Shown: one piece after another, positions 1-34,749 of the stretch
Numbering within the stretch: position 1 is the first letter of the stretch
Layout: the number at the start of each line of letters is the position of its first letter
Assembly (NCBI GenBank): GCA_018819015.1
Contig: JAHJQY010000004.1
Location: 1-34,749 of the forward strand
DNA from: Patescibacteria group bacterium
Lineage (GTDB): Bacteria > Patescibacteriota > Minisyncoccia > JAHISW01 > Tagabacteraceae
Reading direction: 5' to 3'
DNA length: 34,749 nt
Program-made: the position numbers and the translations under genes
The notes under the pieces: model-generated
What the model saw: the letters and a program-made list of their open reading frames with translations, nothing else
Database searches by the model: none
What the model was told of the DNA's origin: nothing

Positions 1-77
1 ATTGACGGGTTGTTGCGTTTTAGTTAGAGTAAAAAATAGAAATTCTTTGATAATTTTGAAGAAGCGGAGGAAAAACA

Positions 78-1010
78 ATGAAAAATATTTTAGTGACAGG
101 CGGACTTGGTTTTATCGGTTCGCATATTGTTGACGCGCTTTGCCTTCAGCCTGAATATAATGTAGCGGTTATTGATGAAAAACATTCCAAAACCATTGAT
201 TGCGCCAATCCTTTGGCAAATTATTGCGAGGTTGACATTACCGACGCCAGGGAATTAAAAACTGTTTTTTGGTTGCTCAGGCCTTATTGCGTTATCCATT
301 GCGCGGCTCTGGCCAGGCTTCAGCCGTCTTTTGTCCGGGTTGAAGAATATGTTAATGTTAATGTTTTAGGTACGAAAAATATTTTGGAAGCCGCTAAGTA
401 TTACAAGGTAAAACGGATAGTTTATTCGTCTTCGTCATCCGTTTACACTGGGCATACGCAAATACCTCTTAAAGAAGATATGATGCCTTTATTGCATTTG
501 TTAAGCCCTTACGGAACCACTAAGTTAATAGGGGAGATGTTAATGCGGGATATGGGCAAAATGACCGGCGGGCCGGAAACTGTTTCTTTGAGATATTTTA
601 ATGTTTATGGCCCGCGCCAGCCGGAGGAGGGTGAGTATGCTTTGGTGGCCGGGAGGTTTTTAAAACAATGGCAAAATGGTGAGCCGTTGACGATGGTGCC
701 GGACGGGAAACAAAGTCGGGATTTTACTTGGGTTATGGATGTGGTTCAGGCGAATATTTTGGCCATGTTGTCATCCAAGGTTGGCAATGCCGAAATAATT
801 AATATTGGTTCCGGTAAAGATTATTCTGTCTGGGATTTGGCCGATATGATTGGCGGGGAAAATTATCCTAAAATTTTTATACCTGCTCGGAAAGGAGAAG
901 CTAGAAAAACATTAGCCGATATTTCTCGAGCAAAAAAATTGTTTGGCTGGAAGCCGACCGTTTTTCTGCCCGAAGGCATTACGCTTTTGAAAAAAGAAAT
1001 GGGATTATAA
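78..1010 (+). CDS. NAD-dependent epimerase/dehydratase (extended SDR, UDP-glucose 4-epimerase-like)
   Basis: N-terminal TGGLGFIG (GxxGxxG), HCAA, YSSSSSVY, catalytic YGTTK (YxxxK), LRYFNVYGP; GGAGG Shine-Dalgarno at 67-71. Confidence 0.92.
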   Translation: MKNILVTGGLGFIGSHIVDALCLQPEYNVAVIDEKHSKTIDCANPLANYCEVDITDARELKTVFWLLRPYCVIHCAALARLQPSFVRVEEYVNVNVLGTKNILEAAKYYKVKRIVYSSSSSVYTGHTQIPLKEDMMPLLHLLSPYGTTKLIGEMLMRDMGKMTGGPETVSLRYFNVYGPRQPEEGEYALVAGRFLKQWQNGEPLTMVPDGKQSRDFTWVMDVVQANILAMLSSKVGNAEIINIGSGKDYSVWDLADMIGGENYPKIFIPARKGEARKTLADISRAKKLFGWKPTVFLPEGITLLKKEMGL

Positions 1011-1018
1011 ATATCCAC

Positions 1019-1047
1019 AAGTCAACCATAAAATGGTTGACTTTTTT
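1019..1047 (+). terminator. Intrinsic terminator after the epimerase
   Basis: AAGTCAACCAT-aaa-ATGGTTGACTT 11-bp stem running into a T tract, 9 nt after the stop codon. Confidence 0.7.
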
Positions 1048-1067
1048 GTTTAGATTTGGTATATAAT
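1037..1067 (+). promoter_or_regulatory. Sigma70-like promoter overlapping the terminator
   Basis: TTGACT at 1037-1042 and TATAAT at 1062-1067 (19-bp spacer; TATATA at 1060 gives 17 bp). Confidence 0.5.
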
Positions 1068-1073
1068 AAATAC

Positions 1074-1154
1074 GTGAGTGTTTTCCCGCCTTGGCGGGAA
1101 ACCACTGCTATGTCTGCACAAAGCCCCATATTTATCAGGGGGTTTTGTGTTTTT
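1074..1154 (+). ncRNA. Candidate ~80-nt small RNA (two hairpins)
   Basis: Follows the promoter; hairpin 1077-1106 (AGTG-TTTCCC..GGGAAA-CACT) then an 11-bp stem 1117-1127/1139-1149 and T5. No family recognised. Confidence 0.3.
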
Positions 1155-1222
1155 ATAGATACTTGGTTTTTGTTTTCGTTGTTATATAATTATATAAAGA
1201 ATTTATAAAAATTGTTTTCATT

Positions 1223-1288
1223 GAGCGGTCAAGAGCAATTGGCACTCACAAAAAAGACATAGTCGAGGTTTTGCCTTCTTGGCCGCTC
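1223..1288 (+). other. Long stem-loop in the murB leader
   Basis: GAGCGGTCAAGA (1223-1234) pairs with TCTTGGCCGCTC (1277-1288) with one G-U; TATAAT upstream at about 1185. Confidence 0.35.
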
Positions 1289-1324
1289 TGTGGGAATAAT
1301 TATAAAAAGTTGCGGTAAATTCAA

Positions 1325-2293
1325 ATGAACAAGATTCAAAAAAATGTTTTATTGTCCCCCTATACCACTTTTGGGATAGGGGGAACGGCAAAATATTTTG
1401 CCGAAGCCAGAAGCGTGGAAGAAGTTAAAGAATTTTGTGATTGGGCAAAGAAGAATGATTCGCAGGTTTTTGTTCTTGGTGGTGGTTCTAATGTTTTAAT
1501 TTCCGATAAAGGATTTGAGGGATTGGTTATAAAATTAAAAGAGCCGGAAGATTTTGATAAGTTTCATTTTTATGCCGGCCCGCGAAACACCAAGTTTGTA
1601 AAAGTGTGGGCTGGTTCTTTTTTATCAAAATTGATTGCCGAGACAGTTGCTGTTGGGTTGACCGGATTGGAGTGGGCGGTCGGGATACCGGGCACTATCG
1701 GTGGCGCCGTTTGCGGAAACGCCGGCGCTTTTGGGCTGGAAACAGCCAATTCTGTTCAGACGGTTGAAGCGCTTGATTGCGACAATTTAACAATCAAACA
1801 ATTTAATAATTCTGGTTGCGATTTTTGTTATCGTAGTTCCGTTTTTAAATATAGTGATAATTTAATAATTCTCTCGGCTGTTTTTTCTTTCAAAAAAGAA
1901 GATAAAAAAGATATTCAAAAAAGATTAATTGATTACGCGAAACAGAGAACGCAGTCTTTTGGCGCGGGGCAAAAATGCGCCGGCTGTTTTTTTAAAAATG
2001 TTAACTGGAAAAGAAAAGATATAAATAAAAATAAATTGCTGGAAAATTTTCCGGAGCTTAAACAATTTTCCGATAAGCCGAAAATTTCTACGGGGTTTTT
2101 GATAGATTTTGTCGGCCTGAAAGGGAAGAAAATCGGCGACGCGGCGGTGTCTGATGAGCACGCTAATTTCATTCTTAATACCGGCAACGCGAAGGCCGAA
2201 GAAATTATGATGCTCTCGGGCCTGATAAAAGATAAAATTTATTCTCGTTACGGTTTTCTTTTGGAAGAAGAAGTAAAGTTAGTAGGATTTTAA
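1325..2293 (+). CDS. murB: UDP-N-acetylenolpyruvoylglucosamine reductase
   Basis: LSPYTTFGIGG, LGGGSNVL, GIPGTIGGAVCGNAGAFG, FCYRSS, AGCFFKN, HANFILN, C-terminal LEEEV. Confidence 0.95.
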   Translation: MNKIQKNVLLSPYTTFGIGGTAKYFAEARSVEEVKEFCDWAKKNDSQVFVLGGGSNVLISDKGFEGLVIKLKEPEDFDKFHFYAGPRNTKFVKVWAGSFLSKLIAETVAVGLTGLEWAVGIPGTIGGAVCGNAGAFGLETANSVQTVEALDCDNLTIKQFNNSGCDFCYRSSVFKYSDNLIILSAVFSFKKEDKKDIQKRLIDYAKQRTQSFGAGQKCAGCFFKNVNWKRKDINKNKLLENFPELKQFSDKPKISTGFLIDFVGLKGKKIGDAAVSDEHANFILNTGNAKAEEIMMLSGLIKDKIYSRYGFLLEEEVKLVGF

Positions 2294-2317
2294 ATTTTTC
2301 TAAAATTTTAAGAAAAG

Positions 2318-2326
2318 TTATCCACA
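2318..2326 (+). promoter_or_regulatory. DnaA box, 40 bp upstream of TATAAT (2367-2372)
   Basis: Perfect TTATCCACA. Confidence 0.55.
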
Positions 2327-2503
2327 CTTTTTTTATTTTTTTGTATTTTTTTAATTATAAATGATTTATAATTAGATTAGGAACGCGTTGGAAGTGCAAA
2401 AAAAATTTTTTGAATTTTATTTTGAAAATTTTTAGCACCCTGCATTTCCAAGGCAAAAATTTTGCGGTCGATATTTTTTATTCTTTAAAACAAAAAAAAC
2501 AAA

Positions 2504-2635
2504 ATGGTTCGACGCAAAAAGGTGGCAAAAAGGAAAGCGGTGAAGAAACCGGCCAAGAGAAAGGTTGTTAAGAAAAAAGCGGCCAAGAAGCCGGCTAAGA
2601 AGAGAAAGGCAGTTCGACGAAAGAAAAAGAAATAA
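2504..2635 (+). CDS. 43-aa Lys/Arg/Ala/Val-rich histone H1/Hc1-like basic protein (below the ORF-track cutoff)
   Basis: Manual translation MVRRKKVAKRKAVKKPAKRKVVKKKAAKKPAKKRKAVRRKKKK*; upstream -10 element and immediate downstream terminator. Confidence 0.8.
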   Translation: MVRRKKVAKRKAVKKPAKRKVVKKKAAKKPAKKRKAVRRKKKK

Positions 2636-2653
2636 TTTCTTTTTTGCATAAAC

Positions 2654-2689
2654 AACCCCGCGCCTTTGAAAAGGCGCGGGGTTTGTTTT
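2654..2689 (+). terminator. Intrinsic terminator
   Basis: AACCCCGCGCCTT-tgaa-AAGGCGCGGGGTT 13-bp stem followed by TGTTTT. Confidence 0.8.
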
Positions 2690-2704
2690 ATACTGGTTTT
2701 ATCC

Positions 2705-5191
2705 ATGTCTATGTTAACTAAAATTTTTGGCGACCATAACAAGCGTTTTTTAAAAGGCCTTCAGCCTTTAATTGGTTCAATAAATGACAAGGAGAAATCT
2801 TTTGAAAAATTATCCGACAGTGAATTGAAAGAAAAAACTTCCGGATTTAAAAAATTGATAGTTGAAGGCTGCGAGCTGGATGCTATTTTGCCGGAAGTTT
2901 TTGCTGTTGTTCGGGAGGCGGCCAAAAGAACTTTAAACCAGCGTCATTTTGACGTTCAGCTTCTGGGCGGCCTAGTTCTTCATCAGGGCAAAATCGCCGA
3001 GATGAAAACCGGCGAGGGAAAAACTTTAACTGCCACCCTGCCGATTTATCTGAACGCTCTTGAGGGCAAGGGAGTGCATGTTGTGACCGTGAATGATTAT
3101 CTTTCAAGGAGGGACGCGGTCTGGATGGGGCAGATTTACCACGCGCTCGGTTTGTCTGTCGGCTGCATAAATCATGAGGCCAGTTATCTGTATGACCCGA
3201 ATTCAAAACTTGATGAAGAGCGCGACATATTCGGTTCTTTTAAGGTAGTGCATGAATTTTTGAAGCCGTGCTCGCGCCAAGAAGCTTACGCGGCCGATAT
3301 CACTTACGGCACCAATAATGAATTTGGATTTGATTTTCTGCGCGACAGCATGGCTTATGGAAAAGATAATTTGGCTCAGCGAGGTTTTTATTATGCCATT
3401 GTTGACGAGATTGATTCAATTTTGATTGATGAAGCGCGGACACCGCTGATAATTTCAGCGCCGGATGAAGAATCGGCCGACCTTTATAAAACTTTTTCAA
3501 AAATCGTTCCCAATCTTAAAGAAGAGGACCTGTCTGCCCTGTCTGCCGACCAGGCAGGCGGTAGGCATGGACATTACGCAATTGACGAAAAACAAAAAGC
3601 TGTTTCAATAAACGAGGAAGGAATTGAAAAAGTTGAAAAAATATTGGGAATCAAGGATATTTATACGGAAAAAGGGATAAAATACGTGCATCATTTGAAT
3701 CAGGCTTTGCGGGCTCGGGTTTTTTTTAAGCGCGACCGGGATTATGTCGTAAAACCTGCCCGCCCGGGCGGGAGCAATGAGATAATAATAGTGGATGAAT
3801 TTACCGGCCGGCTGATGCCGGGCCGCCGCTGGTCAGAGGGGCTCCATCAAGCCATTGAGGCCCAAGAAGGGGTTTCTGTGCAAAAAGAATCGCGTACGCT
3901 GGCGAGCGTTACTTTTCAGAATTATTTCAGGATGTATAAAAAGCTTTCCGGCATGACCGGCACGGCGCTTACTTCGGCCGAAGAATTTTATAAAGTTTAC
4001 AGTCTTGAAGTTATTGCTGTTCCGACAAATAAAATTTTAATAAGAAAAGATAGTTCTGATTTGGTTTATCCGACAGAGCAGGGGAAGCTGAAAGCTGTTG
4101 TCGGGGAAATAAAAGAGCGGCACGAAAAAGGGCAGCCGGTTCTTGTCGGCACCGTTTCAATTGAGAAAAACGAATACTTGTCGGCTCTTTTAAAAAAAGA
4201 AGGAGTGCCGCATCGGCTTTTGAATGCCAAGCATCACGAGGAAGAAGGGGAGATTATCGCTCAGGCGGGCAAAAAAGGAATGGTGACGGTGGCGACCAAT
4301 ATGGCCGGTCGTGGCGTAGACATAGTTTTAGGGGGTAACCCTCAAAACCCCGAACAAAGTCGAATTGTTTGCGAGGCTGGAGGTTTGTACGTGATTGGTA
4401 CCGAGCGGCACGAGGCGCGGCGCATAGATAATCAGCTGCGCGGCCGTTCCGGCCGCCAGGGCGATCCGGGCGAGAGCAGATTTTTTGTTTCTTTGGAAGA
4501 TGATTTGATGCGTGTTTTTGGTTCGGAAAAAATAAAAAATATGATGGCTAGCATGGGCGTTCCGGAAGACCAGCCGATTGAGAATAAATTTGTTTCCCGG
4601 GCGATTGAGTCGGCGCAGGCAAAAATAGAGGGAATAAATTTTGACGCCAGAAAACACTTGCTTGAGTATGATGATGTTTTGAATAAACAGCGAGAAAAAA
4701 TTTACAAACTAAGGCGGGAAATTCTTTTTGCGGGGAAAAATGAATTGGATGAAATTATTGATGGGTTAAAGATGGAGGATAAGCCCGCCTTCGTCAAGAC
4801 TACGGCGGGCAAGGAGAAAGAATTCGGCGTGGAGCAATTTTTTGAAGTGAAGAGAAATGTTTTTTTGCGCGTGATTGATATGCTTTGGATAGACCACTTG
4901 GAAGTAATGGCCTATATGCGTTCTTCTGTCGGTTTGCGCGCTTATGGCAATCAGGATCCGCTGGTTGAGTATAAAAACGAGGGGATGAGATTATTTAAAG
5001 ATTTGGAAAGAGCCATCGGCGCGACTTTTGTTAGTTTGATTCAGAATGTGCAGAAACAGGAAAATCAGCCGCCAGTAGGAGTTGCGGCGGGCTTGCCTGT
5101 TAGAGATTCTACTACCGATGGAAAAGTCGGGAGAAATGATCCCTGTCCTTGTGGTAGCGGCAAAAAGTTCAAAAAGTGTTGCGGAATATAA
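2705..5191 (+). CDS. secA: Preprotein translocase ATPase SecA (start moved from 2666 to MSMLTKIFG)
   Basis: MKTGEGKT Walker A, VHVVTVNDYL, YAIVDEIDSILIDEARTPLIIS, DEFTGR, ATNMAGRG, RIDNQLRGRSGRQGDPG, C-terminal SEC-C motif CPCGSGKKFKKCC. The 2666 start lies inside the terminator. Confidence 0.97.
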   Translation: MSMLTKIFGDHNKRFLKGLQPLIGSINDKEKSFEKLSDSELKEKTSGFKKLIVEGCELDAILPEVFAVVREAAKRTLNQRHFDVQLLGGLVLHQGKIAEMKTGEGKTLTATLPIYLNALEGKGVHVVTVNDYLSRRDAVWMGQIYHALGLSVGCINHEASYLYDPNSKLDEERDIFGSFKVVHEFLKPCSRQEAYAADITYGTNNEFGFDFLRDSMAYGKDNLAQRGFYYAIVDEIDSILIDEARTPLIISAPDEESADLYKTFSKIVPNLKEEDLSALSADQAGGRHGHYAIDEKQKAVSINEEGIEKVEKILGIKDIYTEKGIKYVHHLNQALRARVFFKRDRDYVVKPARPGGSNEIIIVDEFTGRLMPGRRWSEGLHQAIEAQEGVSVQKESRTLASVTFQNYFRMYKKLSGMTGTALTSAEEFYKVYSLEVIAVPTNKILIRKDSSDLVYPTEQGKLKAVVGEIKERHEKGQPVLVGTVSIEKNEYLSALLKKEGVPHRLLNAKHHEEEGEIIAQAGKKGMVTVATNMAGRGVDIVLGGNPQNPEQSRIVCEAGGLYVIGTERHEARRIDNQLRGRSGRQGDPGESRFFVSLEDDLMRVFGSEKIKNMMASMGVPEDQPIENKFVSRAIESAQAKIEGINFDARKHLLEYDDVLNKQREKIYKLRREILFAGKNELDEIIDGLKMEDKPAFVKTTAGKEKEFGVEQFFEVKRNVFLRVIDMLWIDHLEVMAYMRSSVGLRAYGNQDPLVEYKNEGMRLFKDLERAIGATFVSLIQNVQKQENQPPVGVAAGLPVRDSTTDGKVGRNDPCPCGSGKKFKKCCGI
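3529..3570. repeat. Nested pair of 21-bp palindromic mini-elements in frame in secA
   Basis: CCTGTCTGC[CCTGTCTGCCGACCAGGCAGG]CGGTAGGCATGG; removing 42 bp restores ..KEEEHYAIDEK.. Confidence 0.75.
3759..3772. repeat. CCCGCC-n-GGCGGG palindrome in secA
   Basis: Perfect 14-bp palindrome CCCGCCCGGGCGGG encoding part of the extra peptide PARPGGS between DYVVK and EIIIVDEFTGR. Confidence 0.6.
4783..4810. repeat. CCCGCC-n-GGCGGG hairpin element in secA
   Basis: GCCCGCC-TTCGTCAAGACTAC-GGCGGGC encoding PAFVKTTAG, GC-rich in AT-rich context. Confidence 0.7.
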
Positions 5192-5208
5192 AAAGCTAAA
5201 AACCTAAA

Positions 5209-5295
5209 CGGAGAGGGCGAGATTCGAACTCGCGGTGGCGTTTCCGCCACAACGGTTTTCAAGACCGCCGCCTTCAACCACTCAGCCACCTCTCC
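5209..5295 (-). tRNA. tRNA-Ser(UGA)
   Basis: Reverse complement GGAGAGG..GCGGT-CTTGAAA-ACCGT, long variable arm, GTTCGAATC T loop; CCA not encoded. Confidence 0.95.
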
Positions 5296-5311
5296 ATTTA
5301 CGAGTATAGGT

Positions 5312-5530
5312 TTATTTTTCTGCTTTGGCAATTTCTACGGTTTTTTTGCGGGCGATGACAAAAATGTAGAAAATTTCCAAAAGAGCCAGAGTATTTACTA
5401 CAAGTATCGCTATAAACCAGACTTTTTGGCCAAGTCTGGCTGCTTTCCACAGGGCTACGCCTTTCCATGGCAGAACCCAGATGGCGATGGCCGCCAGAAT
5501 CCAACTATTTTCTTGGATTAGTTCTAACAT
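5312..5530 (-). CDS. Small two-helix membrane protein (DUF5652-like)
   Basis: WKGVALWKAAR..WFIAILVVNT..LEIFYIF pattern; TGCTATAAT extended -10 upstream on the minus strand at about 5568-5576. Confidence 0.7.
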   Translation of the reverse strand: MLELIQENSWILAAIAIWVLPWKGVALWKAARLGQKVWFIAILVVNTLALLEIFYIFVIARKKTVEIAKAEK

Positions 5531-5630
5531 ATTTTATAGTATTAATTATAATACGCTGATAAATTTATTATAGCATATTTTTAATTTTTGAGCAGTTATT
5601 TAATGTTGCGGGCCGCCTGAGGGCGAGCCT

Positions 5631-5657
5631 CGCAAATTTTACTTTGTAAAATTTGCG
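5631..5657. repeat. Intergenic palindrome
   Basis: CGCAAATTTTAC-ttt-GTAAAATTTGCG, perfect 12-bp arms, preceded by a GC-rich patch at 5608-5630. Confidence 0.65.
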
Positions 5658-5758
5658 GAGATAAAAGTCAGCTGGAACCAAATAATACAAGATATAGCCA
5701 GAATAGTGGATTTTATTAAGGATAATCCGCAGTTAGAGTTAAAACCACGGCCTAAATG

Positions 5759-6511
5759 TTAGTTGTTGGAAACGCGCAATTCAACTTCTTTAGCAAGTCG
5801 TTCCTTGAAATCTTTAAGTAGTTGGTGGTGCCCGACAGGTAAAAATATCTTTAATTCTTTTTCCCAGCCGTTTTGTTTTGCCAAAAGAGCCAGTAGTTTA
5901 TCTTTCAGGTTTTCTAATTTTGGTACATAGTTTTTCAGTTCGGGATTTCTTAAAATGAAATAGAGGTCAAAGTAGTCTCGGGGCTTGGCTCTGTCCAAAA
6001 GAGCCAAAACTTTTTCAGCGACTAACTTGTTTTCTCCAAGAAAAATAATTGTGTAAGGAGGCAGAAAGTCGCTTTGTATTAAAATGCTGTTACTGCTCAT
6101 TTCTTTTGCTTGCCGAAAAGACACCTGAATTTTTATTTTAGAATTAAAATCAAGCAGTTTTAAATTAACGAGACAAAAATATCCTTCACTTGTTTCTCCT
6201 TCGGTTCCCGCGTTAACAGTTTTTTCACAATTAATGCCTTCTTTTTTAATTTCGTCCAAGGTTGCGTTAATCAATTTGTTTATATCGGCAATGGTGAGTT
6301 CGTTGGCGGCGGAAAAATCCAAGTCCTCTGAAAACCTCGGGCTTTGAAAAACTATTCGCAAGGCCGTTCCTCCCTTGAAAAGCATTTTTTCAGAGCCATT
6401 CTTCTTATAGAGATAAGATAAAAATAAATGCTGGCAGTATTCTCTGGCAATGTTTTCCTCCGATGTTTGGTTCTTGACGCTTAATTCGTTTATGAATTTA
6501 TGAGAAATCAT
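5759..6511 (-). CDS. AbiEii-family nucleotidyltransferase toxin (type IV TA, DUF1814-like)
   Basis: LFKGGTAL, RFSEDLDF, AEKVLAL, RDYFDL motifs; overlaps the upstream antitoxin by 14 bp. Confidence 0.9.
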   Translation of the reverse strand: MISHKFINELSVKNQTSEENIAREYCQHLFLSYLYKKNGSEKMLFKGGTALRIVFQSPRFSEDLDFSAANELTIADINKLINATLDEIKKEGINCEKTVNAGTEGETSEGYFCLVNLKLLDFNSKIKIQVSFRQAKEMSSNSILIQSDFLPPYTIIFLGENKLVAEKVLALLDRAKPRDYFDLYFILRNPELKNYVPKLENLKDKLLALLAKQNGWEKELKIFLPVGHHQLLKDFKERLAKEVELRVSNN

Positions 6512-7118
6512 ATTTTAGGTTTTTTACTAAATCTAAAAATGCCTTATTTTTCCTTAAATGTTTTTTGAAAAAATTAACATAAAAATCAAGTTGTTTTTTA
6601 TCTAGTTTGTTTAAGTTTAGTCGTTCGTTAATTGGTAGTTTTTTTAACGACGCCAAATATAAATAGTCCAACAAGGCTTTTTCTTTGTCTGCCATTCGTA
6701 TTGTTTTATCCCTGATTTTAACGGGCGAATAGCCAAAGAAAAAATTCTTTTTAATTTTGATGTATTGATAAGACTGGTTCTCAAATTCAAAAGTTTTTGG
6801 GGCTTTGGTGGTGGCGGAAATTATCGTATAGACGGTTTCTGGAATTAGGCCGTAATAAGACATTGCTGTTTCAAAAGATATATAAGAGGGCTGGTGCAAA
6901 TAATTGGCAATTTCAAACTTTGCCAGAAGTTCGCTGGCCAGACAGTAGGCGCCCCTTTTGAGCCTTCTAAAAGCCCCTGTTTTTGTATTGTAACTCAAAA
7001 AAGCCCGTGCCGTTTTGGGGTCTACATTAAAAGTCCTTGCGAAGTCTTTTGTAGAAAATATGCTTATTTTACGTAGCGAGAGTGTTTTTTGTACAGAAAT
7101 GAGTTTCAGTTTGTCCAT
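6498..7118 (-). CDS. AbiEi-family antitoxin / transcriptional regulator
   Basis: N-terminal wHTH-like region ending LKRGAY, PSYISFETAMSYYGLIPE, EKALLDYLY; TGCTATAAT at 7142-7150 on the minus strand. Confidence 0.88.
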   Translation of the reverse strand: MDKLKLISVQKTLSLRKISIFSTKDFARTFNVDPKTARAFLSYNTKTGAFRRLKRGAYCLASELLAKFEIANYLHQPSYISFETAMSYYGLIPETVYTIISATTKAPKTFEFENQSYQYIKIKKNFFFGYSPVKIRDKTIRMADKEKALLDYLYLASLKKLPINERLNLNKLDKKQLDFYVNFFKKHLRKNKAFLDLVKNLKYDFS

Positions 7119-7303
7119 AATTTTCTTATTAACTTAATGTCATTATAGCATATTTGGCTATTTTTCAAAAAGCAAGAGTAAGTGGATAACATTCAACGCT
7201 TTCATTTTCAAGAAAAAGTGATAACATAAAAACATAAAATTGAATAAGAAATGACCTAAATCAGCGCTTGCTGACATGGTCGCAAATCGTAGACTACAAA
7301 AAT

Positions 7304-7951
7304 ATGAGCAGTCAATTAAACAAAAATTTTGTAAGAATATGCGCGGAAACTCTGCCTATCCAAGAGCCGATTTACGAGTTTGGTTCTTTGCAAGTAGAGG
7401 GTAAATTTGCAGACCTCCGTCCATATTTCCCAGAAAAAAAATATGTCGGCGCTGATATGCGGGAGGGATTAGGGGTTGATGTCATTCTTAACCTGCACAA
7501 CATAGACTTGCCAGACAAATCAGTTGGAACGGTTATTGTTTTAAGCACGCTGGAACACGTAGAATTTGCCCGAAAAGCAGTTGAAGAAGCCCACAGAATA
7601 CTCAAACCTAATGGAGTTTTAATAATCAGTTCGGTTATGAATTTTCCAATACACGATTACCCGTCCGATTATTGGAGATTTACTCCCGAAGGGTTCAAAA
7701 GCCTTTTAAGACCGTTTGAAACATCGTTTGTAGAATTTGTCGGAGAGAAAAGTTTTCCTCATACCATAGTCGGAGTGGGCATTAAGGGAATAATATCGGT
7801 GGGGGACGAATTTGTAGAAAGAATTAAACAAATGAAAGCGGACGCAAGGTATGATTTGGTATATTTGATAAAGTCCATTGCTCCGCCGTTTCTTGTGCCA
7901 ACGCTTCGTAAAATTTATAACAAAAGCAAATTTTGCGGGGGGTGGAATTGA
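7304..7951 (+). CDS. Class I SAM-dependent methyltransferase (start probably ATG 7304 rather than TTG 7268)
   Basis: IYEFGS motif I variant, YVGADM, GVDVILNL, LEHV, HRILKPNGVLII, HDYPSDYWRFTPEG. The 3' end overlaps the antisense tRNA. Confidence 0.82.
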   Translation: MSSQLNKNFVRICAETLPIQEPIYEFGSLQVEGKFADLRPYFPEKKYVGADMREGLGVDVILNLHNIDLPDKSVGTVIVLSTLEHVEFARKAVEEAHRILKPNGVLIISSVMNFPIHDYPSDYWRFTPEGFKSLLRPFETSFVEFVGEKSFPHTIVGVGIKGIISVGDEFVERIKQMKADARYDLVYLIKSIAPPFLVPTLRKIYNKSKFCGGWN

Positions 7952-8004
7952 ACCACCTACCTGGAGGTTATGAGCCTCCCGTGCAACCGTTACACTTCCC
8001 CGCG
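7933..8004 (-). tRNA. tRNA-CAU, initiator-like Met (atypical)
   Basis: CGCGGGG/CCCCGCA acceptor with C1:A72 mismatch, GGAGG-CTCATAA-CCTCC anticodon arm, GGTTCAATTCC T arm. Confidence 0.85.
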
Positions 8005-8109
8005 GCAAATGCGTCAAGGCGCAATATTTTTACTTTACAATAAAATTTTTATTATTGCAATCTGGCGGTTTTTACGCTAAATTATATTGTATAAATATTA
8101 AAGGATGAG

Positions 8110-8183
8110 GCCGGGGTAGCTCAGTTGGTTAGAGCATGGGACTCATAAACCCAAGGTCGTGAGTTCGATTCTCACCCTCGGCA
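8110..8183 (+). tRNA. tRNA-CAU (elongator Met or Ile2; cannot be distinguished by eye)
   Basis: GCCGGGG..TAGCTCAGTTGGTTAGAGC..TGGGA-CTCATAA-ACCCA..GTGAGTTCGATTCTCAC..CCTCGGCA. Confidence 0.9.
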
Positions 8184-8198
8184 CATTGAAAAATTTTT

Positions 8199-8276
8199 GG
8201 GCGCGTGGTGTAGCCTGGTTAACACATCTCCCTGTCACGGAGAAGATCGCCGGTTCAAATCCGGTCGCGCCCGCCA
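8199..8276 (+). tRNA. tRNA-Asp(GUC)
   Basis: GGGCGCG..TCTCC-CTGTCAC-GGAGA..GGTTCAAATCC..CGCGCCCG-CCA; CCA encoded. Confidence 0.95.
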
Positions 8277-8317
8277 TTTGTTGCGCTTGAAAACTTATTC
8301 TTTTATTCTGATTTTTC

Positions 8318-8944
8318 TCACCGCGCCGCGACTAGCCCGATTACTTTTTTCGCGCCGGCCTTTTTCAAGGCCCGGCGCGCTTCGTTTATCGTGGCGCCGG
8401 TGGTTGAAACATCGTCCAGCACGAAAATTTCCTTGTCTTTTATGAGTTCGGCATTTTTTACCGAAAAAGTCCCTTCAAGATTTTTTAATCTTTTTTGCCT
8501 GTCTTTTATTTCAACCTGGGAAACCGTATGGCGATTTTTATAAAGGACATTAGTCAGGATTTTAACAGACATTATTTCAGACAAGTGCCGGGCGATTAAC
8601 TCTGCTTGATTAAAGCCCCGTTCCCGTAAGCGTTTAGGGGAAAGCGGAATCGGAATAATAACCAATGTTCGAAGTTCAACTTCGAACATTGGGGACAAGC
8701 GGGAAGATAGAAGTTCAGCCAGGGGTTTGGCGGCTCGCCCGGCTTTTTTATATTTCAGCGCTTTGATAAGTTTTTTAATGACGGGCGATTCATAGGACGC
8801 GGCGCCGAAGATATCGGGCTCATTTTTTTCTGTTTCAGGGTACGGCAATTTCGCCGCGCATTTTTGGCATAATAAGATTTTTTCTTTTCCGCAGCCGAAA
8901 CATTTTTCAGGGAAGATTAGGTTTAAAATGGAATTTATCCACAT
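8318..8944 (-). CDS. comF: ComF family competence protein (phosphoribosyltransferase fold); likely start ATG 8944
   Basis: FPEKCFGC..CQKC zinc ribbon, LKY, IPIPL..RERGFNQAE, VLDDVSTTGATI PRT motif. Confidence 0.9.
   Translation of the reverse strand: MWINSILNLIFPEKCFGCGKEKILLCQKCAAKLPYPETEKNEPDIFGAASYESPVIKKLIKALKYKKAGRAAKPLAELLSSRLSPMFEVELRTLVIIPIPLSPKRLRERGFNQAELIARHLSEIMSVKILTNVLYKNRHTVSQVEIKDRQKRLKNLEGTFSVKNAELIKDKEIFVLDDVSTTGATINEARRALKKAGAKKVIGLVAAR
8662..8692. repeat. TCGAAGTT(C/G)AACTTCGA palindrome, copy 1 (inside comF)
   Basis: CCAATGTTCGAAGTT-C-AACTTCGAACATTGG, perfect 15-bp arms. Confidence 0.85.
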
Positions 8945-9006
8945 AGCGTTATTATTGCAATATAATAAACTATTTTTTGTGATATAATAAAATTGTAAGA
9001 AATGCA

Positions 9007-10113
9007 ATGGCAAAAAACATTTTTACCGAGTTTTTTCCGAAAATAATCAGAATCTGGTCGCAGCATCAGAGTGTTGTTGGTGTGGACATTGGCAGTTCGT
9101 CAATAAAAATTGTGCAATTGAGAAAAGAAAAAGAAAGGGCGTTTTTGGAAACTTACGGCGAGCTGGCCGCGGGGCCTTACGTCAAACAGCCCATCGGCCA
9201 AATTGTGCAGTTGTCCGAGGGAGTGGCAACCGAAATGCTGAAAGATCTTTTTAGAGAATCGGGCGCCAACGCGAAAGAGGCGGCCGTGGCTATTCCGGTT
9301 AAAAGCAGTTTTATCACGACAATCAAGGTTCCGATGGTGGAAGACAAAAAAACCATGGATGAAGTGATAAAATTTGAAGCGCGCAAATATATCCCCGTTC
9401 CGTTTAATGAGGTGGAGGTTGATTGGTGGATTTTGAATACCAGCGAGCCGGAATCTTCGGGTATTGCAAAAAGACAAATAGTGGAAGTGCTTCTGGCCGT
9501 TATCTATAAGGATGCCATTCGAAAATATCAGAATATTTTGTCCGGTTCCAATTTAAAAATAAAATTATTTGAGGTTGAAATTTTTAGCGGATGGCGTTCC
9601 TTGATTTTCAGGCCGACGACGCCGGTGGCAGTCATTGATTTGGGGGCTTCTTCCACCAAGATGAGTATTGTTGAAGCCGGAGTCCTGCGTTCGTCGTTTA
9701 CGATTGATGCGGGCGCCTGCGCCATAACCAACGCCATTTCAAGATCGCTGGGAATCAGTTTTGAGAGAGCCGAAGAAATGAAACAGCAGATAGGTCTTTC
9801 GTCAAAGCCGGAACACAAAGACATTGTAAAAGTTTCAGAATCTGTTTTAAATTTAATTTTTTCAGAGGCCAAGCAGTTTATCCACGCTTATAACAGGAAG
9901 TACAATAGTTCTGTCGGACAGGTGGTTCTGTCGGGAGGAGGAGCGCTGTTGAACGGAGTTGTGGATATGGCCGTTAAAAATTTAGGCGTGGAGGTTGTGC
10001 TGGCCGATCCGTTCGCAAAAACAGATTATCCTCCGTTTTTGCAGGGGGTTTTGAAAGAAATCGGCCCGACATTTTCAACCGCCGCGGGATTAGCCTTAAA
10101 AGGATTATCATAA
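9007..10113 (+). CDS. pilM: Type IV pilus assembly ATPase-like protein PilM
   Basis: VGVDIGSSSIK, EARKYIP, IDLGASST, VVLSGGGALL, C-terminal TAAGLALK (actin/FtsA fold). Confidence 0.93.
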   Translation: MAKNIFTEFFPKIIRIWSQHQSVVGVDIGSSSIKIVQLRKEKERAFLETYGELAAGPYVKQPIGQIVQLSEGVATEMLKDLFRESGANAKEAAVAIPVKSSFITTIKVPMVEDKKTMDEVIKFEARKYIPVPFNEVEVDWWILNTSEPESSGIAKRQIVEVLLAVIYKDAIRKYQNILSGSNLKIKLFEVEIFSGWRSLIFRPTTPVAVIDLGASSTKMSIVEAGVLRSSFTIDAGACAITNAISRSLGISFERAEEMKQQIGLSSKPEHKDIVKVSESVLNLIFSEAKQFIHAYNRKYNSSVGQVVLSGGGALLNGVVDMAVKNLGVEVVLADPFAKTDYPPFLQGVLKEIGPTFSTAAGLALKGLS

Positions 10114-10676
10114 TGCAAGACAAAATATCTTTTATACCAAAAACAAAATATTCGCAGACCGACAAGATTATTTATAGAGGAGCCGGTTTGGGGCAGATTT
10201 TAAAAATTTCTATTTTTTTGTTTGTTTTGTCGTCGTTGTTTTTTTTGGGAACCCTTGTTTACAAGGAGGTTATTAACCGGCAGCTGGACGACCTTTCGGT
10301 TTCTTTGGAGCGGGCCAAGGCGTCTTTTGACTCGGAGGCCATAAAAGAGATGGAAAACTTGTCTTCAGGTATTAGTATGGTCAAAAATTTTATCGCTTAT
10401 CATCCTTTTCCTTCGCGCATTTTTAGTTTTCTTGAAGAGAACACTTTGTCCGGCGTAAGATTTTCAAGGTTTGATTACTCCCATGATCCCGTAAAAGAAA
10501 AAGTTGGTTTGCGCGGAGAGGCAAAAAATTATGCCGCGCTGGCGCAGCAGGTGAAAGTTTTTGAAAAAACAAAAGAGATAGAAAATTTTACTTTTTCCAA
10601 TTTTGTTTTAACTCAAGGAGGCAATGTTTCTTTTGACCTGGAAATAATATTTAATTTTTCTACTTTAAATTTATGA
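10113..10676 (+). CDS. PilN-like pilus assembly protein
   Basis: Basic N-terminus, single TM helix, periplasmic domain with LRGEAKNY; position right after pilM. Confidence 0.65.
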   Translation: MQDKISFIPKTKYSQTDKIIYRGAGLGQILKISIFLFVLSSLFFLGTLVYKEVINRQLDDLSVSLERAKASFDSEAIKEMENLSSGISMVKNFIAYHPFPSRIFSFLEENTLSGVRFSRFDYSHDPVKEKVGLRGEAKNYAALAQQVKVFEKTKEIENFTFSNFVLTQGGNVSFDLEIIFNFSTLNL

Positions 10677-11209
10677 TGAGAAATATAATCAGCCTTTTGT
10701 TTATCGGCGCGGCCATAGCCATGTTTTTGACCTGGACTAACCCGTATTTAAAGGAAATTGAAGAGTTGAGGGGGCAGCGGCTGGCTTTTAATGAAATTCT
10801 TGATACTTCCCGCCAGCTTGTTGAACTGCGAGACAATCTTCTTTCTAAATTTAATTTAATAACGGCCGATGAATTGTCCAAATTTTCAAAGATAATTCCG
10901 GAAAAATCCGAATCAATCAATTTTGTTTTTCAGCTGTCAAATGTGGCCGAAGCAAAAGGAGTTATTATCAAAAATATAAATTTTTACGAAGCGGTTTCTG
11001 CTGATTCTTCTTCTTCTTCTGTCGATTCAGATTACAAAAAATTAAACATAGACGCTTTTTTTCTCGGCTCCTACGAAGGCTTTAAGGCGCTTGTTGAAGA
11101 GATTGAAAACAGCCTGCGTTTAGTGGATATAAATAAGATAATTTTCTCCGCCGATAAAGAAAATTTATACGAGTTTACTATTAAGGCAACCGCTTATTTT
11201 AAAAAATAA
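10673..11209 (+). CDS. PilO-like pilus assembly protein
   Basis: N-terminal TM helix, coiled coil, IIPEK, GSYEGFK..IENSLRLVDI; ATGA-type overlap with the previous gene. Confidence 0.75.
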   Translation: MMRNIISLLFIGAAIAMFLTWTNPYLKEIEELRGQRLAFNEILDTSRQLVELRDNLLSKFNLITADELSKFSKIIPEKSESINFVFQLSNVAEAKGVIIKNINFYEAVSADSSSSSVDSDYKKLNIDAFFLGSYEGFKALVEEIENSLRLVDINKIIFSADKENLYEFTIKATAYFKK

Positions 11210-11214
11210 AAACA

Positions 11215-11511
11215 ATGATAAAAGATAAAGCAAACATCATTTTTATAATTGTTTTGATAATCTTTCTGGCCGCCGGTTATTTTGGGTACACAAAACAGAA
11301 AAATGAACAGTCGGTCGCGGTGAAGGAAAAAAATTTTAAAAATGAAATTTTTAGGAAAGAATTTATCGCGACGATAAACAAAATTAAGACCATGAACTTG
11401 GACACAGAATTTTTTAAGAGCGAGAGTTTTAAATCTTTGAATGATTTAAGTTTTGATATCGGGACGCCTAAATACAAAGGAAAGAAAAATCCTTTTTTGC
11501 CACTAGAGTAA
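11215..11511 (+). CDS. Small membrane-anchored protein ending GKKNPF (PilP positional analogue)
   Basis: N-terminal TM helix; C-terminal NPF resembles the RDPF motif of PilP; lies between pilO and pilB. Confidence 0.5.
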   Translation: MIKDKANIIFIIVLIIFLAAGYFGYTKQKNEQSVAVKEKNFKNEIFRKEFIATINKIKTMNLDTEFFKSESFKSLNDLSFDIGTPKYKGKKNPFLPLE

Positions 11512-11512
11512 T

Positions 11513-13222
11513 ATGTCTTTTGGAGAAACATTGGTCAAGAAAAATATTGTTAGCACCGACCTGCTTGTCAGAAGCAAGAGGGAGGCGAATTCAAAGAATA
11601 TTTCTTTGGAAGAAGTTTTGATTGGAAGCGGCGTTTCAGAAGACGCTATTACCCAAGCAAAAAGCGAAGCGTTTAATATTCCCGTAAAGAAAGTTACGTC
11701 TTCGGTTCATATTCCGTTAGAGATTTTAAAGCAAATACCGGAAGAATCCGCGAAACACTATAAGTTTGTTCCTTTGGCGCTTGAAGACGGCGTTGTGCAT
11801 ATGGGCATTGTTAATCCGGATGACATGGAAGCGCGCGAAGCTTTGCAGTTTTTGTCTTCTAAATTAAATTTGCCTTTTAAGATTTTTTTAATTTCTTTGT
11901 CTGATTTGGAATTTGTTCTGGAAGATTATAGAAGTTTGGGGGGTGAAACCGCAAAGATTTTGGATGAATTGGAGTCAGTCATAGGCCAGAATCTTGTTTT
12001 GGAAAACGCCGAATCTCCGCGGATAAGAAAAGAAGACGCCCCTGTGACTAAAATGGTCGCCGTGATTTTGAAACATGCCATAGAAGGCAAAGCTTCGGAT
12101 GTTCATATAGAGCCCCAGCGCGACAGGCTGAATGTAAGATTCCGTGTGGATGGCATTTTGCATACCAGCCTTACTTTGCCGCTTAAAGTTCACGAGGCCA
12201 TTGTGTCCAGGATAAAAATTCTTACCAACATGAAGCTGGACGAAAAACGCAAGCCGCAAGACGGCCGTTTTGGGGCGCCGGCCCTGGGCCAGCAAGTTGA
12301 TTTCAGGGTTTCTACTTTCCCGACTTTTTTTGGAGAGAAAGTGGTTATAAGGGTTTTGTCGTCCGCTGAATCTTTGAATACGCTGGAAAAACTTGGTTTG
12401 TTGGGCCGCAATCTTGAACTGACAAAAAATGCTCTGAAAAAGCCATACGGCCTAATTCTTGTTACCGGACCCACGGGTTCAGGCAAGACAAGCACTCTTT
12501 ATTCAATGATTAATATGCTTGATAAAGAAAAATTTAATGTGGTTAGCTTGGAAGATCCTGTTGAATATAACATTGCCGGCGTTAGCCAGTCGCAGGTGCG
12601 GCCGGAAATTGATTATGATTTCGCGAGCGGTTTAAGGTCGGTTTTAAGGCAGGACCCGGATATAATCATGGTTGGCGAAATTAGAGACAACGAAACCGCC
12701 GCCTTGGCCATTCGCGCCGCTTTGACCGGCCATTTGGTTTTTTCCACCCTGCATACCAATAATTCTATCAGCGCCATCCCGCGCTTGCTTGATATGGGGA
12801 TTGAGCCGTTTTTGCTGCCGTCCACTTTGATTTTGGTGGTGGCGCAGCGTTTAGTGAGGACTCTTTGCGAAGAATCAAGAAAACCTTTTCGGTTAGAGGG
12901 CGCGATGAAGGAGATAATAGAAAAAGAACTGAAGGACGCTCCGCCGTTTATTAAAACAAAAATCAATATGCCCAAAGAAATATATCAATCTTTTCCGTCA
13001 TCATCCTGCCCTCGGGGAGTGCGCGGCCGCACCGGCATATTTGAGGTTTTTCAAATGACTCCGGAATTGGAAAAAATAATTTTAACAAACGCGGGCGAAT
13101 CTGATATAATGAAAGAAGTGAGAAATCAAGGAATGTTGACAATGAGAGAAGACGGCATTCTGAAAGTTTTGGAAGGAAAGACGGGGCTGGAAGAATTAAA
13201 AGAAAGCGTACAAACAAAATGA
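11513..13222 (+). CDS. pilB: Type IV pilus / T2SS assembly ATPase PilB/GspE
   Basis: ASDVHIEP, RFRVDG, PQDGR, GPTGSGKT Walker A, LEDPVE, LRQDPDIIMVGEIRD, GHLVFSTLHTN. Confidence 0.93.
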   Translation: MSFGETLVKKNIVSTDLLVRSKREANSKNISLEEVLIGSGVSEDAITQAKSEAFNIPVKKVTSSVHIPLEILKQIPEESAKHYKFVPLALEDGVVHMGIVNPDDMEAREALQFLSSKLNLPFKIFLISLSDLEFVLEDYRSLGGETAKILDELESVIGQNLVLENAESPRIRKEDAPVTKMVAVILKHAIEGKASDVHIEPQRDRLNVRFRVDGILHTSLTLPLKVHEAIVSRIKILTNMKLDEKRKPQDGRFGAPALGQQVDFRVSTFPTFFGEKVVIRVLSSAESLNTLEKLGLLGRNLELTKNALKKPYGLILVTGPTGSGKTSTLYSMINMLDKEKFNVVSLEDPVEYNIAGVSQSQVRPEIDYDFASGLRSVLRQDPDIIMVGEIRDNETAALAIRAALTGHLVFSTLHTNNSISAIPRLLDMGIEPFLLPSTLILVVAQRLVRTLCEESRKPFRLEGAMKEIIEKELKDAPPFIKTKINMPKEIYQSFPSSSCPRGVRGRTGIFEVFQMTPELEKIILTNAGESDIMKEVRNQGMLTMREDGILKVLEGKTGLEELKESVQTK

Positions 13223-13671
13223 TGAAGGGAAAAAAAGAAAAAGCCGGTTTTACAATTATTGAATTGATGGTGGTGGTTGCCGCCGCCGCGATGATTTTAT
13301 CGTTTGTCACTTTTCTTTTTGTGGATAGCAAAAAGAGAAGCAGGGATTCTAGAAGGGAGCGAGACATGAAAGAATTGCAGAATGCGTTGAATTTGTATGC
13401 GGGAAGCAATCAGTTGTTTCCTGTTTGCGGCAGGATCGTTATTGACGGGAGCGCCGACTGTCTTTCAAGCGTTTTAATTTCAGGTGAATTTGTTGTACAT
13501 ATGTCAGCCGATCCGCTTGACAAAGGCGAGGGGTCTTGCGGTGTTTCGGACGACCATGTCTATTGTTATACTTCTGAAGATGGGTTTGGTTATATCTTGG
13601 AATATAATCTTGAAACCGATTCAATTTTAGGCAAATCAGCCGGATGGCAAACTATTGTGGTTAGACATTAA
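13219..13671 (+). CDS. Type IV prepilin / GspG-like (minor pilin candidate)
   Basis: KAG|FTIIELMVVV cleavage-methylation motif, SRDSRRERDM, Cys residues. Confidence 0.85.
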   Translation: MMKGKKEKAGFTIIELMVVVAAAAMILSFVTFLFVDSKKRSRDSRRERDMKELQNALNLYAGSNQLFPVCGRIVIDGSADCLSSVLISGEFVVHMSADPLDKGEGSCGVSDDHVYCYTSEDGFGYILEYNLETDSILGKSAGWQTIVVRH

Positions 13672-13705
13672 ATTGTTAACAAATAATTAGCAAAATAAAG
13701 AAAAA

Positions 13706-14104
13706 ATGGAAAAAAATAAAAAAACAAATATTTTTTTGATTGACGATGACGATTTTCTTTTGGAAATATACGCGGTGAAATTTAAGTCGTCCGGTTTTAA
13801 TGTTGAAGTTGCCCGCGGCGGCGAAGAAGCTTTGGCGAAAATAAAAAATGGTTTTTTGCCCGAAGTGATTTTGTTGGATATTTTAATGCCCAAAATGGAT
13901 GGTTTTGAATTTTTGCAAGCGCTGAAAGAAAATAATATGCTGGATAAATTTTTGTTTGTTGTTTTAAGCAACAAGGGCCAGAAAGACGATATGGAAAAAG
14001 GAAAAAAATTCGGTGTTTCCGAGTATATTATAAAGGCTAATTATACACCAAGCGAGGTCGTTGAAAAAGTTAAAGATCTTTTATCAAAAAGCAATGTCAA
14101 GTGA
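13706..14104 (+). CDS. Stand-alone response regulator receiver (CheY-like)
   Basis: IDDDD acidic pocket, LLDILMPKMDG phospho-Asp, VLSN, YIIKA. Confidence 0.92.
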   Translation: MEKNKKTNIFLIDDDDFLLEIYAVKFKSSGFNVEVARGGEEALAKIKNGFLPEVILLDILMPKMDGFEFLQALKENNMLDKFLFVVLSNKGQKDDMEKGKKFGVSEYIIKANYTPSEVVEKVKDLLSKSNVK

Positions 14105-15164
14105 TTATTCTAAACAATTGGCGGAAATAATTTTGACCGTGGTAGAATCGGGCGCTTCCGATATTCATTTTTCCGTCGGCCATCATCCGGCCATAAGAAC
14201 CGGCGGCTCTTTGGTTTTTTTGGGGAAAAATCCTGTTTTGACCCCGAAGGATTTAGAAAGTTTTGTTAGTTTGATGGTTAATGAAAAACAGCGAAAGGAA
14301 CTGCTGGAAAACGGCGAGGTTGATTTCGCTTATGATTTTGAAGGCAAGGCGCGTTTTAGATGCAATGCTTTTAGGCAGCGCGGTTTTTTGGGCATTGCCA
14401 TGCGCGTTGTCCAGCCACGCATAAAAACATTGGAAGAGCTTAATTTGCCGGACGCTTTGAAGACTTTTGCTTTACGGCAGCAAGGATTTTTTTTGGTGGT
14501 TGGGCCGACCGGCCACGGCAAATCAACAACGCTGGCCGCGATGGTTGACGTTATAAATCACGAAACAAGCCGGCATATCATAACGATTGAAGATCCGATA
14601 GAAAGTTTGTTTATTCCGGACAAATCAATTATTGACCAGCGCGAAGTGAGTTATGACACAAAAAGTTTTAACAATGCCTTGCGCGCCATGTTCAGGCAGG
14701 ATGTTGACGTGGCGATGATTGGAGAAATGCGCGACGCCGACAGCATAGCTATTGCCGTAACTGCCGCTGAAACCGGGCACTTGGTTCTTTCGTCTTTGCA
14801 TACGAACAATGCCAGTCAAACAGTGGACAGAATTATTGATTCTTTTCCTTCGGCTAATCAAAATCAAATAAGGCTTCAATTGGCGGGTTCTTTGATCGGC
14901 ATTTTTTCGCAGCGCTTGATTCCTCGTCTTTCCGGCGGGCTGATTCCCGCCTACGAGCTGCTTATTGTTAATACGGCCGTGCGCAATTTAATTAGGGAAG
15001 CCCGGACCCACGAAATAGACATTGTGGTTGAAACCAGCTCCGAAGATGGGATGGTCAGTTTGAATTCATCGCTTTTGAATTTGGTTCGCCAGAGCGAGAT
15101 TTCTTTGGATAGCGCCATGACTTTTTCTATGCGCCCAAAAACATTGATGGAATTGGCAAAATAA
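14094..15164 (+). CDS. pilT: Pilus retraction ATPase PilT/PilU (likely start ATG 14094)
   Basis: ASDIHF, GPTGHGKSTT, TIEDPIE, QREV, RQDVDVAMIGEMRD, AETGHLVLSSLHTN. Confidence 0.93.
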   Translation: MSSDYSKQLAEIILTVVESGASDIHFSVGHHPAIRTGGSLVFLGKNPVLTPKDLESFVSLMVNEKQRKELLENGEVDFAYDFEGKARFRCNAFRQRGFLGIAMRVVQPRIKTLEELNLPDALKTFALRQQGFFLVVGPTGHGKSTTLAAMVDVINHETSRHIITIEDPIESLFIPDKSIIDQREVSYDTKSFNNALRAMFRQDVDVAMIGEMRDADSIAIAVTAAETGHLVLSSLHTNNASQTVDRIIDSFPSANQNQIRLQLAGSLIGIFSQRLIPRLSGGLIPAYELLIVNTAVRNLIREARTHEIDIVVETSSEDGMVSLNSSLLNLVRQSEISLDSAMTFSMRPKTLMELAK

Positions 15165-15166
15165 TC

Positions 15167-16378
15167 ATGCTTTTTAAATATAAAGCGACAACAACAGAAG
15201 GAGAGGTGAAAGAAGGCCAGATGGATGCCGCGACTTTTGAAATCGCCTTGCGGTCTTTGCAAAAAAGAAATCTTATAATAATAACTCTGGAGCCGGTTAA
15301 AAGCGGGGCGGATTTTTTTAAGAAAGACTTGTTTTCTTTTGAGCGCATAAAAAATATTGATATTGTTATATTTTCAAGGCAAGTAGCCACTCTTTTTGAG
15401 GCAAAAGTTCCTGCCCTGACATCTTTTGAGCTTTTGGCGGCCGAAACGGAAAGTCCCGCCTTGAAGCGCTATTTGGCCGAAGTTGTGGATGACATTAAGG
15501 GCGGATTAAGAATTTCAGAGGCAATCGCCAAACATCCAAAGCTTTTCTCGGAATTTTACGTAAACATGGTGAAGTCAGGAGAAGAATCTGGTAAATTGGA
15601 AGAAGTTTTTAAGTATCTGGCCGATTATCTTGAGCGGTCTCATGAACTTTCTTCAAAAGCCGTCAGGGCCCTCGTTTATCCGGCTTTTGTTTTATTTTCT
15701 TTTTTTGCCGTGCTCGTTTTGATGCTCGTTTTTGTTATTCCGCAGCTGGCCAGTATAATAGAAGAAAGCGGGCAGCAGGATGTTCCTATTTACACGGGTG
15801 CCGTTATATGGGTTAGTGGTTTTTTAACCAACTATGGAGCCTTGCTGCTGGTTTTTTTGGTTGCGGGGGTTGTACTTTTTTGGCGCTATAGCAAAACAAA
15901 AGACGGAAAAATGTTTATTTCTCAGCTTCAAATATCCGTTCCTTATATCGGCACGCTTTATAGAAATCTTTATGTTTCAAGAATAACCGATAATTTGCAG
16001 ACTTTGTTTAGCGGCGGAGTGAGTATGCTGAGGTCTTTGGATATCACGTCAGGTGTGATAGGCAACCATGTTTATAAGCTTATTTTGATGGAAACCAAAG
16101 AGGCGGTTAAGGGCGGCGGCAATATTTCTGAGAGTTTTTCCCGCTTTGAACAAATTCCCCGGCTGGCTTCCCACATGATAAAAATAGGGGAAGAAACAGG
16201 AAAATTAAATTTTATTTTGAAAATGCTGGCTGATTTTTACAGAAAAGAAGTTGACCAGTCGCTGGAAATGCTGATTAGCATGCTGGAACCGTTAATGACC
16301 ATAGTTTTGGGCGTTGTGGTCGCTCTTCTTTTGGCTTCCGTGCTGGTTCCGATTTACAATATTGCCATGAGTGTTTAG
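15167..16378 (+). CDS. pilC: Type II secretion F family / PilC platform protein
   Basis: FSRQVATL, GEESGKLEE, VYPAFV, GEETGKL, LEP; three TM segments. Confidence 0.93.
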   Translation: MLFKYKATTTEGEVKEGQMDAATFEIALRSLQKRNLIIITLEPVKSGADFFKKDLFSFERIKNIDIVIFSRQVATLFEAKVPALTSFELLAAETESPALKRYLAEVVDDIKGGLRISEAIAKHPKLFSEFYVNMVKSGEESGKLEEVFKYLADYLERSHELSSKAVRALVYPAFVLFSFFAVLVLMLVFVIPQLASIIEESGQQDVPIYTGAVIWVSGFLTNYGALLLVFLVAGVVLFWRYSKTKDGKMFISQLQISVPYIGTLYRNLYVSRITDNLQTLFSGGVSMLRSLDITSGVIGNHVYKLILMETKEAVKGGGNISESFSRFEQIPRLASHMIKIGEETGKLNFILKMLADFYRKEVDQSLEMLISMLEPLMTIVLGVVVALLLASVLVPIYNIAMSV

Positions 16379-16401
16379 TGTTTGCCCCGCCAGCGGCTGG
16401 G

Positions 16402-16447
16402 TTATCCACACCCGCTTCGTTAATTTTTGCTAACGTAGTGATATAAT
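16402..16447 (+). promoter_or_regulatory. DnaA box plus extended -10 promoter of the pilin
   Basis: TTATCCACA 16402-16410; TG-a-TATAAT 16439-16447. Confidence 0.55.
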
Positions 16448-16494
16448 TATTATTAAGCTAAATAAGGGTCGAAAAGTTTTAATATTTTTAAAAA

Positions 16495-16947
16495 ATGAAA
16501 AAAAATAAAGGTTTTACTTTAATAGAGCTTTTGGTGGTTATTGCCATTATTGGTGTTTTGGCGTCAGTTGTTTTAGCGTCCTTTAATAGCGCCCGCAAGA
16601 AAGCGCGAGACGCGCGCCGAATCGCCGATGTCAAACAATTGCAATTGGCCATGGAGCTTTATTTTGACGCGAATAGCGCTTATCCGGCCACTTTGGCGGC
16701 CTTGGTTACCGGCGGTCATATTTCTACTGTTGCCACCGATCCTCTTGGCGCCGTCGCCTATTCCTATGAATTGTGCTCAGGCGGATTGAATTATCATCTG
16801 GGCGCTTCTTTGGAAGAGTCAACGAATCCGGCTTTGGCCAGCGACAAAGATGGTATCCCGACAGGCTGCACCGGAACATGGTTTATAGACACGGCAAAAT
16901 GTAATGCTGCTCATTCTGGTTCGTATTGTTATGATGTAGCTCCATAA
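16495..16947 (+). CDS. Type IV pilin (major pilin candidate)
   Basis: NKG|FTLIELLVVIAIIGVLA, KARDARRIAD, four Cys in the C-terminal half, own promoter. Confidence 0.9.
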   Translation: MKKNKGFTLIELLVVIAIIGVLASVVLASFNSARKKARDARRIADVKQLQLAMELYFDANSAYPATLAALVTGGHISTVATDPLGAVAYSYELCSGGLNYHLGASLEESTNPALASDKDGIPTGCTGTWFIDTAKCNAAHSGSYCYDVAP

Positions 16948-16968
16948 TATATAGTTCTCGTAAAGTTT

Positions 16969-17763
16969 ATGAGTTATAATAAAAACATGCTAACGCATGT
17001 TTTTATTATTGTTTTTGGCGCCGCGGTCGGCAGTTTTTTGAATGTAGTCATTTTTCGGCTTAACAGCGGAGAGTCGTTTTTGGGGGGAGAGTCGCGCTGT
17101 TTTTCCTGCGGCAAAAAACTTAAATGGCGCGAGCTTGTTCCGGTTTTTAGTTTTTTGATTCAAAAAGGCAGATGCCGCGGCTGTGGCAGTAAAATATCTT
17201 GGCAATACCCGGCAGTAGAAATAATAACAGGCGTATTGTTTTTGGCAACTTTTCAACTATCGAAGTTCAACTTCGATAGTTGCGATATTTGTTGGTTTCT
17301 TTATCCTTATATTTGGCTGCTTGTTAGTTTGTTAATAATTATTGCCGTTTATGATTTGCGGCATTTTATAATTCCCAATAAAATTGTTTGGATTTTTAAT
17401 GTTTTGGCGTTTTTAAACTTACTGGCGCACACAAAATATGCGAAACCCGGTTTCGCTTTTTTATCCGGGGTTGTCTTTTTTTTATTTTTTGCGGCATTGT
17501 GGTTTTTGTCAAAAGGAAAGTGGATGGGTTTTGGCGACGCGAAACTGGCTTTGGGTTTGGGTTGGCTGCTGGGCCCGGTTAAAACATTTTCAGCTTTTTT
17601 GATTTCTTTCTGGTTGGGGGCGTTTGTCGGCCTGTTGCTGATCGTTCTTAAAAAGGGCAAATATACCATGATGAGCAGGATTCCTTTCGCGCCGTTTCTT
17701 ATAGCCGGTTCGCTTTTATCGTTTTTTATTAATTTTGATATTTTAAGTTTTTTTAATTTTTAA
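16969..17763 (+). CDS. pilD: Prepilin peptidase / N-methyltransferase (start could be ATG 16987)
   Basis: GSFLNVVI, SRCFSC..GRCRGC, YPAVE, catalytic YDL and GFGDAKL, IPFAPF. Confidence 0.93.
   Translation: MSYNKNMLTHVFIIVFGAAVGSFLNVVIFRLNSGESFLGGESRCFSCGKKLKWRELVPVFSFLIQKGRCRGCGSKISWQYPAVEIITGVLFLATFQLSKFNFDSCDICWFLYPYIWLLVSLLIIIAVYDLRHFIIPNKIVWIFNVLAFLNLLAHTKYAKPGFAFLSGVVFFLFFAALWFLSKGKWMGFGDAKLALGLGWLLGPVKTFSAFLISFWLGAFVGLLLIVLKKGKYTMMSRIPFAPFLIAGSLLSFFINFDILSFFNF
17254..17282. repeat. TCGAAGTT(C/G)AACTTCGA palindrome, copy 2 (inside pilD)
   Basis: CAACTATCGAAGTT-C-AACTTCGATAGTTG, perfect 14-bp arms. Confidence 0.85.
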
Positions 17764-17764
17764 A

Positions 17765-19723
17765 ATGGACAAACGCGAAGCCAGACAAAGAATAGAAAAA
17801 TTGAAAGAAACGATAAACCGCCATCGTTACCTGTATCATGTTTTGGACCGCCAGGAAATTTCCGACGCGGCCTTGGATGCTTTAAAATACGAATTGGATA
17901 TTTTGGAAAAAAAATTTCCGGAATTTATTACTTCTGACTCGCCGACCCAGCGGGTCGGCGGCAAGTCCCTGGATAAATTTAAAAAAGTGGAGCATTCTCG
18001 GCCGATGTTTTCGCTTCAGGACGCTTTTTCTTTTGAAGAAATAAAAGAATGGGAAAGTAGAATTAAAAAACTGATTCCTCGACTTCGCTCGGGACAAGCC
18101 AAAAAAATGGATTATTTTGCTGAATTTAAAGTAGATGGGTTGGCCGTTTCTCTTGTTTATGAAAAAGGCGCGTTTGTTCGGGGTTCCACGCGCGGCGACG
18201 GAAAAATCGGCGAGGACATAACTCGTAATTTAAAAACTATTCAAGCCATACCGTTGCGTCTGCTTGAGCCCAAAACCTGTGAAATACGAGGCGAGGTTTT
18301 TATCGCCAAAAAAAATTTTAAAAAATTTTCCAAAGATTATGCCAATCCAAGAAATTTGGCTGCCGGTTCGGTGCGGCAACTGGATCCAAAAATAACGGCT
18401 TCAAGAAATTTAAGTTTTATGGCCTGGCAGTTTTTGGGCTTAAATAAACAAAACGAAGAGCACGAAGAGCTTTTAAGGCTTGGAGTAAGGCCGGTGCCTG
18501 GCAAATTTTGCGCCGACATCAATGAAGTTAAAAAATTTTTTGAGAAAATTGACCGCGGCAAGCTTCTTTATGAAATTGACGGTTTGGTGGTGGGCGTGAA
18601 TGACAATGAGTTGGCCGACGAGTTTGGGGTTGTCGGAAAATCGCCAAGAGCGTCTATCGCCTGGAAATTTCCGAGCGAAGAAAATGTGACCACGGTTGAA
18701 GACATAAAAGTGCAGGTCGGGCGCACCGGAGTTTTGACGCCCGTAGCCGTTTTAAAGCCGGTGCCGATAAGAGGAGCGGTCATAAGCCGCGCCACGCTTC
18801 ATAATAAAGACGAAATAAGCCGGCTGGGATTAAAAATCGGCGATACCGTAGTGGTGGCCCGCGCCGGCGATGTGATTCCGGATGTTAAAAAAGTTTTGAA
18901 AGAATTACGAAGCGGCAAAGAAAAAGTTTTTAAGATGCCTTTAAACTGTCCGGTTTGCGGCGCCAAGGCGGAAGAAGATAAGGGAGAGATACTTTTAAGA
19001 TGCGTGAATCAAAAGTGTCCATCAAGACGAAAAAGAAGCCTCCAGTATTTTTCTTCAAGACCCGCTTTTAATATTGAAGGTTTGGGCCCCAAAATTATTG
19101 ACGCGCTTTTAGACCAGGGCTTGATACAAAATTCAGCCGACCTCTTTGAATTAAAAGAGGGTGATTTGATTCCGCTTGAGAGGTTTGCCGAAAAATCAGC
19201 CGGGAATTTGGTAAGGTCAATACAGGCAAGCAGAAAAATTTCTTTGCCTAGATTTATAATTGCTTTGGGGATTATGCATGCGGGGGAGAAAACAGCCCAA
19301 GTTTTATCTTCTCGATTCGGCAGTCTGGAGAATATCAGAAAAGCCGGACTAGAAGAGCTGGAATCAATTTATGATATAGGGCCGGTGGTTGCCAAGAGCA
19401 TTTATGGCTGGTTTAGGGATGATTATAATCGTCGTTGGCTTGATAAATTACTGAAATATGCGGCAGTTCAAAATTTTAAGGCTGGCAAGAAAAAGAAAGA
19501 ATTTATCGGCAAGACTTTTGTTCTGACCGGAAGTTTGTCCGCCATGGATAGGGAAGTGGCGAAAGAAAAAATAAGAGAGTTTGGCGGCGATGTTTCCGAG
19601 TCGGTTTCAAAAAAGACGGATTTTGTCGTGGCCGGAGAAAATTCGGGCTCAAAATTTGAAAAAGCCAAAAAACTAGATGTTAAAATTTTAAGCGAACAAG
19701 AGTTCATAAAACTGCTGAGTTAG
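17765..19723 (+). CDS. ligA: NAD-dependent DNA ligase
   Basis: SPTQRVGG, EFKVDGL adenylation motif, TRGDG, EIRGE, NPRNLAAGS, IDGLV, zinc finger CPVC..C..C, C-terminal BRCT. Confidence 0.97.
   Translation: MDKREARQRIEKLKETINRHRYLYHVLDRQEISDAALDALKYELDILEKKFPEFITSDSPTQRVGGKSLDKFKKVEHSRPMFSLQDAFSFEEIKEWESRIKKLIPRLRSGQAKKMDYFAEFKVDGLAVSLVYEKGAFVRGSTRGDGKIGEDITRNLKTIQAIPLRLLEPKTCEIRGEVFIAKKNFKKFSKDYANPRNLAAGSVRQLDPKITASRNLSFMAWQFLGLNKQNEEHEELLRLGVRPVPGKFCADINEVKKFFEKIDRGKLLYEIDGLVVGVNDNELADEFGVVGKSPRASIAWKFPSEENVTTVEDIKVQVGRTGVLTPVAVLKPVPIRGAVISRATLHNKDEISRLGLKIGDTVVVARAGDVIPDVKKVLKELRSGKEKVFKMPLNCPVCGAKAEEDKGEILLRCVNQKCPSRRKRSLQYFSSRPAFNIEGLGPKIIDALLDQGLIQNSADLFELKEGDLIPLERFAEKSAGNLVRSIQASRKISLPRFIIALGIMHAGEKTAQVLSSRFGSLENIRKAGLEELESIYDIGPVVAKSIYGWFRDDYNRRWLDKLLKYAAVQNFKAGKKKKEFIGKTFVLTGSLSAMDREVAKEKIREFGGDVSESVSKKTDFVVAGENSGSKFEKAKKLDVKILSEQEFIKLLS
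18077..18098. repeat. Short GC-rich hairpin insert in ligA (PRLRSGQ)
   Basis: CCTCGACTTCGCTCGGGACAAG between IKKLI and AKKMDYFAEFKVDG; weak hairpin. Confidence 0.5.
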
Positions 19724-19737
19724 TATATGATAAATAT

Positions 19738-20016
19738 ATGATCACCAAAGAAGAAGTAAAAAAATTGGCGGCCCTCGGAAGAATCGGGGTTGACGATAAG
19801 GAAATAGAATCTTTGAGGGGAGACATGGAACGTGTTTTGTTTTTTGTTTCCAAATTAAAAAAGGTGTCTTTTGCGGGCGAAGTTTTTGAAGACGGGATGA
19901 AAAATGATTTAAGAGAAGATGCAATTTTCGGGAAAAGCGGAGAATATACAGAAGATTTGCTAAAACAGGCGCCCGAGCTGGAAAGGGGATTTGTGAAGGT
20001 TAAAAAAGTATTATGA
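19738..20016 (+). CDS. gatC: Asp/Glu-tRNA amidotransferase subunit C
   Basis: MITKEEVKKLAALGRI, LREDA, QAPE..GFVKVKKVL; overlaps gatA. Confidence 0.9.
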   Translation: MITKEEVKKLAALGRIGVDDKEIESLRGDMERVLFFVSKLKKVSFAGEVFEDGMKNDLREDAIFGKSGEYTEDLLKQAPELERGFVKVKKVL

Positions 20017-21461
20017 CAAAGATTAATCTTGCCGAATTAAACATAAAGAAGGCTCATGAGTTATTGCGGGGCGGAGAAATTTCAGCGCGCGAGTTGGTGG
20101 ATTTTTATCTGGAAAACATAAAAAGGCATGATAAAAATATCCATGCTTATCTTGAAGTTTTTGACGATGTGTTTGAGCAGGCCGAAGCAGTAGATAAAAA
20201 AATTAAATTAGGAAAAGAATTGCCGCTTTTGGCCGGAATTCCTCTGGCGGTTAAAGATCTTATTTTAATAAAAAGCAAAAAATGCTCGGCCGGGTCAAAA
20301 ATTCTTGAAAATTTCAACGCGCCATACAGCGCCGCCGTAATAGAAAAATTAGACAACCAAGGCGCTGTTTATTTGGGGAGGACAAACATGGACGAGTTTG
20401 CCATGGGCGTCTCAACCGAATATTCCGCTTTCGGCCCGACCAAAAATCCTTATGATTTGAAAAGGGTGCCGGGTGGCTCTTCTGGCGGTTCGGCGGCGGC
20501 CGTGGCTCAACAAGAATGCTTGGCCGCCTTGGGTTCTGACACTGGCGGCTCTATACGCCAACCGGCCTCTTTTTGCGGCCTGGTGGGCTTAAAGCCGACC
20601 TACGGCTCTGTTTCAAGGCGGGGTTTAATCGCTATGGCTTCTTCTTTGGACCAGATCGGGCCTTTAACAAAAACAGTGGAAGACGCGGAAATAATTTTCG
20701 GCGCCATAAAAGGCAAAGATCCGCTGGATTCCACTTCTGTGGGAAATCCGATTTCCCACAAGTCTGCAACAAAGTCGGACTTCGTCGTTGGCGTTCCGAA
20801 AGAATTTTTTAATATGGAAGGAGAGAACAAGGGAATTTCCGAAGATGTCATAAAAAACACAAAAAAGGCGATAAATAATTTAAAAACGCGGGGTTTTAAA
20901 ATAAAAGAAGTGAGCATTCCGAGCTTAAATTATGTCGTGGAAACTTACTATATTATTATGCCGGCCGAAGTTTCCACTAACCTGGCGCGTTATGACGGTG
21001 TAAAATACGGATTAGCCAAAAAGGGGAAGACGCTTTTGGAAGATTATTTAAAAACAAGGCGGGCCGGTTTTGGCGATGAACCGAGAAGAAGAATTTTGTT
21101 GGGCAATTATGTTTTATCATCAGGTTATTACGACGCTTTTTATGGAAGGGCGAGGAGGGCGGTTAGCGCTATGAAAAATGATTTTAAAAAAGTTTTTTCG
21201 GAGGTAGATATACTTTTAAGTCCGACCACTCCAACCTCGGCTTTTAAAATTGGAGAAAAAACCGGCAATCCGGTTGAAATGTATTTGGCGGACATTTTTA
21301 CTTGCGGGGCTAATTTGGCCGGCTTGCCGGCGATATCTTTGCCCAATGGTCTTAGTGAAAACGGCTTGCCGATTGGTTTGCAGTTTATCGCGCCGTGGTT
21401 TGAAGAAGAAAAATTATTTGAAACAGGTAAAGTTTTTGAAAAATGCGGACTCCAAATTTAA
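20013..21461 (+). CDS. gatA: Asp/Glu-tRNA amidotransferase subunit A
   Basis: AVKD, NMDEFAMG, PGGSSGGSAAAVA, GSDTGGSIRQPA, LARYDG, RRRILLG. Confidence 0.97.
   Translation: MTKINLAELNIKKAHELLRGGEISARELVDFYLENIKRHDKNIHAYLEVFDDVFEQAEAVDKKIKLGKELPLLAGIPLAVKDLILIKSKKCSAGSKILENFNAPYSAAVIEKLDNQGAVYLGRTNMDEFAMGVSTEYSAFGPTKNPYDLKRVPGGSSGGSAAAVAQQECLAALGSDTGGSIRQPASFCGLVGLKPTYGSVSRRGLIAMASSLDQIGPLTKTVEDAEIIFGAIKGKDPLDSTSVGNPISHKSATKSDFVVGVPKEFFNMEGENKGISEDVIKNTKKAINNLKTRGFKIKEVSIPSLNYVVETYYIIMPAEVSTNLARYDGVKYGLAKKGKTLLEDYLKTRRAGFGDEPRRRILLGNYVLSSGYYDAFYGRARRAVSAMKNDFKKVFSEVDILLSPTTPTSAFKIGEKTGNPVEMYLADIFTCGANLAGLPAISLPNGLSENGLPIGLQFIAPWFEEEKLFETGKVFEKCGLQI
20738..20782. repeat. Two adjacent palindromes in gatA
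   Basis: TGTGGGAAATC-C-GATTTCCCACA (20738-20760) and AAGTC-G-GACTT (20772-20782). Confidence 0.6.
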
Positions 21462-22009
21462 ATTTAGAATATATTTTTTATAAAATTTATTCCTTTTTTG
21501 CCGAAGGGTATAATTTTGTTTTTGGAGGCGCGACAGGGTCCGGGAATGTCATATATTGGGTAAAAGTTTTTTCCGCTCTTTTTTGTTTTTTGGCCGCGCT
21601 GGGAATAATTTACAGTTTTATTAAATTGGTCAAAGTTAAAAAGAAGCAGATTGCCGAATTTGCCAAAATTATTATAGAGGCGCCGCATGAGGAAAGGCGC
21701 TCAAAATGGGAGAAAATCAAAAAATACGCGGAGTCGGACAGTTCCTCTGACTGGAGAATGGCTATTTTGGAAGCGGATAGTTTGCTGGACGATATTATAA
21801 AAAAGATTGGATACCCAGGAGAGACTTTTGGTGAGCGACTGGCCAATATAAACCCGTCGCAGTTTAAAAGTCTTGATGAGGTCTGGCATGCGCATAAAAT
21901 GAGAAACAGGATTGCTCACGAAGGCGCGCGGTTTGAGTTAACCAAAGACGAAACCGGTTATATTCTGGGGCTTTACGAAAAAGCGCTGGTAGAATTTGAG
22001 TATATTTGA
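21443..22009 (+). CDS. Membrane-anchored hypothetical protein with a HEPN-like RNxxxH motif
   Basis: TM helix at about residues 38-60; WRMAILEAD, GETFGERL, HKMRNRIAHE; overlaps the gatA end. Confidence 0.7.
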   Translation: MRTPNLNLEYIFYKIYSFFAEGYNFVFGGATGSGNVIYWVKVFSALFCFLAALGIIYSFIKLVKVKKKQIAEFAKIIIEAPHEERRSKWEKIKKYAESDSSSDWRMAILEADSLLDDIIKKIGYPGETFGERLANINPSQFKSLDEVWHAHKMRNRIAHEGARFELTKDETGYILGLYEKALVEFEYI

Positions 22010-22043
22010 AACTTAAAAATAAATTTAATTTGAAAAAGAAAAT

Positions 22044-22243
22044 ATGAAGTATAAATATTATCCAAGCACAATTAAATTTATTACAGAAAAATTAAAAAAG
22101 AAGTTTCCGAGAGTTAGGGCAAAAGAGGGTTTAAAAAATATACCCGAAAAGCAGGCAGATGGATTGGATGGGTTATGGCACATGCAGAAATATTGGGCAT
22201 AATGACAAACAAACAATCGCGCAAATTAGCCAAAAAGGATTTA
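22044..22243 (+). pseudogene. Possible degraded gene fragment
   Basis: 52-codon ORF 22044-22202 (MKYKYYPSTIK..) overlapping a short ORF in another frame (MAHAEILGIMTNKQ..); no recognisable family. Confidence 0.2.
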
Positions 22244-22336
22244 CACGATAACCTTGTTTGAAGAAGAATATAAAAAATATCTCTAAGGCAATCTCCTATA
22301 TAAAGTAGTTTCTTAAAGTAAGTAAGTAGTAAAAAA

Positions 22337-22368
22337 GTACAAAATGGACCGGTCGGCCCAATTTGTAC
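22337..22368. repeat. Palindromic direct repeat, left copy
   Basis: GTACAAAATGGACCGGTCGGCCCAATTTGTAC; 30/32 identical to 23066-23097. Confidence 0.9.
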
Positions 22369-22401
22369 CTTGCGGGGAAATTATTATTTTGATAGTATTC
22401 T

Positions 22402-22445
22402 TTTATGTTCAACAACAATAATAATTTATGTTCAACAACAATAAT
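22402..22445 (+). repeat. 21-bp tandem direct repeat (period 23) upstream of the PaaX-like gene
   Basis: TTTATGTTCAACAACAATAAT at 22402-22422 and 22425-22445, identical. Confidence 0.85.
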
Positions 22446-22456
22446 CTAAAAACGTT

Positions 22457-23017
22457 GTGCAAAAAGAAACTAAAATCTTAATAGGAAAAATTATATTGGC
22501 CACAATTGCTTCAGCCGGAATTTTAACAGTAGCAGCCGTGGCGCCCAATGCCTTGCGGGCAATAGATTTATTTCGTGATAAAAAGAAAAGAAAATATCAT
22601 ATGGGTTCTTATGTGAATAGAAATTTTGAAAGACTAAAAGACAGGGGCTTGATTAAATTTGAAAAACGAGACGATAAAAGTTTCGTTCGGCTCACCGAAA
22701 AAGGCCAGCGAGAATTATTAAAATATCAATTGCGGGAGGCGATTATTAAAAAACCGAGATGGTGGGATAAAAAATGGCGGGTTGTTATTTTTGATATTAA
22801 AGAAAGCGCGCGTAATCTTAGAAAGGGCTTAAGGCAGGAATTGGTTAATTTGGGTTTTGTTAAATTACAAAATAGTGTTTGGGTATACCCTTATGAATGT
22901 GGGGAGGTGATAATTATGCTGAAATCTTATTTTTGTTTAGGGAAAGATGTTTTATATATGACGGTTGATAAAATAGAGAATGATAAGTGGTTGAAGCAGG
23001 AGTTTGGTTTGAGTTAG
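22457..23017 (+). CDS. PaaX-like protein: N-terminal hydrophobic helix, wHTH, Cas2-like (PaaX central) domain
   Basis: RLKDRGLI..VRLTEKG wHTH wing; WDKKWRVVIFDI..R..LR..L..LGFVKLQNSVW Cas2-like ferredoxin fold; GTG start. Confidence 0.85.
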   Translation: MQKETKILIGKIILATIASAGILTVAAVAPNALRAIDLFRDKKKRKYHMGSYVNRNFERLKDRGLIKFEKRDDKSFVRLTEKGQRELLKYQLREAIIKKPRWWDKKWRVVIFDIKESARNLRKGLRQELVNLGFVKLQNSVWVYPYECGEVIIMLKSYFCLGKDVLYMTVDKIENDKWLKQEFGLS

Positions 23018-23065
23018 TTGGGTTTTTAATTTAACTAAACCAAAAAGATAAAGAAAATAAAAAAG

Positions 23066-23097
23066 GTACAAAATGGACCGGTCGGCCTAGTTTGTAC
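23066..23097. repeat. Palindromic direct repeat, right copy
   Basis: GTACAAAATGGACCGGTCGGCCTAGTTTGTAC, 729 bp from the left copy. Confidence 0.9.
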
Positions 23098-23232
23098 TTT
23101 ATTAAAGCAAGGCCTTGATTTTGGACTGCTATTTTGCTATTTTGTTTGGAGTAGCAGGGGGTAATGCTTGAACCTTAAAAATTCCTGGAATAAAATTAAA
23201 GATAAAAATGGCCAAGGCCAAGGAGGTAAAAA

Positions 23233-24033
23233 ATGAAAGATATTTTTCTGCAGTTATTGACAGAGCAAGAAGATGAGGGTATTGAGTCTTTTATTAAAGC
23301 TGGACTCAAGAAAGCCACAGAGAAGCACAACGACAAAGCCGCGGTTGATATACTAAATCTTCTAGATAAGTTTTTAAAGGATAAAGAAAGAGTAGCTGAA
23401 GAGAAAAAGCGAGAATCCAGACTGGGTTATAATTTTTCAGATGCGTGGAATCGGGCCGAGAAAAGTTTTCTGGAATTTATAAAGAAGGTTTATTGGGATT
23501 TGCCGGATTGCCAAAAAATTACCACAAGGTATAGCGATAGCGAGCATAAACACGTCCCTGTTTATGGAGAAACATTGGTTCAGACAAAACTTTTTATAAT
23601 TGAGAAAATTATTACGGCCTGGGGCTCGGAATTAATCGAAGAAAAAAATATTGAAAATTTTCAGTTTTTTATAAAAGCCTTTGCTCCCGAAGAAAGAAAA
23701 GTTTATAAAAAAGAAAAAGATGGCATGCTTGATTTGTTAAGGAAACGACTTGAGTGCGCAAGTTTTTCTTCCGATGTATTGGAGAAATGGTTGAAATGGC
23801 GAAGGTTTATCCCTCACGATATTTATAGGGTTCTTTATATGGCCAGGGCGAGGAATGGTGGCCCGGAGCTGGTGAAAAGAGATATGTTTTTTGCCGATGT
23901 TCTTAAAAATTTTGACCCGGCCAATCGGACAAAAGAGGCCATTGATTTATACAAAGAAATCGGCCAAGAGATTGCCAAGCTAGATCAAGCGGCTGATTTG
24001 CCAGTTTCAATTAGAGATTTTTTAAAAGTTTAA
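23233..24033 (+). CDS. Hypothetical protein (helical, charged; no family recognised)
   Basis: 266-codon ORF, AAGGAGGT Shine-Dalgarno, downstream terminator. Confidence 0.75.
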   Translation: MKDIFLQLLTEQEDEGIESFIKAGLKKATEKHNDKAAVDILNLLDKFLKDKERVAEEKKRESRLGYNFSDAWNRAEKSFLEFIKKVYWDLPDCQKITTRYSDSEHKHVPVYGETLVQTKLFIIEKIITAWGSELIEEKNIENFQFFIKAFAPEERKVYKKEKDGMLDLLRKRLECASFSSDVLEKWLKWRRFIPHDIYRVLYMARARNGGPELVKRDMFFADVLKNFDPANRTKEAIDLYKEIGQEIAKLDQAADLPVSIRDFLKV

Positions 24034-24043
24034 CTTAAAATAT

Positions 24044-24077
24044 AAAACAGGCTATTTTTTAAAAATAGCCTGTTTTT
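24044..24077 (+). terminator. Palindromic, possibly bidirectional terminator
   Basis: AAAACAGGCTATTTTT-T-AAAAATAGCCTGTTTT, 16-bp arms, 10 nt after the stop. Confidence 0.75.
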
Positions 24078-24117
24078 GTTTTTGCAAACTGATTTTTTGA
24101 GTGCTAAAATAATACCA

Positions 24118-25353
24118 ATGACTTCTGCGGAAAAAATTGCCAAAATATTAAGGGCTGACAAGGATACCGTTATTAATATTGAAAAAGCTATGGCCGAAAT
24201 CGTCGGGCATAATAATGTTTTGGAAAAGATTGACGAAGACAATAAACGAACAATAGAAGAGAAATTGGGCATTTTGTGTCCCAAAAGCAATCATAGTTAT
24301 GATATTTATTCGGCCTTGTTGGACAAAATAGAGCAAGATGACACTCATCTTTCCGAGGCTCTTGGGAGTCCTGTTTGTAATTCGCAAGAAGGATGCGCTG
24401 GTTTGATTTCGGCTGTAAAAAAAGTCGCCGGCCATAAGAAGGGTTTTTTCCTCAAAACAGAGAAAGCCAAAGAGCTTTTTGTGGCGGAACCGCCGTTAAA
24501 TGTGGTAAAAACTCTGGGTTACAGAAACGTAAACGAGCTTTTGGAAAACGAGGATATTTTTGAAGTTTTCAGCGCCATCAGGTTTATAGAAGACGCTGAC
24601 TGGTTGAACAACGTTTTTTTCAAGCAGTATGAAAATTTGTCTCCGGACGATTTTGAAGAAAGGGAAATAGGGATGATGGTTTTAAGCCAGCGCTGGAAAG
24701 ACGTGGCGGAGAAATTTTTAAAAAAGAAATACCACAACATAAGCCACCTGAAAGAGCTTGGTTTGATTTTTATTTTACCGGCGGTTCTTGGCATCAACGG
24801 AGAAACTTTGCGCACGATTGGCCTGCTTTTGCACTATTTTAACGAAATACTTTTTTACTCCAATCTTTTTCGGAAATATGCCAAGGGCGATGATTTTTCG
24901 CAGAAACTGATAGCTTCTTTAAGGGGGGACGTTTTGGACGAAAGATTGGGTCAGAAAAAATGGATGATAGTTCAGAGATATTTAGCTAAAGATGATGAAA
25001 ATGACTGGCGGCTTCTTGAGCCCCATGTGAATCCGGAGGCGATGCATTGGAAAAAAGCGGAAAATGCCATTGGTCGGCTGGGGGGCATTGTTGACAGTGT
25101 TGATTTGAGTTTTTGGAAAGATGTTGATTGCGTCGGCGATTTTTATCAGAGCAAGGGCGGCACAGAACAGCTCGTTAGTTTTAATTTGGTTGATACGGTC
25201 ATGGCTTTGGTTAAGAGAAAAGAAATGATAAAATATCTTTATCATCATCAGGAGGCGTTATGGAACAAGATTTTTTATGGATTTGTGGGCGAGGAAAAAA
25301 TGGAACAGCTTATTATAGATAATTTTGAAAAAGGTTTTATAGAATTAACCTAA
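24118..25353 (+). CDS. Hypothetical protein (likely start ATG 24118, MTSAEKIAK)
   Basis: Long ORF with enzyme-like conserved-looking motifs (HNISHLKELG, HYFNE, EPHVNPEA, NLVD, YHHQEALWN). Confidence 0.8.
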   Translation: MTSAEKIAKILRADKDTVINIEKAMAEIVGHNNVLEKIDEDNKRTIEEKLGILCPKSNHSYDIYSALLDKIEQDDTHLSEALGSPVCNSQEGCAGLISAVKKVAGHKKGFFLKTEKAKELFVAEPPLNVVKTLGYRNVNELLENEDIFEVFSAIRFIEDADWLNNVFFKQYENLSPDDFEEREIGMMVLSQRWKDVAEKFLKKKYHNISHLKELGLIFILPAVLGINGETLRTIGLLLHYFNEILFYSNLFRKYAKGDDFSQKLIASLRGDVLDERLGQKKWMIVQRYLAKDDENDWRLLEPHVNPEAMHWKKAENAIGRLGGIVDSVDLSFWKDVDCVGDFYQSKGGTEQLVSFNLVDTVMALVKRKEMIKYLYHHQEALWNKIFYGFVGEEKMEQLIIDNFEKGFIELT

Positions 25354-25371
25354 TTATTTTAATTTATACTT

Positions 25372-26124
25372 ATGGATTTATCAAAAATTACAACTGATGG
25401 CAAGGCTATGTATTTGGCTTATGACCACGGAGTAGAACATGGGCCGGTGGATTTAATCGGCCGGAGTATTGACCCGGCCTATATTTTAGATATCGCGGTC
25501 AAGGGCGGGTACAACGCGGTTGTTTTGCAAAAGGGGGTGGCCGAGAAATATTATCAGGATTATAAAGATAAAATTTCCCTGATTGTAAAATTGAACGGCA
25601 AAAGTCGGCTAGTGGAAGGGGAGCCGTTTTCCGGCCAGGTTTGTTCGGTCAGCGAAGCGGTTGATATCGGCGCCGTGGCGGTTGGCTACACGATTTATTT
25701 AGGCAGTCAGTATGAGTCAAAAATGCTGGCGGAATTCGGCAGAATAGAGGAGGAGGCGCATAAAAAAGGATTGGCCGTATTGGCTTGGGTTTATCCGCGC
25801 GGAGGGGCCGTTAAAGACGATGCTTCTCCTGAAATAACCGCTTACGCGGCCAGAATGGCGCTGGAGATGGGCGCCGATATTGCCAAAATAAAATATTGCG
25901 GTTCCGAAGAATGTTTTAGGAAAGCGGTGGAAGCGGCCGGAAAAACAAAAGTTGTTTTGTCGGGCGGAGCAAAGACCGAGAATCCGGCTGATTTTTTGGA
26001 AGTTGTGGAAAATGTAATGAAAGCCGGAGGCATCGGCGTGGCCGTGGGAAGAAATGTCTGGCAGAGCGAAAAGCCGCTGGAGATGACAGAAAAAATTAAG
26101 AAAATAATTTTTAAATACTCATGA
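25372..26124 (+). CDS. Class I (archaeal-type, DhnA/FbaB family) fructose-bisphosphate aldolase
   Basis: LAYDHGVEHGP, VKLNGK, AVGYTIYLGS, WVYPRG, ELGAD-like EMGADIAKIKY Schiff-base Lys, SGG, GRNVWQ. Confidence 0.9.
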   Translation: MDLSKITTDGKAMYLAYDHGVEHGPVDLIGRSIDPAYILDIAVKGGYNAVVLQKGVAEKYYQDYKDKISLIVKLNGKSRLVEGEPFSGQVCSVSEAVDIGAVAVGYTIYLGSQYESKMLAEFGRIEEEAHKKGLAVLAWVYPRGGAVKDDASPEITAYAARMALEMGADIAKIKYCGSEECFRKAVEAAGKTKVVLSGGAKTENPADFLEVVENVMKAGGIGVAVGRNVWQSEKPLEMTEKIKKIIFKYS

Positions 26125-27089
26125 GAGTATATATTACACGTAAAATTCCAGAATCTGGAATTAACAAATTAAAAGAAAAGGGCTACGAAGTTGATGTTAA
26201 TCCGGAGGACAAAGTTTTGCCTAAAGAAGAATTGATAGTTGCCTTGAAGGCTAAGTCTTACGATGCGGTTTTGTGTCTTTTAACCGACAAGATTGATGAC
26301 GATGTTTTCTTGGCCGCGCCGCAGGCAAAAATTTTCGCCAATTACGCCGTTGGTTTTGATAACATTGATTTGGTCGTCGCTCAAAAACATAATAAATTAA
26401 TTAGCAATACTCCGGGAGTTTTGACTGAAACAGTGGCCGAACATACTTTTGCTTTGATGCTAGCCATAGCTCATCGTGTGGCCGAAGCGGATAAATTTAC
26501 AAAGGCAGGGCAATATAAAGGCTGGGCGCCGATGCTTTTGCTGGGTACGGATTTGTCGCATAAAACTTTGGGGATAATCGGCCTGGGGCGAATCGGTTCA
26601 AGGGTGGCTTACCACGCCAGCAGGGGTTTTGATATGAAGGTTGTTTATTATGACGTAAAAAGAAATGAAGAATTTGAAAAAGAATTTAATGCTGTTTATA
26701 AAGAAGTAGATGATCTTTTGAAAGAAGCTGATTTTGTTTCTTTGCATGTGCCTCTTTTGGAATCAACGAAACATTTGATTAACGCCGAACGATTGAAAAT
26801 GATGAAAAAGGGGGCGTATCTTGTGAACACCTCAAGGGGGCCGGTTATTGATGAAAACGCTCTTGTTGGCGCGTTAAAAGAAGGGTTAATCAAGGGCGCG
26901 GCGCTTGATGTTTTTGAGCAGGAGCCGAAATTGGCTGAGGGTTTGGCCGAACTTGATAATGTGATTTTGACGCCCCATATCGCTTCGGCTACGCAAGAAA
27001 CCCGTTCAAAAATGTCGGAAATTGCCGCCGATAACATTATCGCGGCCATGGAAGGTAGCGAGCCGCCGAATCTTGTCTTGTTAATCTAA
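26121..27089 (+). CDS. D-isomer-specific 2-hydroxyacid dehydrogenase (glyoxylate reductase / D-glycerate dehydrogenase-like)
   Basis: AVGFDNID, NTPGVLTETVAE, GIIGLGRIG, NTSRGPVIDE, LDVFEQEP, TPHIASAT. Confidence 0.93.
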   Translation: MRVYITRKIPESGINKLKEKGYEVDVNPEDKVLPKEELIVALKAKSYDAVLCLLTDKIDDDVFLAAPQAKIFANYAVGFDNIDLVVAQKHNKLISNTPGVLTETVAEHTFALMLAIAHRVAEADKFTKAGQYKGWAPMLLLGTDLSHKTLGIIGLGRIGSRVAYHASRGFDMKVVYYDVKRNEEFEKEFNAVYKEVDDLLKEADFVSLHVPLLESTKHLINAERLKMMKKGAYLVNTSRGPVIDENALVGALKEGLIKGAALDVFEQEPKLAEGLAELDNVILTPHIASATQETRSKMSEIAADNIIAAMEGSEPPNLVLLI

Positions 27090-27112
27090 ATTAATTTTGC
27101 TATTGTTTTAAA

Positions 27113-27769
27113 ATGGAAAAATTGAAACTGAAAGCTGAAAAAAGAGATATTTTTGGAAAGCCGCTTGTCAAAGCGCGGAATGCGGGCAAGATGCCGGCTG
27201 TTTTGTATGGAAGCGGCCGGGGAACAACTCCGATTTTTGTTGATTTTGCCGACTTCAAAAAAATTTGGTCAAAAGCCGGCGAGTCAGCCGTGGTTGATTT
27301 AGAATTGCATCAAAATGTTGTCCAGGTGCTTATTTATGATGTTGACAATGATCCAATAAGCCGCCAGCCTCGGCACGCCGATTTTTACGCGGCGGACATG
27401 ACAAAAGAAATTACCGCTTCTGTGCCGCTTGTTTTTATTGGTGAATCACCGGCGGTCAAGCTTGGCGGAGTGCTGGTTAAAGTTCTTTATGAAATTGAAG
27501 TGGAGGCCTTGCCAAAAGATTTGCCGCAGGAAATAAAAACGGATATATCCGTTCTTGAAAGTTTTGACGATAAAATTACGATAGGCGATCTGAAATTATC
27601 CGAAGGGGTAAAGGCGCTGCTGCCGTTTAATGAAGTAGTGGCATTGGTTGAAGAAACGAAAGAAGAGTCCTTCGACACGGCTCAGGATAAAGAACAGATA
27701 AACATGGAAAACATTGAAGTTGAGAAAAAGGGCAAAAAGCAAGAAGAAGAGGAGTCTAAAACCGAATAA
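27113..27769 (+). CDS. rplY: 50S ribosomal protein L25/Ctc (long form)
   Basis: PAVLYG, HADFY, VPLVFIGESPAVK.GG, EVEALP.DLP, acidic tail. Confidence 0.95.
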   Translation: MEKLKLKAEKRDIFGKPLVKARNAGKMPAVLYGSGRGTTPIFVDFADFKKIWSKAGESAVVDLELHQNVVQVLIYDVDNDPISRQPRHADFYAADMTKEITASVPLVFIGESPAVKLGGVLVKVLYEIEVEALPKDLPQEIKTDISVLESFDDKITIGDLKLSEGVKALLPFNEVVALVEETKEESFDTAQDKEQINMENIEVEKKGKKQEEEESKTE

Positions 27770-29073
27770 TGAATGAATTATCAAAATTTCTCACGGTATT
27801 TTTCGTCTTTTTTTTGCCGATAGGTTTTTTGCTGGCGGAAGTAATTGACCCCGGCAAGGTGCTGGAGCAGCGGGCTCAACTGGAAACGCAATTGGCTGAA
27901 ATAGAAAAGCAGATGGAAGGATATGAGAACCTCATAAAAGGCAAGCAAGTTGAAGCCACTACGTTTGAGCGAGATATTTCTATTTTGAATGCCCAGATAG
28001 ACAAAACAAAACTTGGTATTAAGGCCAGAGACATTGTTGTTGCCGAGTTGAATTCCGGCATAAAAGATTGCGCCGGCGCGATAGATAAATATGAAAAACA
28101 GATAAGCGAAGAAAAGATTTCTTTGTCGGAACTTTTGCGGAGAATGAATGAGATGGATTTTACCAATTTGGTTGAAATAGTTTTGGGGTACGAAACTTTG
28201 TCTGATTTTTTCGCGGATTTTGATTCGTTTGAATCAATACAAAAAGAAGTGCAAGCCTCGCTGTCCGAGATAAAAGACACGCAGAATAAAACGGCGGTTG
28301 AAAAATCTTCGCTTGAAGACCAGAAAACGGAACAGCTTAAATTGCGCGATATTCAAGCTCTTGAAAAGAAAAATCTTGAAAAGAAAGAAACGGAAAAGAA
28401 TAATCTCCTTAAGTCTACCAAGGGGCAGGAAGATGTTTATCAAAAAATATTGAAAGCGCGCCAAAAAGACGCCACGGCCATAAGAAGCCAGCTTTTCGTT
28501 TTGCGCGGTTCAGCCGCCATACCTTTTGAAAAGGCGGTGCAATATGCCAATTTGGCTTTTGAAAAAACCGGCGTCAGGCAAGCTTTTCTTTTGGGGGTTA
28601 TCGCTGAAGAATCAAATTTGGGAGAAAATGTCGGCACCGGCAATTGGAAAATCGATTTGGCTGATTCAAGGTGCGCGAAACAAAGAGATGCTTTTGTTGA
28701 AATTACTCTTGAGTTGGGGCTTAACCCCGATATTTTGCCGGTTTCCAAAAAAGCTTGGTACGGGTATTGCGGTGGCGCCATGGGTCCGGCCCAGTTTATG
28801 CCCACAACGTGGCTGCTTTACAAAAACAAGATATCTCAATTGACGGGCCATAACCCTCCCAGCCCATGGGATCCGCATGATGCTTTTATGGCCTCGGCGT
28901 TTCTTTTGAAAGACAATGGCGCCGCCGCCGGAGGATATACCGCCGAAAGAAGAGCGGCTTTAAGATATTTGGCGGGCGGCAATTGGAACAATCCGGCTTA
29001 CGCTTTTTACGGAGATGATGTTATGGATTTGGCGTTTAAGTACCAGGAGCAGATTGACATAATTTCGCGATAG
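27769..29073 (+). CDS. Exported coiled-coil protein with C-terminal lytic murein transglycosylase (MltB/SLT_2-like) domain
   Basis: Signal/TM helix, long heptad region, AEESNLG (putative catalytic Glu), [21 protein letters not shown]. Confidence 0.82.
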
Positions 29074-29797
29074 ATTCGGCAATTTTCTCAAAATCTCCTC
29101 CATTCAAAATCTTTTCTATATTGTGCCAGCTTTTTTTGAAGCGGTGGTCTGTAATGCGGTCTTGCATAAAATTATAAGTGCGGATTTTTTCCGACCGGTC
29201 TTGCGTTCCTATTTGCCCTTTTCGCAAATCGCCAATAGATTTAATTTTGGCTTCTTGGGCGGCCTGAATAAGTTTAGCCCTTAGAACGGTCATGGCCTCT
29301 TCTCTGTTTCTTTGCTGGCTTCTTTCACTTTCACTTTTGACAACCAGGCCGGTGGGTTTATGCGTAATGCGAACGGATGTTTCAACTTTGTTGACATTTT
29401 GGCCGCCTTTTCCTCCCGCGCGCGCGAATCCTATTTCAATATCTTCCGGGCGGATTTCAATGTCTCCTCCTTCATTTTCATACAGCGGCAAAATTGAAAC
29501 CGAGGCTGTGGAAGTATGAATGCGCCCGGATTTTTCCGTGGCCGGTATTCTTTGCACGCGATGGACTCCGGATTCGTGCCGGAGTTTTTTGTAGGCCTCG
29601 TTGTTTTTTATTTTAAAAACCACCTCTTTTATTCCTCCGAGGTCGTCTTTTGACTGGCTGATTAGTTTTGTCGGCCAATTTTGCGATTCCGCGTATCTGG
29701 AATACATTTTATAAAGACTGTCGGCAAAAAGCGCGGCTTCTTTGCCCCCGGCTCCGGCGCGGATTTCCATGATAATTCCTTTTGATTCCGTTTCCAT
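29036..29797 (-). CDS. prfA: Peptide chain release factor 1-like, lacking N-terminal domain 1
   Basis: [29 protein letters not shown] (PxT), [10 protein letters not shown] (GGQ), [14 protein letters not shown]; only 253 aa. Confidence 0.85.
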
Positions 29798-30039
29798 TAT
29801 TTTTTCTTTTTGGCGGCTTTGGCTTGCCCGCTTGTTCTGGCTAGGGCTTGCCTGCTTTTGAATTTTTCAACTCTTCCGGCCGTGTCTATGATTTTTTTCT
29901 TGCCGGTAAAAAATGGATGGCACTTGGCGCAAATTTCCACCCCTGTTTCTTTTTTGGTTGAACCGGCGGTGATTTTATTGCCGCAAACGCATTTTATAAC
30001 GGCGTTCGGATAATATGTTGGGTGGATATCTTTTTTCAT
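29797..30039 (-). CDS. rpmE: 50S ribosomal protein L31 (zinc-binding form)
   Basis: [31 protein letters not shown]. Confidence 0.97.
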
Positions 30040-30090
30040 GATTTAAGATTTAACTTGCAATAAATTTTTTAATTGTTTAAACTGAATTTT

Positions 30091-30825
30091 ATGACGGTAA
30101 ATAATGATAACATACAAGAAGATTTACTGAAAGAGAGTGAAGATATGTGCAGATCAGGGGTTCATTTTGGGTATTCCCGTTCTTCAAGCCATCCAAAAAT
30201 GAAGCCTTATTTTTTTGGCGTCAAGAACAATGTAGAGATTTTTAATTTGGAAAAAATCACCCTTAAGCTCAAGGAGGCGGAAATTTTTTTGAATAATTTG
30301 GGTTCAAAAGGAGCAAAAATTTTGTTTGTGGCGACAAAACCTGAAGCGAAAGATATTGTTGAAAAGGCCGCCAAAGAATTAAACATGCCCCATGTCGTTG
30401 AGAGATGGCTGGGGGGAACGTTGACTAATTTTGGCGCGATTCAAAAAAGACTCTCTTTTTTTAAGAGTTTGCAGGCCAAAAAAGCAGCTGGAGAATTTCC
30501 AAAATATTCCAAAAAAGAAGCGGGGAGGCTTGAAAAAAAATTAGCAAAGATGGAAAGAAATTTTGGCGGATTACAGCTGTTTGCCGAAAAACCGGCGGCG
30601 GTTATAGTTGTTGATTCAAAAAAAGAAAAGTCCGCCATTGAAGAGGCCCGCAAGCTTGGAATTCCCGTGGTGGCTATTTTAAATAGTGATTGCGACCCCG
30701 CGCCGGTGGATTATCTTATCCCGGGCAGCGATACTGTTACATCAAGCATTCAATATTTTTTAGACAAATTAACCGCGGCCTATAAAGAAGGGCAGAAAAA
30801 CAAAAAAGAAAAAGAAGTGGTATAA
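30091..30825 (+). CDS. rpsB: 30S ribosomal protein S2 (start probably ATG 30091)
   Basis: GVHFG, HPKMKPY, ILFVATK, RWLGGTLTNF, GIPVVA..DCDP, VDY.IPG.D. Confidence 0.96.
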   Translation: MTVNNDNIQEDLLKESEDMCRSGVHFGYSRSSSHPKMKPYFFGVKNNVEIFNLEKITLKLKEAEIFLNNLGSKGAKILFVATKPEAKDIVEKAAKELNMPHVVERWLGGTLTNFGAIQKRLSFFKSLQAKKAAGEFPKYSKKEAGRLEKKLAKMERNFGGLQLFAEKPAAVIVVDSKKEKSAIEEARKLGIPVVAILNSDCDPAPVDYLIPGSDTVTSSIQYFLDKLTAAYKEGQKNKKEKEVV

Positions 30826-30837
30826 TACAAATTATTT

Positions 30838-31284
30838 ATGGATGCTTCTAAAGTTAAAGAATTAAGAGAAAAAACCGGCGTTTCCGTGATGCTTTGCAAA
30901 AAGGCGCTGGAGGATTCAGGCGGCGACGAAGTCGGCGCCATGGAGTGGCTAAAGAAACAGGGAGTTGAGGCCGCCGAAAAAAAATCCGGCCGCAGCACTA
31001 AGGCGGGCGTTATGGAAGCTTATATCCACAACAACGGCCAAATAGGCGTTTTGGTTGAACTTCGCAGTGAAACCGATTTCGTCGCTAAAAATCCGGATTT
31101 TAAAGAAATTGCGCATAATATCGCTTTGCATATTGCCGCTTCGTGCCCTGATGGTACGAAAGATTTGCTCGAACAGCCGTATATAAAGAACCCGGAGATT
31201 ACAATCGCCGAATATCTGAATGAATCCATACAAAGATTCGGCGAAAATATAGAAATTGCCCGTTTTGAACGTTTTGTTTTGTAG
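30838..31284 (+). CDS. tsf: Elongation factor Ts, short form (148 aa)
   Basis: VKELREKTG..M.CKKAL, ELRSETDFVA, LLEQPYIK, GENIEIARF. Confidence 0.93.
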   Translation: MDASKVKELREKTGVSVMLCKKALEDSGGDEVGAMEWLKKQGVEAAEKKSGRSTKAGVMEAYIHNNGQIGVLVELRSETDFVAKNPDFKEIAHNIALHIAASCPDGTKDLLEQPYIKNPEITIAEYLNESIQRFGENIEIARFERFVL

Positions 31285-31297
31285 CTGTAATTATATT

Positions 31298-31657
31298 ATG
31301 ACTTTTTTGGAAGTTTTAATTTTGATATTTTTTCTGTCTCTAATCGGGATTATTTGTTTGTTTGGCTGCCGCGCTTATTTTAGCAGGCATCTGGACAACA
31401 AGGAGCTTTTGAAAGAAATTTCCTCCAGTAAGCCGCTTTTTTCATTTAAAATAAATTTAAGTTTTCTTTCCGGCCTGTTTCTTGGTTTGGCAAAAAAGTC
31501 GGAATTTTTTAAAAAACATTTTTTTAATTTTAAAGATTATGTGAACGGCAAGCACCCGGTGGAAAGCAGTGGCTGCAGGGGATATTGGGATAAATTGAAT
31601 GGTTGCAATGGGGATAAAAATAAAAAAGAAGATTGCCAGGATAGCTCAGTTGGTTAG
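31298..31657 (+). CDS. Hypothetical membrane protein (likely start ATG 31298)
   Basis: N-terminal TM helix; the stop codon falls inside the broken tRNA-Thr 5' half. Confidence 0.5.
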   Translation: MTFLEVLILIFFLSLIGIICLFGCRAYFSRHLDNKELLKEISSSKPLFSFKINLSFLSGLFLGLAKKSEFFKKHFFNFKDYVNGKHPVESSGCRGYWDKLNGCNGDKNKKEDCQDSSVG

Positions 31658-31674
31658 AGCAATGGTTTTGCCCG

Positions 31675-31767
31675 CCCCGTTAGAGCTGGAGTAGCTCAGT
31701 TGGTCAGAGCAACGGTTTTGTAAACCGTAGGCCGCGAGTTCGAATCTCGCCTCCAGCTCTAACGGGG
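31675..31767. mobile_element. Inverted-repeat-bounded cassette (CCCCGTTAGA ... TCTAACGGGG) enclosing the intact tRNA-Thr
   Basis: 10-bp perfect terminal inverted repeats at 31675-31684 and 31758-31767, directly abutting the tRNA ends; mobility is inferred. Confidence 0.45.
31685..31758 (+). tRNA. tRNA-Thr(UGU)
   Basis: GCTGGAG/CTCCAGC acceptor, ACGGT-TTTGTAA-ACCGT anticodon arm, GCGAGTTCGAATCTCGC T arm; CCA not encoded. Confidence 0.95.
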
Positions 31768-31794
31768 TAAATAGGTCGTGAGTTAATTATCCAA

Positions 31795-31830
31795 CCCCAA
31801 CTGTTCGAAGTTGAACTTCGAACATTGGGG
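31795..31830. repeat. TCGAAGTT(C/G)AACTTCGA palindrome, copy 3 (intergenic)
   Basis: CCCCAA-C-TGTTCGAAGTT-G-AACTTCGAACA-TTGGGG; nearly identical to the reverse complement of the comF copy. Confidence 0.85.
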
Positions 31831-31884
31831 GGTTGTTGGGGAAAATATTTGAATGATTTTGTTTGTTGTAGTATATTAAAAATT

Positions 31885-32166
31885 ATGACAGTACGAATGA
31901 GACATACTAAATCCCATACGGGCAGAAGAAGATCGCACCACAGTTTAAAAAAGGCGGTTTTGCCCTTGTGCGCGAAATGCGGCGAGAAGAAATTTCCCCA
32001 CAGGGTCTGCAAGAATTGCGGCACTTATAAAAAGAAGTCGATTTTGGATGTTCTGAAAAAATTAACAAAAAAGGAAAGGAAGAAGAAAGAAAAAGATTTG
32101 GCGGAAAAAGAGAAAGAGCAGACAAAAGGAAAGGAGTTAAGCGCGGAGGAATTATCTAAAAAATAA
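31885..32166 (+). CDS. rpmF: 50S ribosomal protein L32 with a Lys/Glu-rich C-terminal extension (start ATG 31885)
   Basis: HTKSHTGRRRSH, CAKCG..PHRVCKNCGTY. Confidence 0.93.
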   Translation: MTVRMRHTKSHTGRRRSHHSLKKAVLPLCAKCGEKKFPHRVCKNCGTYKKKSILDVLKKLTKKERKKKEKDLAEKEKEQTKGKELSAEELSKK

Positions 32167-32168
32167 AA

Positions 32169-33038
32169 ATGGCCAATCGTCATTTATCACGAAGCATAGC
32201 CGTACAGGTTCTTTTTGAACTGGATTTTAATAATTGCCAGGGCAAAAAAGAAAAGATTGGCGATGCCCTGGAGAGAAGCTTGAAGGAATTCGCTCCGGGA
32301 ATTGAAGACAAGAATTTCGCGGAAAATTTGGTCAAAGAAGTTTTAAAAAAAAGAAAAAAAATTGATTCCATCATAGAGAAAACCGCCCCCGAGTGGCCCA
32401 TTGGCCAGATTGCTCTTGTTGACAGAAATGTTTTGAGAGTCGGTTTGTACGAACTTCTTTTCGGAAACAAAAAAGAAGTTCCGCCAAAAGTGGCGATTAA
32501 CGAAGCGATTGAGTTGGCAAAAACTTTCGGCGGAGAAACCTCCGGGAAATTTGTCAACGGGGTTTTGGGCACCGTTTATAAAGAAATTGGCGGAGACGAA
32601 AAAGATTCTCGGGATGAAATTGCCGGATTGGAAAAACTCGGCGGAGCCGTTGTTTACAAAAAAGATCCGCTGGAATTTGCTTTAGTGCATGACGTGTTCG
32701 GTTACTGGACTCTTTCCAAGGGGCATATTGAAGAAAGCGAAGACGAAAAAGCCGGCGCCGCGCGCGAGATAAAAGAGGAGCTGGGGATTGACGTGGAGAT
32801 TGAAGAGGAGCTGGGTAAAAATGAATATATTGCTTCTCATCCGGAGAAGGGTCGTATCAAAAAAAGCGTTGTTTATTTTTTGGCAAAGACTGGCGACAAA
32901 GAGTTAAAATTGGGAGATTCCGGCGGGCTTGATGACGCGAGGTGGTTTAAGCCGGAAGAGCTGGAAGGATTAACCATTTACGACGATTTAAAACCTATAA
33001 TTATCAAGGCAATTAATGCCCTGAAGGACAAGAAATAA
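32169..33038 (+). CDS. nusB: Transcription antitermination factor NusB fused to a NUDIX hydrolase
   Basis: RHLSR, DRNVLR, VAINEAIELAK.FG..SGKFVNGVLG; C-terminal NUDIX box GHIEESEDEKAGAAREIKEELG. Confidence 0.93.
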   Translation: MANRHLSRSIAVQVLFELDFNNCQGKKEKIGDALERSLKEFAPGIEDKNFAENLVKEVLKKRKKIDSIIEKTAPEWPIGQIALVDRNVLRVGLYELLFGNKKEVPPKVAINEAIELAKTFGGETSGKFVNGVLGTVYKEIGGDEKDSRDEIAGLEKLGGAVVYKKDPLEFALVHDVFGYWTLSKGHIEESEDEKAGAAREIKEELGIDVEIEEELGKNEYIASHPEKGRIKKSVVYFLAKTGDKELKLGDSGGLDDARWFKPEELEGLTIYDDLKPIIIKAINALKDKK

Positions 33039-33049
33039 AAACAAAAAAG

Positions 33050-33106
33050 TTATCCACATGTTTTGGACCAGTTTTTATAAAAAATTGGTTTTTTTTATTG
33101 TATAAT
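33050..33106 (+). promoter_or_regulatory. DnaA box plus -10 element
   Basis: TTATCCACA 33050-33058; TATAAT 33101-33106. Confidence 0.5.
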
Positions 33107-33146
33107 TAAATAGATATATAGATATATTTTGAATATTCAAAAAGTA

Positions 33147-34749
33147 ATGAATTCGGAAAAAGATAAAATTTCGCTTAGAACAGCTTCTAGGGTTTACGGT
33201 TATACTCAACAGCACTTGGGGTTGCTTTGTCGTCAAGGAAAACTAAAATCAGTCAGGGTTGGAAAAAAAAGATTTACAACTAAAAAATGGATGGATGAAT
33301 ACTTGAAGGAACTGGAAGATTTTTATAAAAAGCAGGACAGAACAAATAACGACGCAGAAAAATGGCCGTATATTCAGAATATTAATTTCAAAAAATTTGT
33401 TCCGTTGGCTCTAATACCACCCGCGGTTTTTTTGTTCTTGTTTTTTGTTTCCAGGTCTGGATTACCCGTCTATGCTGCTGAACTAAAAAAGGCATTAAAA
33501 CCAGCCATGGAGTCGGCGGCAGAATTTGTTTTGGATACAAGCAAAAACATAACTTCTTTTTCGGCTTCTGTGCCGACATCGCTGGGAGAGAGTGTTAGAG
33601 AAAATTTAAACAGTTTTGGAAATAAAACCAAAGAAAATATTTCTTCTTTTGTTGATGATACAAAAAGAATATTTAAAAATGTGAACGACGGCTACGCCGC
33701 GCTTCCGCAGAAAGTAAAAGAAGCAAAAGAAGCTATCGTTGAGTTTTTTATCGCAGAGCAGCAAACAAAAATCGTGGAAGTTAAAAAAGAAACAATCGTT
33801 TCTTCAGAAGTAGAAACCATCAGGGCTGAACTTTCCGCGCTTAAAAAATCTGGACTTACTGTTCAAACAGCCGTCGTAGAAAGAACAATAGAAAAAATTC
33901 TTTCAGGCTTGCCAGGCCAAAGCTTTGCGGCGGCGGGAATAACTCAAAACGATCTAAACAATCTTAATGCCTCTCTTCTTTCACAGATTGATTCTTTGAA
34001 ACAGGAATTTCAGAAACAAATCCAGGGAAGTTATTCTGCCATGGCGCTTACCCAAAGAGTTAATTACATCTCCGCGCCGACCATAACAACGCCGACCATC
34101 TCCGCGCCGAAGATTTCCGGAAACGCTTCTTTGGAAAATCTTACCACTTCCGGCTGGGCCACTATCGGCACGACTCTTTCAGCCGTCACTGCCATCTCGG
34201 CCGGCACTACCCTGACAGCCGGAGCCACCACCACCTTGGCCAGCGACCTCGTCGTTGACACGAACACTTTTTTTCTCAACGCTTCCTCAAACAAAATCGG
34301 CCTTGGCACCACTTCTCCTCGAGCTTCCCTGCACATCGGAACAACCACTCCTGCTTACGCCGTCAATGACGGAGATCTTTTTGTTTCCAACATCGCTGAA
34401 ATCGGCAGTCAGCTCTACGTCAACGGAGTTCAAATGACCGGCGGTGGCACTCTCAACCTCGGCTTTACCAACGGTTCGGTTGTCTTCTCTGATTCCTTGG
34501 GCAACCTCACTCAAGACAACGCCAGCTTTTTCTACGATGACACCAATAACCGTTTGGGCATCGGGACAACCTCTCCTTACGCCAAGCTGTCCGTCTGGGG
34601 TTCATCAGCCGGCACAGCCAAACTCTTTGAACTGACCAACAGCGCGTCAACAAGCTTAATGTCTGTTTTGGAAAACGGACAATGCGTTACCGGCGATACG
34701 CTTTTGCCGATTGTTCGGCAAGAGAGTCAGGAAACCAAAAAATCCGCCA
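33147..34749 (+). CDS. Large protein, 3'-truncated by the window: N-terminal HTH, TM helix, coiled coil, GIGTTSP beta-rich repeats, intein/Hint N-terminus
   Basis: Manual translation is open from ATG 33147 to the window end (534 codons; absent from the track because there is no stop). ISLRTASRVYGYTQQHLGLLCRQGKL HTH; IGLGTTSP and LGIGTTSP; GQ|CVTGDTLLPIV at 34683. Confidence 0.85.
   Translation, partial: MNSEKDKISLRTASRVYGYTQQHLGLLCRQGKLKSVRVGKKRFTTKKWMDEYLKELEDFYKKQDRTNNDAEKWPYIQNINFKKFVPLALIPPAVFLFLFFVSRSGLPVYAAELKKALKPAMESAAEFVLDTSKNITSFSASVPTSLGESVRENLNSFGNKTKENISSFVDDTKRIFKNVNDGYAALPQKVKEAKEAIVEFFIAEQQTKIVEVKKETIVSSEVETIRAELSALKKSGLTVQTAVVERTIEKILSGLPGQSFAAAGITQNDLNNLNASLLSQIDSLKQEFQKQIQGSYSAMALTQRVNYISAPTITTPTISAPKISGNASLENLTTSGWATIGTTLSAVTAISAGTTLTAGATTTLASDLVVDTNTFFLNASSNKIGLGTTSPRASLHIGTTTPAYAVNDGDLFVSNIAEIGSQLYVNGVQMTGGGTLNLGFTNGSVVFSDSLGNLTQDNASFFYDDTNNRLGIGTTSPYAKLSVWGSSAGTAKLFELTNSASTSLMSVLENGQCVTGDTLLPIVRQESQETKKSA

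What the first reader, a model, noticed from the sequence alone, without database searches (positions are those of the whole stretch)
3529..3570. Element-in-element insertion in secA: two 21-bp units, exactly 14 codons
Seen: outer unit CCTGTCTGC|CGGTAGGCATGG (21 bp) is split by inner unit CCTGTCTGCCGACCAGGCAGG (21 bp, imperfect hairpin). Together they add the extra peptide read as DLSALSADQAGGRHG. Deleting 3529-3570 gives GAG GAA CAT TAC (..KEEEHYAIDEK..), a normal SecA preprotein-binding-domain sequence. Inference: the family inserts in 7-codon units and can target its own copies, which points to a sequence-specific, still recently active mechanism.
Basis: partly seen in the sequence, partly recalled or inferred. 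Interest (0 to 1): 0.62.

Follow-up and report, generated by a model that had tools for sequence, protein, structure and literature searches.

The report
Nested hairpin repeat translated inside secA
The 42 extra bases in secA are a copy of a tiny double-hairpin DNA repeat, one 20-21-base palindrome sitting in the exact centre of another, that occurs almost letter for letter in bacteria of more than ten phyla. Here it is simply read through as a 14-residue surface loop of an essential protein.

Summary
Window 3529-3570 is 42 nt, in frame in secA, and adds 14 residues. All 15 related genomes and all 59 closest database homologs lack them.

The architecture is as described: a 21-nt unit lies in the centre of another 21-nt unit. 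Free copies of both unit types exist in this genome.

The nesting is not specific to secA. The same composite sits in two other genes of this 552-kb Patescibacteria genome. Its 40-nt form occurs 47 times in about 40 species of at least 10 phyla, with unrelated flanks.

The family's standard unit is the 20-nt palindrome CCTGCCTGCCGGCAGGCAGG (called P20 here), not 21 nt. It is present in 186 of 301 genomes of the class. The "7-codon units" reflect selection: only lengths divisible by three survive inside genes.

Self-nesting is a real property of the family. There are double to quadruple nests and an excess of copies at the apex of other hairpins. Homologs of one glycosyltransferase gene also show both the "before" and "after" alleles.

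The mobilising enzyme is not shown. P20 does not travel with the genome's four Y1 transposase genes. In relatives it lies just upstream of small GIY-YIG nuclease genes beside tRNA genes, but this genome has no such gene.

Verdict: a new variant of the REP/RPE-like hairpin repeat kind.

The parts
2705..5191 (+). secA coding sequence (828 aa; the open frame starts at 2666)
   Evidence: ORF list and translation. The own-genome protein P0002 has 828 aa and carries the SecA Pfam domains. It matches solved SecA structures at E = 1e-78.
3529..3570 (+). 42-nt composite (double-hairpin) insertion, translated as 14 extra residues
   Evidence: Sequence. Absent from 15 + 59 homologs. Folds as one long hairpin on the sense strand, RNA dG -25.3 kcal/mol. 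Predicted as a coil with pLDDT below 50 at residues 278-286.
3529..3537 (+). left arm of the outer unit (CCTGTCTGC)
   Evidence: Joined to 3559-3570 it gives CCTGTCTGCCGGTAGGCATGG, 1 nt from the free copy in thrS (C27:13813-13833).
3538..3558 (+). inner 21-nt unit (CCTGTCTGCCGACCAGGCAGG), a P20-T type with one extra C in the loop
   Evidence: Three identical copies in the genome, all nested. The 20-nt form without the extra C is common and mostly free elsewhere.
3559..3570 (+). right arm of the outer unit (CGGTAGGCATGG)
3755..3772 (+). second, independent in-frame GC-rich palindrome in secA (CCTGCCCGCCCGGGCGGG, read as PARPGG)
   Evidence: Sequence. It is +6 aa relative to the closest homologs. 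A perfect 14-nt palindrome lies at 3759-3772.

Best explanation
The 42 nt are a dispersed copy of a tiny hairpin-type selfish DNA repeat.

**The family and the composite.** The basic unit is the 20-nt palindrome P20 (CCTGCCTGCCGGCAGGCAGG). A polar variant, P20-T (CCTGTCTGCCGACAGGCAGG), placed in the exact centre of a P20 gives a 40-nt double hairpin that folds as one 17-19-bp stem. In this lineage the composite gained one C in the loop. That 41-nt form was then copied to at least three genes: secA, an endonuclease Q (EndoQ)-family gene and a glycosyltransferase family 4 (GT4) gene.

**The secA copy.** It landed in a short loop at the start of the preprotein-binding domain. It is 42 nt net, has no stop codon in this frame, and is translated as a disordered 14-residue loop. 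It persists because it is tolerated, not because it is needed.

**Shown:**
- it is an insertion, it keeps the frame, and it belongs to a repeat family;
- the composite is a discrete unit found across phyla;
- the family nests at hairpin apices.

**Inferred:**
- the composite entered secA ready-made (about 60%) rather than in two steps on site;
- movement goes through single-stranded hairpin DNA, helped in trans by a structure-specific nuclease. The best candidate is the small GIY-YIG nuclease whose gene carries P20 or the composite just upstream, beside tRNA genes, in relatives. That gene is absent here, so the copies in this genome are orphans.
For: - **Insertion and frame:**
- **Family in this genome:** 16 loci, 15 of them inside long ORFs of mostly housekeeping genes (leuS x3, valS, thrS, pth, ftsK, uvrD, secF and others). 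The uvrD and valS copies add exactly 7 aa compared with 8 (uvrD) and 3 (valS: G001, G004, G005) relatives; other valS homologs carry loops of their own at this site.
- **Composite in this genome:** three copies, all with the loop variant GACC. That variant is seen in none of the 47 copies elsewhere.
- **Composite as a discrete unit:** 23 identical 40-mers with unrelated flanks in Patescibacteria, Bacteroidota, Omnitrophota, Proteobacteria, Nitrospirota, Planctomycetota and Verrucomicrobiota.
- **P20 in the class:** present in 186 of 301 genomes; the reversed control pattern gives 0.
- **Nesting at the apex:** P20-in-P20, at least 107 copies, with nests up to 4 levels. Inverted-repeat flanks: 12 of 122 observed against 1.3 expected. 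GT4 homologs show empty, 'family C hairpin only' and 'family C plus 14 aa composite in its centre' alleles.
- **Loop tolerated:** E. coli SecA has its own longer loop at the same point. The AlphaFold2 model gives a coil with pLDDT below 50 at 278-286.
- **GIY-YIG link:** a perfect P20 lies 20-95 nt upstream of 4 of 30 small GIY-YIG ORFs, each of three next to a tRNA gene and behind a duplicated tRNA 5' part. In 3 of 45 composite loci the composite occupies the same slot; a fourth locus has two P20 copies there.
Against: - No enzyme has been shown to move P20.
- This genome has no GIY-YIG domain at all: Pfam search and a class-specific HMM (best E = 1.2).
- Small GIY-YIG genes are also common in class genomes without P20, so the link is partial.
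- The characterised relative, SsnA, cuts outside its hairpin and is not known to integrate DNA.
- The outer arms of the three composites here differ at 3 positions while the inner unit is identical, and the secA outer arm matches the free thrS copy. This fits independent insertion of the inner unit into three older outer units about as well.
- No transcript or peptide data exist for this organism; the metatranscriptome runs hold none of the sequence.
Confidence: 0.8

Rival explanations
1. Two-step nesting on site. A 21-nt outer unit first entered secA, adding 7 codons. The 21-nt inner unit later inserted into its centre, adding 7 more.
For: - Both units are 21 nt, so each step would keep the frame.
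- The reconstituted outer unit is 1 nt from the free thrS copy. It differs from the outer arms of the other two composites at 3 positions, while the inner unit is identical in all three.
- Apex nesting is a demonstrated habit of the family.
Against: - The same architecture pre-exists as a discrete 40-mer in about 40 species.
- No free copy of the 21-nt inner variant exists in this genome; the only free inner-type copy lacks the extra C.
- The EndoQ copy carries half of the family C hairpin that surrounds the GT4 copy, which suggests the composite was copied together with its flank.
- No 7-codon allele is seen among 74 homologs or in 4 metagenomes.
Confidence: 0.3
2. P20 and its composite are REP sequences moved by one of the genome's Y1 (RAYT-type) transposases.
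For: - The genome has four Y1_Tnp genes, which is unusual for 552 kb.
- Other palindrome families here flank those genes and also sit in frame in genes.
Against: - Each Y1 gene is flanked by its own AT-richer perfect palindrome, never by P20.
- In 29 Y1 loci of high-copy relatives, P20 is never closer than about 750 nt and never on both sides.
- Four of the 12 genomes richest in P20 have no Y1_Tnp match at all.
Confidence: 0.12
3. The insert is kept for a function. It could be an adaptive SecA loop, or an mRNA or DNA hairpin that regulates secA (pausing, stability, DNA uptake signal).
For: - All G-T wobble changes lie on the sense strand, so the hairpin stays intact there.
- The insert is present in all four metagenomes that hold the gene, with no empty allele seen.
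- The P20 sequence is conserved across phyla.
Against: - The same sequence sits in unrelated genes in two reading frames, in an rRNA insertion and between genes. The peptide is therefore not the selected object.
- Loop length at this SecA site is invariant in 59 homologs.
- Only about 10-50 copies occur per genome, far fewer than uptake signals.
- The segment is predicted to be disordered.
Confidence: 0.08
4. The 42 nt are not translated. They would be skipped by the ribosome or removed from the mRNA.
For: The insert is a stable hairpin inside a coding region. Such inserts are bypassed in some mitochondria (own knowledge: Magnusiomyces 'byps', T4 gene 60).
Against: - The length is a multiple of three and the frame used is open.
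- The in-gene copies whose net length could be measured against clean alignments also keep the frame.
- There is no stop codon or matched take-off and landing codon pair.
Confidence: 0.03

Closest known systems
Rickettsia palindromic elements (RPEs; Ogata et al. 2000, own knowledge)
   Same: A dispersed palindromic repeat inserted in frame into unrelated, often essential genes. It is translated as an extra surface segment and is absent from orthologs.
   Different: RPEs are about 100-150 bp and restricted to Rickettsia. Here the unit is 20 nt (40-42 nt when nested), is identical across many phyla, and nests in its own centre.
REP/REPIN sequences with RAYT (Y1) transposases
   Same: A short imperfect palindrome present in many copies that forms hairpins as single strands. 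This genome does hold four such Y1 genes, each with its own flanking palindromes.
   Different: P20 does not flank any Y1 gene and is abundant in genomes without one. It lacks a conserved 5' tetranucleotide head. It lies mostly inside genes rather than between them.
Ssn nucleases (single-domain GIY-YIG, cd10448) with NTS/SRM hairpin repeats (Chenal et al. 2025, PMC11893778)
   Same: A hairpin repeat placed next to the gene of a small single-domain GIY-YIG nuclease and dispersed through the genome. The nuclease acts on single-stranded hairpin DNA.
   Different: The sequence is different (SRM is ATTCCC-N8-GGGAAT with a CGTC head). SsnA cuts upstream of the hairpin, not at its apex. The P20-linked genes sit in tRNA-gene cassettes, and only some small GIY-YIG genes carry P20. 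This genome has repeats but no nuclease gene.
Mitochondrial hairpin elements: double-hairpin elements of Allomyces, yeast GC clusters (own knowledge), sponge repetitive hairpin-forming elements (PMC2800124, title and abstract only)
   Same: Very short GC-rich hairpin units that spread within AT-richer compact genomes. They enter coding regions in frame and can combine into double hairpins.
   Different: Those are organellar and lineage-specific, and each is confined to one group. P20 and the 40-mer are bacterial and shared across phyla.

Membership tests
RPE-like in-frame palindromic repeats | The same palindromic repeat lies in frame in several unrelated genes and is absent from orthologs | tested here: met
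   secA, EndoQ and GT4 carry the composite. leuS, valS, thrS, pth, ftsK, uvrD and secF carry P20. Absence from orthologs was shown for secA, uvrD, valS, leuS and GT4.
RPE-like in-frame palindromic repeats | Element of about 100-150 bp belonging to the Rickettsia RPE sequence families | tested here: not met
   The unit is 20-21 nt and the composite 40-42 nt. The organism is a Patescibacteria bacterium (source names of the SecA homologs).
REP/RAYT (REPtron) | The repeat flanks a Y1 (RAYT) transposase gene | tested here: not met
   The four Y1 genes of this genome are flanked by other palindromes. None of 29 Y1 loci in relatives is flanked by P20.
REP/RAYT (REPtron) | Genomes rich in the repeat encode the transposase | tested here: not met
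   G045, G291, G207 and G026 have 28-48 pattern hits each and no PF01797 match.
Ssn/SRM system | The hairpin repeat lies beside the gene of a small single-domain GIY-YIG nuclease | tested here: inconclusive
   Met in relatives for a subset: 4 of 30 GIY-YIG loci. Among 45 composite loci, the composite lies beside the nuclease gene in 3 and P20 in a fourth. Not met in this genome, which has no GIY-YIG gene.
Ssn/SRM system | The nuclease belongs to cd10448 and the repeat matches the SRM consensus | tested here: not met
   P20 does not match ATTCCC-N8-GGGAAT with the CGTC head. No CDD was available to assign cd10448; that part is not testable here.
Ssn/SRM system | The nuclease binds and cuts the repeat as single-stranded DNA | not testable with these tools
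   This needs purified protein and oligonucleotides.
MITE (terminal inverted repeats plus target-site duplication) | A fixed-length target-site duplication flanks each copy | tested here: not met
   No common duplication in 16 copies here or 47 composite copies elsewhere. Only occasional microhomology is seen: GGAC at secA and CCTGCC at uvrD.

The most novel reading that the evidence does not exclude
P20-type hairpins may be the smallest mobile DNA units known. They would move as 20-nt single-stranded hairpins and integrate preferentially into the apical loop of any DNA hairpin, their own copies included. The result would be self-nested double to quadruple hairpins that then spread as new units within genomes and across phyla. 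In the densely coded Patescibacteria genomes, the variants whose length is divisible by three become permanent loops of essential proteins.
Probability: 0.35. Interest if true: 0.8.

Novelty: new variant of a known kind. Interest (0 to 1): 0.6.

Why it matters
Most dispersed hairpin repeats (REP, NTS/dRS3, RPE) have no known way of spreading. This family offers an unusually clean handle on that question:
- the unit is only 20 nt;
- it is identical across phyla, which points to horizontal spread and a conserved recognition mechanism;
- it records its own target preference in its nests, always at the centre of a hairpin.

That makes a concrete, testable prediction for any candidate enzyme: it should cut and join at the hairpin apex of single-stranded DNA.

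The finding also shows how ultra-small genomes with 93% open-frame content absorb selfish DNA. Only variants whose length keeps the frame survive, and they end up as disordered loops in proteins such as SecA, aminoacyl-tRNA synthetases and FtsK. Annotators and structure predictors should expect such loops.

Tried and rejected
- **Y1/RAYT as mobiliser:** searched this genome and 12 high-copy relatives. P20 is not at the flanks, and four of those genomes have no Y1 gene.
- **GIY-YIG partner in this genome:** none found with Pfam or with a class-specific HMM at maximum sensitivity.
- **Intermediate 21-nt allele of secA:** none among 15 related genomes, 59 database homologs or four metagenomes. 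The closest homolog is only 76-79% identical, so the test is weak.
- **Intermediate alleles of EndoQ:** the region is too variable to read.
- **Target-site duplication or target motif:** no consensus in the flanks.
- **Literature:** no paper holds the 20-mer or an 18-nt core. None combines Patescibacteria with in-frame palindromic repeats.
- **De novo hairpin creation by template switching:** rejected, because it cannot produce the same 40 letters in unrelated genomes.
- **Arm doubling by slippage:** considered for the nests. Each level adds 9 nt on the left and 11 nt on the right, which is one whole 20-nt unit. The arms' own repeat period is 4 nt, so slippage is less likely, but it is not excluded.
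Full report
**1. The observation**

Window 3529-3570 reads CCTGTCTGC CCTGTCTGCCGACCAGGCAGG CGGTAGGCATGG. It lies inside an open frame (2666-5191; the protein on record starts at 2705). The product is SecA: it has all SecA Pfam domains and matches solved SecA structures at E = 1e-78.

The 42 nt keep the frame and are read as LSALSADQAGGRHG. The inner 21-mer is not expected by chance: 0 matches in 100 shuffles.

Homologs lack the insertion:
- SecA of 15 related genomes lacks exactly these 14 residues.
- The closest homologs among 5.8 billion proteins, 76% identical overall, lack them too.
- None of 59 homologs has any insertion at this point. The loop LKxxx-(D/H)Y has a fixed length in the group.

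Four groundwater metagenomes from different studies hold the gene with the insert. No contig skips it. Contigs can hide rare variants, so this shows presence, not fixation beyond doubt.

**2. The family in this genome**

The window is contig C16 of a 552-kb, 29-contig Patescibacteria genome (names). I call the basic unit P20: CCTGCCTGCCGGCAGGCAGG, a perfect 20-nt palindrome.

- With its 1-3-nt variants it occupies 16 loci.
- Fifteen loci lie inside long ORFs: leuS (three copies), valS, thrS, pth, ftsK, uvrD, secF, a histidine kinase, a membrane protein, a glycosyltransferase family 4 (GT4) gene (two copies), an endonuclease Q (EndoQ)-family gene and secA.
- One locus lies between rpsM and rpsK.
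- About 93% of the genome is under an open frame of at least 100 codons, so 15 of 16 is what unbiased landing gives. The element is not kept out of genes.
- Nine of the 15 in-gene copies use the frame that reads LPAG(R/Q/K). Six use the frames that contain Cys.
- Seven of the 12 single in-gene copies are 21-nt variants with one extra base in the loop.
- The uvrD copy adds exactly 7 residues compared with 8 relatives. The valS copy adds exactly 7 compared with the three relatives that have no loop of their own at this site (G001, G004, G005).
- At uvrD the empty site (AAC CTG CCG in a relative) already contains CCTGCC, a 6-7-nt microhomology with the start of the element.
- In leuS the net changes are about +14 aa and +12 to +14 aa. 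One copy sits at the junction of a deletion of about 30-45 aa.
- A second, different GC palindrome in secA (3755-3772) adds 6 residues.

So "7-codon units" is not a rule of the mechanism. It is what survives in a coding region.

**3. The composite in this genome**

The same nested arrangement occurs twice more, in the EndoQ-family gene (C11:7820-7860) and in the GT4 gene (C24:1739-1779). Both copies are in the sense direction. One uses the secA frame and one uses another frame (ACLPCLPTRQAAGR).

- The inner unit is identical in all three copies, 21 of 21 nt.
- The outer arms differ at three positions.
- The outer unit of the secA copy matches the free thrS copy to 1 nt.
- The composite folds as one long hairpin. 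RNA dG is -25 kcal/mol for secA and -34 kcal/mol for EndoQ.
- All G-T wobble positions lie on the same strand, so the opposite strand folds 4-10 kcal/mol less well.

**4. Distribution**

*P20 in the class.* The pattern CCTGCCTG-N3-6-AGGCAGG is in 186 of 301 genomes of the same class (135 of 221 genera), with up to 48 hits per genome. The same pattern read backwards gives none.

*The composite across phyla.* Its core occurs in 45 loci and 47 copies in a set of 185,579 species. The hosts are Patescibacteria of several classes, Bacteroidota (including cultured Jiulongibacter, Terrimonas, Luteirhabdus and Thermobacterium), Mariprofundus, Gallionella, Gammaproteobacteria, Omnitrophota, Nitrospirota, Planctomycetia, Verrucomicrobiota and others.
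- Twenty-three copies are the identical 40-mer CCTGCCTGCCCTGTCTGCCGACAGGCAGGCGGCAGGCAGG.
- Five more differ only by the common C/T variant.
- The flanks are unrelated, so the 40-mer is a discrete unit in its own right.
- All 47 have the loop GAC. Only the three copies of this genome have GACC. The three copies therefore share a lineage-specific variant: either the composite was copied as a unit within this lineage, or the inner unit was copied three times into P20 centres.

*Other forms.*
- The inner type P20-T is mostly free elsewhere: 124 free against 4 nested in a capped sample of 128.
- A second composite, P20 inside P20, is even more common: at least 107 copies, 50 of them identical.
- Nests of three and four levels exist.
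- In one locus the 40-mer sits in the centre of a further P20-T (L167).

**5. Nesting is a habit of the family**

Four observations support this.
1. In every nest the guest splits the host after position 9. Because of a 1-nt ambiguity this may equally be exactly at the centre CC|GG. Each level adds one whole 20-nt unit.
2. Copies are flanked by inverted repeats of at least 6 bp, meaning they sit at the apex of a larger hairpin, far more often than shuffled flanks allow. Roughly half to three-quarters of the hosts, depending on the set, are the family's own copies; the rest are unrelated hairpins.

| Element set | Copies with inverted-repeat flanks | Expected from shuffled flanks |
|---|---|---|
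| P20-T | 12 of 122 | 1.3 (maximum 4 in 200 shuffles) |
| 40-mer composite | 3 of 27 | 0.4 |
| P20-in-P20 | 16 of 59 | 5 |

3. This genome gives a worked example. I call another repeat "family C": (C/T)CC(T/C)TCGAC-N3-GCTC(A/G)GG(G/A). It has about 25 copies, and its closing stem covaries (CCCT/AGGG, CCCC/GGGG, TCCT/AGGA).
4. The GT4 composite lies in the middle of a family C copy. GT4 homologs show all three states:
   - the empty site (DFLKD|GETGLF) in most homologs;
   - family C alone (DPS-NF/NS-SGQ-AP) in three;
   - family C with exactly 14 more residues in its centre, in this genome.

The EndoQ composite carries the right half of family C (GCTCAGGGTAAACC) but not the left half. This suggests it was copied, imprecisely, from a family-C-embedded composite.

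Ordinary landing sites such as secA show no hairpin and no shared motif. Apex landing is therefore a preference, not a requirement.

**6. What moves it**

*Y1 transposases.*
- The genome has four Y1_Tnp (RAYT-like) genes. Each is flanked by its own AT-richer perfect palindrome and none by P20.
- In 29 Y1 loci of high-copy relatives, P20 is never adjacent.
- Four of the 12 genomes richest in P20 have no Y1 gene.

*Small GIY-YIG nucleases.* Earlier notes of this scan pointed to small GIY-YIG genes beside tRNA genes, and I tested that lead.
- In 24 genomes of the class, small GIY-YIG ORFs (about 80-130 aa) are multi-copy.
- Four of 30 such loci have a perfect P20 20-95 nt upstream of the domain. 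By chance this would be about 0.003 per locus.
- In three of those loci a tRNA gene follows the ORF. In one of them (L097) a duplicate of that tRNA's 5' part, ending ...GGTAGA, precedes the hairpin; in another (L121) the sequence before the hairpin looks like the 5' half of a different tRNA-Leu.
- In three of the 45 composite loci the composite occupies the same slot next to a small GIY-YIG ORF. A fourth locus (L124) has two P20 copies in that slot and the composite about 1.2 kb away.

*Limits of the link.*
- Most small GIY-YIG genes lack P20.
- Such genes are also present in genomes without P20.
- This genome has no GIY-YIG domain at all, by Pfam and by a class-specific HMM at full sensitivity (best E = 1.2).
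- The characterised relative, SsnA of Neisseria, binds its hairpin as single-stranded DNA and cuts a few bases upstream. It does not cut at the apex and is not known to join DNA.

The mobiliser is therefore inferred, not shown, and the copies in this genome are orphans.

**7. Consequence for SecA**

The site is the loop between the helix that ends near residue 270 and the first strand of the preprotein-binding domain. E. coli SecA has its own longer loop at the same point.

An AlphaFold2 model built from 60 homologs (mean pLDDT 76.7, pTM 0.73) gives a coil with pLDDT below 50 for residues 278-286. The second insert also falls in a low-confidence turn. The composite has a stop codon in only one of its six frames, and not in the frame used. 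Read-through as a tolerated, disordered loop is the simplest account. No RNA or peptide data were available.

**8.

The description is right, and the idea that the family can enter its own copies is supported as a property of the family.

What is not supported:
- that the nesting took place in secA;
- that the unit is 7 codons by mechanism;
- that targeting is sequence-specific;
- that the element is still active here.

I put about 60% on arrival of a ready-made composite and about 30% on two steps on site. The heterogeneous outer arms and the match to the thrS copy keep the second reading alive.

**9. Comparison and novelty**

- It works like the Rickettsia palindromic elements, as in-frame selfish palindromes, but it is five times smaller and shared across phyla.
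- It resembles REP sequences but fails both REP/RAYT tests.
- It resembles the NTS/SRM repeats of Ssn nucleases in its link to a small GIY-YIG gene. However, its sequence, the tRNA cassette context and the apex nesting differ, and the defining biochemistry is untested.
- Mitochondrial double-hairpin elements are the nearest analogue of the nested form.
- No paper in the library holds the sequence or describes in-frame palindromes in Patescibacteria.
- Earlier agents of this scan had met the 20-mer ("LPAGRQ element").

I rate it a new variant of a known kind.

Noticed in passing
window 3755-3772: A second in-frame GC palindrome in secA (CCTGCCCGCCCGGGCGGG, read as PARPGG), +6 aa relative to the closest homologs. 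A relative (G004, L002) has a different 10-aa GC-rich insert at the same turn. Another relative (G005, L003) has a 7-aa CCCCGCC-GTT-GGCGGGG insert elsewhere in secA.
   Followed up: partly
window 2654-2683: A perfect 12-bp-stem hairpin (AACCCCGCGCCTTTGAAAAGGCGCGGGGTT) lies directly upstream of the secA start codon. It is probably the terminator of the preceding gene or a member of the CCCCGC...GCGGGG hairpin group seen about 15 times in the genome.
   Followed up: no
genome-wide; window 27668-27693; C24:1780-1791 + 1727-1738: A further repeat, called family C here: (C/T)CC(T/C)TCGAC-N3-GCTC(A/G)GG(G/A)(C/T)AA. It has about 25 copies and a covarying 4-bp closing stem. It is often in frame, read as PFDKLRA, PSTSSGQ or LRQAQGK. 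It hosts the composite in the GT4 gene.
   Followed up: partly
C17:18750-19391, C2:304-1023, C29:17016-17729, C29:21544-22242: Four Y1 (RAYT-like) transposase genes in a 552-kb genome. Each is flanked, and sometimes interrupted in frame, by its own perfect 23-33-nt palindrome. One of these palindromes also lies at window about 31800-31830.
   Followed up: partly
window 31635-31784: A complete tRNA-Thr, clamped by a 10-12-bp stem, sits after the anticodon-loop position of a broken tRNA-Thr. The layout is the same as the GIY-YIG/tRNA cassettes of relatives (5' tRNA part, insert, full tRNA) but without a nuclease ORF. It may be a footprint of such a cassette.
   Followed up: partly
C20:9276-11666 (leuS): LeuRS carries three P20 copies. 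One is at the junction of a deletion of about 30-45 aa relative to five relatives. There is also a further 58-aa deletion without a hairpin, in the region that follows the editing-domain entry.
   Followed up: partly
L047 (G048:C18) 1440-1640 and 2690-2920: In a distant class member, the composite and two P20 copies lie inside and beside an insertion in the 16S rRNA gene. They are flanked by AT-rich TTTGAGATTT-type repeats.
   Followed up: no
C24:2140-2200 and C20:10800-10860: P20 copies in GT4 and leuS are embedded in an AT-rich repeat (AATCTCAAATCTCAAA, read as SQISNLK). That repeat occurs without P20 at the same GT4 site in homologs.
   Followed up: partly
whole genome G000: No GIY-YIG domain of any kind was found, not even the UvrC-type ORF of about 400-500 aa that nearly all 24 class genomes checked have.
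   Followed up: partly

Follow-up and report, generated by a model that had tools for sequence, protein, structure and literature searches.

The closest described counterpart of the sequences analysed here is the REP/RAYT system (TnpA_REP, REPtrons) of E. coli, Pseudomonas and Stenotrophomonas, in which short, dispersed, hairpin-forming palindromes accompany a Y1/HUH transposase gene of low copy number that has its own type of repeat on both sides, and in which repeat and enzyme co-vary between genomes. Where intergenic space is available, most copies lie immediately 3' of genes, and occasional in-frame intragenic copies, including some inside the transposase gene, have been described (PMC3733652, PMC6006769). 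TnpA_Y1 subclass 2.1 (Quentin et al. 2018), equivalent to RAYT group 1 (Bertels et al. 2017), comprises enzymes of about 230-238 aa with the motifs NH[YF]H, FQ and Y[IV]HLNP and, in the tail, a conserved SS; it has been reported without REP-like sequences nearby (PMC6006769). In the TIRYT/TIRtron arrangement (Di Nocera et al. 2013), self-complementary repeats making up moderate families stand on both sides of some of the transposase genes. Elements of the IS200/IS605 type and their non-autonomous derivatives (PATEs) apply Y1/HUH chemistry to single-stranded DNA hairpins, which lie subterminally on both sides of the transposase gene; IS200 TnpA is about 150 aa long, with Y---Q (PMC6006769).

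Here we analyse a 34,749-nucleotide stretch of groundwater DNA from a Patescibacteria group bacterium (contig JAHJQY010000004.1, assembly GCA_018819015.1; hereafter the window), whose palindromes are a REP-like hairpin family physically associated with a Y1 transposase gene in two phyla. The features of REP/RAYT listed above recur, but the host organisms belong to Patescibacteria and Thermodesulfovibrionia, two of the three window copies are intragenic, no REPIN doublets were seen, the hairpin foot carries neither the GT[AG]G guide nor the CGTC tag of canonical REPs, and, whereas REP stems are imperfect and G+C-rich, the arms here are perfect, with a single unpaired base. The enzyme resembles subclass 2.1 in length, in motifs and in a patchy distribution across phyla that suggests horizontal transfer. 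Unlike that subclass as reported, its genes are flanked by perfect palindromes of one conserved build, and the system is set apart from both subclass 2.1 and TIRYT by an in-frame copy inside the gene in 54 of 100 top Y1 homologs with a delimitable linker. As in TIRtrons, self-complementary repeats flank the transposase gene, but the GGGGWSAS shared by most TIRYT repeats is absent. The chemistry and the hairpins on both sides also recall IS200/IS605, unlike which the enzyme has Y---NP, solitary units are single hairpins without paired ends and, in place of near-identical multi-copy elements, the two Y1 genes of one locus (L210) are divergent paralogs.

Results

An earlier note on this DNA had described the palindrome in three places, twice in frame within genes whose reading frames stay open, and this is confirmed, including the peptides it gave. 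The features concerned are the following.

8318-8944, minus strand: comF, host of palindrome copy 1; ComFC-type phosphoribosyltransferase-fold protein, 208 aa from MWINS...
8662-8692, no strand: palindrome copy 1, within comF; subfamily CCAATGTTCGAAGTT-S-AACTTCGAACATTGG, 15-bp perfect arms
16969-17763, plus strand: pilD, host of palindrome copy 2; prepilin peptidase / N-methyltransferase
17254-17282, no strand: palindrome copy 2, within pilD; subfamily CAACTATCGAAGTT-C-AACTTCGATAGTTG, 14-bp perfect arms
31685-31759, plus strand: tRNA-Thr(TGT), left of palindrome copy 3 (ARAGORN, Rfam)
31795-31830, no strand: palindrome copy 3, in the tRNA-Thr/rpmF spacer; perfect over 31802-31824 (11-bp arms)
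31825-32166, plus strand: rpmF (ribosomal protein L32) ORF as listed, right of palindrome copy 3 (Pfam)

The pattern TCGAAGTT-S-AACTTCGA is present three times in the window against 0.01 expected from dinucleotide shuffles, none of 100 of which reached three. Exact matches to TCGAAGTTSAACTTCGA lie at 8669-8685, 17260-17276 and 31805-31821; no further match with up to two mismatches was found in the window, and the 44.7 kb of source contig searched contain no additional copy, not even a degenerate one. As the note had observed, the comF and intergenic copies have common outer arms, CCCCAA(C)TGTTCGAAGTT / AACTTCGAACATTGGGG, while those of the pilD copy differ and are still perfectly complementary. 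When one bulged C is allowed, the outer arms of copy 3 (CCCCAAC-TG / CATTGGGG) pair as well, extending it to arms of 17-18. Folded as single-stranded DNA, the comF, pilD and intergenic copies give -15.2, -12.5 and -15.9 kcal/mol, with hairpin z of -9.4, -7.5 and -5.3, respectively. Logan contigs from three other groundwater runs carry an identical pilD stretch and the comF copy recurs in a Logan contig of another run (L118), so the palindromes are not an assembly artefact; no insertion or excision polymorphism was seen among the Logan contigs. The window is hairpin-rich overall: at a minimum arm length of 11 bp it has 10 perfect hairpins where 0.15 would be expected, and three of the 10 belong to the present family.

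The comF product matches PF00156 (Pribosyltran) and PF18912 (double zinc ribbon) in Pfam, and has 3993 homologs labelled ComF by their sources (alignment A1); the pilD product (alignment A2) matches PF06750 (A24_N_bact) and PF01478 (Peptidase_A24), its true start being probably the ATG at 16987, since 16976-17009 is itself a hairpin with 15-bp arms. Copy 1, on the minus strand, encodes P-M-F-E-V-E-L-R-T-L, which in the AlphaFold model of ComF (P85-L94) forms the loop from helix 69-83 to strand 94-98 and the lowest-pLDDT block outside the N-terminus. Copy 2 encodes Q-L-S-K-F-N-F-D-S (peptide QLSKFNFDSC), modelled as Q96-S104 of PilD, a low-pLDDT block at the end of helix 79-101 and in the loop to helix 108-132. 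The ComF linker (LKY to PxP) has 35 residues in the window against a median of 37 in 106 orthologs without the palindrome peptide, the PilD loop has 47 against an interquartile range of 39-48 in such orthologs, and a syntenic relative (L120) has a decayed copy of the window palindrome at the same comF position, at nearly equal length. Because linker lengths with and without the palindrome overlap and no net insertion is evident among the ComF and PilD orthologs, the proposal that the repeats add peptide loops is not supported. Both sites are occupied in several relatives, with differing reading frames and inner stems; such repeated occupation of the same two loops is not readily explained by random transposition. 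Unrelated hairpins also occupy the same linker in other comF genes. Copy 3 has no terminator-like tail or T-run, and a promoter-like site lies downstream of it at 31849-31877; the Pfam match of rpmF begins at residue 26, so its real start is probably further downstream.

The repeats share one build, with conserved outer arms, a variable but compensated inner stem of 5-6 bp and one unpaired centre base (C/G). The outer arms are (C)AACTATCG... in Parcubacteria-type genomes and TTATCG... in Thermodesulfovibrionia and Colwellbacteria. Among 15 Patescibacteria copies, 95.7% of cells are paired and 8 of 14 pairs have changed on both sides; none of 500 shuffles was as high, and slid controls gave 22-46% paired. 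The note's suggestion that symmetry is maintained is thus borne out by compensated changes, but not its alternative that symmetry is generated on insertion, as the arms are subtypes common to loci and genomes. One imperfect variant, AACTATCGAGGTT-C-AACCTCaATAGTT, occurs in comF of L204 and pilD of L203; its presence in different genes of different genomes reads as a copy-and-paste signature. Only one mismatch recurs, and on the sense strand of comF and pilD it reads as C-A and not as a G-U wobble; copies are found in either orientation and in three reading frames. In Thermodesulfovibrionia almost every copy is intergenic; the distance to a preceding stop codon is often only a few bases, and many copies lie past stop codons between convergent genes. 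One MAG has 7 exact copies spread over 5 contigs, and a single 3.17-Mb chromosome has 6. A palindromic 17-mer has only 8 free positions, so that the core match between phyla is weaker evidence than it appears; what carries the argument is the Y1 gene context that the phyla share.

That context answers the note's suggestion to look for a co-occurring HUH/TnpA-REP enzyme with a clear positive: the Y1 gene is flanked by palindromes of the same build at six of eight loci examined (three in Patescibacteria, three in Thermodesulfovibrionia), and at least four of the six have an extra in-frame palindrome inside the gene. A tblastn search with the L204 Y1_Tnp protein found homologs in L034 and L077, both fetched before that search solely for containing the 17-mer. 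In L077, tTATCGAAGTTGAACTTCGATAa stands on either side of the gene (6257-6949), at 6214-6234 and 6951-6973, and the L034 gene has a near-copy on each side plus a perfect copy 130 bp upstream. The plan recurs in the Patescibacteria loci L213, L210 and L214. Palindromes lie at 9902-9930, 10424-10452 (in-gene) and 10667-10697 in L213, and at 9958-9986, 10481-10507 (in-gene) and 10717 in L210. In L214, ACTAGTGAGGTT-S-AACCTCACTAGT stands on both sides, the downstream copy with 19-bp arms; in L215 (Thermodesulfovibrionia), ATTATCGGAATC-C-GATTCCGATAAT lies upstream, a degenerate copy downstream and another 6 kb away. Read as DNA, the in-gene palindrome agrees with the type that flanks the gene in the same genome for L210 and L213, and does so in one arm for L214; in L215 the peptide NYGNRIPI suggests the same. 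The remaining two loci (L204, L159) are flanked by unrelated hairpins, though comF and pilD of L204 carry the present family. The note had also listed PaaX-like proteins among the candidate mobilising enzymes; the PaaX-like gene at 22457-23017 has no palindrome beside it.

The enzyme has about 230 aa and a Pfam Y1_Tnp match, and its only relevant NCBIfam match, the REP-associated tyrosine transposase, scores 34-38 bits, below the cut-off of 80. Its length and its motifs NH[FY]H, FQ, Y[IV]H[LT]NP and WSS match subclass 2.1 (Table 1, PMC6006769), pointing to an HUH/Y1 transposase of the RAYT/TnpA_Y1 kind, probably subclass 2.1-like, with the motifs of RAYT group 1.

Neither the window nor the 9.9 kb upstream of it contains a Y1 gene. 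L213 corresponds to contig k141_499003, which comes from the same ENA assembly as the window (ERZ27247117); it has a GC of 0.407 (window, 0.410), its tetranucleotide r with the window (0.990) equals that between the window halves and exceeds that of every other locus, and its in-gene palindrome differs from the pilD copy by one compensated pair. From composition and the shared assembly, the L213 Y1 contig probably comes from the same genome as the window. The Y1 gene of L214 adjoins rpmF/nusB-NUDIX in a block syntenic with 27-33 kb of the window, and the gene and its flanking palindromes sit at the rpmF-adjacent spot corresponding to copy 3.

Discussion

We consider it likely, with a probability of about 0.75, that the window palindromes are REP-like hairpins co-evolving with, and most likely recognised, cut and spread by, a Y1 (RAYT/TnpA_Y1) transposase. 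Such an enzyme would act on single-stranded DNA hairpins; its gene carries one palindrome just upstream, one just past the stop codon and usually one in frame inside, and further copies are scattered through the genome. Where Patescibacteria genes are densely packed, copies would persist either in spacers or, if open in the frame read, in protein surface linkers that tolerate length change, here the helix-to-strand loop of ComF and the inter-helix loop of PilD. By analogy with E. coli TnpA_REP and IS608 TnpA, the enzyme may mobilise or homogenise copies, and intragenic copies are probably tolerated passengers with no functional part in ComF or PilD. The selfish repeat family of the earlier note is supported.

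A primarily RNA-level role, as transcript stem-loops for processing, stability or pausing kept as some REPs are, is unlikely. The predicted hairpins are strong, covariation preserves pairing, Thermodesulfovibrionia copies lie just downstream of stop codons, and REPs are reported to be mostly transcribed and 3' of genes (PMC3733652); however, no Rfam family matches, the intergenic copy lacks a T-run terminator, the mismatch in both host genes is C-A and not G-U, and copies occur in either orientation and three frames. Such a role leaves the Y1 tie unexplained, and can hold in addition to the main explanation. Very improbable is that the palindromes are operators of a dimeric regulator, such as the PaaX-like winged-helix/Cas2-like protein, co-regulating competence, pilus and ribosomal-protein genes: two of the three window copies are deep within ORFs, neither PaaX-like gene has a palindrome beside it, many Thermodesulfovibrionia copies lie past stop codons between convergent genes, and several inner-stem variants around one L213 gene are in keeping with a hairpin being recognised rather than a fixed half-site. 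This is so although the dyad symmetry is perfect, the window encodes a PaaX_M protein, a second one adjoins comF in L204, and the upstream L213 copy spans a -35/-10-like pair (TTGAAG, 17 nt, TATAAT), so that a protein binding there could regulate the Y1 gene.

We see only a slender chance that the palindromes arose locally by template switching (quasi-palindrome correction) in change-tolerant loops, with neither mobility nor enzyme. This would fit arms that are perfectly complementary even where copies differ, linkers of no increased length and the unrelated hairpins in the same linker of other comF genes, but not one 17-31 bp sequence recurring at three unrelated loci of one contig, an imperfect variant common to different genes of different genomes, or the bracketing of the Y1 gene; template switching may instead be a route that restores symmetry after mutation. 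There is a negligible chance that the palindromes serve a naturally competent Patescibacterium as DNA uptake sequences, with enrichment in its competence genes. Two of three copies do lie in comF and pilD, and in Neisseria and Haemophilus, too, uptake sequences are found in frame where the protein is poorly conserved. Known uptake sequences, however, have a density of roughly 1 per kb against about 1 per 12-15 kb here, no further copy was found in 828 kb, mostly 80 metagenomic comF loci, and the same family brackets a transposase gene in another phylum.

The comparison with Rickettsia palindromic elements (RPEs) made in the earlier note holds as an analogy, in that palindromic repeats persist in frame in tolerant coding regions. 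RPEs are about 100-150 bp long and add 30-50 residues, unlike the palindromes here, which are 25-35 bp with no measurable added length and unrelated in sequence and host; we know of no transposase for RPE-1. REPs, with their described in-frame intragenic copies, are the nearer relatives (PMC3733652, PMC6006769). In-frame REPs are already known, and the literature searched holds no report of a REP/RAYT-type system in Patescibacteria; the novelty lies in the phylum that hosts it, in a palindrome that is both perfect and untagged, and in the tie to a Y1 subclass reported to lack REPs.

Results

The 17-mer TCGAAGTT-S-AACTTCGA (S is C or G) occurs exactly three times in the window, starting at 8669, 17260 and 31805, with no further match there at up to two mismatches, against an expectation of 0.01 from dinucleotide shuffles of the window (0/100 reached three). 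An exhaustive hairpin scan of the window, from which the arm lengths below are taken, found 10 perfect hairpins whose arms reach 11 bp or more where 0.15 were expected, and this excess, together with the shuffles, rules out chance or composition as the source of the three copies.

Copies of the palindrome in the window
8662-8692: copy 1, perfect 15-bp arms, inside the ComF-type gene at 8318-8944, minus strand
17254-17282: copy 2, perfect 14-bp arms, inside the prepilin peptidase gene (pilD) at 16969-17763
31802-31824: copy 3, perfect 11-bp arms, between tRNA-Thr and rpmF

Pairing in copy 3 reaches 31795-31830 with one C bulged. Folded as single-stranded DNA, the three copies give -12.5 to -15.9 kcal/mol (z = -5.3 to -9.4). 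The peptides that the earlier note read from the comF and pilD copies are correct, and both reading frames are open. Contigs assembled from three other groundwater runs contain an identical pilD stretch, and a contig of another run has the comF copy; this agreement of independent assemblies rules out an assembly artefact. The contigs of other runs showed no insertion or excision polymorphism. The window corresponds to record positions 31961-66709 of a 67.9-kb contig (k141_130457 of ENA assembly ERZ27247117) and, from its closest relatives at the protein level, comes from a Parcubacteria-like member of the Patescibacteria. The 9.9 kb upstream of it contain no added copy, exact or degenerate. 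Rfam gave no family at the three sites, no intrinsic terminator was found at the intergenic copy, and no conserved target sequence was seen in the flanks of the copies.

Long perfect palindromes outside the family lie at 24044-24076 (16-bp arms, between two ORFs), 2654-2683 (14-bp G+C-rich arms, at the start of secA) and 20738-20760 (11-bp arms, within gatA). A perfect hairpin with 15-bp arms at 16976-17009 (ataataaaaacatgc TAAC gcatgtttttattat), overlapping the listed pilD start, is probably the terminator after the pilin gene, and the pilD start is therefore more likely the ATG at 16987. Among the other genes of the window are an AbiE-type toxin-antitoxin/abortive-infection pair (5759-7118, minus strand; AbiEii at 5759-6511, AbiEi_4 at 6498-7118), which sits between secA and a methyltransferase gene and is flanked by tRNA genes, and, in the stretch of lowest G+C content (0.346), a gene for a PaaX-like protein (22457-23017, plus strand) with a winged helix and a Cas2-like PaaX_M domain. 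A 32%-identical paralog of this protein adjoins comF in L204 (L-numbers denote DNA loci, and P-numbers homologous proteins, retrieved from relatives and other genomes).

Each of the three reading frames of the palindrome yields a different peptide.

Reading frames of AACTATCGAAGTT-S-AACTTCGATAGTT
Frame 1: N-Y-R-S-S-T-S-I; the centre must be C, as G gives TGA
Frame 2: ..E-V-E/Q-L-R, then a stop at CGA-TAG; variant outer arms are required
Frame 3: L-S-K-F-N-F-D-S; no constraint

The pilD gene of the window reads frame 3. Its comF reads frame 2, with variant arms GTTCGAAG...CTTCGAAC that abolish the stop, a variant not made for comF, since the non-coding copy 3 is of the same subtype. Among relatives that share only about 55-65% protein identity, family palindromes occupy the same ComF and PilD loops.

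Occupation of the two loops in relatives
ComF linker, L203: AACTATCGAAGTgGAACTTCGATAGTT, frame 1; the sole asymmetric base is the one changing TGA to GGA
ComF linker, L204: AACTATCGAGGTT-C-AACCTCaATAGTT
ComF linker, L206: AACTATCGACAT-CCG-ATGTCGATAGTT
ComF linker, L119: two cores forming a nested palindrome with 21-bp arms
ComF linker, L120: decayed copy; linker one codon shorter than that of the window
PilD loop, L203: GAGGTT/AACCTC variant, frame 1
PilD loop, L204: CCAACTATCGACCTC-C-GAGGTCGATAGTTGG, frame 3
PilD loop, P0136: reads NYRSGTSII
PilD loop, P0129: reads MEVELP
PilD loop, L120: no palindrome

Because frames and stems differ at the comF and pilD sites, the conserved object is, to judge from these sequences, the nucleic acid and not the peptide, and an imperfect variant common to comF of L204 and pilD of L203 shows that sequence moves between sites. 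The copy is not a general comF trait in Patescibacteria: 828 kb, mostly 80 metagenomic comF loci, held none at up to two mismatches.

Other repeats were seen in the same loops. In other Patescibacteria (L206, pilD 1511-2269; P0135, P0143, P0149, P0153 and P0169) the PilD loop carries NFQFSIFN-type peptides from AATTTTCAATTTTCAATTTT, and WSLKIEN, the reverse reading of this type of repeat, occurs elsewhere in those PilD proteins; AATTTTCAATTTTCAATTTT seems to be another short DNA repeat that resides in the loops of proteins. The ComF linker of L173, L133 and L141 contains unrelated palindromes (10-13 paired bases per arm, one mismatch allowed), and ComF proteins of other lineages (P0026, P0060, P0100, P0101) have the recurrent peptide ETRFPLGNRVS, from which, at the protein level only, we infer a perfect palindrome GAAACGCGATTCCC-N-GGGAATCGCGTTTC. 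As to neighbouring genes in these loci, L203, from a close relative, has a reverse-transcriptase (RVT_1) gene directly downstream of comF (9224-10273), and L120 has a gene with 23S_rRNA_IVP / bAvd-like domains in the rpoB-rpoC interval (16919-17290).

In alignments of 25 orthologs each for ComF and PilD, both palindromes lie in the most length-variable stretch of the host protein. The AlphaFold model of ComF (pLDDT 90.6) places P85-L94 in a loop joining helix 69-83 to strand 94-98, and that of PilD (pLDDT 80.1) places Q96-S104 at the end of helix 79-101 and in the short loop to helix 108-132. From LKY to PxP the ComF of the window spans 35 residues; the median of the 106 orthologs that lack a palindrome-type peptide is 37. 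Its PilD loop spans 47, compared with a median of 41 (interquartile range 39-48) for orthologs of that kind. The proposal of the earlier note that the repeats add peptide loops is thus not supported, as neither protein is lengthened overall; these linker lengths and the decayed copy of about equal length in L120 rule out simple net insertion. The idea that the unit is a multiple of three and always preserves the frame had likewise to be dropped, the conserved unit measuring 25 nt between ACTAT and ATAGT, or 27-31 nt once the outer pairs are counted.

A scan for the 17-mer in 596 Gb (one genome per species) returned mostly chance matches, with arms of exactly 8 bp; four loci (L025, L111, L073 and L052) were set aside as ordinary terminators sharing the core by chance. 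The form TATCGAAGTT-S-AACTTCGATA clusters in Thermodesulfovibrionia MAGs, a Colwellbacteria MAG and Saccharibacteria. Thermodesulfovibrionia have six loci on one 3.17-Mb chromosome and seven exact copies on five contigs of MAG CAZZGC (which includes L077); their copies are almost all intergenic and many lie less than 20 bp past a stop codon, an arrangement also described for REPs (PMC3733652). In Parcubacteria-type genomes the family is built as (C)AACTAT-N6-N-N6-ATAGTT(G), with a further subtype CCAATGTTCGAAGTT. Across 15 Patescibacteria copies 95.7% of cells pair and both sides have changed in 8 of 14 pairs, with 0/500 shuffles as high and 22-46% pairing in slid controls. In L080, from an unclassified MAG, three overlapping tandem cores (TCGAAGTTCAACTTCGAAGTTCAACTTCGAAGTTGAACTTC, 6094-6140) lie about 400 bp from a copy (6487-6511) identical to that upstream of the Y1 transposase gene in L213.

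The earlier note had suggested looking for a co-occurring mobilising enzyme of the HUH/TnpA-REP kind, and one was found. In L204 a Y1_Tnp gene is located between pilD and the pilin gene. A tblastn search with its product detected homologs (44-48% identity) in two loci that had been fetched for the 17-mer alone, in both of which the palindrome brackets the Y1 gene. Family palindromes bracket this gene in six of eight Y1 loci examined (L034, L077, L210, L213, L214 and L215); in L204 and L159 it is bracketed by other hairpins instead.

Family palindromes at the Y1 gene
L213, Patescibacteria: upstream 9902-9930; in gene 10424-10452; downstream 10667-10697
L210, Patescibacteria: upstream 9958-9986; in gene 10481-10507; downstream 10717
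L214, Patescibacteria: upstream ACTAGTGAGGTT-S-AACCTCgCTAGT (one mismatch); in gene, a near-copy with the right arm common to the flanks; downstream, same type with 19-bp arms
L215, Thermodesulfovibrionia: upstream ATTATCGGAATC-C-GATTCCGATAAT; degenerate copy downstream; another 6 kb off

The inner stem changes between genomes by compensated substitutions, and the copy within the gene matches the flanking copies of the same genome in the DNA of L210, L213 and, for one arm, L214; for L215 we infer from the peptide NYGNRIPI alone both that an in-gene copy exists and that it matches its flanks. A palindrome-type peptide, NY[RG]xSTSI, stands directly past the catalytic tyrosine in 54 of the 100 homologs, among the top 120, whose linker could be delimited. 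In the Thermodesulfovibrionia Y1 gene of L034 (5319-6029), the in-gene copy keeps the outer arms TTATCGA...TCGATA around a longer, different inner hairpin (GGGGAGTATTG/CAATACGCCCC). The upstream palindrome of L213 holds TTGAAG, followed 17 nt on by TATAAT, just before the start codon (9902-9944), so that a Y1 promoter is likely built into the hairpin, a layout repeated in L210 and one that suggests autoregulation of the Y1 gene.

L213 is contig k141_499003 of the window's own assembly. Its G+C content is 0.407 against 0.410 for the window, and the two contigs have no conflicting single-copy gene in common. Its in-gene copy, CAACTATCGAAGTC-C-GACTTCGATAGTTG, equals the pilD copy of the window bar one compensated pair. 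The tetranucleotide correlation between L213 and the window (r = 0.990) equals that between the halves of the window and exceeds that of all other loci; together with the shared assembly it is indirect evidence that this bracketed Y1 gene and the copies in the window belong to one genome. In L214 the Y1 gene adjoins rpmF and nusB-NUDIX, a block syntenic with 27-33 kb of the window, where the slightly asymmetric copy 3 sits and may be a remnant or precursor of a similar Y1 gene.

Discussion

The Y1 enzyme, encoded outside the window, has about 230 aa and the motifs PNH[FY]HL, FQG, Y[IV]H[LT]NP and YRWSS; PNH[FY]HL and Y[IVL]H[LT]NP align in six proteins (Pfam PF01797, Y1_Tnp), and Y---NP is the signature of class 2 Y1 enzymes (PMC6006769). 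NCBIfam NF047646 (REP-associated tyrosine transposase) is the top match for all three Y1 proteins and the sole match for two, at 34-38 bits against a cut-off of 80, and a sequence search found no solved structure at E ≤ 1. By length and motifs only, the enzyme fits TnpA_Y1 subclass 2.1 (RAYT group 1), described as having about 238 aa, the motifs NH[YF]H, FQ and Y[IV]HLNP, and an SS conserved in the C-terminal tail (Table 1, PMC6006769). The clade has at least 6373 proteins at E ≤ 1e-10, including members from Patescibacteria that share 54-58% identity with the Thermodesulfovibrio protein; identities of 44-58% between Patescibacteria and Thermodesulfovibrionia suggest horizontal transfer.

As in RAYT/REPtron systems, the gene encodes a Y1 core with HUH and Y---NP motifs and stands between repeats of which further copies are scattered through the same genome. 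Canonical REPs, however, have a GT[AG]G foot and an imperfect G+C-rich hairpin, whereas the stems of this family pair perfectly and have an A+T-rich base, with no GTAG or CGTC tag in the 44 tabulated copies. For subclass 2.1, Quentin et al. 2018 found no REP-like sequences (PMC6006769), and Di Nocera et al. 2013 gave the name TIRYT to related genes that have inverted repeats on their flanks; in contrast to the GGGGWSAS repeats, or absence of REPs, in those systems, the flanks here are perfect (C)AACTATCG / TTATCG palindromes. IS200/IS605 enzymes have about 150 aa, a Y---Q motif and near-identical multiple copies, unlike the Y1 enzyme described here, of which L210 has two divergent paralogs within 10 kb. 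Rickettsia palindromic elements measure about 100-150 bp and lengthen the host protein, whereas the family units are 25-35 bp and cause no net lengthening.

Our main reading, which we consider likely, is that the three palindromes belong to a REP-like hairpin family served by this Y1 enzyme. If it works like IS608 TnpA and E. coli TnpA_REP, established hairpin-acting enzymes (summarised in PMC6006769), it would bind the hairpin in single-stranded DNA and break and reseal the strand at the hairpin foot, so that copies spread or are homogenised. Recognition of hairpin shape plus outer arms would account for inner stems that drift and outer arms that stay constant. Copies within genes would survive only in loops accepting any of the three peptides in a stop-free frame and, in genomes with little spacer DNA, would become a visible fraction. 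Reuse of the same two loops in different frames with no gain in length could reflect an insertion long ago and, since then, local turnover or gene conversion between copies, or alternatively preferential re-insertion. A bolder reading, which we hold to be unlikely (probability about 0.12), is that a single perfect hairpin of 25-35 nt, to our knowledge a smaller unit than REPIN doublets and MITEs, could be the complete non-autonomous unit of a subclass 2.1 Y1 enzyme, with the same few loops (the ComF linker, the PilD loop and the enzyme's own post-tyrosine linker) rewritten repeatedly without change of length. The enzyme would then edit coding sequence in a site-preferring, length-neutral way; reduced Patescibacteria genomes would have retained it over tens of millions of years, perhaps in connection with the handling of single-stranded DNA in competence.

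Other explanations appear weak. The PaaX-like gene in the window could supply a regulator for which the palindromes are operators, but no family palindrome lies beside that gene (22457-23017) and several variants coexist around one gene, making this improbable. Purely local template switching fails to account for identical sequences at unrelated loci and seems more doubtful again. Least credible is a function as DNA uptake sequences, given too low a copy density and the absence of the motif from the 828 kb of mostly other Patescibacteria comF loci. An RNA-level role is possible in addition to dispersal by the Y1 enzyme, as for other REPs, although the copies show no Rfam match, terminator or G-U pattern.

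In-frame intragenic REPs and REPs inside RAYT genes have already been published (PMC3733652; PMC6006769), and the phenomenon is therefore not new in kind. The literature searched contained no paper joining Patescibacteria or CPR with REP or RAYT, and within it the host phylum is new. New, too, are the perfect, untagged, single-centre palindrome, its association with a Y1 subclass believed to be free of repeats, the presence of a conserved copy inside the enzyme gene, and the occupation of orthologous ComF and PilD loops in three frames.

PMC8266576 calls the spread of REPs still poorly understood, and for RAYT group 1 (subclass 2.1), the largest of the groups, no DNA partner has been known so far (PMC6006769). 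The family would offer this clade of thousands of enzymes a very simple substrate, a perfect stem with one central base, constant in its outer and variable in its inner part, in hosts where every copy can be placed because their genomes are tiny. The family also shows that proteins of Patescibacteria carry repeat-derived segments in variable loops, which matters for annotation, for alignment-based phylogeny of these lineages and for the reading of "lineage-specific insertions". That the same loops are filled recurrently, in all three frames, poses a concrete puzzle of targeting versus selection.

Follow-up and report, generated by a model that had tools for sequence, protein, structure and literature searches.

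PaaX is a phenylacetyl-CoA-responsive repressor (PDB 8a39, 3l09; Pfam PaaX, PaaX_M, PaaX_C) in which a winged helix-turn-helix is followed by a WD-KW linker motif and then by a Cas2-like central domain. Work on this protein has shown that its operator consists of inverted half-sites set far apart, TGATTC-N27-GAATCA, and that the protein represses its own promoter as well (PMC9493321). The gene described here encodes a protein with the same succession of parts, and its predicted site, with two 8-bp boxes about 29 bp apart and an overlap with a -35 element, resembles the PaaX operator. This mini-PaaX differs from PaaX in several respects, however. It lacks the C-terminal ligand domain and carries an extra hydrophobic helix at its N-terminus, it keeps a Cas2-type Asp at the end of beta1 that is absent from PaaX, and no paa genes lie near it. 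In addition, its site has an invariant CGRYCG centre and occurs on both sides of the gene, and many orthogonal mini-PaaX paralogs are found per genome.

Three other systems invite comparison. RAYT is a domesticated tyrosine transposase with REP palindromes flanking its gene, and here, too, a single gene is flanked by family-specific palindromes, with each gene subfamily having a palindrome of its own. Mini-PaaX nonetheless has no HUH/Y1 transposase fold but a PaaX/Cas2-like one, its palindromes are not dispersed (three copies of one type in the 752-kb genome CP011215, as against tens to hundreds for REP), and their conservation profile is that of a protein site on double-stranded DNA rather than of a hairpin. 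In phage lambda, the gene for the CI regulator lies between its own operator sets, OL and OR, one of which covers its own promoter, and this arrangement provides a precedent for autoregulation by looping. CI has an unrelated fold, three subsites per operator and control over lytic promoters, whereas mini-PaaX has a single site on each side, between which we infer looping. Finally, CRISPR Cas2 shares with mini-PaaX a ferredoxin-like beta-alpha-beta-beta-alpha-beta domain in which an Asp closes beta1, and homologs of mini-PaaX are automatically annotated as Cas2. The protein falls below the cut-off of the Cas2 model TIGR01573, however, and is fused to a winged helix, and there is no cas1 or CRISPR array in the window (the whole stretch of 34,749 nt of DNA that was analysed).

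Patescibacteria have tiny genomes with few recognisable regulators, and to our knowledge almost nothing is known about the control of transcription in these bacteria. A search of the literature on PaaX/Cas2-like proteins of CPR bacteria found no description of the family or of the layout reported here. We interpret the locus as encoding an autoregulated mini-PaaX repressor, probably anchored in the membrane, with predicted operators on both sides of its gene, and as one member of a large Patescibacteria family; we assign this reading a probability of about 0.62.

The locus and its repeat pair

The window is an ordinary segment of a Patescibacteria chromosome, with genes for SecA, MurB, an AbiE toxin-antitoxin pair and a type IV pilus cluster, together with LigA, GatCA, an aldolase, ribosomal proteins and NusB. 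The mini-PaaX gene (22457..23017, + strand) begins with a GTG start codon, encodes 186 aa and lies between two palindromes. An earlier note on this DNA had described the ORF as bracketed by two 32-bp repeats, and this was confirmed. The 32-nt palindrome GTACAAAATGGACCGGTCGGCCCAATTTGTAC occurs at 22337-22368 without mismatches and at 23066-23097 with two (30/32 identical), and these are exactly the two matches that the window holds; a pattern search of the 34.7-kb window allowing up to 3 mismatches found no third copy, and the same pattern had 0 matches in 100 dinucleotide-preserving shuffles of the window.

Each repeat is part of a slightly longer site of 36 bp, for which no strand is assigned. 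The upstream site spans 22335..22370 and consists of 15 nt, CGGTCG and 15 nt, with the core at 22350-22355, while the downstream site spans 23064..23099 with its CGGTCG core at 23079-23084. The outer boxes of the upstream site are AAGTACAA on the left and the complement of AGGTACAA on the right, and those of the downstream site are AGGTACAA and the complement of AAGTACAA. Both features pointed out in the earlier note, the octamer GACCGGTC and the GTACAAA..TTTGTAC ends, are present, but the octamer does not mark the middle of the repeat. It sits at 22347-22354, 2 nt off centre, and is not conserved at homologous loci; the true centre of the repeat is CGGTCG, which falls exactly in its middle and is a motif kept across the family.

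Pfam annotation of the window covered 28 of its 58 ORFs of at least 90 aa, namely those that are not nested in a longer ORF on the opposite strand. It upheld the earlier statement that the window has no integrase or transposase, and neither Cas1 nor a CRISPR array was found in the window. The only candidate nuclease among the annotated window ORFs is the Cas2-like domain of mini-PaaX. An Rfam scan of the window returned tRNAs only, and PADLOC gave weak Cas2 matches only.

A truncated PaaX-family protein

The protein is a truncated member of the PaaX family, with a winged helix and a Cas2-like domain but without the PaaX C-terminal domain. From the N-terminus, it comprises a hydrophobic helix (residues 2-20), a second helix (25-39), the recognition helix (49-62) and a wing (66-79), and its C-terminal half holds the Cas2-like beta-alpha-beta-beta-alpha-beta domain (107-182) with an invariant D113. 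Pfam PaaX_M (PF20803) matches at an E-value of 9.1e-19, with 67.8 bits against a cut-off of 24, and winged-helix and Cas2 models match weakly. An AlphaFold (AF2) model built on a 24-sequence alignment (pLDDT 81.6) also shows a helix at 81-94 and gives residues 107-182 a ferredoxin-like fold. When this model was compared with the PDB by Foldseek, the best match was E. coli PaaX 8a39 (185 columns, E 2.6e-5), and next came the PaaX-like 3l09 and Rv0674 / 3kfw; the separate domains match Cas2 and winged helices of the PadR/MarR type, and the winged-helix centromere binders AspA and TubR are among the neighbours. In a profile search against PDB sequences, residues 51-144 aligned collinearly with PaaX, the WD-KW linker motif included, as a weak match.

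The named models in the databases are not reached. There is no PaaX_C match, the window protein stopping at residue 186, and the NCBIfam PaaX equivalog TIGR02277 gives 49.6 bits against a cut-off of 264.55. The cas2 model TIGR01573 gives 23.5 bits against 24.5, with only beta1-alpha1 aligned, and it is because scores fall just under this cut-off that homologs come to be automatically named 'Cas2'. Within the Cas2-like domain, the invariant Asp (D113) closes beta1 in the motif FDI, and E116 is invariant as well. The hydrophobic N-terminal helix is conserved family-wide, together with an invariant APN motif, and mini-PaaX is probably membrane-anchored through this helix. Basic residues are found on both flanks of the helix.

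Flanking sites as a family trait

A word-indexed search gave 636 homolog matches, and PF20803 was present in 120 of the 120 homologs listed. An exhaustive profile search gave 508 clusters (at 50% identity) at E<=1e-30 and 2697 at E<=1e-10. The lengths of the proteins cluster at 185-200 aa, and the hosts are nearly all Patescibacteria/Paceibacteria, often with several paralogs in one genome: at least six in STC_102, five in H52-bin079 and five in KR13_S3.mb.34.

The pattern that the earlier note had proposed to look for, a flanking palindrome pair for each paralog, proved to be general. The 350 nt upstream and the 350 nt downstream of the gene were compared, ungapped, at 80 homologous loci from GTDB species representatives, and the best match between the two sides scored at least 16 at 49/80 loci, compared with 3/237 random controls of the same geometry. 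The matches are palindromes of 30-45 nt whose arms vary by locus and whose centre is always CGRYCG, mostly as CGACCG or CGGTCG, sometimes as CGATCG and once as CGGCCG. Palindromes centred on CGRYCG number 78 in 610 kb, and 72 of these 78 lie no more than 300 nt from the gene (35 upstream, 37 downstream); 19 Patescibacteria loci that lack the gene (152 kb) contain none, and 574 kb from other bacteria contain a single one. At a strict threshold, 39 of the 72 evaluable loci have both sites, 7 the upstream site only, 12 the downstream site only and 14 neither.

The layout extends to a distant homolog on a contig of 45% GC, which is likewise flanked, with the centre CCGGCCGG. A metagenome search with the pattern GTACAAA-N5-CCGRYCGG-N5-TTTGTAC returned three contigs, none orthologous to the window, one of which carries a flanked distant homolog, while exact-protein look-ups with the window protein and P0001 returned 0 contigs. 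A conserved partner gene was also considered and was rejected, the neighbours being varied housekeeping genes with only small synteny groups.

Anatomy of the site

The structure of the site emerged when 57 pairs of upstream and downstream sites were aligned on their centres. Within the core, CG..CG does not vary, and the base beside the centre is well kept. The spacer, at 2-6 nt from the core, is relaxed: the two copies disagree at 18-28% of positions, and complementarity is lost at 27-35%. The best-kept part is the outer box, at 8-15 nt, where the corresponding figures are 2-9% and 5-12%; conservation then stops at about position 16 from the centre. The layout is thus box(8)-spacer(6)-NCGRYCGN-spacer(6)-box(8), about 36 bp in all, with box centres about 29 bp apart. 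Complementarity is strongest in the outer boxes, while a hairpin would need it beside the loop, and the profile therefore points to a dimeric protein on duplex DNA. The palindrome is accordingly described here as a putative tripartite protein-binding site with the wide spacing of PaaX, and not as a hairpin. A fixed centre with variable arms is the reverse of what is seen in most operators, which counts against an operator reading.

The centre itself is less easily accounted for. Of 116 sites, about 88% carry AC or GT as the middle dinucleotide (13 carry AT and 1 carries GC), and at 15 of 58 loci the two copies differ, one having AC and the other GT, with the asymmetries of the arms in direct register. 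Simple recognition by a symmetric dimer leaves this AC/GT pattern unexplained. Avoidance of restriction sites was tried as a source of the AC/GT excess and rejected, since the depletion of GATC (0.72) and GGCC (0.79) is too mild.

Recognition helix and outer boxes

The most variable part of the protein is the segment that holds the recognition helix (residues 47-60), with a mean column entropy of 2.45 bits, compared with 1.23 bits in the Cas2-like domain. The latter is far more conserved than dimerisation needs, an observation that counts against a plain repressor reading. Sequence comparison shows that changes in the outer boxes track those in the recognition helix and do not track the Cas2-like domain. 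In a partial Mantel test of box distance against helix distance, with Cas2-domain distance controlled for, r was 0.19 (p=0.0005), a value in which phylogenetic non-independence is partly retained, and in the reverse test, of box against Cas2-like domain, r was 0.01 (p=0.37).

The association can be followed in individual classes. The box TTACCTAA goes with helices of the class KYSIN[TD]S, ACTCTTAAAC with YY[VI]KSV, [CG]TACAC with K[KG]YLNN[SA]IG and TTAGCAC with YY[IV]NKV. Over its whole length the homolog P0002 has 84% identity to the window protein, yet in the helix only 7/14 residues match (at residues 52-59 the window protein reads VNRNFERL and P0002 VQTAVIKL), and its boxes read ACTATATA where those of the window read GTACAAA. 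P0004, which is 78% identical, has the helix YVNRSIMRL as against YVNRNFERL in the window protein, and the two have the box [GA]TACAAAA in common. P0004 and P0008 lie in the same neighbourhood, between an aaRS gene and an M16-peptidase gene, and differ in both helix and boxes; being positional orthologs, they therefore indicate that specificity changed in place, along with both flanking sites.

Promoter and position

The distance from the centre of the upstream site to the start codon has a median of 47 nt (IQR 36-60), that from the stop codon to the downstream centre a median of 40 nt, and that between the two site centres a family median of 672 bp. In the window, the distance from site to start is 105 nt, as against the family median of 47, and has been lengthened by a perfect 23-nt tandem duplication in the leader (22402..22445, + strand; TRF score 88). 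Helical phasing of the spacing between the sites was looked for across loci, and none was found.

Among the homologs, -10-like hexamers peak 33-36 nt past the centre of the upstream site, which would therefore place the right-hand box of this site at -35. A promoter-like TTGCGG-17-TAGTAT, read by eye, abuts the upstream site in the window (22370..22398, + strand); a scan of the window region for consensus promoters and terminators did not call it, and the matches of that scan were no more frequent than chance. The downstream site shows no comparable promoter signal in the homologs. It is present at 36 of the 45 loci at which the next gene is co-directional, compared with 12 of the 24 at which it is convergent, and its features suggest looping or a block to read-through rather than an ordinary operator.

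A proposed model of autoregulation

The earlier note had offered, as one of two readings, a regulator flanked by its own sites, and this reading is now well supported by the family-wide flanking, the conservation profile, the covariation of helix and boxes, the promoter overlap, and the PaaX fold and geometry. We infer the binding, the sign of the regulation, the looping and the domain that reads the centre, and the scheme that results is as follows. Mini-PaaX would form a homodimer via its Cas2-like domain, so placing two recognition helices on the 8-bp outer boxes, which are specific to each paralog and lie about 29 bp apart. The invariant CGRYCG could be read as two CGR half-sites by a conserved part of the protein, perhaps the Cas2-like domain or the wing. 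With the upstream site lying over the -35 element of the gene's own promoter, binding would result in negative autoregulation, and the downstream site, about 670 bp away, might serve as a looping partner, as a roadblock to read-through or as both. Paralogs in the same genome would stay orthogonal through joint changes in the helix and both flanking sites, gene conversion would keep the two copies of the site alike, and a symmetric, self-contained cassette of this kind would be expected to tolerate inversion.

If this is correct, a large family of regulators, often with several members per genome, is at present labelled Cas2 or hypothetical in the databases, and a widespread mis-annotation as Cas2 would be corrected. 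The cognate site can be read from the flanks of each gene, and the family would therefore offer hundreds of natural protein-site pairs from which a recognition code could be worked out. It could also be used as a set of ready-made orthogonal repressor/operator parts.

Alternative explanations

It is conceivable that the palindromes act as hairpins, whether as bidirectional intrinsic terminators, as stabilisers of mRNA ends, or as RNA or single-stranded DNA whose loop is read by the Cas2-like domain. The arms do vary while their complementarity and a short central 'loop' are kept, many sites have an A-run before them and a T-run after, folding of the two window copies gives -12.8 and -13.6 kcal/mol (z -2.5 and -2.8), and a downstream site is found more often when the following gene is co-directional. 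Against this, the positions next to the 'loop' pair worst (27-35% mismatched at 2-6 nt) and those at 8-15 nt pair best. The sequence of the 'loop' also varies on a given strand, between GACC, GGTC and GATC, from locus to locus and even inside a single locus, and window copy 1 has no T-tract. Moreover, the upstream copy is probably outside the gene's own transcript, because the -10 element lies downstream of the upstream site, and the covariation of helix and boxes points to a read-out of double-stranded DNA; a hairpin function is thus most improbable. A structural role also deserves mention, in which each paralog would anchor its own locus to the membrane via the N-terminal helix, the paralogs serving as orthogonal anchors, or would leave a nucleoprotein mark. 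This would agree with the family-wide conservation of the hydrophobic helix and APN motif, with the near-confinement of sites to the gene's own flanks with little regulon, with the scatter of several orthogonal paralogs around each genome, and with the presence of the centromere binders AspA and TubR among the structural neighbours. Such a tether is nevertheless unlikely: the membrane topology is putative, with both flanks of the helix basic, the overlap with the promoter is just what an autoregulated gene would be expected to show, and the handful of additional sites lie close to promoters.

The remaining alternative is mobility. The earlier note had also proposed a minimal mobile or excisable unit with swapped arms, which would mean that the protein or a host enzyme cuts and rejoins the DNA at CGRYCG and that the 0.73-kb unit circularises, reintegrates or inverts, with sites akin to attL and attR. 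Several features are in keeping with such a cassette. Close homologs lie in unrelated neighbourhoods, many paralogs occur per genome, and 19 relatives have the conserved gatA-188aa pair without the gene after it. The cassette of L038 lies inside a ribosomal-protein operon (rpsG/fusA), beside a high-GC ORF, and CP011215 has a related island at rplE/rpsN. Single genes have been inverted within conserved flanks in three cases, the gene alone in L061 relative to L005/L046 (dnaE / x / rnhB) and in L057 relative to L022/L024, which have the same neighbours, and relative to the gene map in L058 as against L026/L039. In addition, the downstream site of L038 is a chimera of two arm types, the central dinucleotide is asymmetric, and D113 and E116 are invariant. 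The cross-matching of the outer arms on which the proposal had rested, however, did not hold up. In the window it reduces to a single A/G position, 14 nt from the core, and at the inner arm positions a cross-match is no better than a self-match (5 mismatches cross against 7 within-site over the 16-nt arms, by hand count). Positions were taken as informative where the four half-arms split 2:2, and were scored as direct (the same asymmetry in both copies), within-site (compensatory) or cross (attL/attR); over 58 loci, 51 were direct, 20 within-site and 14 cross, the last being the rarest, and the chimeric site of L038 is the one clear exception. DNA similarity among paralogs and orthologs ends at the CDS and no recent copies were found, several synteny groups hold the gene in place across 50-70% protein identity, and positional orthologs have changed both helix and boxes without moving. 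The 19 related gatA loci, 152 kb in all, yielded no solo or empty site, the closest GatA being 58% identical to that of the window and the genes downstream of the gatA-188aa pair not being conserved. The window has no integrase or transposase, the inner spacer is poorly conserved, unlike a crossover region, and a circle would meet no matching target because each paralog has its own arms. Mobility is therefore unsupported as a general mechanism, with the cross pattern rarest and neither a recombinase nor recent copies in evidence, and an excisable cassette is very unlikely. On the autoregulation reading, cassette inversions are to be expected, because two palindromic repeats are present, and would be tolerated, because the gene has symmetric control sites of its own; the three inversions and the one chimeric L038 site show that some recombination has taken place at the sites on an evolutionary time scale. 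It is decidedly unlikely that the Cas2-like domain nicks or cuts at the asymmetric CGRYCG and so drives inversion, flipping of the centre and occasional exchange between sites, as part of a new and minimal recombination or mobility module, made up of protein and palindrome and specific to Patescibacteria. Because of the AC/GT asymmetry of the centre, the strong conservation of the Cas2-like domain and its retained Asp, together with the single-gene inversions and the chimeric site, a small probability is still given to recombination or nuclease activity, and to catalysis at the centre in particular. The asymmetry and the inversions also provide a way of testing concretely whether domains of the Cas2 type can act on DNA outside CRISPR.

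Sites beyond the gene's own flanks

Sites lie nearly always around their own gene, so that no output of the regulator is obvious, which counts against a regulator reading. Judging by the sequences around them, the predicted additional targets are few and promoter-proximal. An Rfam search of the loci with extra sites or islands (L171, L038, L070, L021) returned nothing relevant. At L070, an L039-type site precedes an SPFH-like gene by about 200 nt, and at L021 an extra site lies upstream of a gene for a membrane protein. The complete genome CP011215 (752 kb) has three sites of the L045 type. One pair brackets the gene itself; the remaining site is found within an island of 1.75 kb that separates rplE from rpsN, where it lies upstream of a small ORF on the minus strand. 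At L038 the sites form an array of three, and in one of these the arms are those of the paralog L011.

Site centres and inserts in ribosomal-protein operons

The palindromic sites that flank the mini-PaaX homologs share a CGRYCG centre, and in 58 of the homologous loci fetched from GTDB species representatives (L001–L080) the central dinucleotide was AC or GT in approximately 88% of sites. A switch between AC and GT distinguished the two site copies of a single locus in 15 of these 58 loci, with no flipping of the arms.

Sites of this kind also occur within inserts that interrupt ribosomal-protein operons. In MAG STC_102, rpsG and fusA are split by a 2.3-kb insert (L038, 3900–6090) containing a mini-PaaX cassette (the gene with its flanking sites), a high-GC ORF of 208 aa that had no match in Pfam, and three CGGTCG-centred sites arranged in an array. 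Among these three, one carries the arms of a paralogous locus, L011. The downstream member of the site pair in the L038 cassette is a chimera of two arm types. Similarly, rplE and rpsN are separated in the complete genome CP011215 by a 1.75-kb island (L171, 400–2150) that encodes a high-GC, apparently frameshifted minus-strand ORF and a 101-aa ORF, together with the third genomic copy of the site type of mini-PaaX locus L045. A search of this island against Rfam gave no match.

Multiple and additional sites

A stack of three CGRYCG-centred sites lies 5′ of the homolog gene in L037 (about 1980–2230) and two occur upstream of the homolog in L030, so that some members of the mini-PaaX family have putative multi-site operators. 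Another locus, L070, has an SPFH-like gene and an additional site of the mini-PaaX type; immediately upstream of both are two identical copies of a 95-aa ORF (607–894 and 1582–1869, about 975 bp apart), apparently a tandem segmental duplication.

Other features of the window

The leader of the window's mini-PaaX gene contains a perfect 23-nt tandem duplication, TTTATGTTCAACAACAATAATAA (22402–22445; 1.9 copies), the top-scoring tandem repeat of the whole window, which could encode an upstream ORF of 14 codons.

Another palindrome family, TGTTCGAAGTT[CG]AACTTCGAACA, is unrelated to the mini-PaaX flanking sites and has three window copies: one within a ComF-like ORF (8662–8694), one directly after tRNA-Thr (31796–31830), these two with a mutual complementarity of 94%, and a weaker one within the prepilin peptidase gene (17257–17285).

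Adjoining tRNA genes is a minus-strand pair comprising an AbiEii nucleotidyltransferase toxin and an AbiEi antitoxin (5759–7118), of the type IV TA/abortive infection kind. Programmed +1 frameshifting is usual in prfB, and a minus-strand RF-1/PCRF ORF (29036–29797) of only 253 aa, whose PCRF match begins at profile position 97, fits such an arrangement.

Follow-up and report, generated by a model that had tools for sequence, protein, structure and literature searches.

An intact tRNA-Thr(UGU) gene inside the anticodon of a broken resident counterpart in an uncultured Patescibacteria genome

In a Paceibacteria-like genome (Patescibacteria/CPR), the resident tRNA-Thr(UGU) gene is dead and is interrupted exactly between G35 and T36, and the interrupting sequence contains an intact tRNA-Thr(UGU) gene. 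The arrangement was analysed in a stretch of 34,749 nt, called the window throughout, which covers positions 1-34,749 (forward strand) of contig JAHJQY010000004.1 from a Patescibacteria group bacterium (GCA_018819015.1); related loci that were compared with the window carry L-numbers. Our best reading, to which we assign a probability of roughly 0.42, is a one-off insertion of a stem-tRNA-stem fragment followed by descent or recombination, the arms of which would now act as a clamp in RNA folding or processing.

A preliminary description of the locus had proposed this nesting, and all of its elements were found in place on the + strand. The outer, resident gene begins with a 36-nt 5' half (31635-31670, GCCAGGATAGCTCAGTTGGTTAGAGCAATGGTTTTG), a pseudogene fragment that spans positions 1-35 from the acceptor strand GCCAGGA to the anticodon bases U34-G35. 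A CCCG spacer (31671-31674; TCCG in the counterpart locus L145) separates it from the 5' arm CCCCGTTAGA (31675-31684), which forms the leader of the inner tRNA from -10 to -1 and is the perfect complement of the 3' arm. The inner tRNA-Thr(UGU) (31685-31758/9), with acceptor strand GCTGGAG and discriminator T31758, was detected by ARAGORN and by the Rfam tRNA model RF00005 (76.9 bits, E 2e-15), and its MFE fold is the cloverleaf. CCA is not encoded and CTA stands in its place, so that the 3' arm TCTAACGGGG (31758-31767) is composed of the discriminator, this mutated CCA and the trailer. The outer gene then resumes at T36 with a remnant TAAATAGGTCGTGAGTT (31768-31784), which continues as decayed sequence to 31794. 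Outer and inner 5' halves constitute a 29-nt direct repeat with 93% identity. Judged from its sequence, the inner tRNA-Thr(UGU) is a working gene and the sole usable tRNA-Thr at the locus. The insert of ~97 bp contains neither an ORF nor an integrase gene, and no repeated att core was found at its junctions. Likewise, there is no target-site duplication: the flanks read ...GGTTTTG and TAAATAGG..., and the outer tRNA runs directly from position 35 to 36. An Rfam E-value scan of 31250-31950 returned tRNA only, with all other matches far below their gathering scores.

The identity of the outer gene is evident from L147, where a single uninterrupted GCCAGGA-type tRNA-Thr occupies the tsf-ORF-tRNA-rpmF position, a relative of the kind that the preliminary description had asked for. 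Once the cassette is taken out, the two outer parts join into a sequence that aligns to this intact gene from position 1 to ~60, and the alignment has no gaps other than deletions of 3 nt (ACC/CCA) and of 2 nt. The 5' half is identical to L147 at 32/36 positions and is pristine, retaining every tRNA hallmark. In the 3' remnant, positions 36-55 are recognisable as TAAA-TAGGTCGTGAGTT, with ACC (anticodon stem) and CG (T loop) missing. It had been stated before that the sequence matches the expected 3' half except for a missing CCA; the resumption at T36 stands, but the 2-nt deletion comes on top of the ACC/CCA loss and no usable 3' end is left. Since the 3' strands of the T stem and of the acceptor stem are unrecognisable in the alignment to L147, the outer gene is a pseudogene.

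Relatives have the gene order tsf, small ORF, tRNA-Thr, rpmF in common, with a single tRNA-Thr at this spot. The small conserved ORF between tsf and the tRNA (31298..31657, + strand; 119 aa, N-terminal membrane helix) is also a 119-aa gene in L001/L002 and has homologues of 114-134 aa at the same place in all close relatives; the search against Pfam gave no match. With its last 23 nt and its stop codon, the ORF overlaps the 5' half of the outer tRNA. On the downstream side, the variable interval is bounded by rpmF (ribosomal protein L32, 31885..32166, + strand), which is preceded by a promoter-like site at 31849-31877; in several relatives, rnc is located two genes 3' of rpmF. Because no promoter-like site was found on the + strand upstream of the tRNA, we propose that the tRNA would be transcribed by read-through from rpsB-tsf-ORF.

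The interval is a hotspot for hairpin elements, insertion sequences with a Y1 transposase and a GIY-YIG gene. Inverted-repeat analysis of the window revealed a palindrome of a repeated family at 31795..31844 (CCCCAACTGTTCGAAGTT-G-AACTTCGAACATTGGGG, with the G-rich tail GGTTGTTGGGG). In L153 and L148, Y1_Tnp genes located between tRNA-Thr and rpmF have related hairpins on either side, in L148 with the same GGGGGGTTGGGG tail. By this resemblance, the palindrome is probably the solo end of a Y1-transposase insertion sequence that occupies this spot in relatives, and it is likely responsible for the truncation of the outer gene. Y1_Tnp insertion sequences with hairpin ends were found in the tsf-rpmF interval of L148 and L152/L153, elements of this clade end in hairpins of the CAACTATCGAAGTT-C-AACTTCGATAGTTG type, and the window contains solo hairpins of the same family. 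In L055-57, a GIY-YIG gene lies between a broken and a whole tRNA-Thr. A hairpin in L055 is 87.5% identical to one in L080, and from such likenesses small GC-rich hairpins appear to move between genomes in the clade. One window hairpin (1355-1384) had been considered as kin of the insert in L058 and was dismissed, as it sits within the murB coding sequence.

Arms and acceptor stem together make up a 17-nt inverted repeat (31675-31691 / 31751-31767) that is 100% complementary, in full agreement with the continuous 17-bp helix described before. Seven of these nucleotides are the tRNA acceptor stem and the other 10 are contiguous with it, with no spacing. The 10 flanking positions were compared in 45 distinct tRNA genes of the window and of related loci, and gave 0-6 Watson-Crick matches, with three exceptions: the inner tRNA-Thr (10), its counterpart in L145 (9) and a tRNA-Thr of Saccharibacteria (L032; 10). 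The flanks of the four other tRNAs in the window are unpaired, and the 10-bp stem is far beyond chance. In both MFE and centroid folds the 10 bp extend the 7-bp acceptor stem and stack coaxially with the 5-bp T stem (z-score -6.8), and the predicted leader-trailer duplex is continuous over about two helical turns. For the inner acceptor stem, folded in silico in native context, the mean pair probability was 0.997 with the arms, ~0.54 with a shuffled 5' arm (minimum 0.002) and 0.78 with the leader of L054, a stabilisation that is nearly a given for whatever 10-bp helix is added.

The sequence of the 3' arm bears on its origin. It reads T-CTA-ACGG, and unclamped GCTGGAG-type genes carry T-CCA-ACAG (L054, comparable stretch TCCAACAG) or T-CCA-ATGG (L153, TCCAATGG), so the arm looks like the native discriminator-CCA-trailer of the tRNA. 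A D-arm origin of the 5' arm, suggested by the GTTAGAGC that is common to arm and outer gene, was rejected as compatible with chance (~0.15). The tRNA-Thr of L032 has a leader/trailer stem of 13 bp that is unrelated in sequence to the arms and occurs without nesting.

L145/L146 also carry this cassette, diverged in sequence, at the identical G35^T36 junction. The L145 arms (5' TCCCTTTAGA, 3' TCTAACGGGA) match those of the window at 8/10 and 9/10 positions, giving the pattern YCCC.TTAGA ... TCTAACGGGR. In this comparison of two lineages only, eight arm pairs are unchanged, one is compensatory (outermost C-G to T-A) and one is broken; by our estimate, one compensatory against one disrupting change might arise in the absence of selection on the arms with a chance of about 5-10%. 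In the window as well as in L145 the insert directly follows TTTTG, which makes two cases, or possibly three with L151. Moreover, the 3-nt ACC deletion beside the junction is common to the window and L145, which argues for a single origin of the junction and not for repeated transposition. The outer gene of L145 lacks its 5' half and ends in ...CATCGGCT on the 3' side, a remnant that looks like a tRNA-Thr type different from the GCCAGGA type of the window. In the protein tree, the window and L145 formed a sister pair in 0/300 bootstraps, and L145/L146 is a distant relative and not a sister lineage of the window; the ingroup is star-like with bootstraps mostly <55%, and the lineages are not ordered by it.

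Other relatives document further variation at this spot. GCTGGAG-type tRNA-Thr is a plain resident gene in L054 and L153, the nearest relatives of the window. A whole tRNA-Thr is accompanied by a 3' fragment in L058, by a 5' fragment in L055 and by an anticodon-arm remnant in L151. With L151 and L058, up to two further lineages may be broken at G35^T36, with G/C-rich insert ends (CGGGA or CGCCG). L058 also contains an anticodon arm in circularly permuted form, with a GC stem closing it (CGCCG|TAAACCGTA-cap-CTGGTTTTG|CGGCG).

Searches for the arms outside this site were mostly negative. The preliminary description expected them elsewhere in the genome or clade: in the clade they recur at the same anticodon position of L145/L146, but no other site was found in the window or in ~175 related loci, and no other cargo was flanked by them. 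Within the 34.7-kb window there is no other exact copy, and matches with one mismatch (2) are close to chance expectation (1.13). In the viral collection, the left cassette junction had 0 matches, and the single match of the right junction, within a coding region without a tRNA, was set aside as chance. The rpsB leader of a Clostridia MAG (L039) contains CCCCGTTAGA and TCTAACGGGGTAAAT, and this includes 15 nt that are identical to the right junction of the window; as no tRNA is located there and the phylum is unrelated, we take this as a coincidence. BLAST of the cassette arms against the hairpin ends of Y1 elements showed no similarity, and none of the 19 window ORFs of >=110 aa that were scanned (about half of those listed) encodes a Y1 transposase or an endonuclease. 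An EF-Ts scan of GTDB species, in which the L032 stem also surfaced, confirmed the tsf/tRNA-Thr linkage as conserved and gave nearest genomes of <=45% identity, hence no close relative. Among the matches listed (at least 600) in a metagenome scan with an EF-Ts alignment, relatives had <=54% identity and no locus carried the cassette; the corresponding scan of the viral collection gave distant genomes only. Literature searches on tRNA genes that are nested or interrupted in CPR bacteria yielded no relevant report.

From these data, we favour the following course of events. A fragment of ~97 bp, consisting of a GCTGGAG-type tRNA-Thr from a related lineage and ~10 nt of its own trailer, would have entered the anticodon loop of the resident gene once. 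Beforehand, its 5' flank may have become an inverted copy of this trailer, through snap-back synthesis or template switching with priming at the acceptor-stem repeat. The insertion would have been tolerated only since the insert provides the same essential tRNA. The interrupted allele could subsequently have been maintained, and descent, homologous recombination via the tRNA-derived and ribosomal-gene flanks, or both could have brought it into at least two lineages. If recombination involved short tracts of co-conversion, this would account for a junction and a 3-nt deletion that are common to the window and L145 in spite of different distal outer sequences. With no sign of multiplication, the cassette would not be a proliferating transposon. 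In the read-through transcript, the 10-bp helix is predicted to stack on the 7-bp acceptor and 5-bp T stems to give ~22 bp, and this clamp may hold the inner tRNA in its cloverleaf fold by preventing mispairs with the outer half, which is nearly identical. Before RNase P cleavage, 3' trimming and CCA addition, the helix would have to be opened by a nuclease that is specific for double strands (RNase III type). Clamp function, transcription and RNase III cleavage of the inner tRNA helix are put forward here as a model.

The most serious rival, which we consider possible and on the whole doubtful, regards the stem-tRNA-stem unit as a non-autonomous mobile cassette that is moved in trans and inserts site-specifically between G35 and T36 of tRNA-Thr(UGU). 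Movement would depend on a transposase acting on single-strand hairpins (Y1/HUH, IS200/IS605-like 'peel and paste') or on endonuclease-driven homing, and the cassette would survive by replacing the gene that its insertion breaks, which is essentially the view of the preliminary description. IS200/IS605-like 'peel and paste' leaves no target duplication, and the break 3' of TTTTG is indeed clean in both lineages, with neither duplication nor deletion. The outer remnants apparently differ (GCCAGGA 5' end in the window vs ...CATCGGCT 3' end in L145) and the hosts are non-sister; two outer tRNA-Thr types are most simply explained by two independent insertions, and thus by true mobility. The possible extra breaks at the same bond in L151 and L058 hint at a site-specific activity, and the pristine outer 5' half would be easier to understand if the insertion were recent than if it were old and inherited; together with the two apparent outer types, these points count against our best reading. 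The shared ACC deletion, on the other hand, points to one origin of the junction, and the inner tRNA has the same anticodon arm and would be a target itself. Candidate movers are close at hand in the clade, with Y1_Tnp elements in the same interval (L148, L152/L153), solo hairpins in the window, the GIY-YIG gene of L055-57 between broken and whole tRNA-Thr and the hairpin likeness of L055 and L080, but the scanned window ORFs hold no mover gene and the arms are unlike Y1 hairpin ends. Furthermore, no second copy of the arms was detected, with or without cargo, in the window, the ~175 loci or viral contigs, and the arms run on from the acceptor stem. The more specific proposal of a palindromic mini-element that captured a tRNA is not supported by the data, which show no other cargo, no target-site duplication and arms contiguous with the acceptor stem; it is further weakened by the trailer-like 3' arm and by the stem of L032, which arose without nesting.

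A bolder extension of the mobile reading, which we hold to be improbable, would see a 'selfish tRNA gene' in the cassette. The stem-tRNA-stem unit would home into G35^T36 of tRNA-Thr(UGU), kill the resident, become indispensable and spread among Patescibacteria by DNA uptake with the help of a Y1/HUH transposase or a homing nuclease, and the hairpin-interrupted copies in L055, L058 and L151 would be traces of the same conflict.

Somewhat less credible still is an origin without any foreign insertion, in which deletions and quasi-palindrome template switching in former tandem tRNA-Thr copies would have made the fragments and the arms in place. Template switching perfects and extends inverted repeats, L032 has such a stem without nesting, and tandem or partial tRNA-Thr copies do exist at the locus in L058, L055 and L151. 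Nevertheless, the outer gene stops at G35 and restarts at T36 with nothing lost, which would take two deletions ending at the same bond, and again in L145; these coinciding deletions make this origin far less parsimonious than a single insertion.

We give very little weight to the idea that the inner tRNA is an intron-like module, excised by RNase P and RNase Z while the arms hold the outer halves together, with both tRNAs functional in the past or at present. The arms do adjoin the 5' half and the 3' half, as in archaeal split and intron-containing tRNAs, the L058 anticodon arm is circularly permuted and closed by a GC stem, and the outer types seem diverged as though still functional. Against this, the outer gene is broken in both cases (3' strands in the window, missing 5' half in L145), the Rfam scan showed no intron family, and we know of no bacterial enzyme that rejoins an anticodon at 35/36.

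Finally, tRNA repeats can mislead assemblers and the Logan contig (L002) stops within the palindrome a short way downstream, but an assembly or binning artefact, i.e. a chimeric join of two tRNA-Thr alleles, is practically negligible given three identical assemblies from different samples and the same architecture, diverged, in L145 and L146. The sequence of 31601-31800 is the same in the window, in ENA ERZ27247117 (contig k141_130457) and in Logan SRR6514730, and an indel between the ENA contig and the window 30 nt downstream indicates that the ENA contig is a separate assembly.

If our reading is true, an essential tRNA gene was replaced from inside, by an insert that breaks the resident at the anticodon and supplies its function. 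This would be an addiction-like route to the fixation of DNA in a minimal genome with probably one gene per tRNA species. The product would be a rare bacterial pre-tRNA with its 5' leader wholly paired to the 3' trailer, an awkward substrate for RNase P and RNase Z that implies an extra opening step in tRNA maturation. In one study, leader pairing with the 3' RCCA, which extends the acceptor stem, is described to inhibit the productive RNase P complex (PMC9433436). The tsf-rpmF interval offers a compact and comparable hotspot for studying the movement of small hairpin elements in CPR bacteria. As a one-off scar the cassette would be a curiosity, yet relevant to annotation, as the 5' half can be miscalled and a small ORF runs into it.

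Several known systems resemble parts of this locus. Williams, in 2002, reportedly sorted the integrative elements that target tRNA genes into sublocation classes. Those in the anticodon loop (tyrosine-integrase islands, prophages) likewise place a foreign segment in the loop while tRNA function is kept, but the insert here is 97 bp, without integrase or att duplication, and where they bring a replacement 3' fragment it is a whole independent tRNA gene that leaves the resident dead. Small size, hairpin ends, the absence of a target duplication and a short fixed adjacent sequence are shared with the IS200/IS605 family and with its derivatives that are reduced to hairpins, such as PATEs and REP/REPIN (the latter with RAYT Y1 transposases). 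In IS200/IS605, however, left and right ends form separate hairpins, whereas the cassette ends form one long hairpin together, extend a tRNA acceptor stem and were seen in a single copy in the window. Archaeal intron-containing, split and permuted tRNA genes, including the split tRNAs of Nanoarchaeum, are processed by bulge-helix-bulge splicing; they too have a segment in the anticodon loop with ends that pair beside the tRNA halves. Here, in contrast, the genome is bacterial, the break lies at 35/36 where 37/38 would be usual, and a whole tRNA interrupts an outer gene that is itself incomplete.

A free-standing homing endonuclease in a tRNA gene region is known from phage T4 (SegB; PMC2330249), and the GIY-YIG gene at this locus in L055-57 is reminiscent of it. 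Homing with co-conversion of the flanks would produce junction scars common to lineages, but there is no endonuclease gene in or beside the cassette of the window, and the inner tRNA would bear the same target. In bacterial rRNA operons, leader-trailer helices are processed by RNase III (PMC10250234), and as in our case a long perfect helix flanks a stable RNA within a longer transcript. For bacterial tRNA precursors, in contrast, such a helix is unusual (3/45 surveyed tRNA genes), and its cleavage here is a prediction only. CPR bacteria also have intervening sequences in their rRNA genes (PMC11270868); while the insertions described so far in this group interrupt rRNA genes, the cassette of the window is lodged in a tRNA gene.

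At 31635-31784 on the + strand, a complete tRNA-Thr(UGU) gene lies between anticodon positions 35 and 36 of a second, broken tRNA-Thr gene. Every element that the preliminary description had named for this arrangement, a tRNA-Thr cassette inside the anticodon of a broken tRNA-Thr, was recovered in 31400-32000. In the outer 5' half (31635-31670; GCCAGGATAGCTCAGTTGGTTAGAGCAATGGTTTTG), the acceptor strand, the D arm and the strand of the anticodon stem are all normal, and the last bases read U33-U34-G35. This half is followed by a CCCG spacer (31671-31674), a 5' arm (31675-31684; CCCCGTTAGA), the inner tRNA-Thr(UGU) (31685-31758/9; ARAGORN, Rfam 76.9 bits), a 3' arm (31758-31767; TCTAACGGGG) and the outer 3' piece (31768-31784; TAAATAGGTCGTGAGTT). 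In a repeat search, 31675-31691 and 31751-31767 formed a 17-nt inverted repeat with 100% complementarity, and the outer and inner 5' halves a 29-nt direct repeat with 93% identity. Aligned to the intact gene of the relative L147, the joined outer pieces span positions 1 to about 60, with gaps of 3 nt in the 3' strand of the anticodon stem and 2 nt in the T loop; beyond position ~60, no T-stem or acceptor 3' strand is recognisable. For this reason the outer tRNA-Thr is, judged from its sequence, a dead gene and the inner one the sole usable gene at this locus.

The interval 31601-31800 is present exactly in an ENA contig (L001) and in a Logan contig from a different run (L002). L001 differs by a strain-level indel 30 nt downstream, inside the palindrome that follows the tRNA (window 31819-31826, AACATTGGGGGG; L001 3980-3990, AACAGTTGGGGGG), and is therefore a separate assembly; L002 terminates within the same palindrome. 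The neighbouring EF-Ts protein is encoded on three further contigs. An assembly artefact, against which the preliminary description had advised a check, is ruled out by these exact matches and retains next to no probability. The nested feature is real, reproducible and, as detailed below, common to two lineages.

The genome belongs to the Patescibacteria (CPR) and is related to the Paceibacteria; the window has ~40% GC and encodes a short 148-aa EF-Ts, a NusB-NUDIX fusion and type IV pilus and competence-like genes. In close relatives (EF-Ts 65-70% identical) the gene order SLT - prfA - rpmE - rpsB - tsf - small ORF - tRNA-Thr(UGU) - rpmF - nusB/NUDIX (- rnc) is kept, and remoter Paceibacteria and Saccharibacteria also carry one tRNA-Thr(UGU) after tsf. 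Since the small ORF of the window terminates within the outer 5' half, it is the outer gene that sits where the ancestral resident lay. Ahead of the tRNA, no promoter-like site was found on the + strand; one lies ahead of rpmF. Elsewhere in the window, a 300-nt epimerase-murB intergenic region (1020-1320) with several strong hairpins (e.g. 1077-1106 and 1124-1150) matched no Rfam family at gathering score; it may represent a cluster of terminators or a small RNA not yet catalogued.

Comparison of the same spot in relatives revealed both forms of the gene as single copies. L147 carries one clean GCCAGGA-type tRNA-Thr, the uninterrupted form of the outer gene that the preliminary description had proposed to look for. 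The inner type is itself a plain resident gene of the relatives closest to the window in protein distance: L054 and L152/L153 each have one clean GCTGGAG-type tRNA-Thr without arms, and their trailers (T-CCA-ACAG and T-CCA-ATGG) resemble the 3' arm of the window (T-CTA-ACGG). Single tRNA-Thr genes of other acceptor types are found in L141-144, L148, L060 and L151. The arms do occur elsewhere in the clade, as had been suggested: the cassette is present in L145/L146 (GCA_028711505.1 and a Logan contig) as ...GTTTTTG/TCCG/TCCCTTTAGA/GCTGGAG...CTCCAGC/TCTAACGGGA/TAATTAGGTCGGACG..., with junctions identical to those of the window. The outermost arm pair is changed from C-G to T-A and one position is mismatched, and ACC, the same three bases as in the window, is gone from the outer anticodon stem. 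L145 has lost the outer 5' half, and what is left of the outer 3' side can be aligned, with the spacing preserved, to the corresponding half of a GCCGATG-type gene (L055/L058/L060), including CATCGGCT. In a neighbour-joining tree of five proteins, whose ingroup is poorly resolved, the window and L145 were paired in 0/300 bootstraps, and their distance of 0.46 is among the largest of the ingroup. Cassette and junction thus recur in a second, non-sister lineage.

The preliminary description had explained the arms as the ends of a palindromic mini-transposon that captured a tRNA. This mechanism is not demonstrated, and several of its defining features are contradicted. There is no target duplication at the cassette, apart from the cassette of L145/L146, neither further arm copies nor other cargo were found in the window, the related loci or a viral collection, and the arms show no similarity to the Y1 hairpins of the clade. 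In addition, the spacing between arms and acceptor stem is zero, and the 3' arm resembles the gene's own discriminator-CCA-trailer; all of this counts against transposon ends.

A structural role is favoured by the perfect 17-bp helix, which is predicted to stack on the T stem to ~22 bp, by a strongly stable predicted fold (z = -6.8) and by one compensatory change between the window and the L145 lineage. It is likewise favoured by an independent stem in Saccharibacteria (L032 5078-5190), where the leader and trailer of a tRNA-Thr(UGU) after tsf prolong the acceptor stem by a 13-bp perfect complement (TCGTCCGTTGTGA / TCACAACGGACGA) unrelated in sequence to the window arms; no tRNA fragments flank this gene and it is not nested. 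Among 45 distinct tRNA genes drawn from the window and related loci, ten flanking positions gave a background of 0-6 Watson-Crick matches, with the inner gene (10), its L145 counterpart (9) and L032 (10) as outliers; the flank pairing of the inner gene thus lies far beyond this background, and none of the window's four remaining tRNAs has a comparable flank stem. In silico and in native context, the inner acceptor stem had a mean pair probability of 0.997 with the arms, ~0.54 with the 5' arm shuffled and 0.78 with the L054 leader, and part of the competing pairing can form between the outer D arm GTTAGAGC and the inner 3' end GCTCTAAC. [quoted passage not shown] For this predicted step the obvious candidate is RNase III; rnc lies two genes past rpmF in several relatives.

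The stretch from tsf to rpmF is a hotspot of small mobile elements. An IS200-like Y1_Tnp gene (Pfam E 3e-9) lies between tRNA and rpmF in L148 and L152/L153, bounded by hairpins such as CCAACTATCGAAGTTCAACTTCGATAGTTGG. Three solo members of this palindrome family, (C)CAAYTRTCGAAGTT-N-AACTTCGAYARTTGG, are present in the window itself, at 8662-8692, 17254-17282 and 31795-31831 (0.05 expected by chance); near-identical hairpins bound the Y1 transposase genes of L153 and L148 and are found within these transposase ORFs too. Two copies are in frame at inter-domain linkers of ORFs, a ComF-like phosphoribosyltransferase (8318-9013, -) and a prepilin peptidase (16969-17763). The third directly follows the outer remnant, shares its GGGGGGTTG..GGGG tail with the L148 element end and is the probable cause of the outer gene's missing 3' end.

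Other broken copies were found nearby; among about 150 loci searched by BLAST, a partial tRNA-Thr beside a whole one occurs only in this close clade. In L055 (3332-3766; also L056 and L057), a 5' fragment (positions 1-23) precedes an 82-aa GIY-YIG ORF and a complete tRNA-Thr. A 40-nt GC-rich hairpin splits this fragment after position 11 and a second hairpin precedes it; the former recurs with 87.5% identity upstream of rpsB in L080 (1558-1630), alongside a similar second hairpin. In L058 (3326-3559), a sequence-perfect 3' fragment (positions 43-76) lies 45 nt downstream of a complete tRNA-Thr, and the T loop of this fragment contains an 84-nt insert of two hairpins; the second includes the tRNA's own anticodon arm, circularly permuted and closed by a GC stem (CGCCG/TAAACCGTA...CTGGTTTTG/CGGCG). 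About 5 nt past the intact GCCGGGG-type tRNA-Thr of L151, 2162-2200 (GCAAAATTTTG/AAGCATCGGGA/TAAACCGTAG) is a possible decayed anticodon arm with its break at G35^T36 and a CGGGA end as in the L145 arm. Up to four lineages may therefore have a break at this bond with G/C-rich insert ends, the evidence from L151 and L058 being suggestive only.

Several accessory genes were also observed. ORFs of ~185 aa with a PaaX_M (Cas2-like middle) domain lie at 22457-23017 in the window and at 3644-4198 in L058, there inserted between tRNA-Thr and rpmF; members of this small family seem to change location within the clade. An AbiEii toxin/AbiEi antitoxin pair (type IV, abortive-infection type; 5759-7118, -), flanked by tRNA-Ser (5208-5296) and tRNA-Met genes (7933-8184), is a further tRNA-adjacent accessory insertion. 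The rpsB leader of a Clostridia MAG (L039 3099-3195) contains CCCCGTTAGA, TCTAACGGGT and TCTAACGGGGTAAAT, the last a 15-nt identity with the right junction of the window; we treated this match as coincidence.

For the origin of the locus we tentatively favour, with a probability of about 0.4, a single insertion of a tRNA plus trailer fragment, followed by spread of the interrupted allele. A ~97-bp fragment from a GCTGGAG-type gene and its trailer would have entered the anticodon loop of the resident tRNA-Thr once. Its 5' flank would be an inverted copy of the trailer, made when synthesis snapped back or switched template at the acceptor-stem repeat, and such a product would begin at position -1, exactly as seen. 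At this site, only an insert bearing tRNA-Thr(UGU) could have survived. The allele may then have spread by homologous recombination with short co-conversion, because the window and L145 share the junction and the ACC deletion, yet differ in their distal outer sequences. The data are best reconciled with this route rather than with strict vertical descent or repeated transposition, and genes for DNA uptake are present in these organisms.

A genuine site-specific mobile cassette is the main rival and somewhat less probable; that it is a truly new, self-addicting mobile tRNA cassette we consider improbable. An origin in place from tandem tRNA-Thr copies is likewise improbable. That the inner tRNA functions like an intron is very improbable; the layout recalls archaeal split or intron-bearing tRNAs, but here only part of the outer gene is left.

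Like a tRNA-targeting integrative element, the insert restores tRNA function; unlike such elements, the cassette has no integrase, no att duplication and no replacement-fragment logic. It is similar to IS200/IS605-type hairpin elements in size, fixed flank and lack of target duplication, but neither its ends nor its copy number match theirs. The cassette helix is like the leader-trailer helices that RNase III processes in rRNA operons (PMC10250234), and insertions in rRNA genes are already known for CPR genomes (PMC11270868). In the literature covered, which is incomplete, no case was found in which a complete tRNA gene lies within the anticodon of its isoacceptor. The disruption and functional replacement of a tRNA gene by inserted DNA is a known kind of event, and the nested case is a variant thereof.

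Follow-up and report, generated by a model that had tools for sequence, protein, structure and literature searches.

Is the Cys-x-x-G-D-T motif at the very end of a patescibacterial contig the start of a true intein, and what kind of protein carries it? The window analysed in this study is the whole contig (34,749 nt), and the gene containing the motif runs off its end. I propose that this gene, from an ultra-small groundwater bacterium of the Patescibacteria/CPR, probably encodes a membrane-anchored fibre protein with a class-1 intein at residue 513, and that this intein belongs to a multi-copy fibre family related to the DnaB mini-inteins.

An Open Frame Cut by the Contig End

As listed in Table 1, the frame starting at 33147 is free of stop codons up to the last nucleotide, and its absence from the ORF list is due solely to its running past the contig end. 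Thus, the original prediction of an uninterrupted gene invisible to the ORF track was correct. The protein had also been called giant, which is not borne out: the visible part has just 534 residues, and the length of complete relatives ranges from 827 to 2,924 aa, the closest complete one having 827 aa. The window protein matched no curated family above threshold in a profile search. It is collinear with the relatives P0096/P0209 (E 2e-34) and P0002 (E 1e-52).

The genes around the ORF are of the housekeeping type and chromosomal rather than phage. Since the block-A pattern described below is also missing from viral contigs, a phage origin was rejected. A scan upstream of the ORF found no consensus promoter or terminator sites; a TATAAT sequence is readable at 33101-33106.

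Table 1. Features of the gene at the end of the window (positions in the window; + is the forward strand)
Feature	Position	Strand	Basis
5′ part of the HTH-TM-fibre protein gene, cut by the contig end	33147..34749	+	Translation, 534 codons without a stop
Predicted excisionase/MerR-type winged HTH (HTH_17-like), residues ~7-60	33165..33326	+	HTH_17 profile, AlphaFold, Foldseek
Single predicted TM helix, residues ~85-103	33399..33455	+	Kyte-Doolittle maximum 2.33, model helix 87-103
Helix-rich region, possible stalk, residues ~107-305	33465..34061	+	Low-confidence model (helices by DSSP)
Thr/Ser/Gly-rich beta-type fibre region with GIGTTSP-type motifs and aberrant C-ending codons	34059..34682	+	Codon usage, homology, motifs
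15-nt tandem repeat with ISAPT-like pentapeptide units, start of the C-rich part	34066..34119	+	Tandem Repeats Finder
Segment found at least twice in the source populations, comprising the final 25 codons of the N-extein and the putative intein start	34609..34749	+	Unitig depth
First 22 codons of the putative intein: Cys1, block A CVTGDTLLPIV, then RQESQETKKSA, where a variable low-complexity insert begins	34683..34749	+	Block-A identity

The HTH-TM Head

An N-terminal HTH of the excisionase/MerR type had been predicted, and the homologues and the predicted fold both agree with it. For the window N-terminus alone, the best match was HTH_17 (PF12728) at 16 bits, below the gathering cut-off of 27, and the N-termini of three relatives gave the same best match at 16-21 bits. 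Among 60 homologues found with the window N-terminus, 52 matched HTH_17 at E ≤ 0.01 (best E 5e-13). The AlphaFold model of the HTH has a pLDDT of 83.7, with 89-94 across residues 11-60. The best Foldseek matches of this model were TraN, the RdfS excisionase, the Pukovnik Xis, and NmlR, with probabilities of 0.89-0.99 (0.97-0.99 for Xis, TraN, and RdfS) and rmsd values of 1.3-2.7 Å; the E-values, limited by the short domain, were about 0.1-0.5. An HTH alignment profile had no significant match among the PDB sequences. The models point to a winged-helix fold of the Xis/MerR type, which may bind DNA. When the whole window protein was modelled, the pLDDT fell to 40.7 and the fibre part was not modellable, so the model is uninformative beyond the HTH.

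The single TM helix expected after the HTH coincides with the hydropathy maximum at residues 84-102, and exactly one such helix follows the HTH in 101 of 148 relatives. The HTH and this one hydropathy peak suggest a topology with the HTH in the cytoplasm and the fibre outside. In the membrane-tethered one-component regulators of the ToxR/CadC type, the N-terminal DNA-binding domain lies in the cytoplasm and is linked by one TM helix to a C-terminal domain outside it. The predicted topology of the window protein is similar, but its HTH is of the HTH_17 type (excisionase/MerR-like) rather than an OmpR-type winged helix, and the outside part would be a fibre hundreds to thousands of residues long. 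It had been imagined that the protein ties DNA to the fibre. This is speculation, since the HTH-TM head was found on 1,103 cluster representatives with very different C-terminal regions and is a common N-terminal module. The head thus appears to be a very widespread module that has so far been unannotated.

The Stalk and the Fibre Region

Where a coiled coil had been predicted, the model has just low-confidence helices, at residues 107-305. This helix-rich region is collinear with that of P0209, which shares its ITQxDLxNLN and ALTQ motifs. Strain-level bubbles exist in the assembly graph at about 33884-34161, spanning the 15-nt tandem repeat; in X1, alternative unitigs were found at 33884-34001 and 34052-34161. 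The predicted Thr/Ser/Gly-rich repeats were found further downstream as IGLGTTSP (34296-34319) and LGIGTTSP (34554-34577), in a region homologous to GIGTT-repeat proteins, some of which carry Peptidase_S74. The reported turn to C-rich codons at about 34060 was also reproduced. The third-position C frequency rises from 0.135 in 33147-34058 to 0.476 in 34059-34682, compared with 0.185 in 17 reference genes, and the latter segment has 99 C-ending codons versus 51.8 expected.

Phage tail-fibre and endosialidase-type fibres with Peptidase_S74 (PF13884) share the GIGTTSP-type repeats, and self-processing would be part of fibre maturation on both sides. In contrast to those fibres, the window gene is chromosomal/cellular, and its product has an N-terminal HTH-TM anchor and a putative internal intein instead of a C-terminal S74 chaperone.

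The Probable Start of an Intein at Residue 513

The Cys513 codon lies at 34683-34685, and translation confirmed the predicted reading ENGQ/CVTGDTLLPIV at this residue. As in class-1 inteins, the N-terminal nucleophile (C513) is located inside block A. The block A of the window is identical to that of 48 non-redundant sites elsewhere in genomes and metagenomes; the 22-residue intein fragment alone matches no profile. The N-extein ends with SVLENGQ in the window versus KLHVEGQ typically in the family. No continuation past 34749 turned up when genome_contigs and metagenome_contigs were scanned for exact matches, and a 47-aa protein query for the continuation returned no indexed candidate. Logan contigs extend 13-153 nt past the window end.

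Why does the contig break 22 codons into the intein? The break occurs there because the element is multi-copy. The unitig depth jumps at 34609 from 29 to 61 in X1, from 6.5 to 28 in X2, and from 5 to 11 in X3. In X3, two N-extein variants merge into one intein start. In X5, the junction with unrelated fibre contexts falls exactly at 34683, the Cys codon, and in X2 it falls at 34677; these contexts diverge after block A. The repetition of the intein would also explain the frequent "partial" fibre genes at contig ends in CPR genomes.

The Intein Family in Relatives

What follows this block A where the downstream sequence is available? Scanning genome_contigs for C-V-T-G-D-T-L-L-P-x-V gave 9 sites, compared with about 0.3 expected by chance as I estimate it, and intein modules begin at all nine. 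A metagenome scan for GQ/CVTGDTLLP added 44 further sites. Of the 32 sites with at least 200 aa downstream among the 48 non-redundant ones, 30 have block B as TTGNHP. Every complete module with a visible C-extein (21/21) ends with HN followed by Thr. Intein_splicing (PF14890) matched the modules of all six relatives tested, with 61-88 bits versus the cut-off of 35.8. TIGR01443 gave 36-43 bits versus 15.6 on the relatives' modules, and TIGR01445 gave 29 bits versus 24.5 on one module. The closest solved structures are those of DnaB mini-inteins, 4o1r (E 1e-18) and 1mi8 (E 7e-14).

The original prediction of a Hint-superfamily module at residue 513 therefore holds, in that relatives with enough downstream sequence reach the intein blocks and pass both Intein_splicing and TIGR01443. 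The idea that it might merely cleave itself is unlikely, as the relatives have the canonical splicing set of Cys1, TxxH, HN, and Thr+1. By sequence comparison, residue 513 very probably opens a class-1 intein of the multi-copy fibre family. Blocks B, F, and G would then follow downstream in the window copy, as would the +1 Thr, and the copy would be expected to splice.

An independent route was a search with residues 1-120 only, a query without Hint sequence. It recovered P0096/P0209 and P0085/P0206, both of which have the order HTH-fibre-intein-fibre. The P0096 gene is complete at 827 aa, has a precomputed Intein_splicing match, and encodes only 63 aa after the intein, and P0206 has the full layout in 2,924 aa.

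Most inteins of the family are flanked by GIGTTSP repeats, and some proteins have two or three inteins; L036 has three within one ORF. The typical junction is ...KLHVEGQ/C...HN/TYISGN(V/L)GIGTT. An empty site, as contiguous LHVEGQTYI, was absent from about 185,000 genomes (genome_contigs) and from 520 ORFs. A strain variant of L036 has recombined at the 20-nt shared intein start; the only jumps observed in L036 are repeat-mediated, and one of these is ambiguous. The original prediction had suggested looking for a homing endonuclease in the module. No homing endonuclease family was found at E ≤ 0.1 in six relatives, and the inserts are variable and of low complexity. In the literature searched, nothing was found that links inteins with CPR fibre proteins.

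Some relatives' inteins contain, in antisense, a covarying tmRNA-like and tRNA-like element with alanine identity; this was seen in relatives only. The predicted RNA resembles the tRNA-like domain of tmRNA and has the alanine identity set G3·U70 and A73. It also occurs as a putative stand-alone small gene in Patescibacteria. True tRNA genes within the inteins were considered and rejected: ARAGORN found none, and the covariance models indicated a tRNA-like but non-canonical element. The literature searched contained nothing linking tRNA-like elements with inteins.

Alternative Explanations

Do these modules mainly cleave rather than splice? Bacterial intein-like (BIL) domains have the Hint fold, lack homing endonucleases, and lie in the hypervariable parts of bacterial proteins that are not conserved; they have been proposed to be a source of post-translational variability (Amitai et al. 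2003, via PMC7765530). Type-A BIL domains may perform C-terminal cleavage but not ligation of the flanks, and type-B domains are without the intein C-terminal motif (PMC7765530). The fibre family occupies the same niche, namely a non-conserved, repeat-rich surface protein with several copies per protein and no endonuclease, and the pretoxin-HINT profile (PT-HINT, PF07591) just misses its cut-off (27.1 bits at best versus 27.7). Nevertheless, a BIL-like or pretoxin-HINT-like module that mainly cleaves, releasing or diversifying what lies distal to it in a variable secreted protein, is unlikely. The set of Cys1, TxxH, terminal HN, and +1 Thr is present in each of the 21 complete relatives whose C-extein is visible. 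Intein_splicing is by far the best profile, with PF07591 always far under it, and intein_Cterm is also above the cut-off. Thus, BIL types A and B were rejected on the HN-Thr ends and the intein-level scores even though the location fits, and pretoxin-HINT was rejected on its score and on the C-exteins, which continue into further fibre repeats and not into a toxin domain.

It was also considered whether the intein in the window is dead or a truncated remnant, or whether the gene is a pseudogene, so that the fibre is never completed. The downstream half lies past the contig end, some metagenomic relatives (for example, L011, L038, and L044) stop without a recognisable C-terminal block, and the window gene had zero coverage in one metatranscriptome from a matching study. 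This reading seems quite improbable, however, as the 534-codon frame is intact, the block A is identical to that of active-looking relatives, and the junction sequence was recovered at good depth from four or more independent samples. Moreover, the long variable inserts of complete relatives stay open, which argues for selection on read-through. A chance resemblance of the Cys-x-x-G-D-T motif, or an assembly chimera of a fibre gene and an unrelated repeat, is highly improbable. A chimera might be suspected from the last 141 nt, which are a unitig of higher depth attached by a k-1 overlap, but the fibre-intein junction was assembled independently in X1, X2, X3, and X7, and the fibre-intein architecture is the norm in the relatives. 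As for chance, the 11 residues are identical to the block A that opens intein-like modules at all nine genome hits, and block B follows in 30 of 32.

A Proposed Fibre Protein with a Splicing Intein

The preferred explanation is the anchored fibre protein with a class-1 intein. In this protein, an excisionase-type HTH in the cytoplasm would be followed by one TM helix, a stalk rich in helices, and, outside the cell, a beta-rich GIGTTSP fibre. After translation, the intein would excise itself: Cys1 would undergo an N-S acyl shift, trans-esterification onto the +1 Thr would follow, and the terminal Asn would cyclise, so that ...ENGQ would be joined to the following fibre segment. The family, with its variable non-endonuclease inserts, seems to live almost only in fibre genes of this kind, in the gaps that separate their repeat units. 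I infer that it may spread and change in copy number together with a flanking repeat, not by endonuclease homing but through recombination, either of repeats with one another or of intein ends.

Inteins are usually described from conserved sites of replication and repair enzymes. The fibre family shares with the DnaB-type class-1 mini-inteins (Npu and Ssp DnaB; 4o1r and 1mi8; PF14890; TIGR01443 and TIGR01445) the Cys1 block A, block B as TTGNHPY, block F/G as ...THNFVANGI(I/V)AHN, a +1 nucleophile (Thr here), and the lack of an endonuclease domain. In contrast to the conserved replication-protein motif that hosts the DnaB mini-inteins, the host is a non-conserved, repeat-rich, and probably extracellular fibre. 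Other differences from the DnaB mini-inteins are the presence of up to three copies per protein, at least two large variable low-complexity inserts, the failure to find an empty target site, and flanking extein residues that are more conserved than the surrounding repeats.

A wider interpretation is that the fibre inteins, beyond being selfish passengers, are a CPR-specific system of maturation and diversification. Splicing would be needed to complete the fibre, possibly only after export; recombination between intein ends or repeats would shuffle modules; and the intein interior would be a safe harbour for elements including the antisense tRNA-like RNA. I regard this whole scheme as doubtful, and splicing outside the cytoplasm as hypothetical for every family member.

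A canonical intein family specialised on the repeat junctions of fibre genes in ultra-small, host-dependent bacteria would blur the boundary between inteins and BIL domains. It may also serve as a system for asking whether an intein can splice outside the cytoplasm, how inteins spread without an endonuclease, and whether splicing gates the assembly of structures that CPR cells may use for host contact.

Structure of the truncated gene

At positions 33147-34749, 534 stop-free codons were found, and an identical 534-aa fragment is present in the protein database on a contig of 34,749 nt. Thus, the window is the whole contig and the gene is cut by its end; the frame is missing from the ORF list because it runs off the contig. 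The neighbourhood is an ordinary bacterial chromosome with SecA, MurB, a PilM/PilB/PilC pilus cluster, LigA, GatA, ribosomal proteins S2, L31 and L25, EF-Ts and a release factor. Directly upstream lies a NusB-NUDIX fusion gene (32169-33038, +; NusB at residues 7-138, NUDIX hydrolase domain at 178-267). The named protein relatives come from Patescibacteria/CPR genomes (Paceibacterota, Nealsonbacteria, Portnoybacteria), and groundwater metagenomes contain the window DNA.

Other genes of the window are worth recording. The release factor (29036-29797, -; 253 aa) matches the RF-1 domain but, of the PCRF domain, only positions 97-194, and starts directly at the L31 stop; it therefore lacks the RF1/RF2 N-terminal domain. 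Either a CPR release factor in shortened form or a rescue factor of the PrfH/ArfB type is possible. EF-Ts (30838-31284, +; 148 aa) is also shortened, matching only the first 75 of the 204 EF_TS core-domain profile positions. An AbiEii toxin/AbiEi antitoxin pair (type IV, abortive-infection type; 5759-7118, -) lies between SecA and a tRNA cluster.

The whole 534-aa fragment has no significant match in curated domain libraries. With the first 73 residues alone, HTH_17 (PF12728) was the top match at 16 bits, below the cut-off of 27, and it was likewise the top match (16-21 bits) for the N-termini of three divergent relatives. An exhaustive search with residues 1-120 matched 1,103 cluster representatives (E<=1e-3), and 52 of 60 scanned head homologues match HTH_17 (best E 5e-13). 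A four-sequence AlphaFold model is confident, with a pLDDT of 89-94 over residues 11-60, and the best structural matches of this head model are TraN, RdfS excisionase, Pukovnik Xis and the MerR-type NmlR. Thus, the original prediction of an excisionase/MerR-like HTH was right, and its single TM helix corresponds to the one strong hydropathy peak (residues 84-102). One or two HTH copies followed by exactly one TM helix were found in 101 of the best 148 relatives, which range from 74 to 6,890 aa, the giants being rich in GIGT-type repeats. Since this layout recurs and all named members are annotated as "hypothetical protein", the predicted HTH-TM head is a widespread, unannotated anchor module of CPR proteins, not peculiar to this gene.

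The model of the whole fragment is poor (pLDDT 40.7) and suggests no more than helices at 107-305 and strands from about residue 326, so that the originally noted coiled coil is only a candidate feature. The expected GIGTT-type repeats were located as GIGTTSP-type motifs at 34296 and 34554. Most database similarity of the protein is due to such motifs, and some matching proteins have a Peptidase_S74 tail-fibre chaperone domain or a glycine-rich domain. The noted switch to C-rich codons was borne out and is large: third-position C rises from 0.135 (first 912 nt of the gene) to 0.476 (34059-34682), with 0.185 in 17 other window genes as the reference, and C-ending codons in the fibre part number 99 versus 51.8 expected from the genome's synonymous usage. 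A bias of C above G at the third position is likewise found in several related fibre regions, and one hot-spring community contains, at the DNA level, the fibre repeat unit in hundreds of times the abundance of its flanks. Both fit an exchange of fibre modules between genomes. A 15-nt tandem repeat (34066-34119) lies around the compositional boundary, inside a stretch (about 33884-34161) where the assembly graph of X1, a groundwater run, has two alleles that differ at 8-10 positions per ~100 nt and are about equally deep. This stretch is likely a recombination or hypervariable joint between a head/stalk module and a fibre module.

An intein family in fibre proteins

At residue 513 (codon 34683-34685) the protein reads ENGQ followed by CVTGDTLLPIVRQESQETKKSA, and the contig ends. 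Since 22 residues are too few to attain significance in a profile search, the same sequence was examined in other genomes. When about 185,000 reference genomes were scanned with a degenerate DNA pattern for C-V-T-G-D-T-L-L-P-x-V, nine sites matched, versus about 0.3 expected by chance according to my own estimate. All nine start an intein-like module, in which block B (TTGNHPY) is followed by a long variable insert, VYDIEVEGTHNFVANGI(I/V)AHN and Thr. A metagenome scan gave 44 further sites for GQCVTGDTLLP. In the pooled non-redundant set of 48 sites, EGQ occupies positions -3 to -1 in 34; block B is present in 30 of the 32 sites with at least 200 aa downstream, and Thr is at +1 in all 21 complete modules with a visible C-extein. 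All six tested modules of relatives passed Pfam Intein_splicing (61-88 bits, cut-off 35.8), with Pretoxin-HINT and Hog-Hint sub-threshold. No endonuclease family matched these six, so that the homing endonuclease considered earlier was not found there. TIGR01443 (intein C-terminus) was above threshold in three of three modules and TIGR01445 in one, and among solved structures DnaB mini-inteins come closest (4o1r at E 1e-18, also 1mi8). By its blocks, +1 Thr, profile scores and these structures, this is a canonical class-1 intein family.

The HTH-TM head query, which is independent of the motif, recovered two sets of fibre proteins with an intein. In the cluster-mates P0096 and P0209, GRVGIGTSSPSQALSVLGH precedes an intein running from CVTGDS through 270 aa to GIVAHN, followed by TYLDGN; in P0085/P0206 (2,924 aa), KLHVEGQ precedes CVTGDT, 495 aa and AHN, followed by TYISGNVGIGTT. 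P0096 is a complete 827-aa gene within a 33-kb contig and has a precomputed Intein_splicing match. P0209 and the window protein align collinearly (E 2e-34), starting at the HTH and reaching the GIGT-SP repeat before the intein. Thus, the full HTH-fibre-intein architecture guessed from the window exists in relatives. A giant size is not implied, since only 63 residues follow the intein in P0096.

Element boundary and proposed mode of spread

In Logan assemblies of four independent groundwater runs, depth about doubles at the unitig covering 34609 onward (29 to 61, 6.5 to 28, 5 to 11). In run X3, the last N-extein codons occur in two versions (…NSASTSLMSVLENGQ and …NNASTTLMSVLENGQ) that lead into a single intein start, and an unrelated fibre context (…GAGAKLHVE) joins at 34677 in X2. 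A further context (…PTYPLHVTGE), found in X5, meets the sequence precisely at 34683, where the Cys codon begins, and departs from it past block A; X6 has a variant diverging after 34708. Thus, the similarity boundary coincides with the predicted intein N-terminus, which is what a discrete element would give if several genes carried it or one gene contained it repeatedly, and this would explain the end of the contig at this point. Contig ends likewise leave many relatives "partial", or the contigs of relatives halt just past block A.

The typical junction has GNVGIGTTxPxxKLHVEGQ before the intein and TYISGN(V/L)GIGTT after it, so the intein sits between two repeat units. A single ORF can have two or three inteins, as on contigs L002, L004 and L048 and, with three, on L036. 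No contiguous empty junction was found among 520 ORFs, the empty site LHVEGQTYI was not found in reference genomes, and the block-A pattern is absent from the scanned viral contigs. In the L036 population, a divergent strain links the first N-extein to the second intein via 20 shared nucleotides (Q-CVTGDT). Another contig of that population jumps across a direct repeat of the N-exteins; at 32 nt this repeat is exactly as long as the word used by the assembler, so that the jump is ambiguous. In all modules, hundreds of codons of variable, low-complexity sequence remain open. Right past block A, L036 has a GAAAATTG-type low-complexity repeat (10959-11085), and similar peptides (...WDLEIGNCLEIG..., ...ENCKIENSLKIENCKLKI...) occur in the L002 and L007 inteins. 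Since the depth of the GAAAATTG-type repeat reaches about 700 times that of the flanking gene, and about 180-fold or more in three of four hot-spring runs, it is a pervasive short repeat of these hot-spring communities which the inteins have acquired in frame. On the most economical reading, the fibre can be made only if the intein is translated through and spliced, and the intein multiplies as a cassette with the flanking repeat by homologous recombination. Homing through an unrecognised nuclease is a conceivable alternative.

A tRNA-like element nested in the inteins

Insert peptides that recur in family members unrelated to each other (GIEPP..., GNRTPE...) pointed to an element of ~75 nt encoded on the opposite strand. 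It is matched by both ends of the Rfam tmRNA model, which form the tRNA-like domain, at 26-39 bits (gathering score 47, hence sub-threshold) and E values as low as 2e-12, and the element resembles that domain of tmRNA. It belongs to no curated family; neither the tRNA model nor ARAGORN matches it. It has a 7-bp acceptor stem, a mini D-arm, a 9-bp hairpin replacing the anticodon arm and a canonical T-arm, and no anticodon-type loop. A covariance model gave eight strong copies, all antisense to a host ORF that is not interrupted by them. In seven cases the copy is flanked by intein block A/B and by the C-terminal blocks, whereas no intein start was recognised near the eighth (L041 3298-3373).

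Coordinates of the tRNA-like element in contigs of relatives
Feature	Location	Strand	Basis
tRNA-like element	L004 655-731	+	covariance model
tRNA-like element	L006 1635-1711	-	covariance model
tRNA-like element	L052 7947-8022	-	covariance model
tRNA-like element	L035 1900-1975	+	covariance model
tRNA-like element	L041 3298-3373	+	covariance model
tRNA-like element	L041 319-395	+	covariance model
tRNA-like element	L010 6047-6123	-	covariance model
tRNA-like element	L045 2986-3062	+	covariance model
Stand-alone tRNA-like copies, examples	L053 3961-4032; L055 6775-6845; L061 562-633; L062 1697-1765		

When the copies were aligned with MAFFT, pairing in the acceptor and T helices was 100% despite many double changes, and none of 500 shuffles reached the observed covariation. 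G1-C72, G2-C71, G3.U70 and A73 are invariant, and the element thereby carries the alanine identity set (G3.U70, A73). A genome scan gave 12 further copies in CPR-type genome bins: three in inteins, one in a long antisense ORF and eight stand-alone. The stand-alone copies are intergenic, in Patescibacteria, and two have an encoded CCA end. The element was not found in the window, where the weak model matches are five ordinary tRNA genes and one match at E 0.88, taken as noise.

Proposed mechanism and alternatives

In the proposed topology, the HTH would be cytoplasmic, the TM helix would serve as a signal anchor and the remainder would be outside. Autocatalytic excision of the intein, before or after translocation, would join ...ENGQ to a Thr-initiated fibre segment. 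A precedent is given by BIL domains, which are Hint domains of secreted proteins (PMC7765530). Three less likely rivals were weighed: a cleavage-only, BIL-like role of the module, against which stands the +1 Thr of the relatives; a dead intein copy; and, least likely, a chance resemblance or a chimera. It is highly probable that an intein of this family starts at C513, a call that combines 22 residues with a strong family inference, and the full explanation of the gene, including splicing, is somewhat less certain but still probable.

The original prediction was right in kind as to HTH, TM helix, fibre and Hint module, and its open frame and repeats were confirmed as well. The Hint module can now be specified as a canonical endonuclease-free intein of a fibre-specialised, multi-copy family, while giant size, a homing endonuclease and DNA-tethering by the predicted HTH head are unsupported. 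The interest of the gene lies mainly in intein biology and in the surface biology of CPR bacteria, and the nested tRNA-like element is an additional, unexplained lead.
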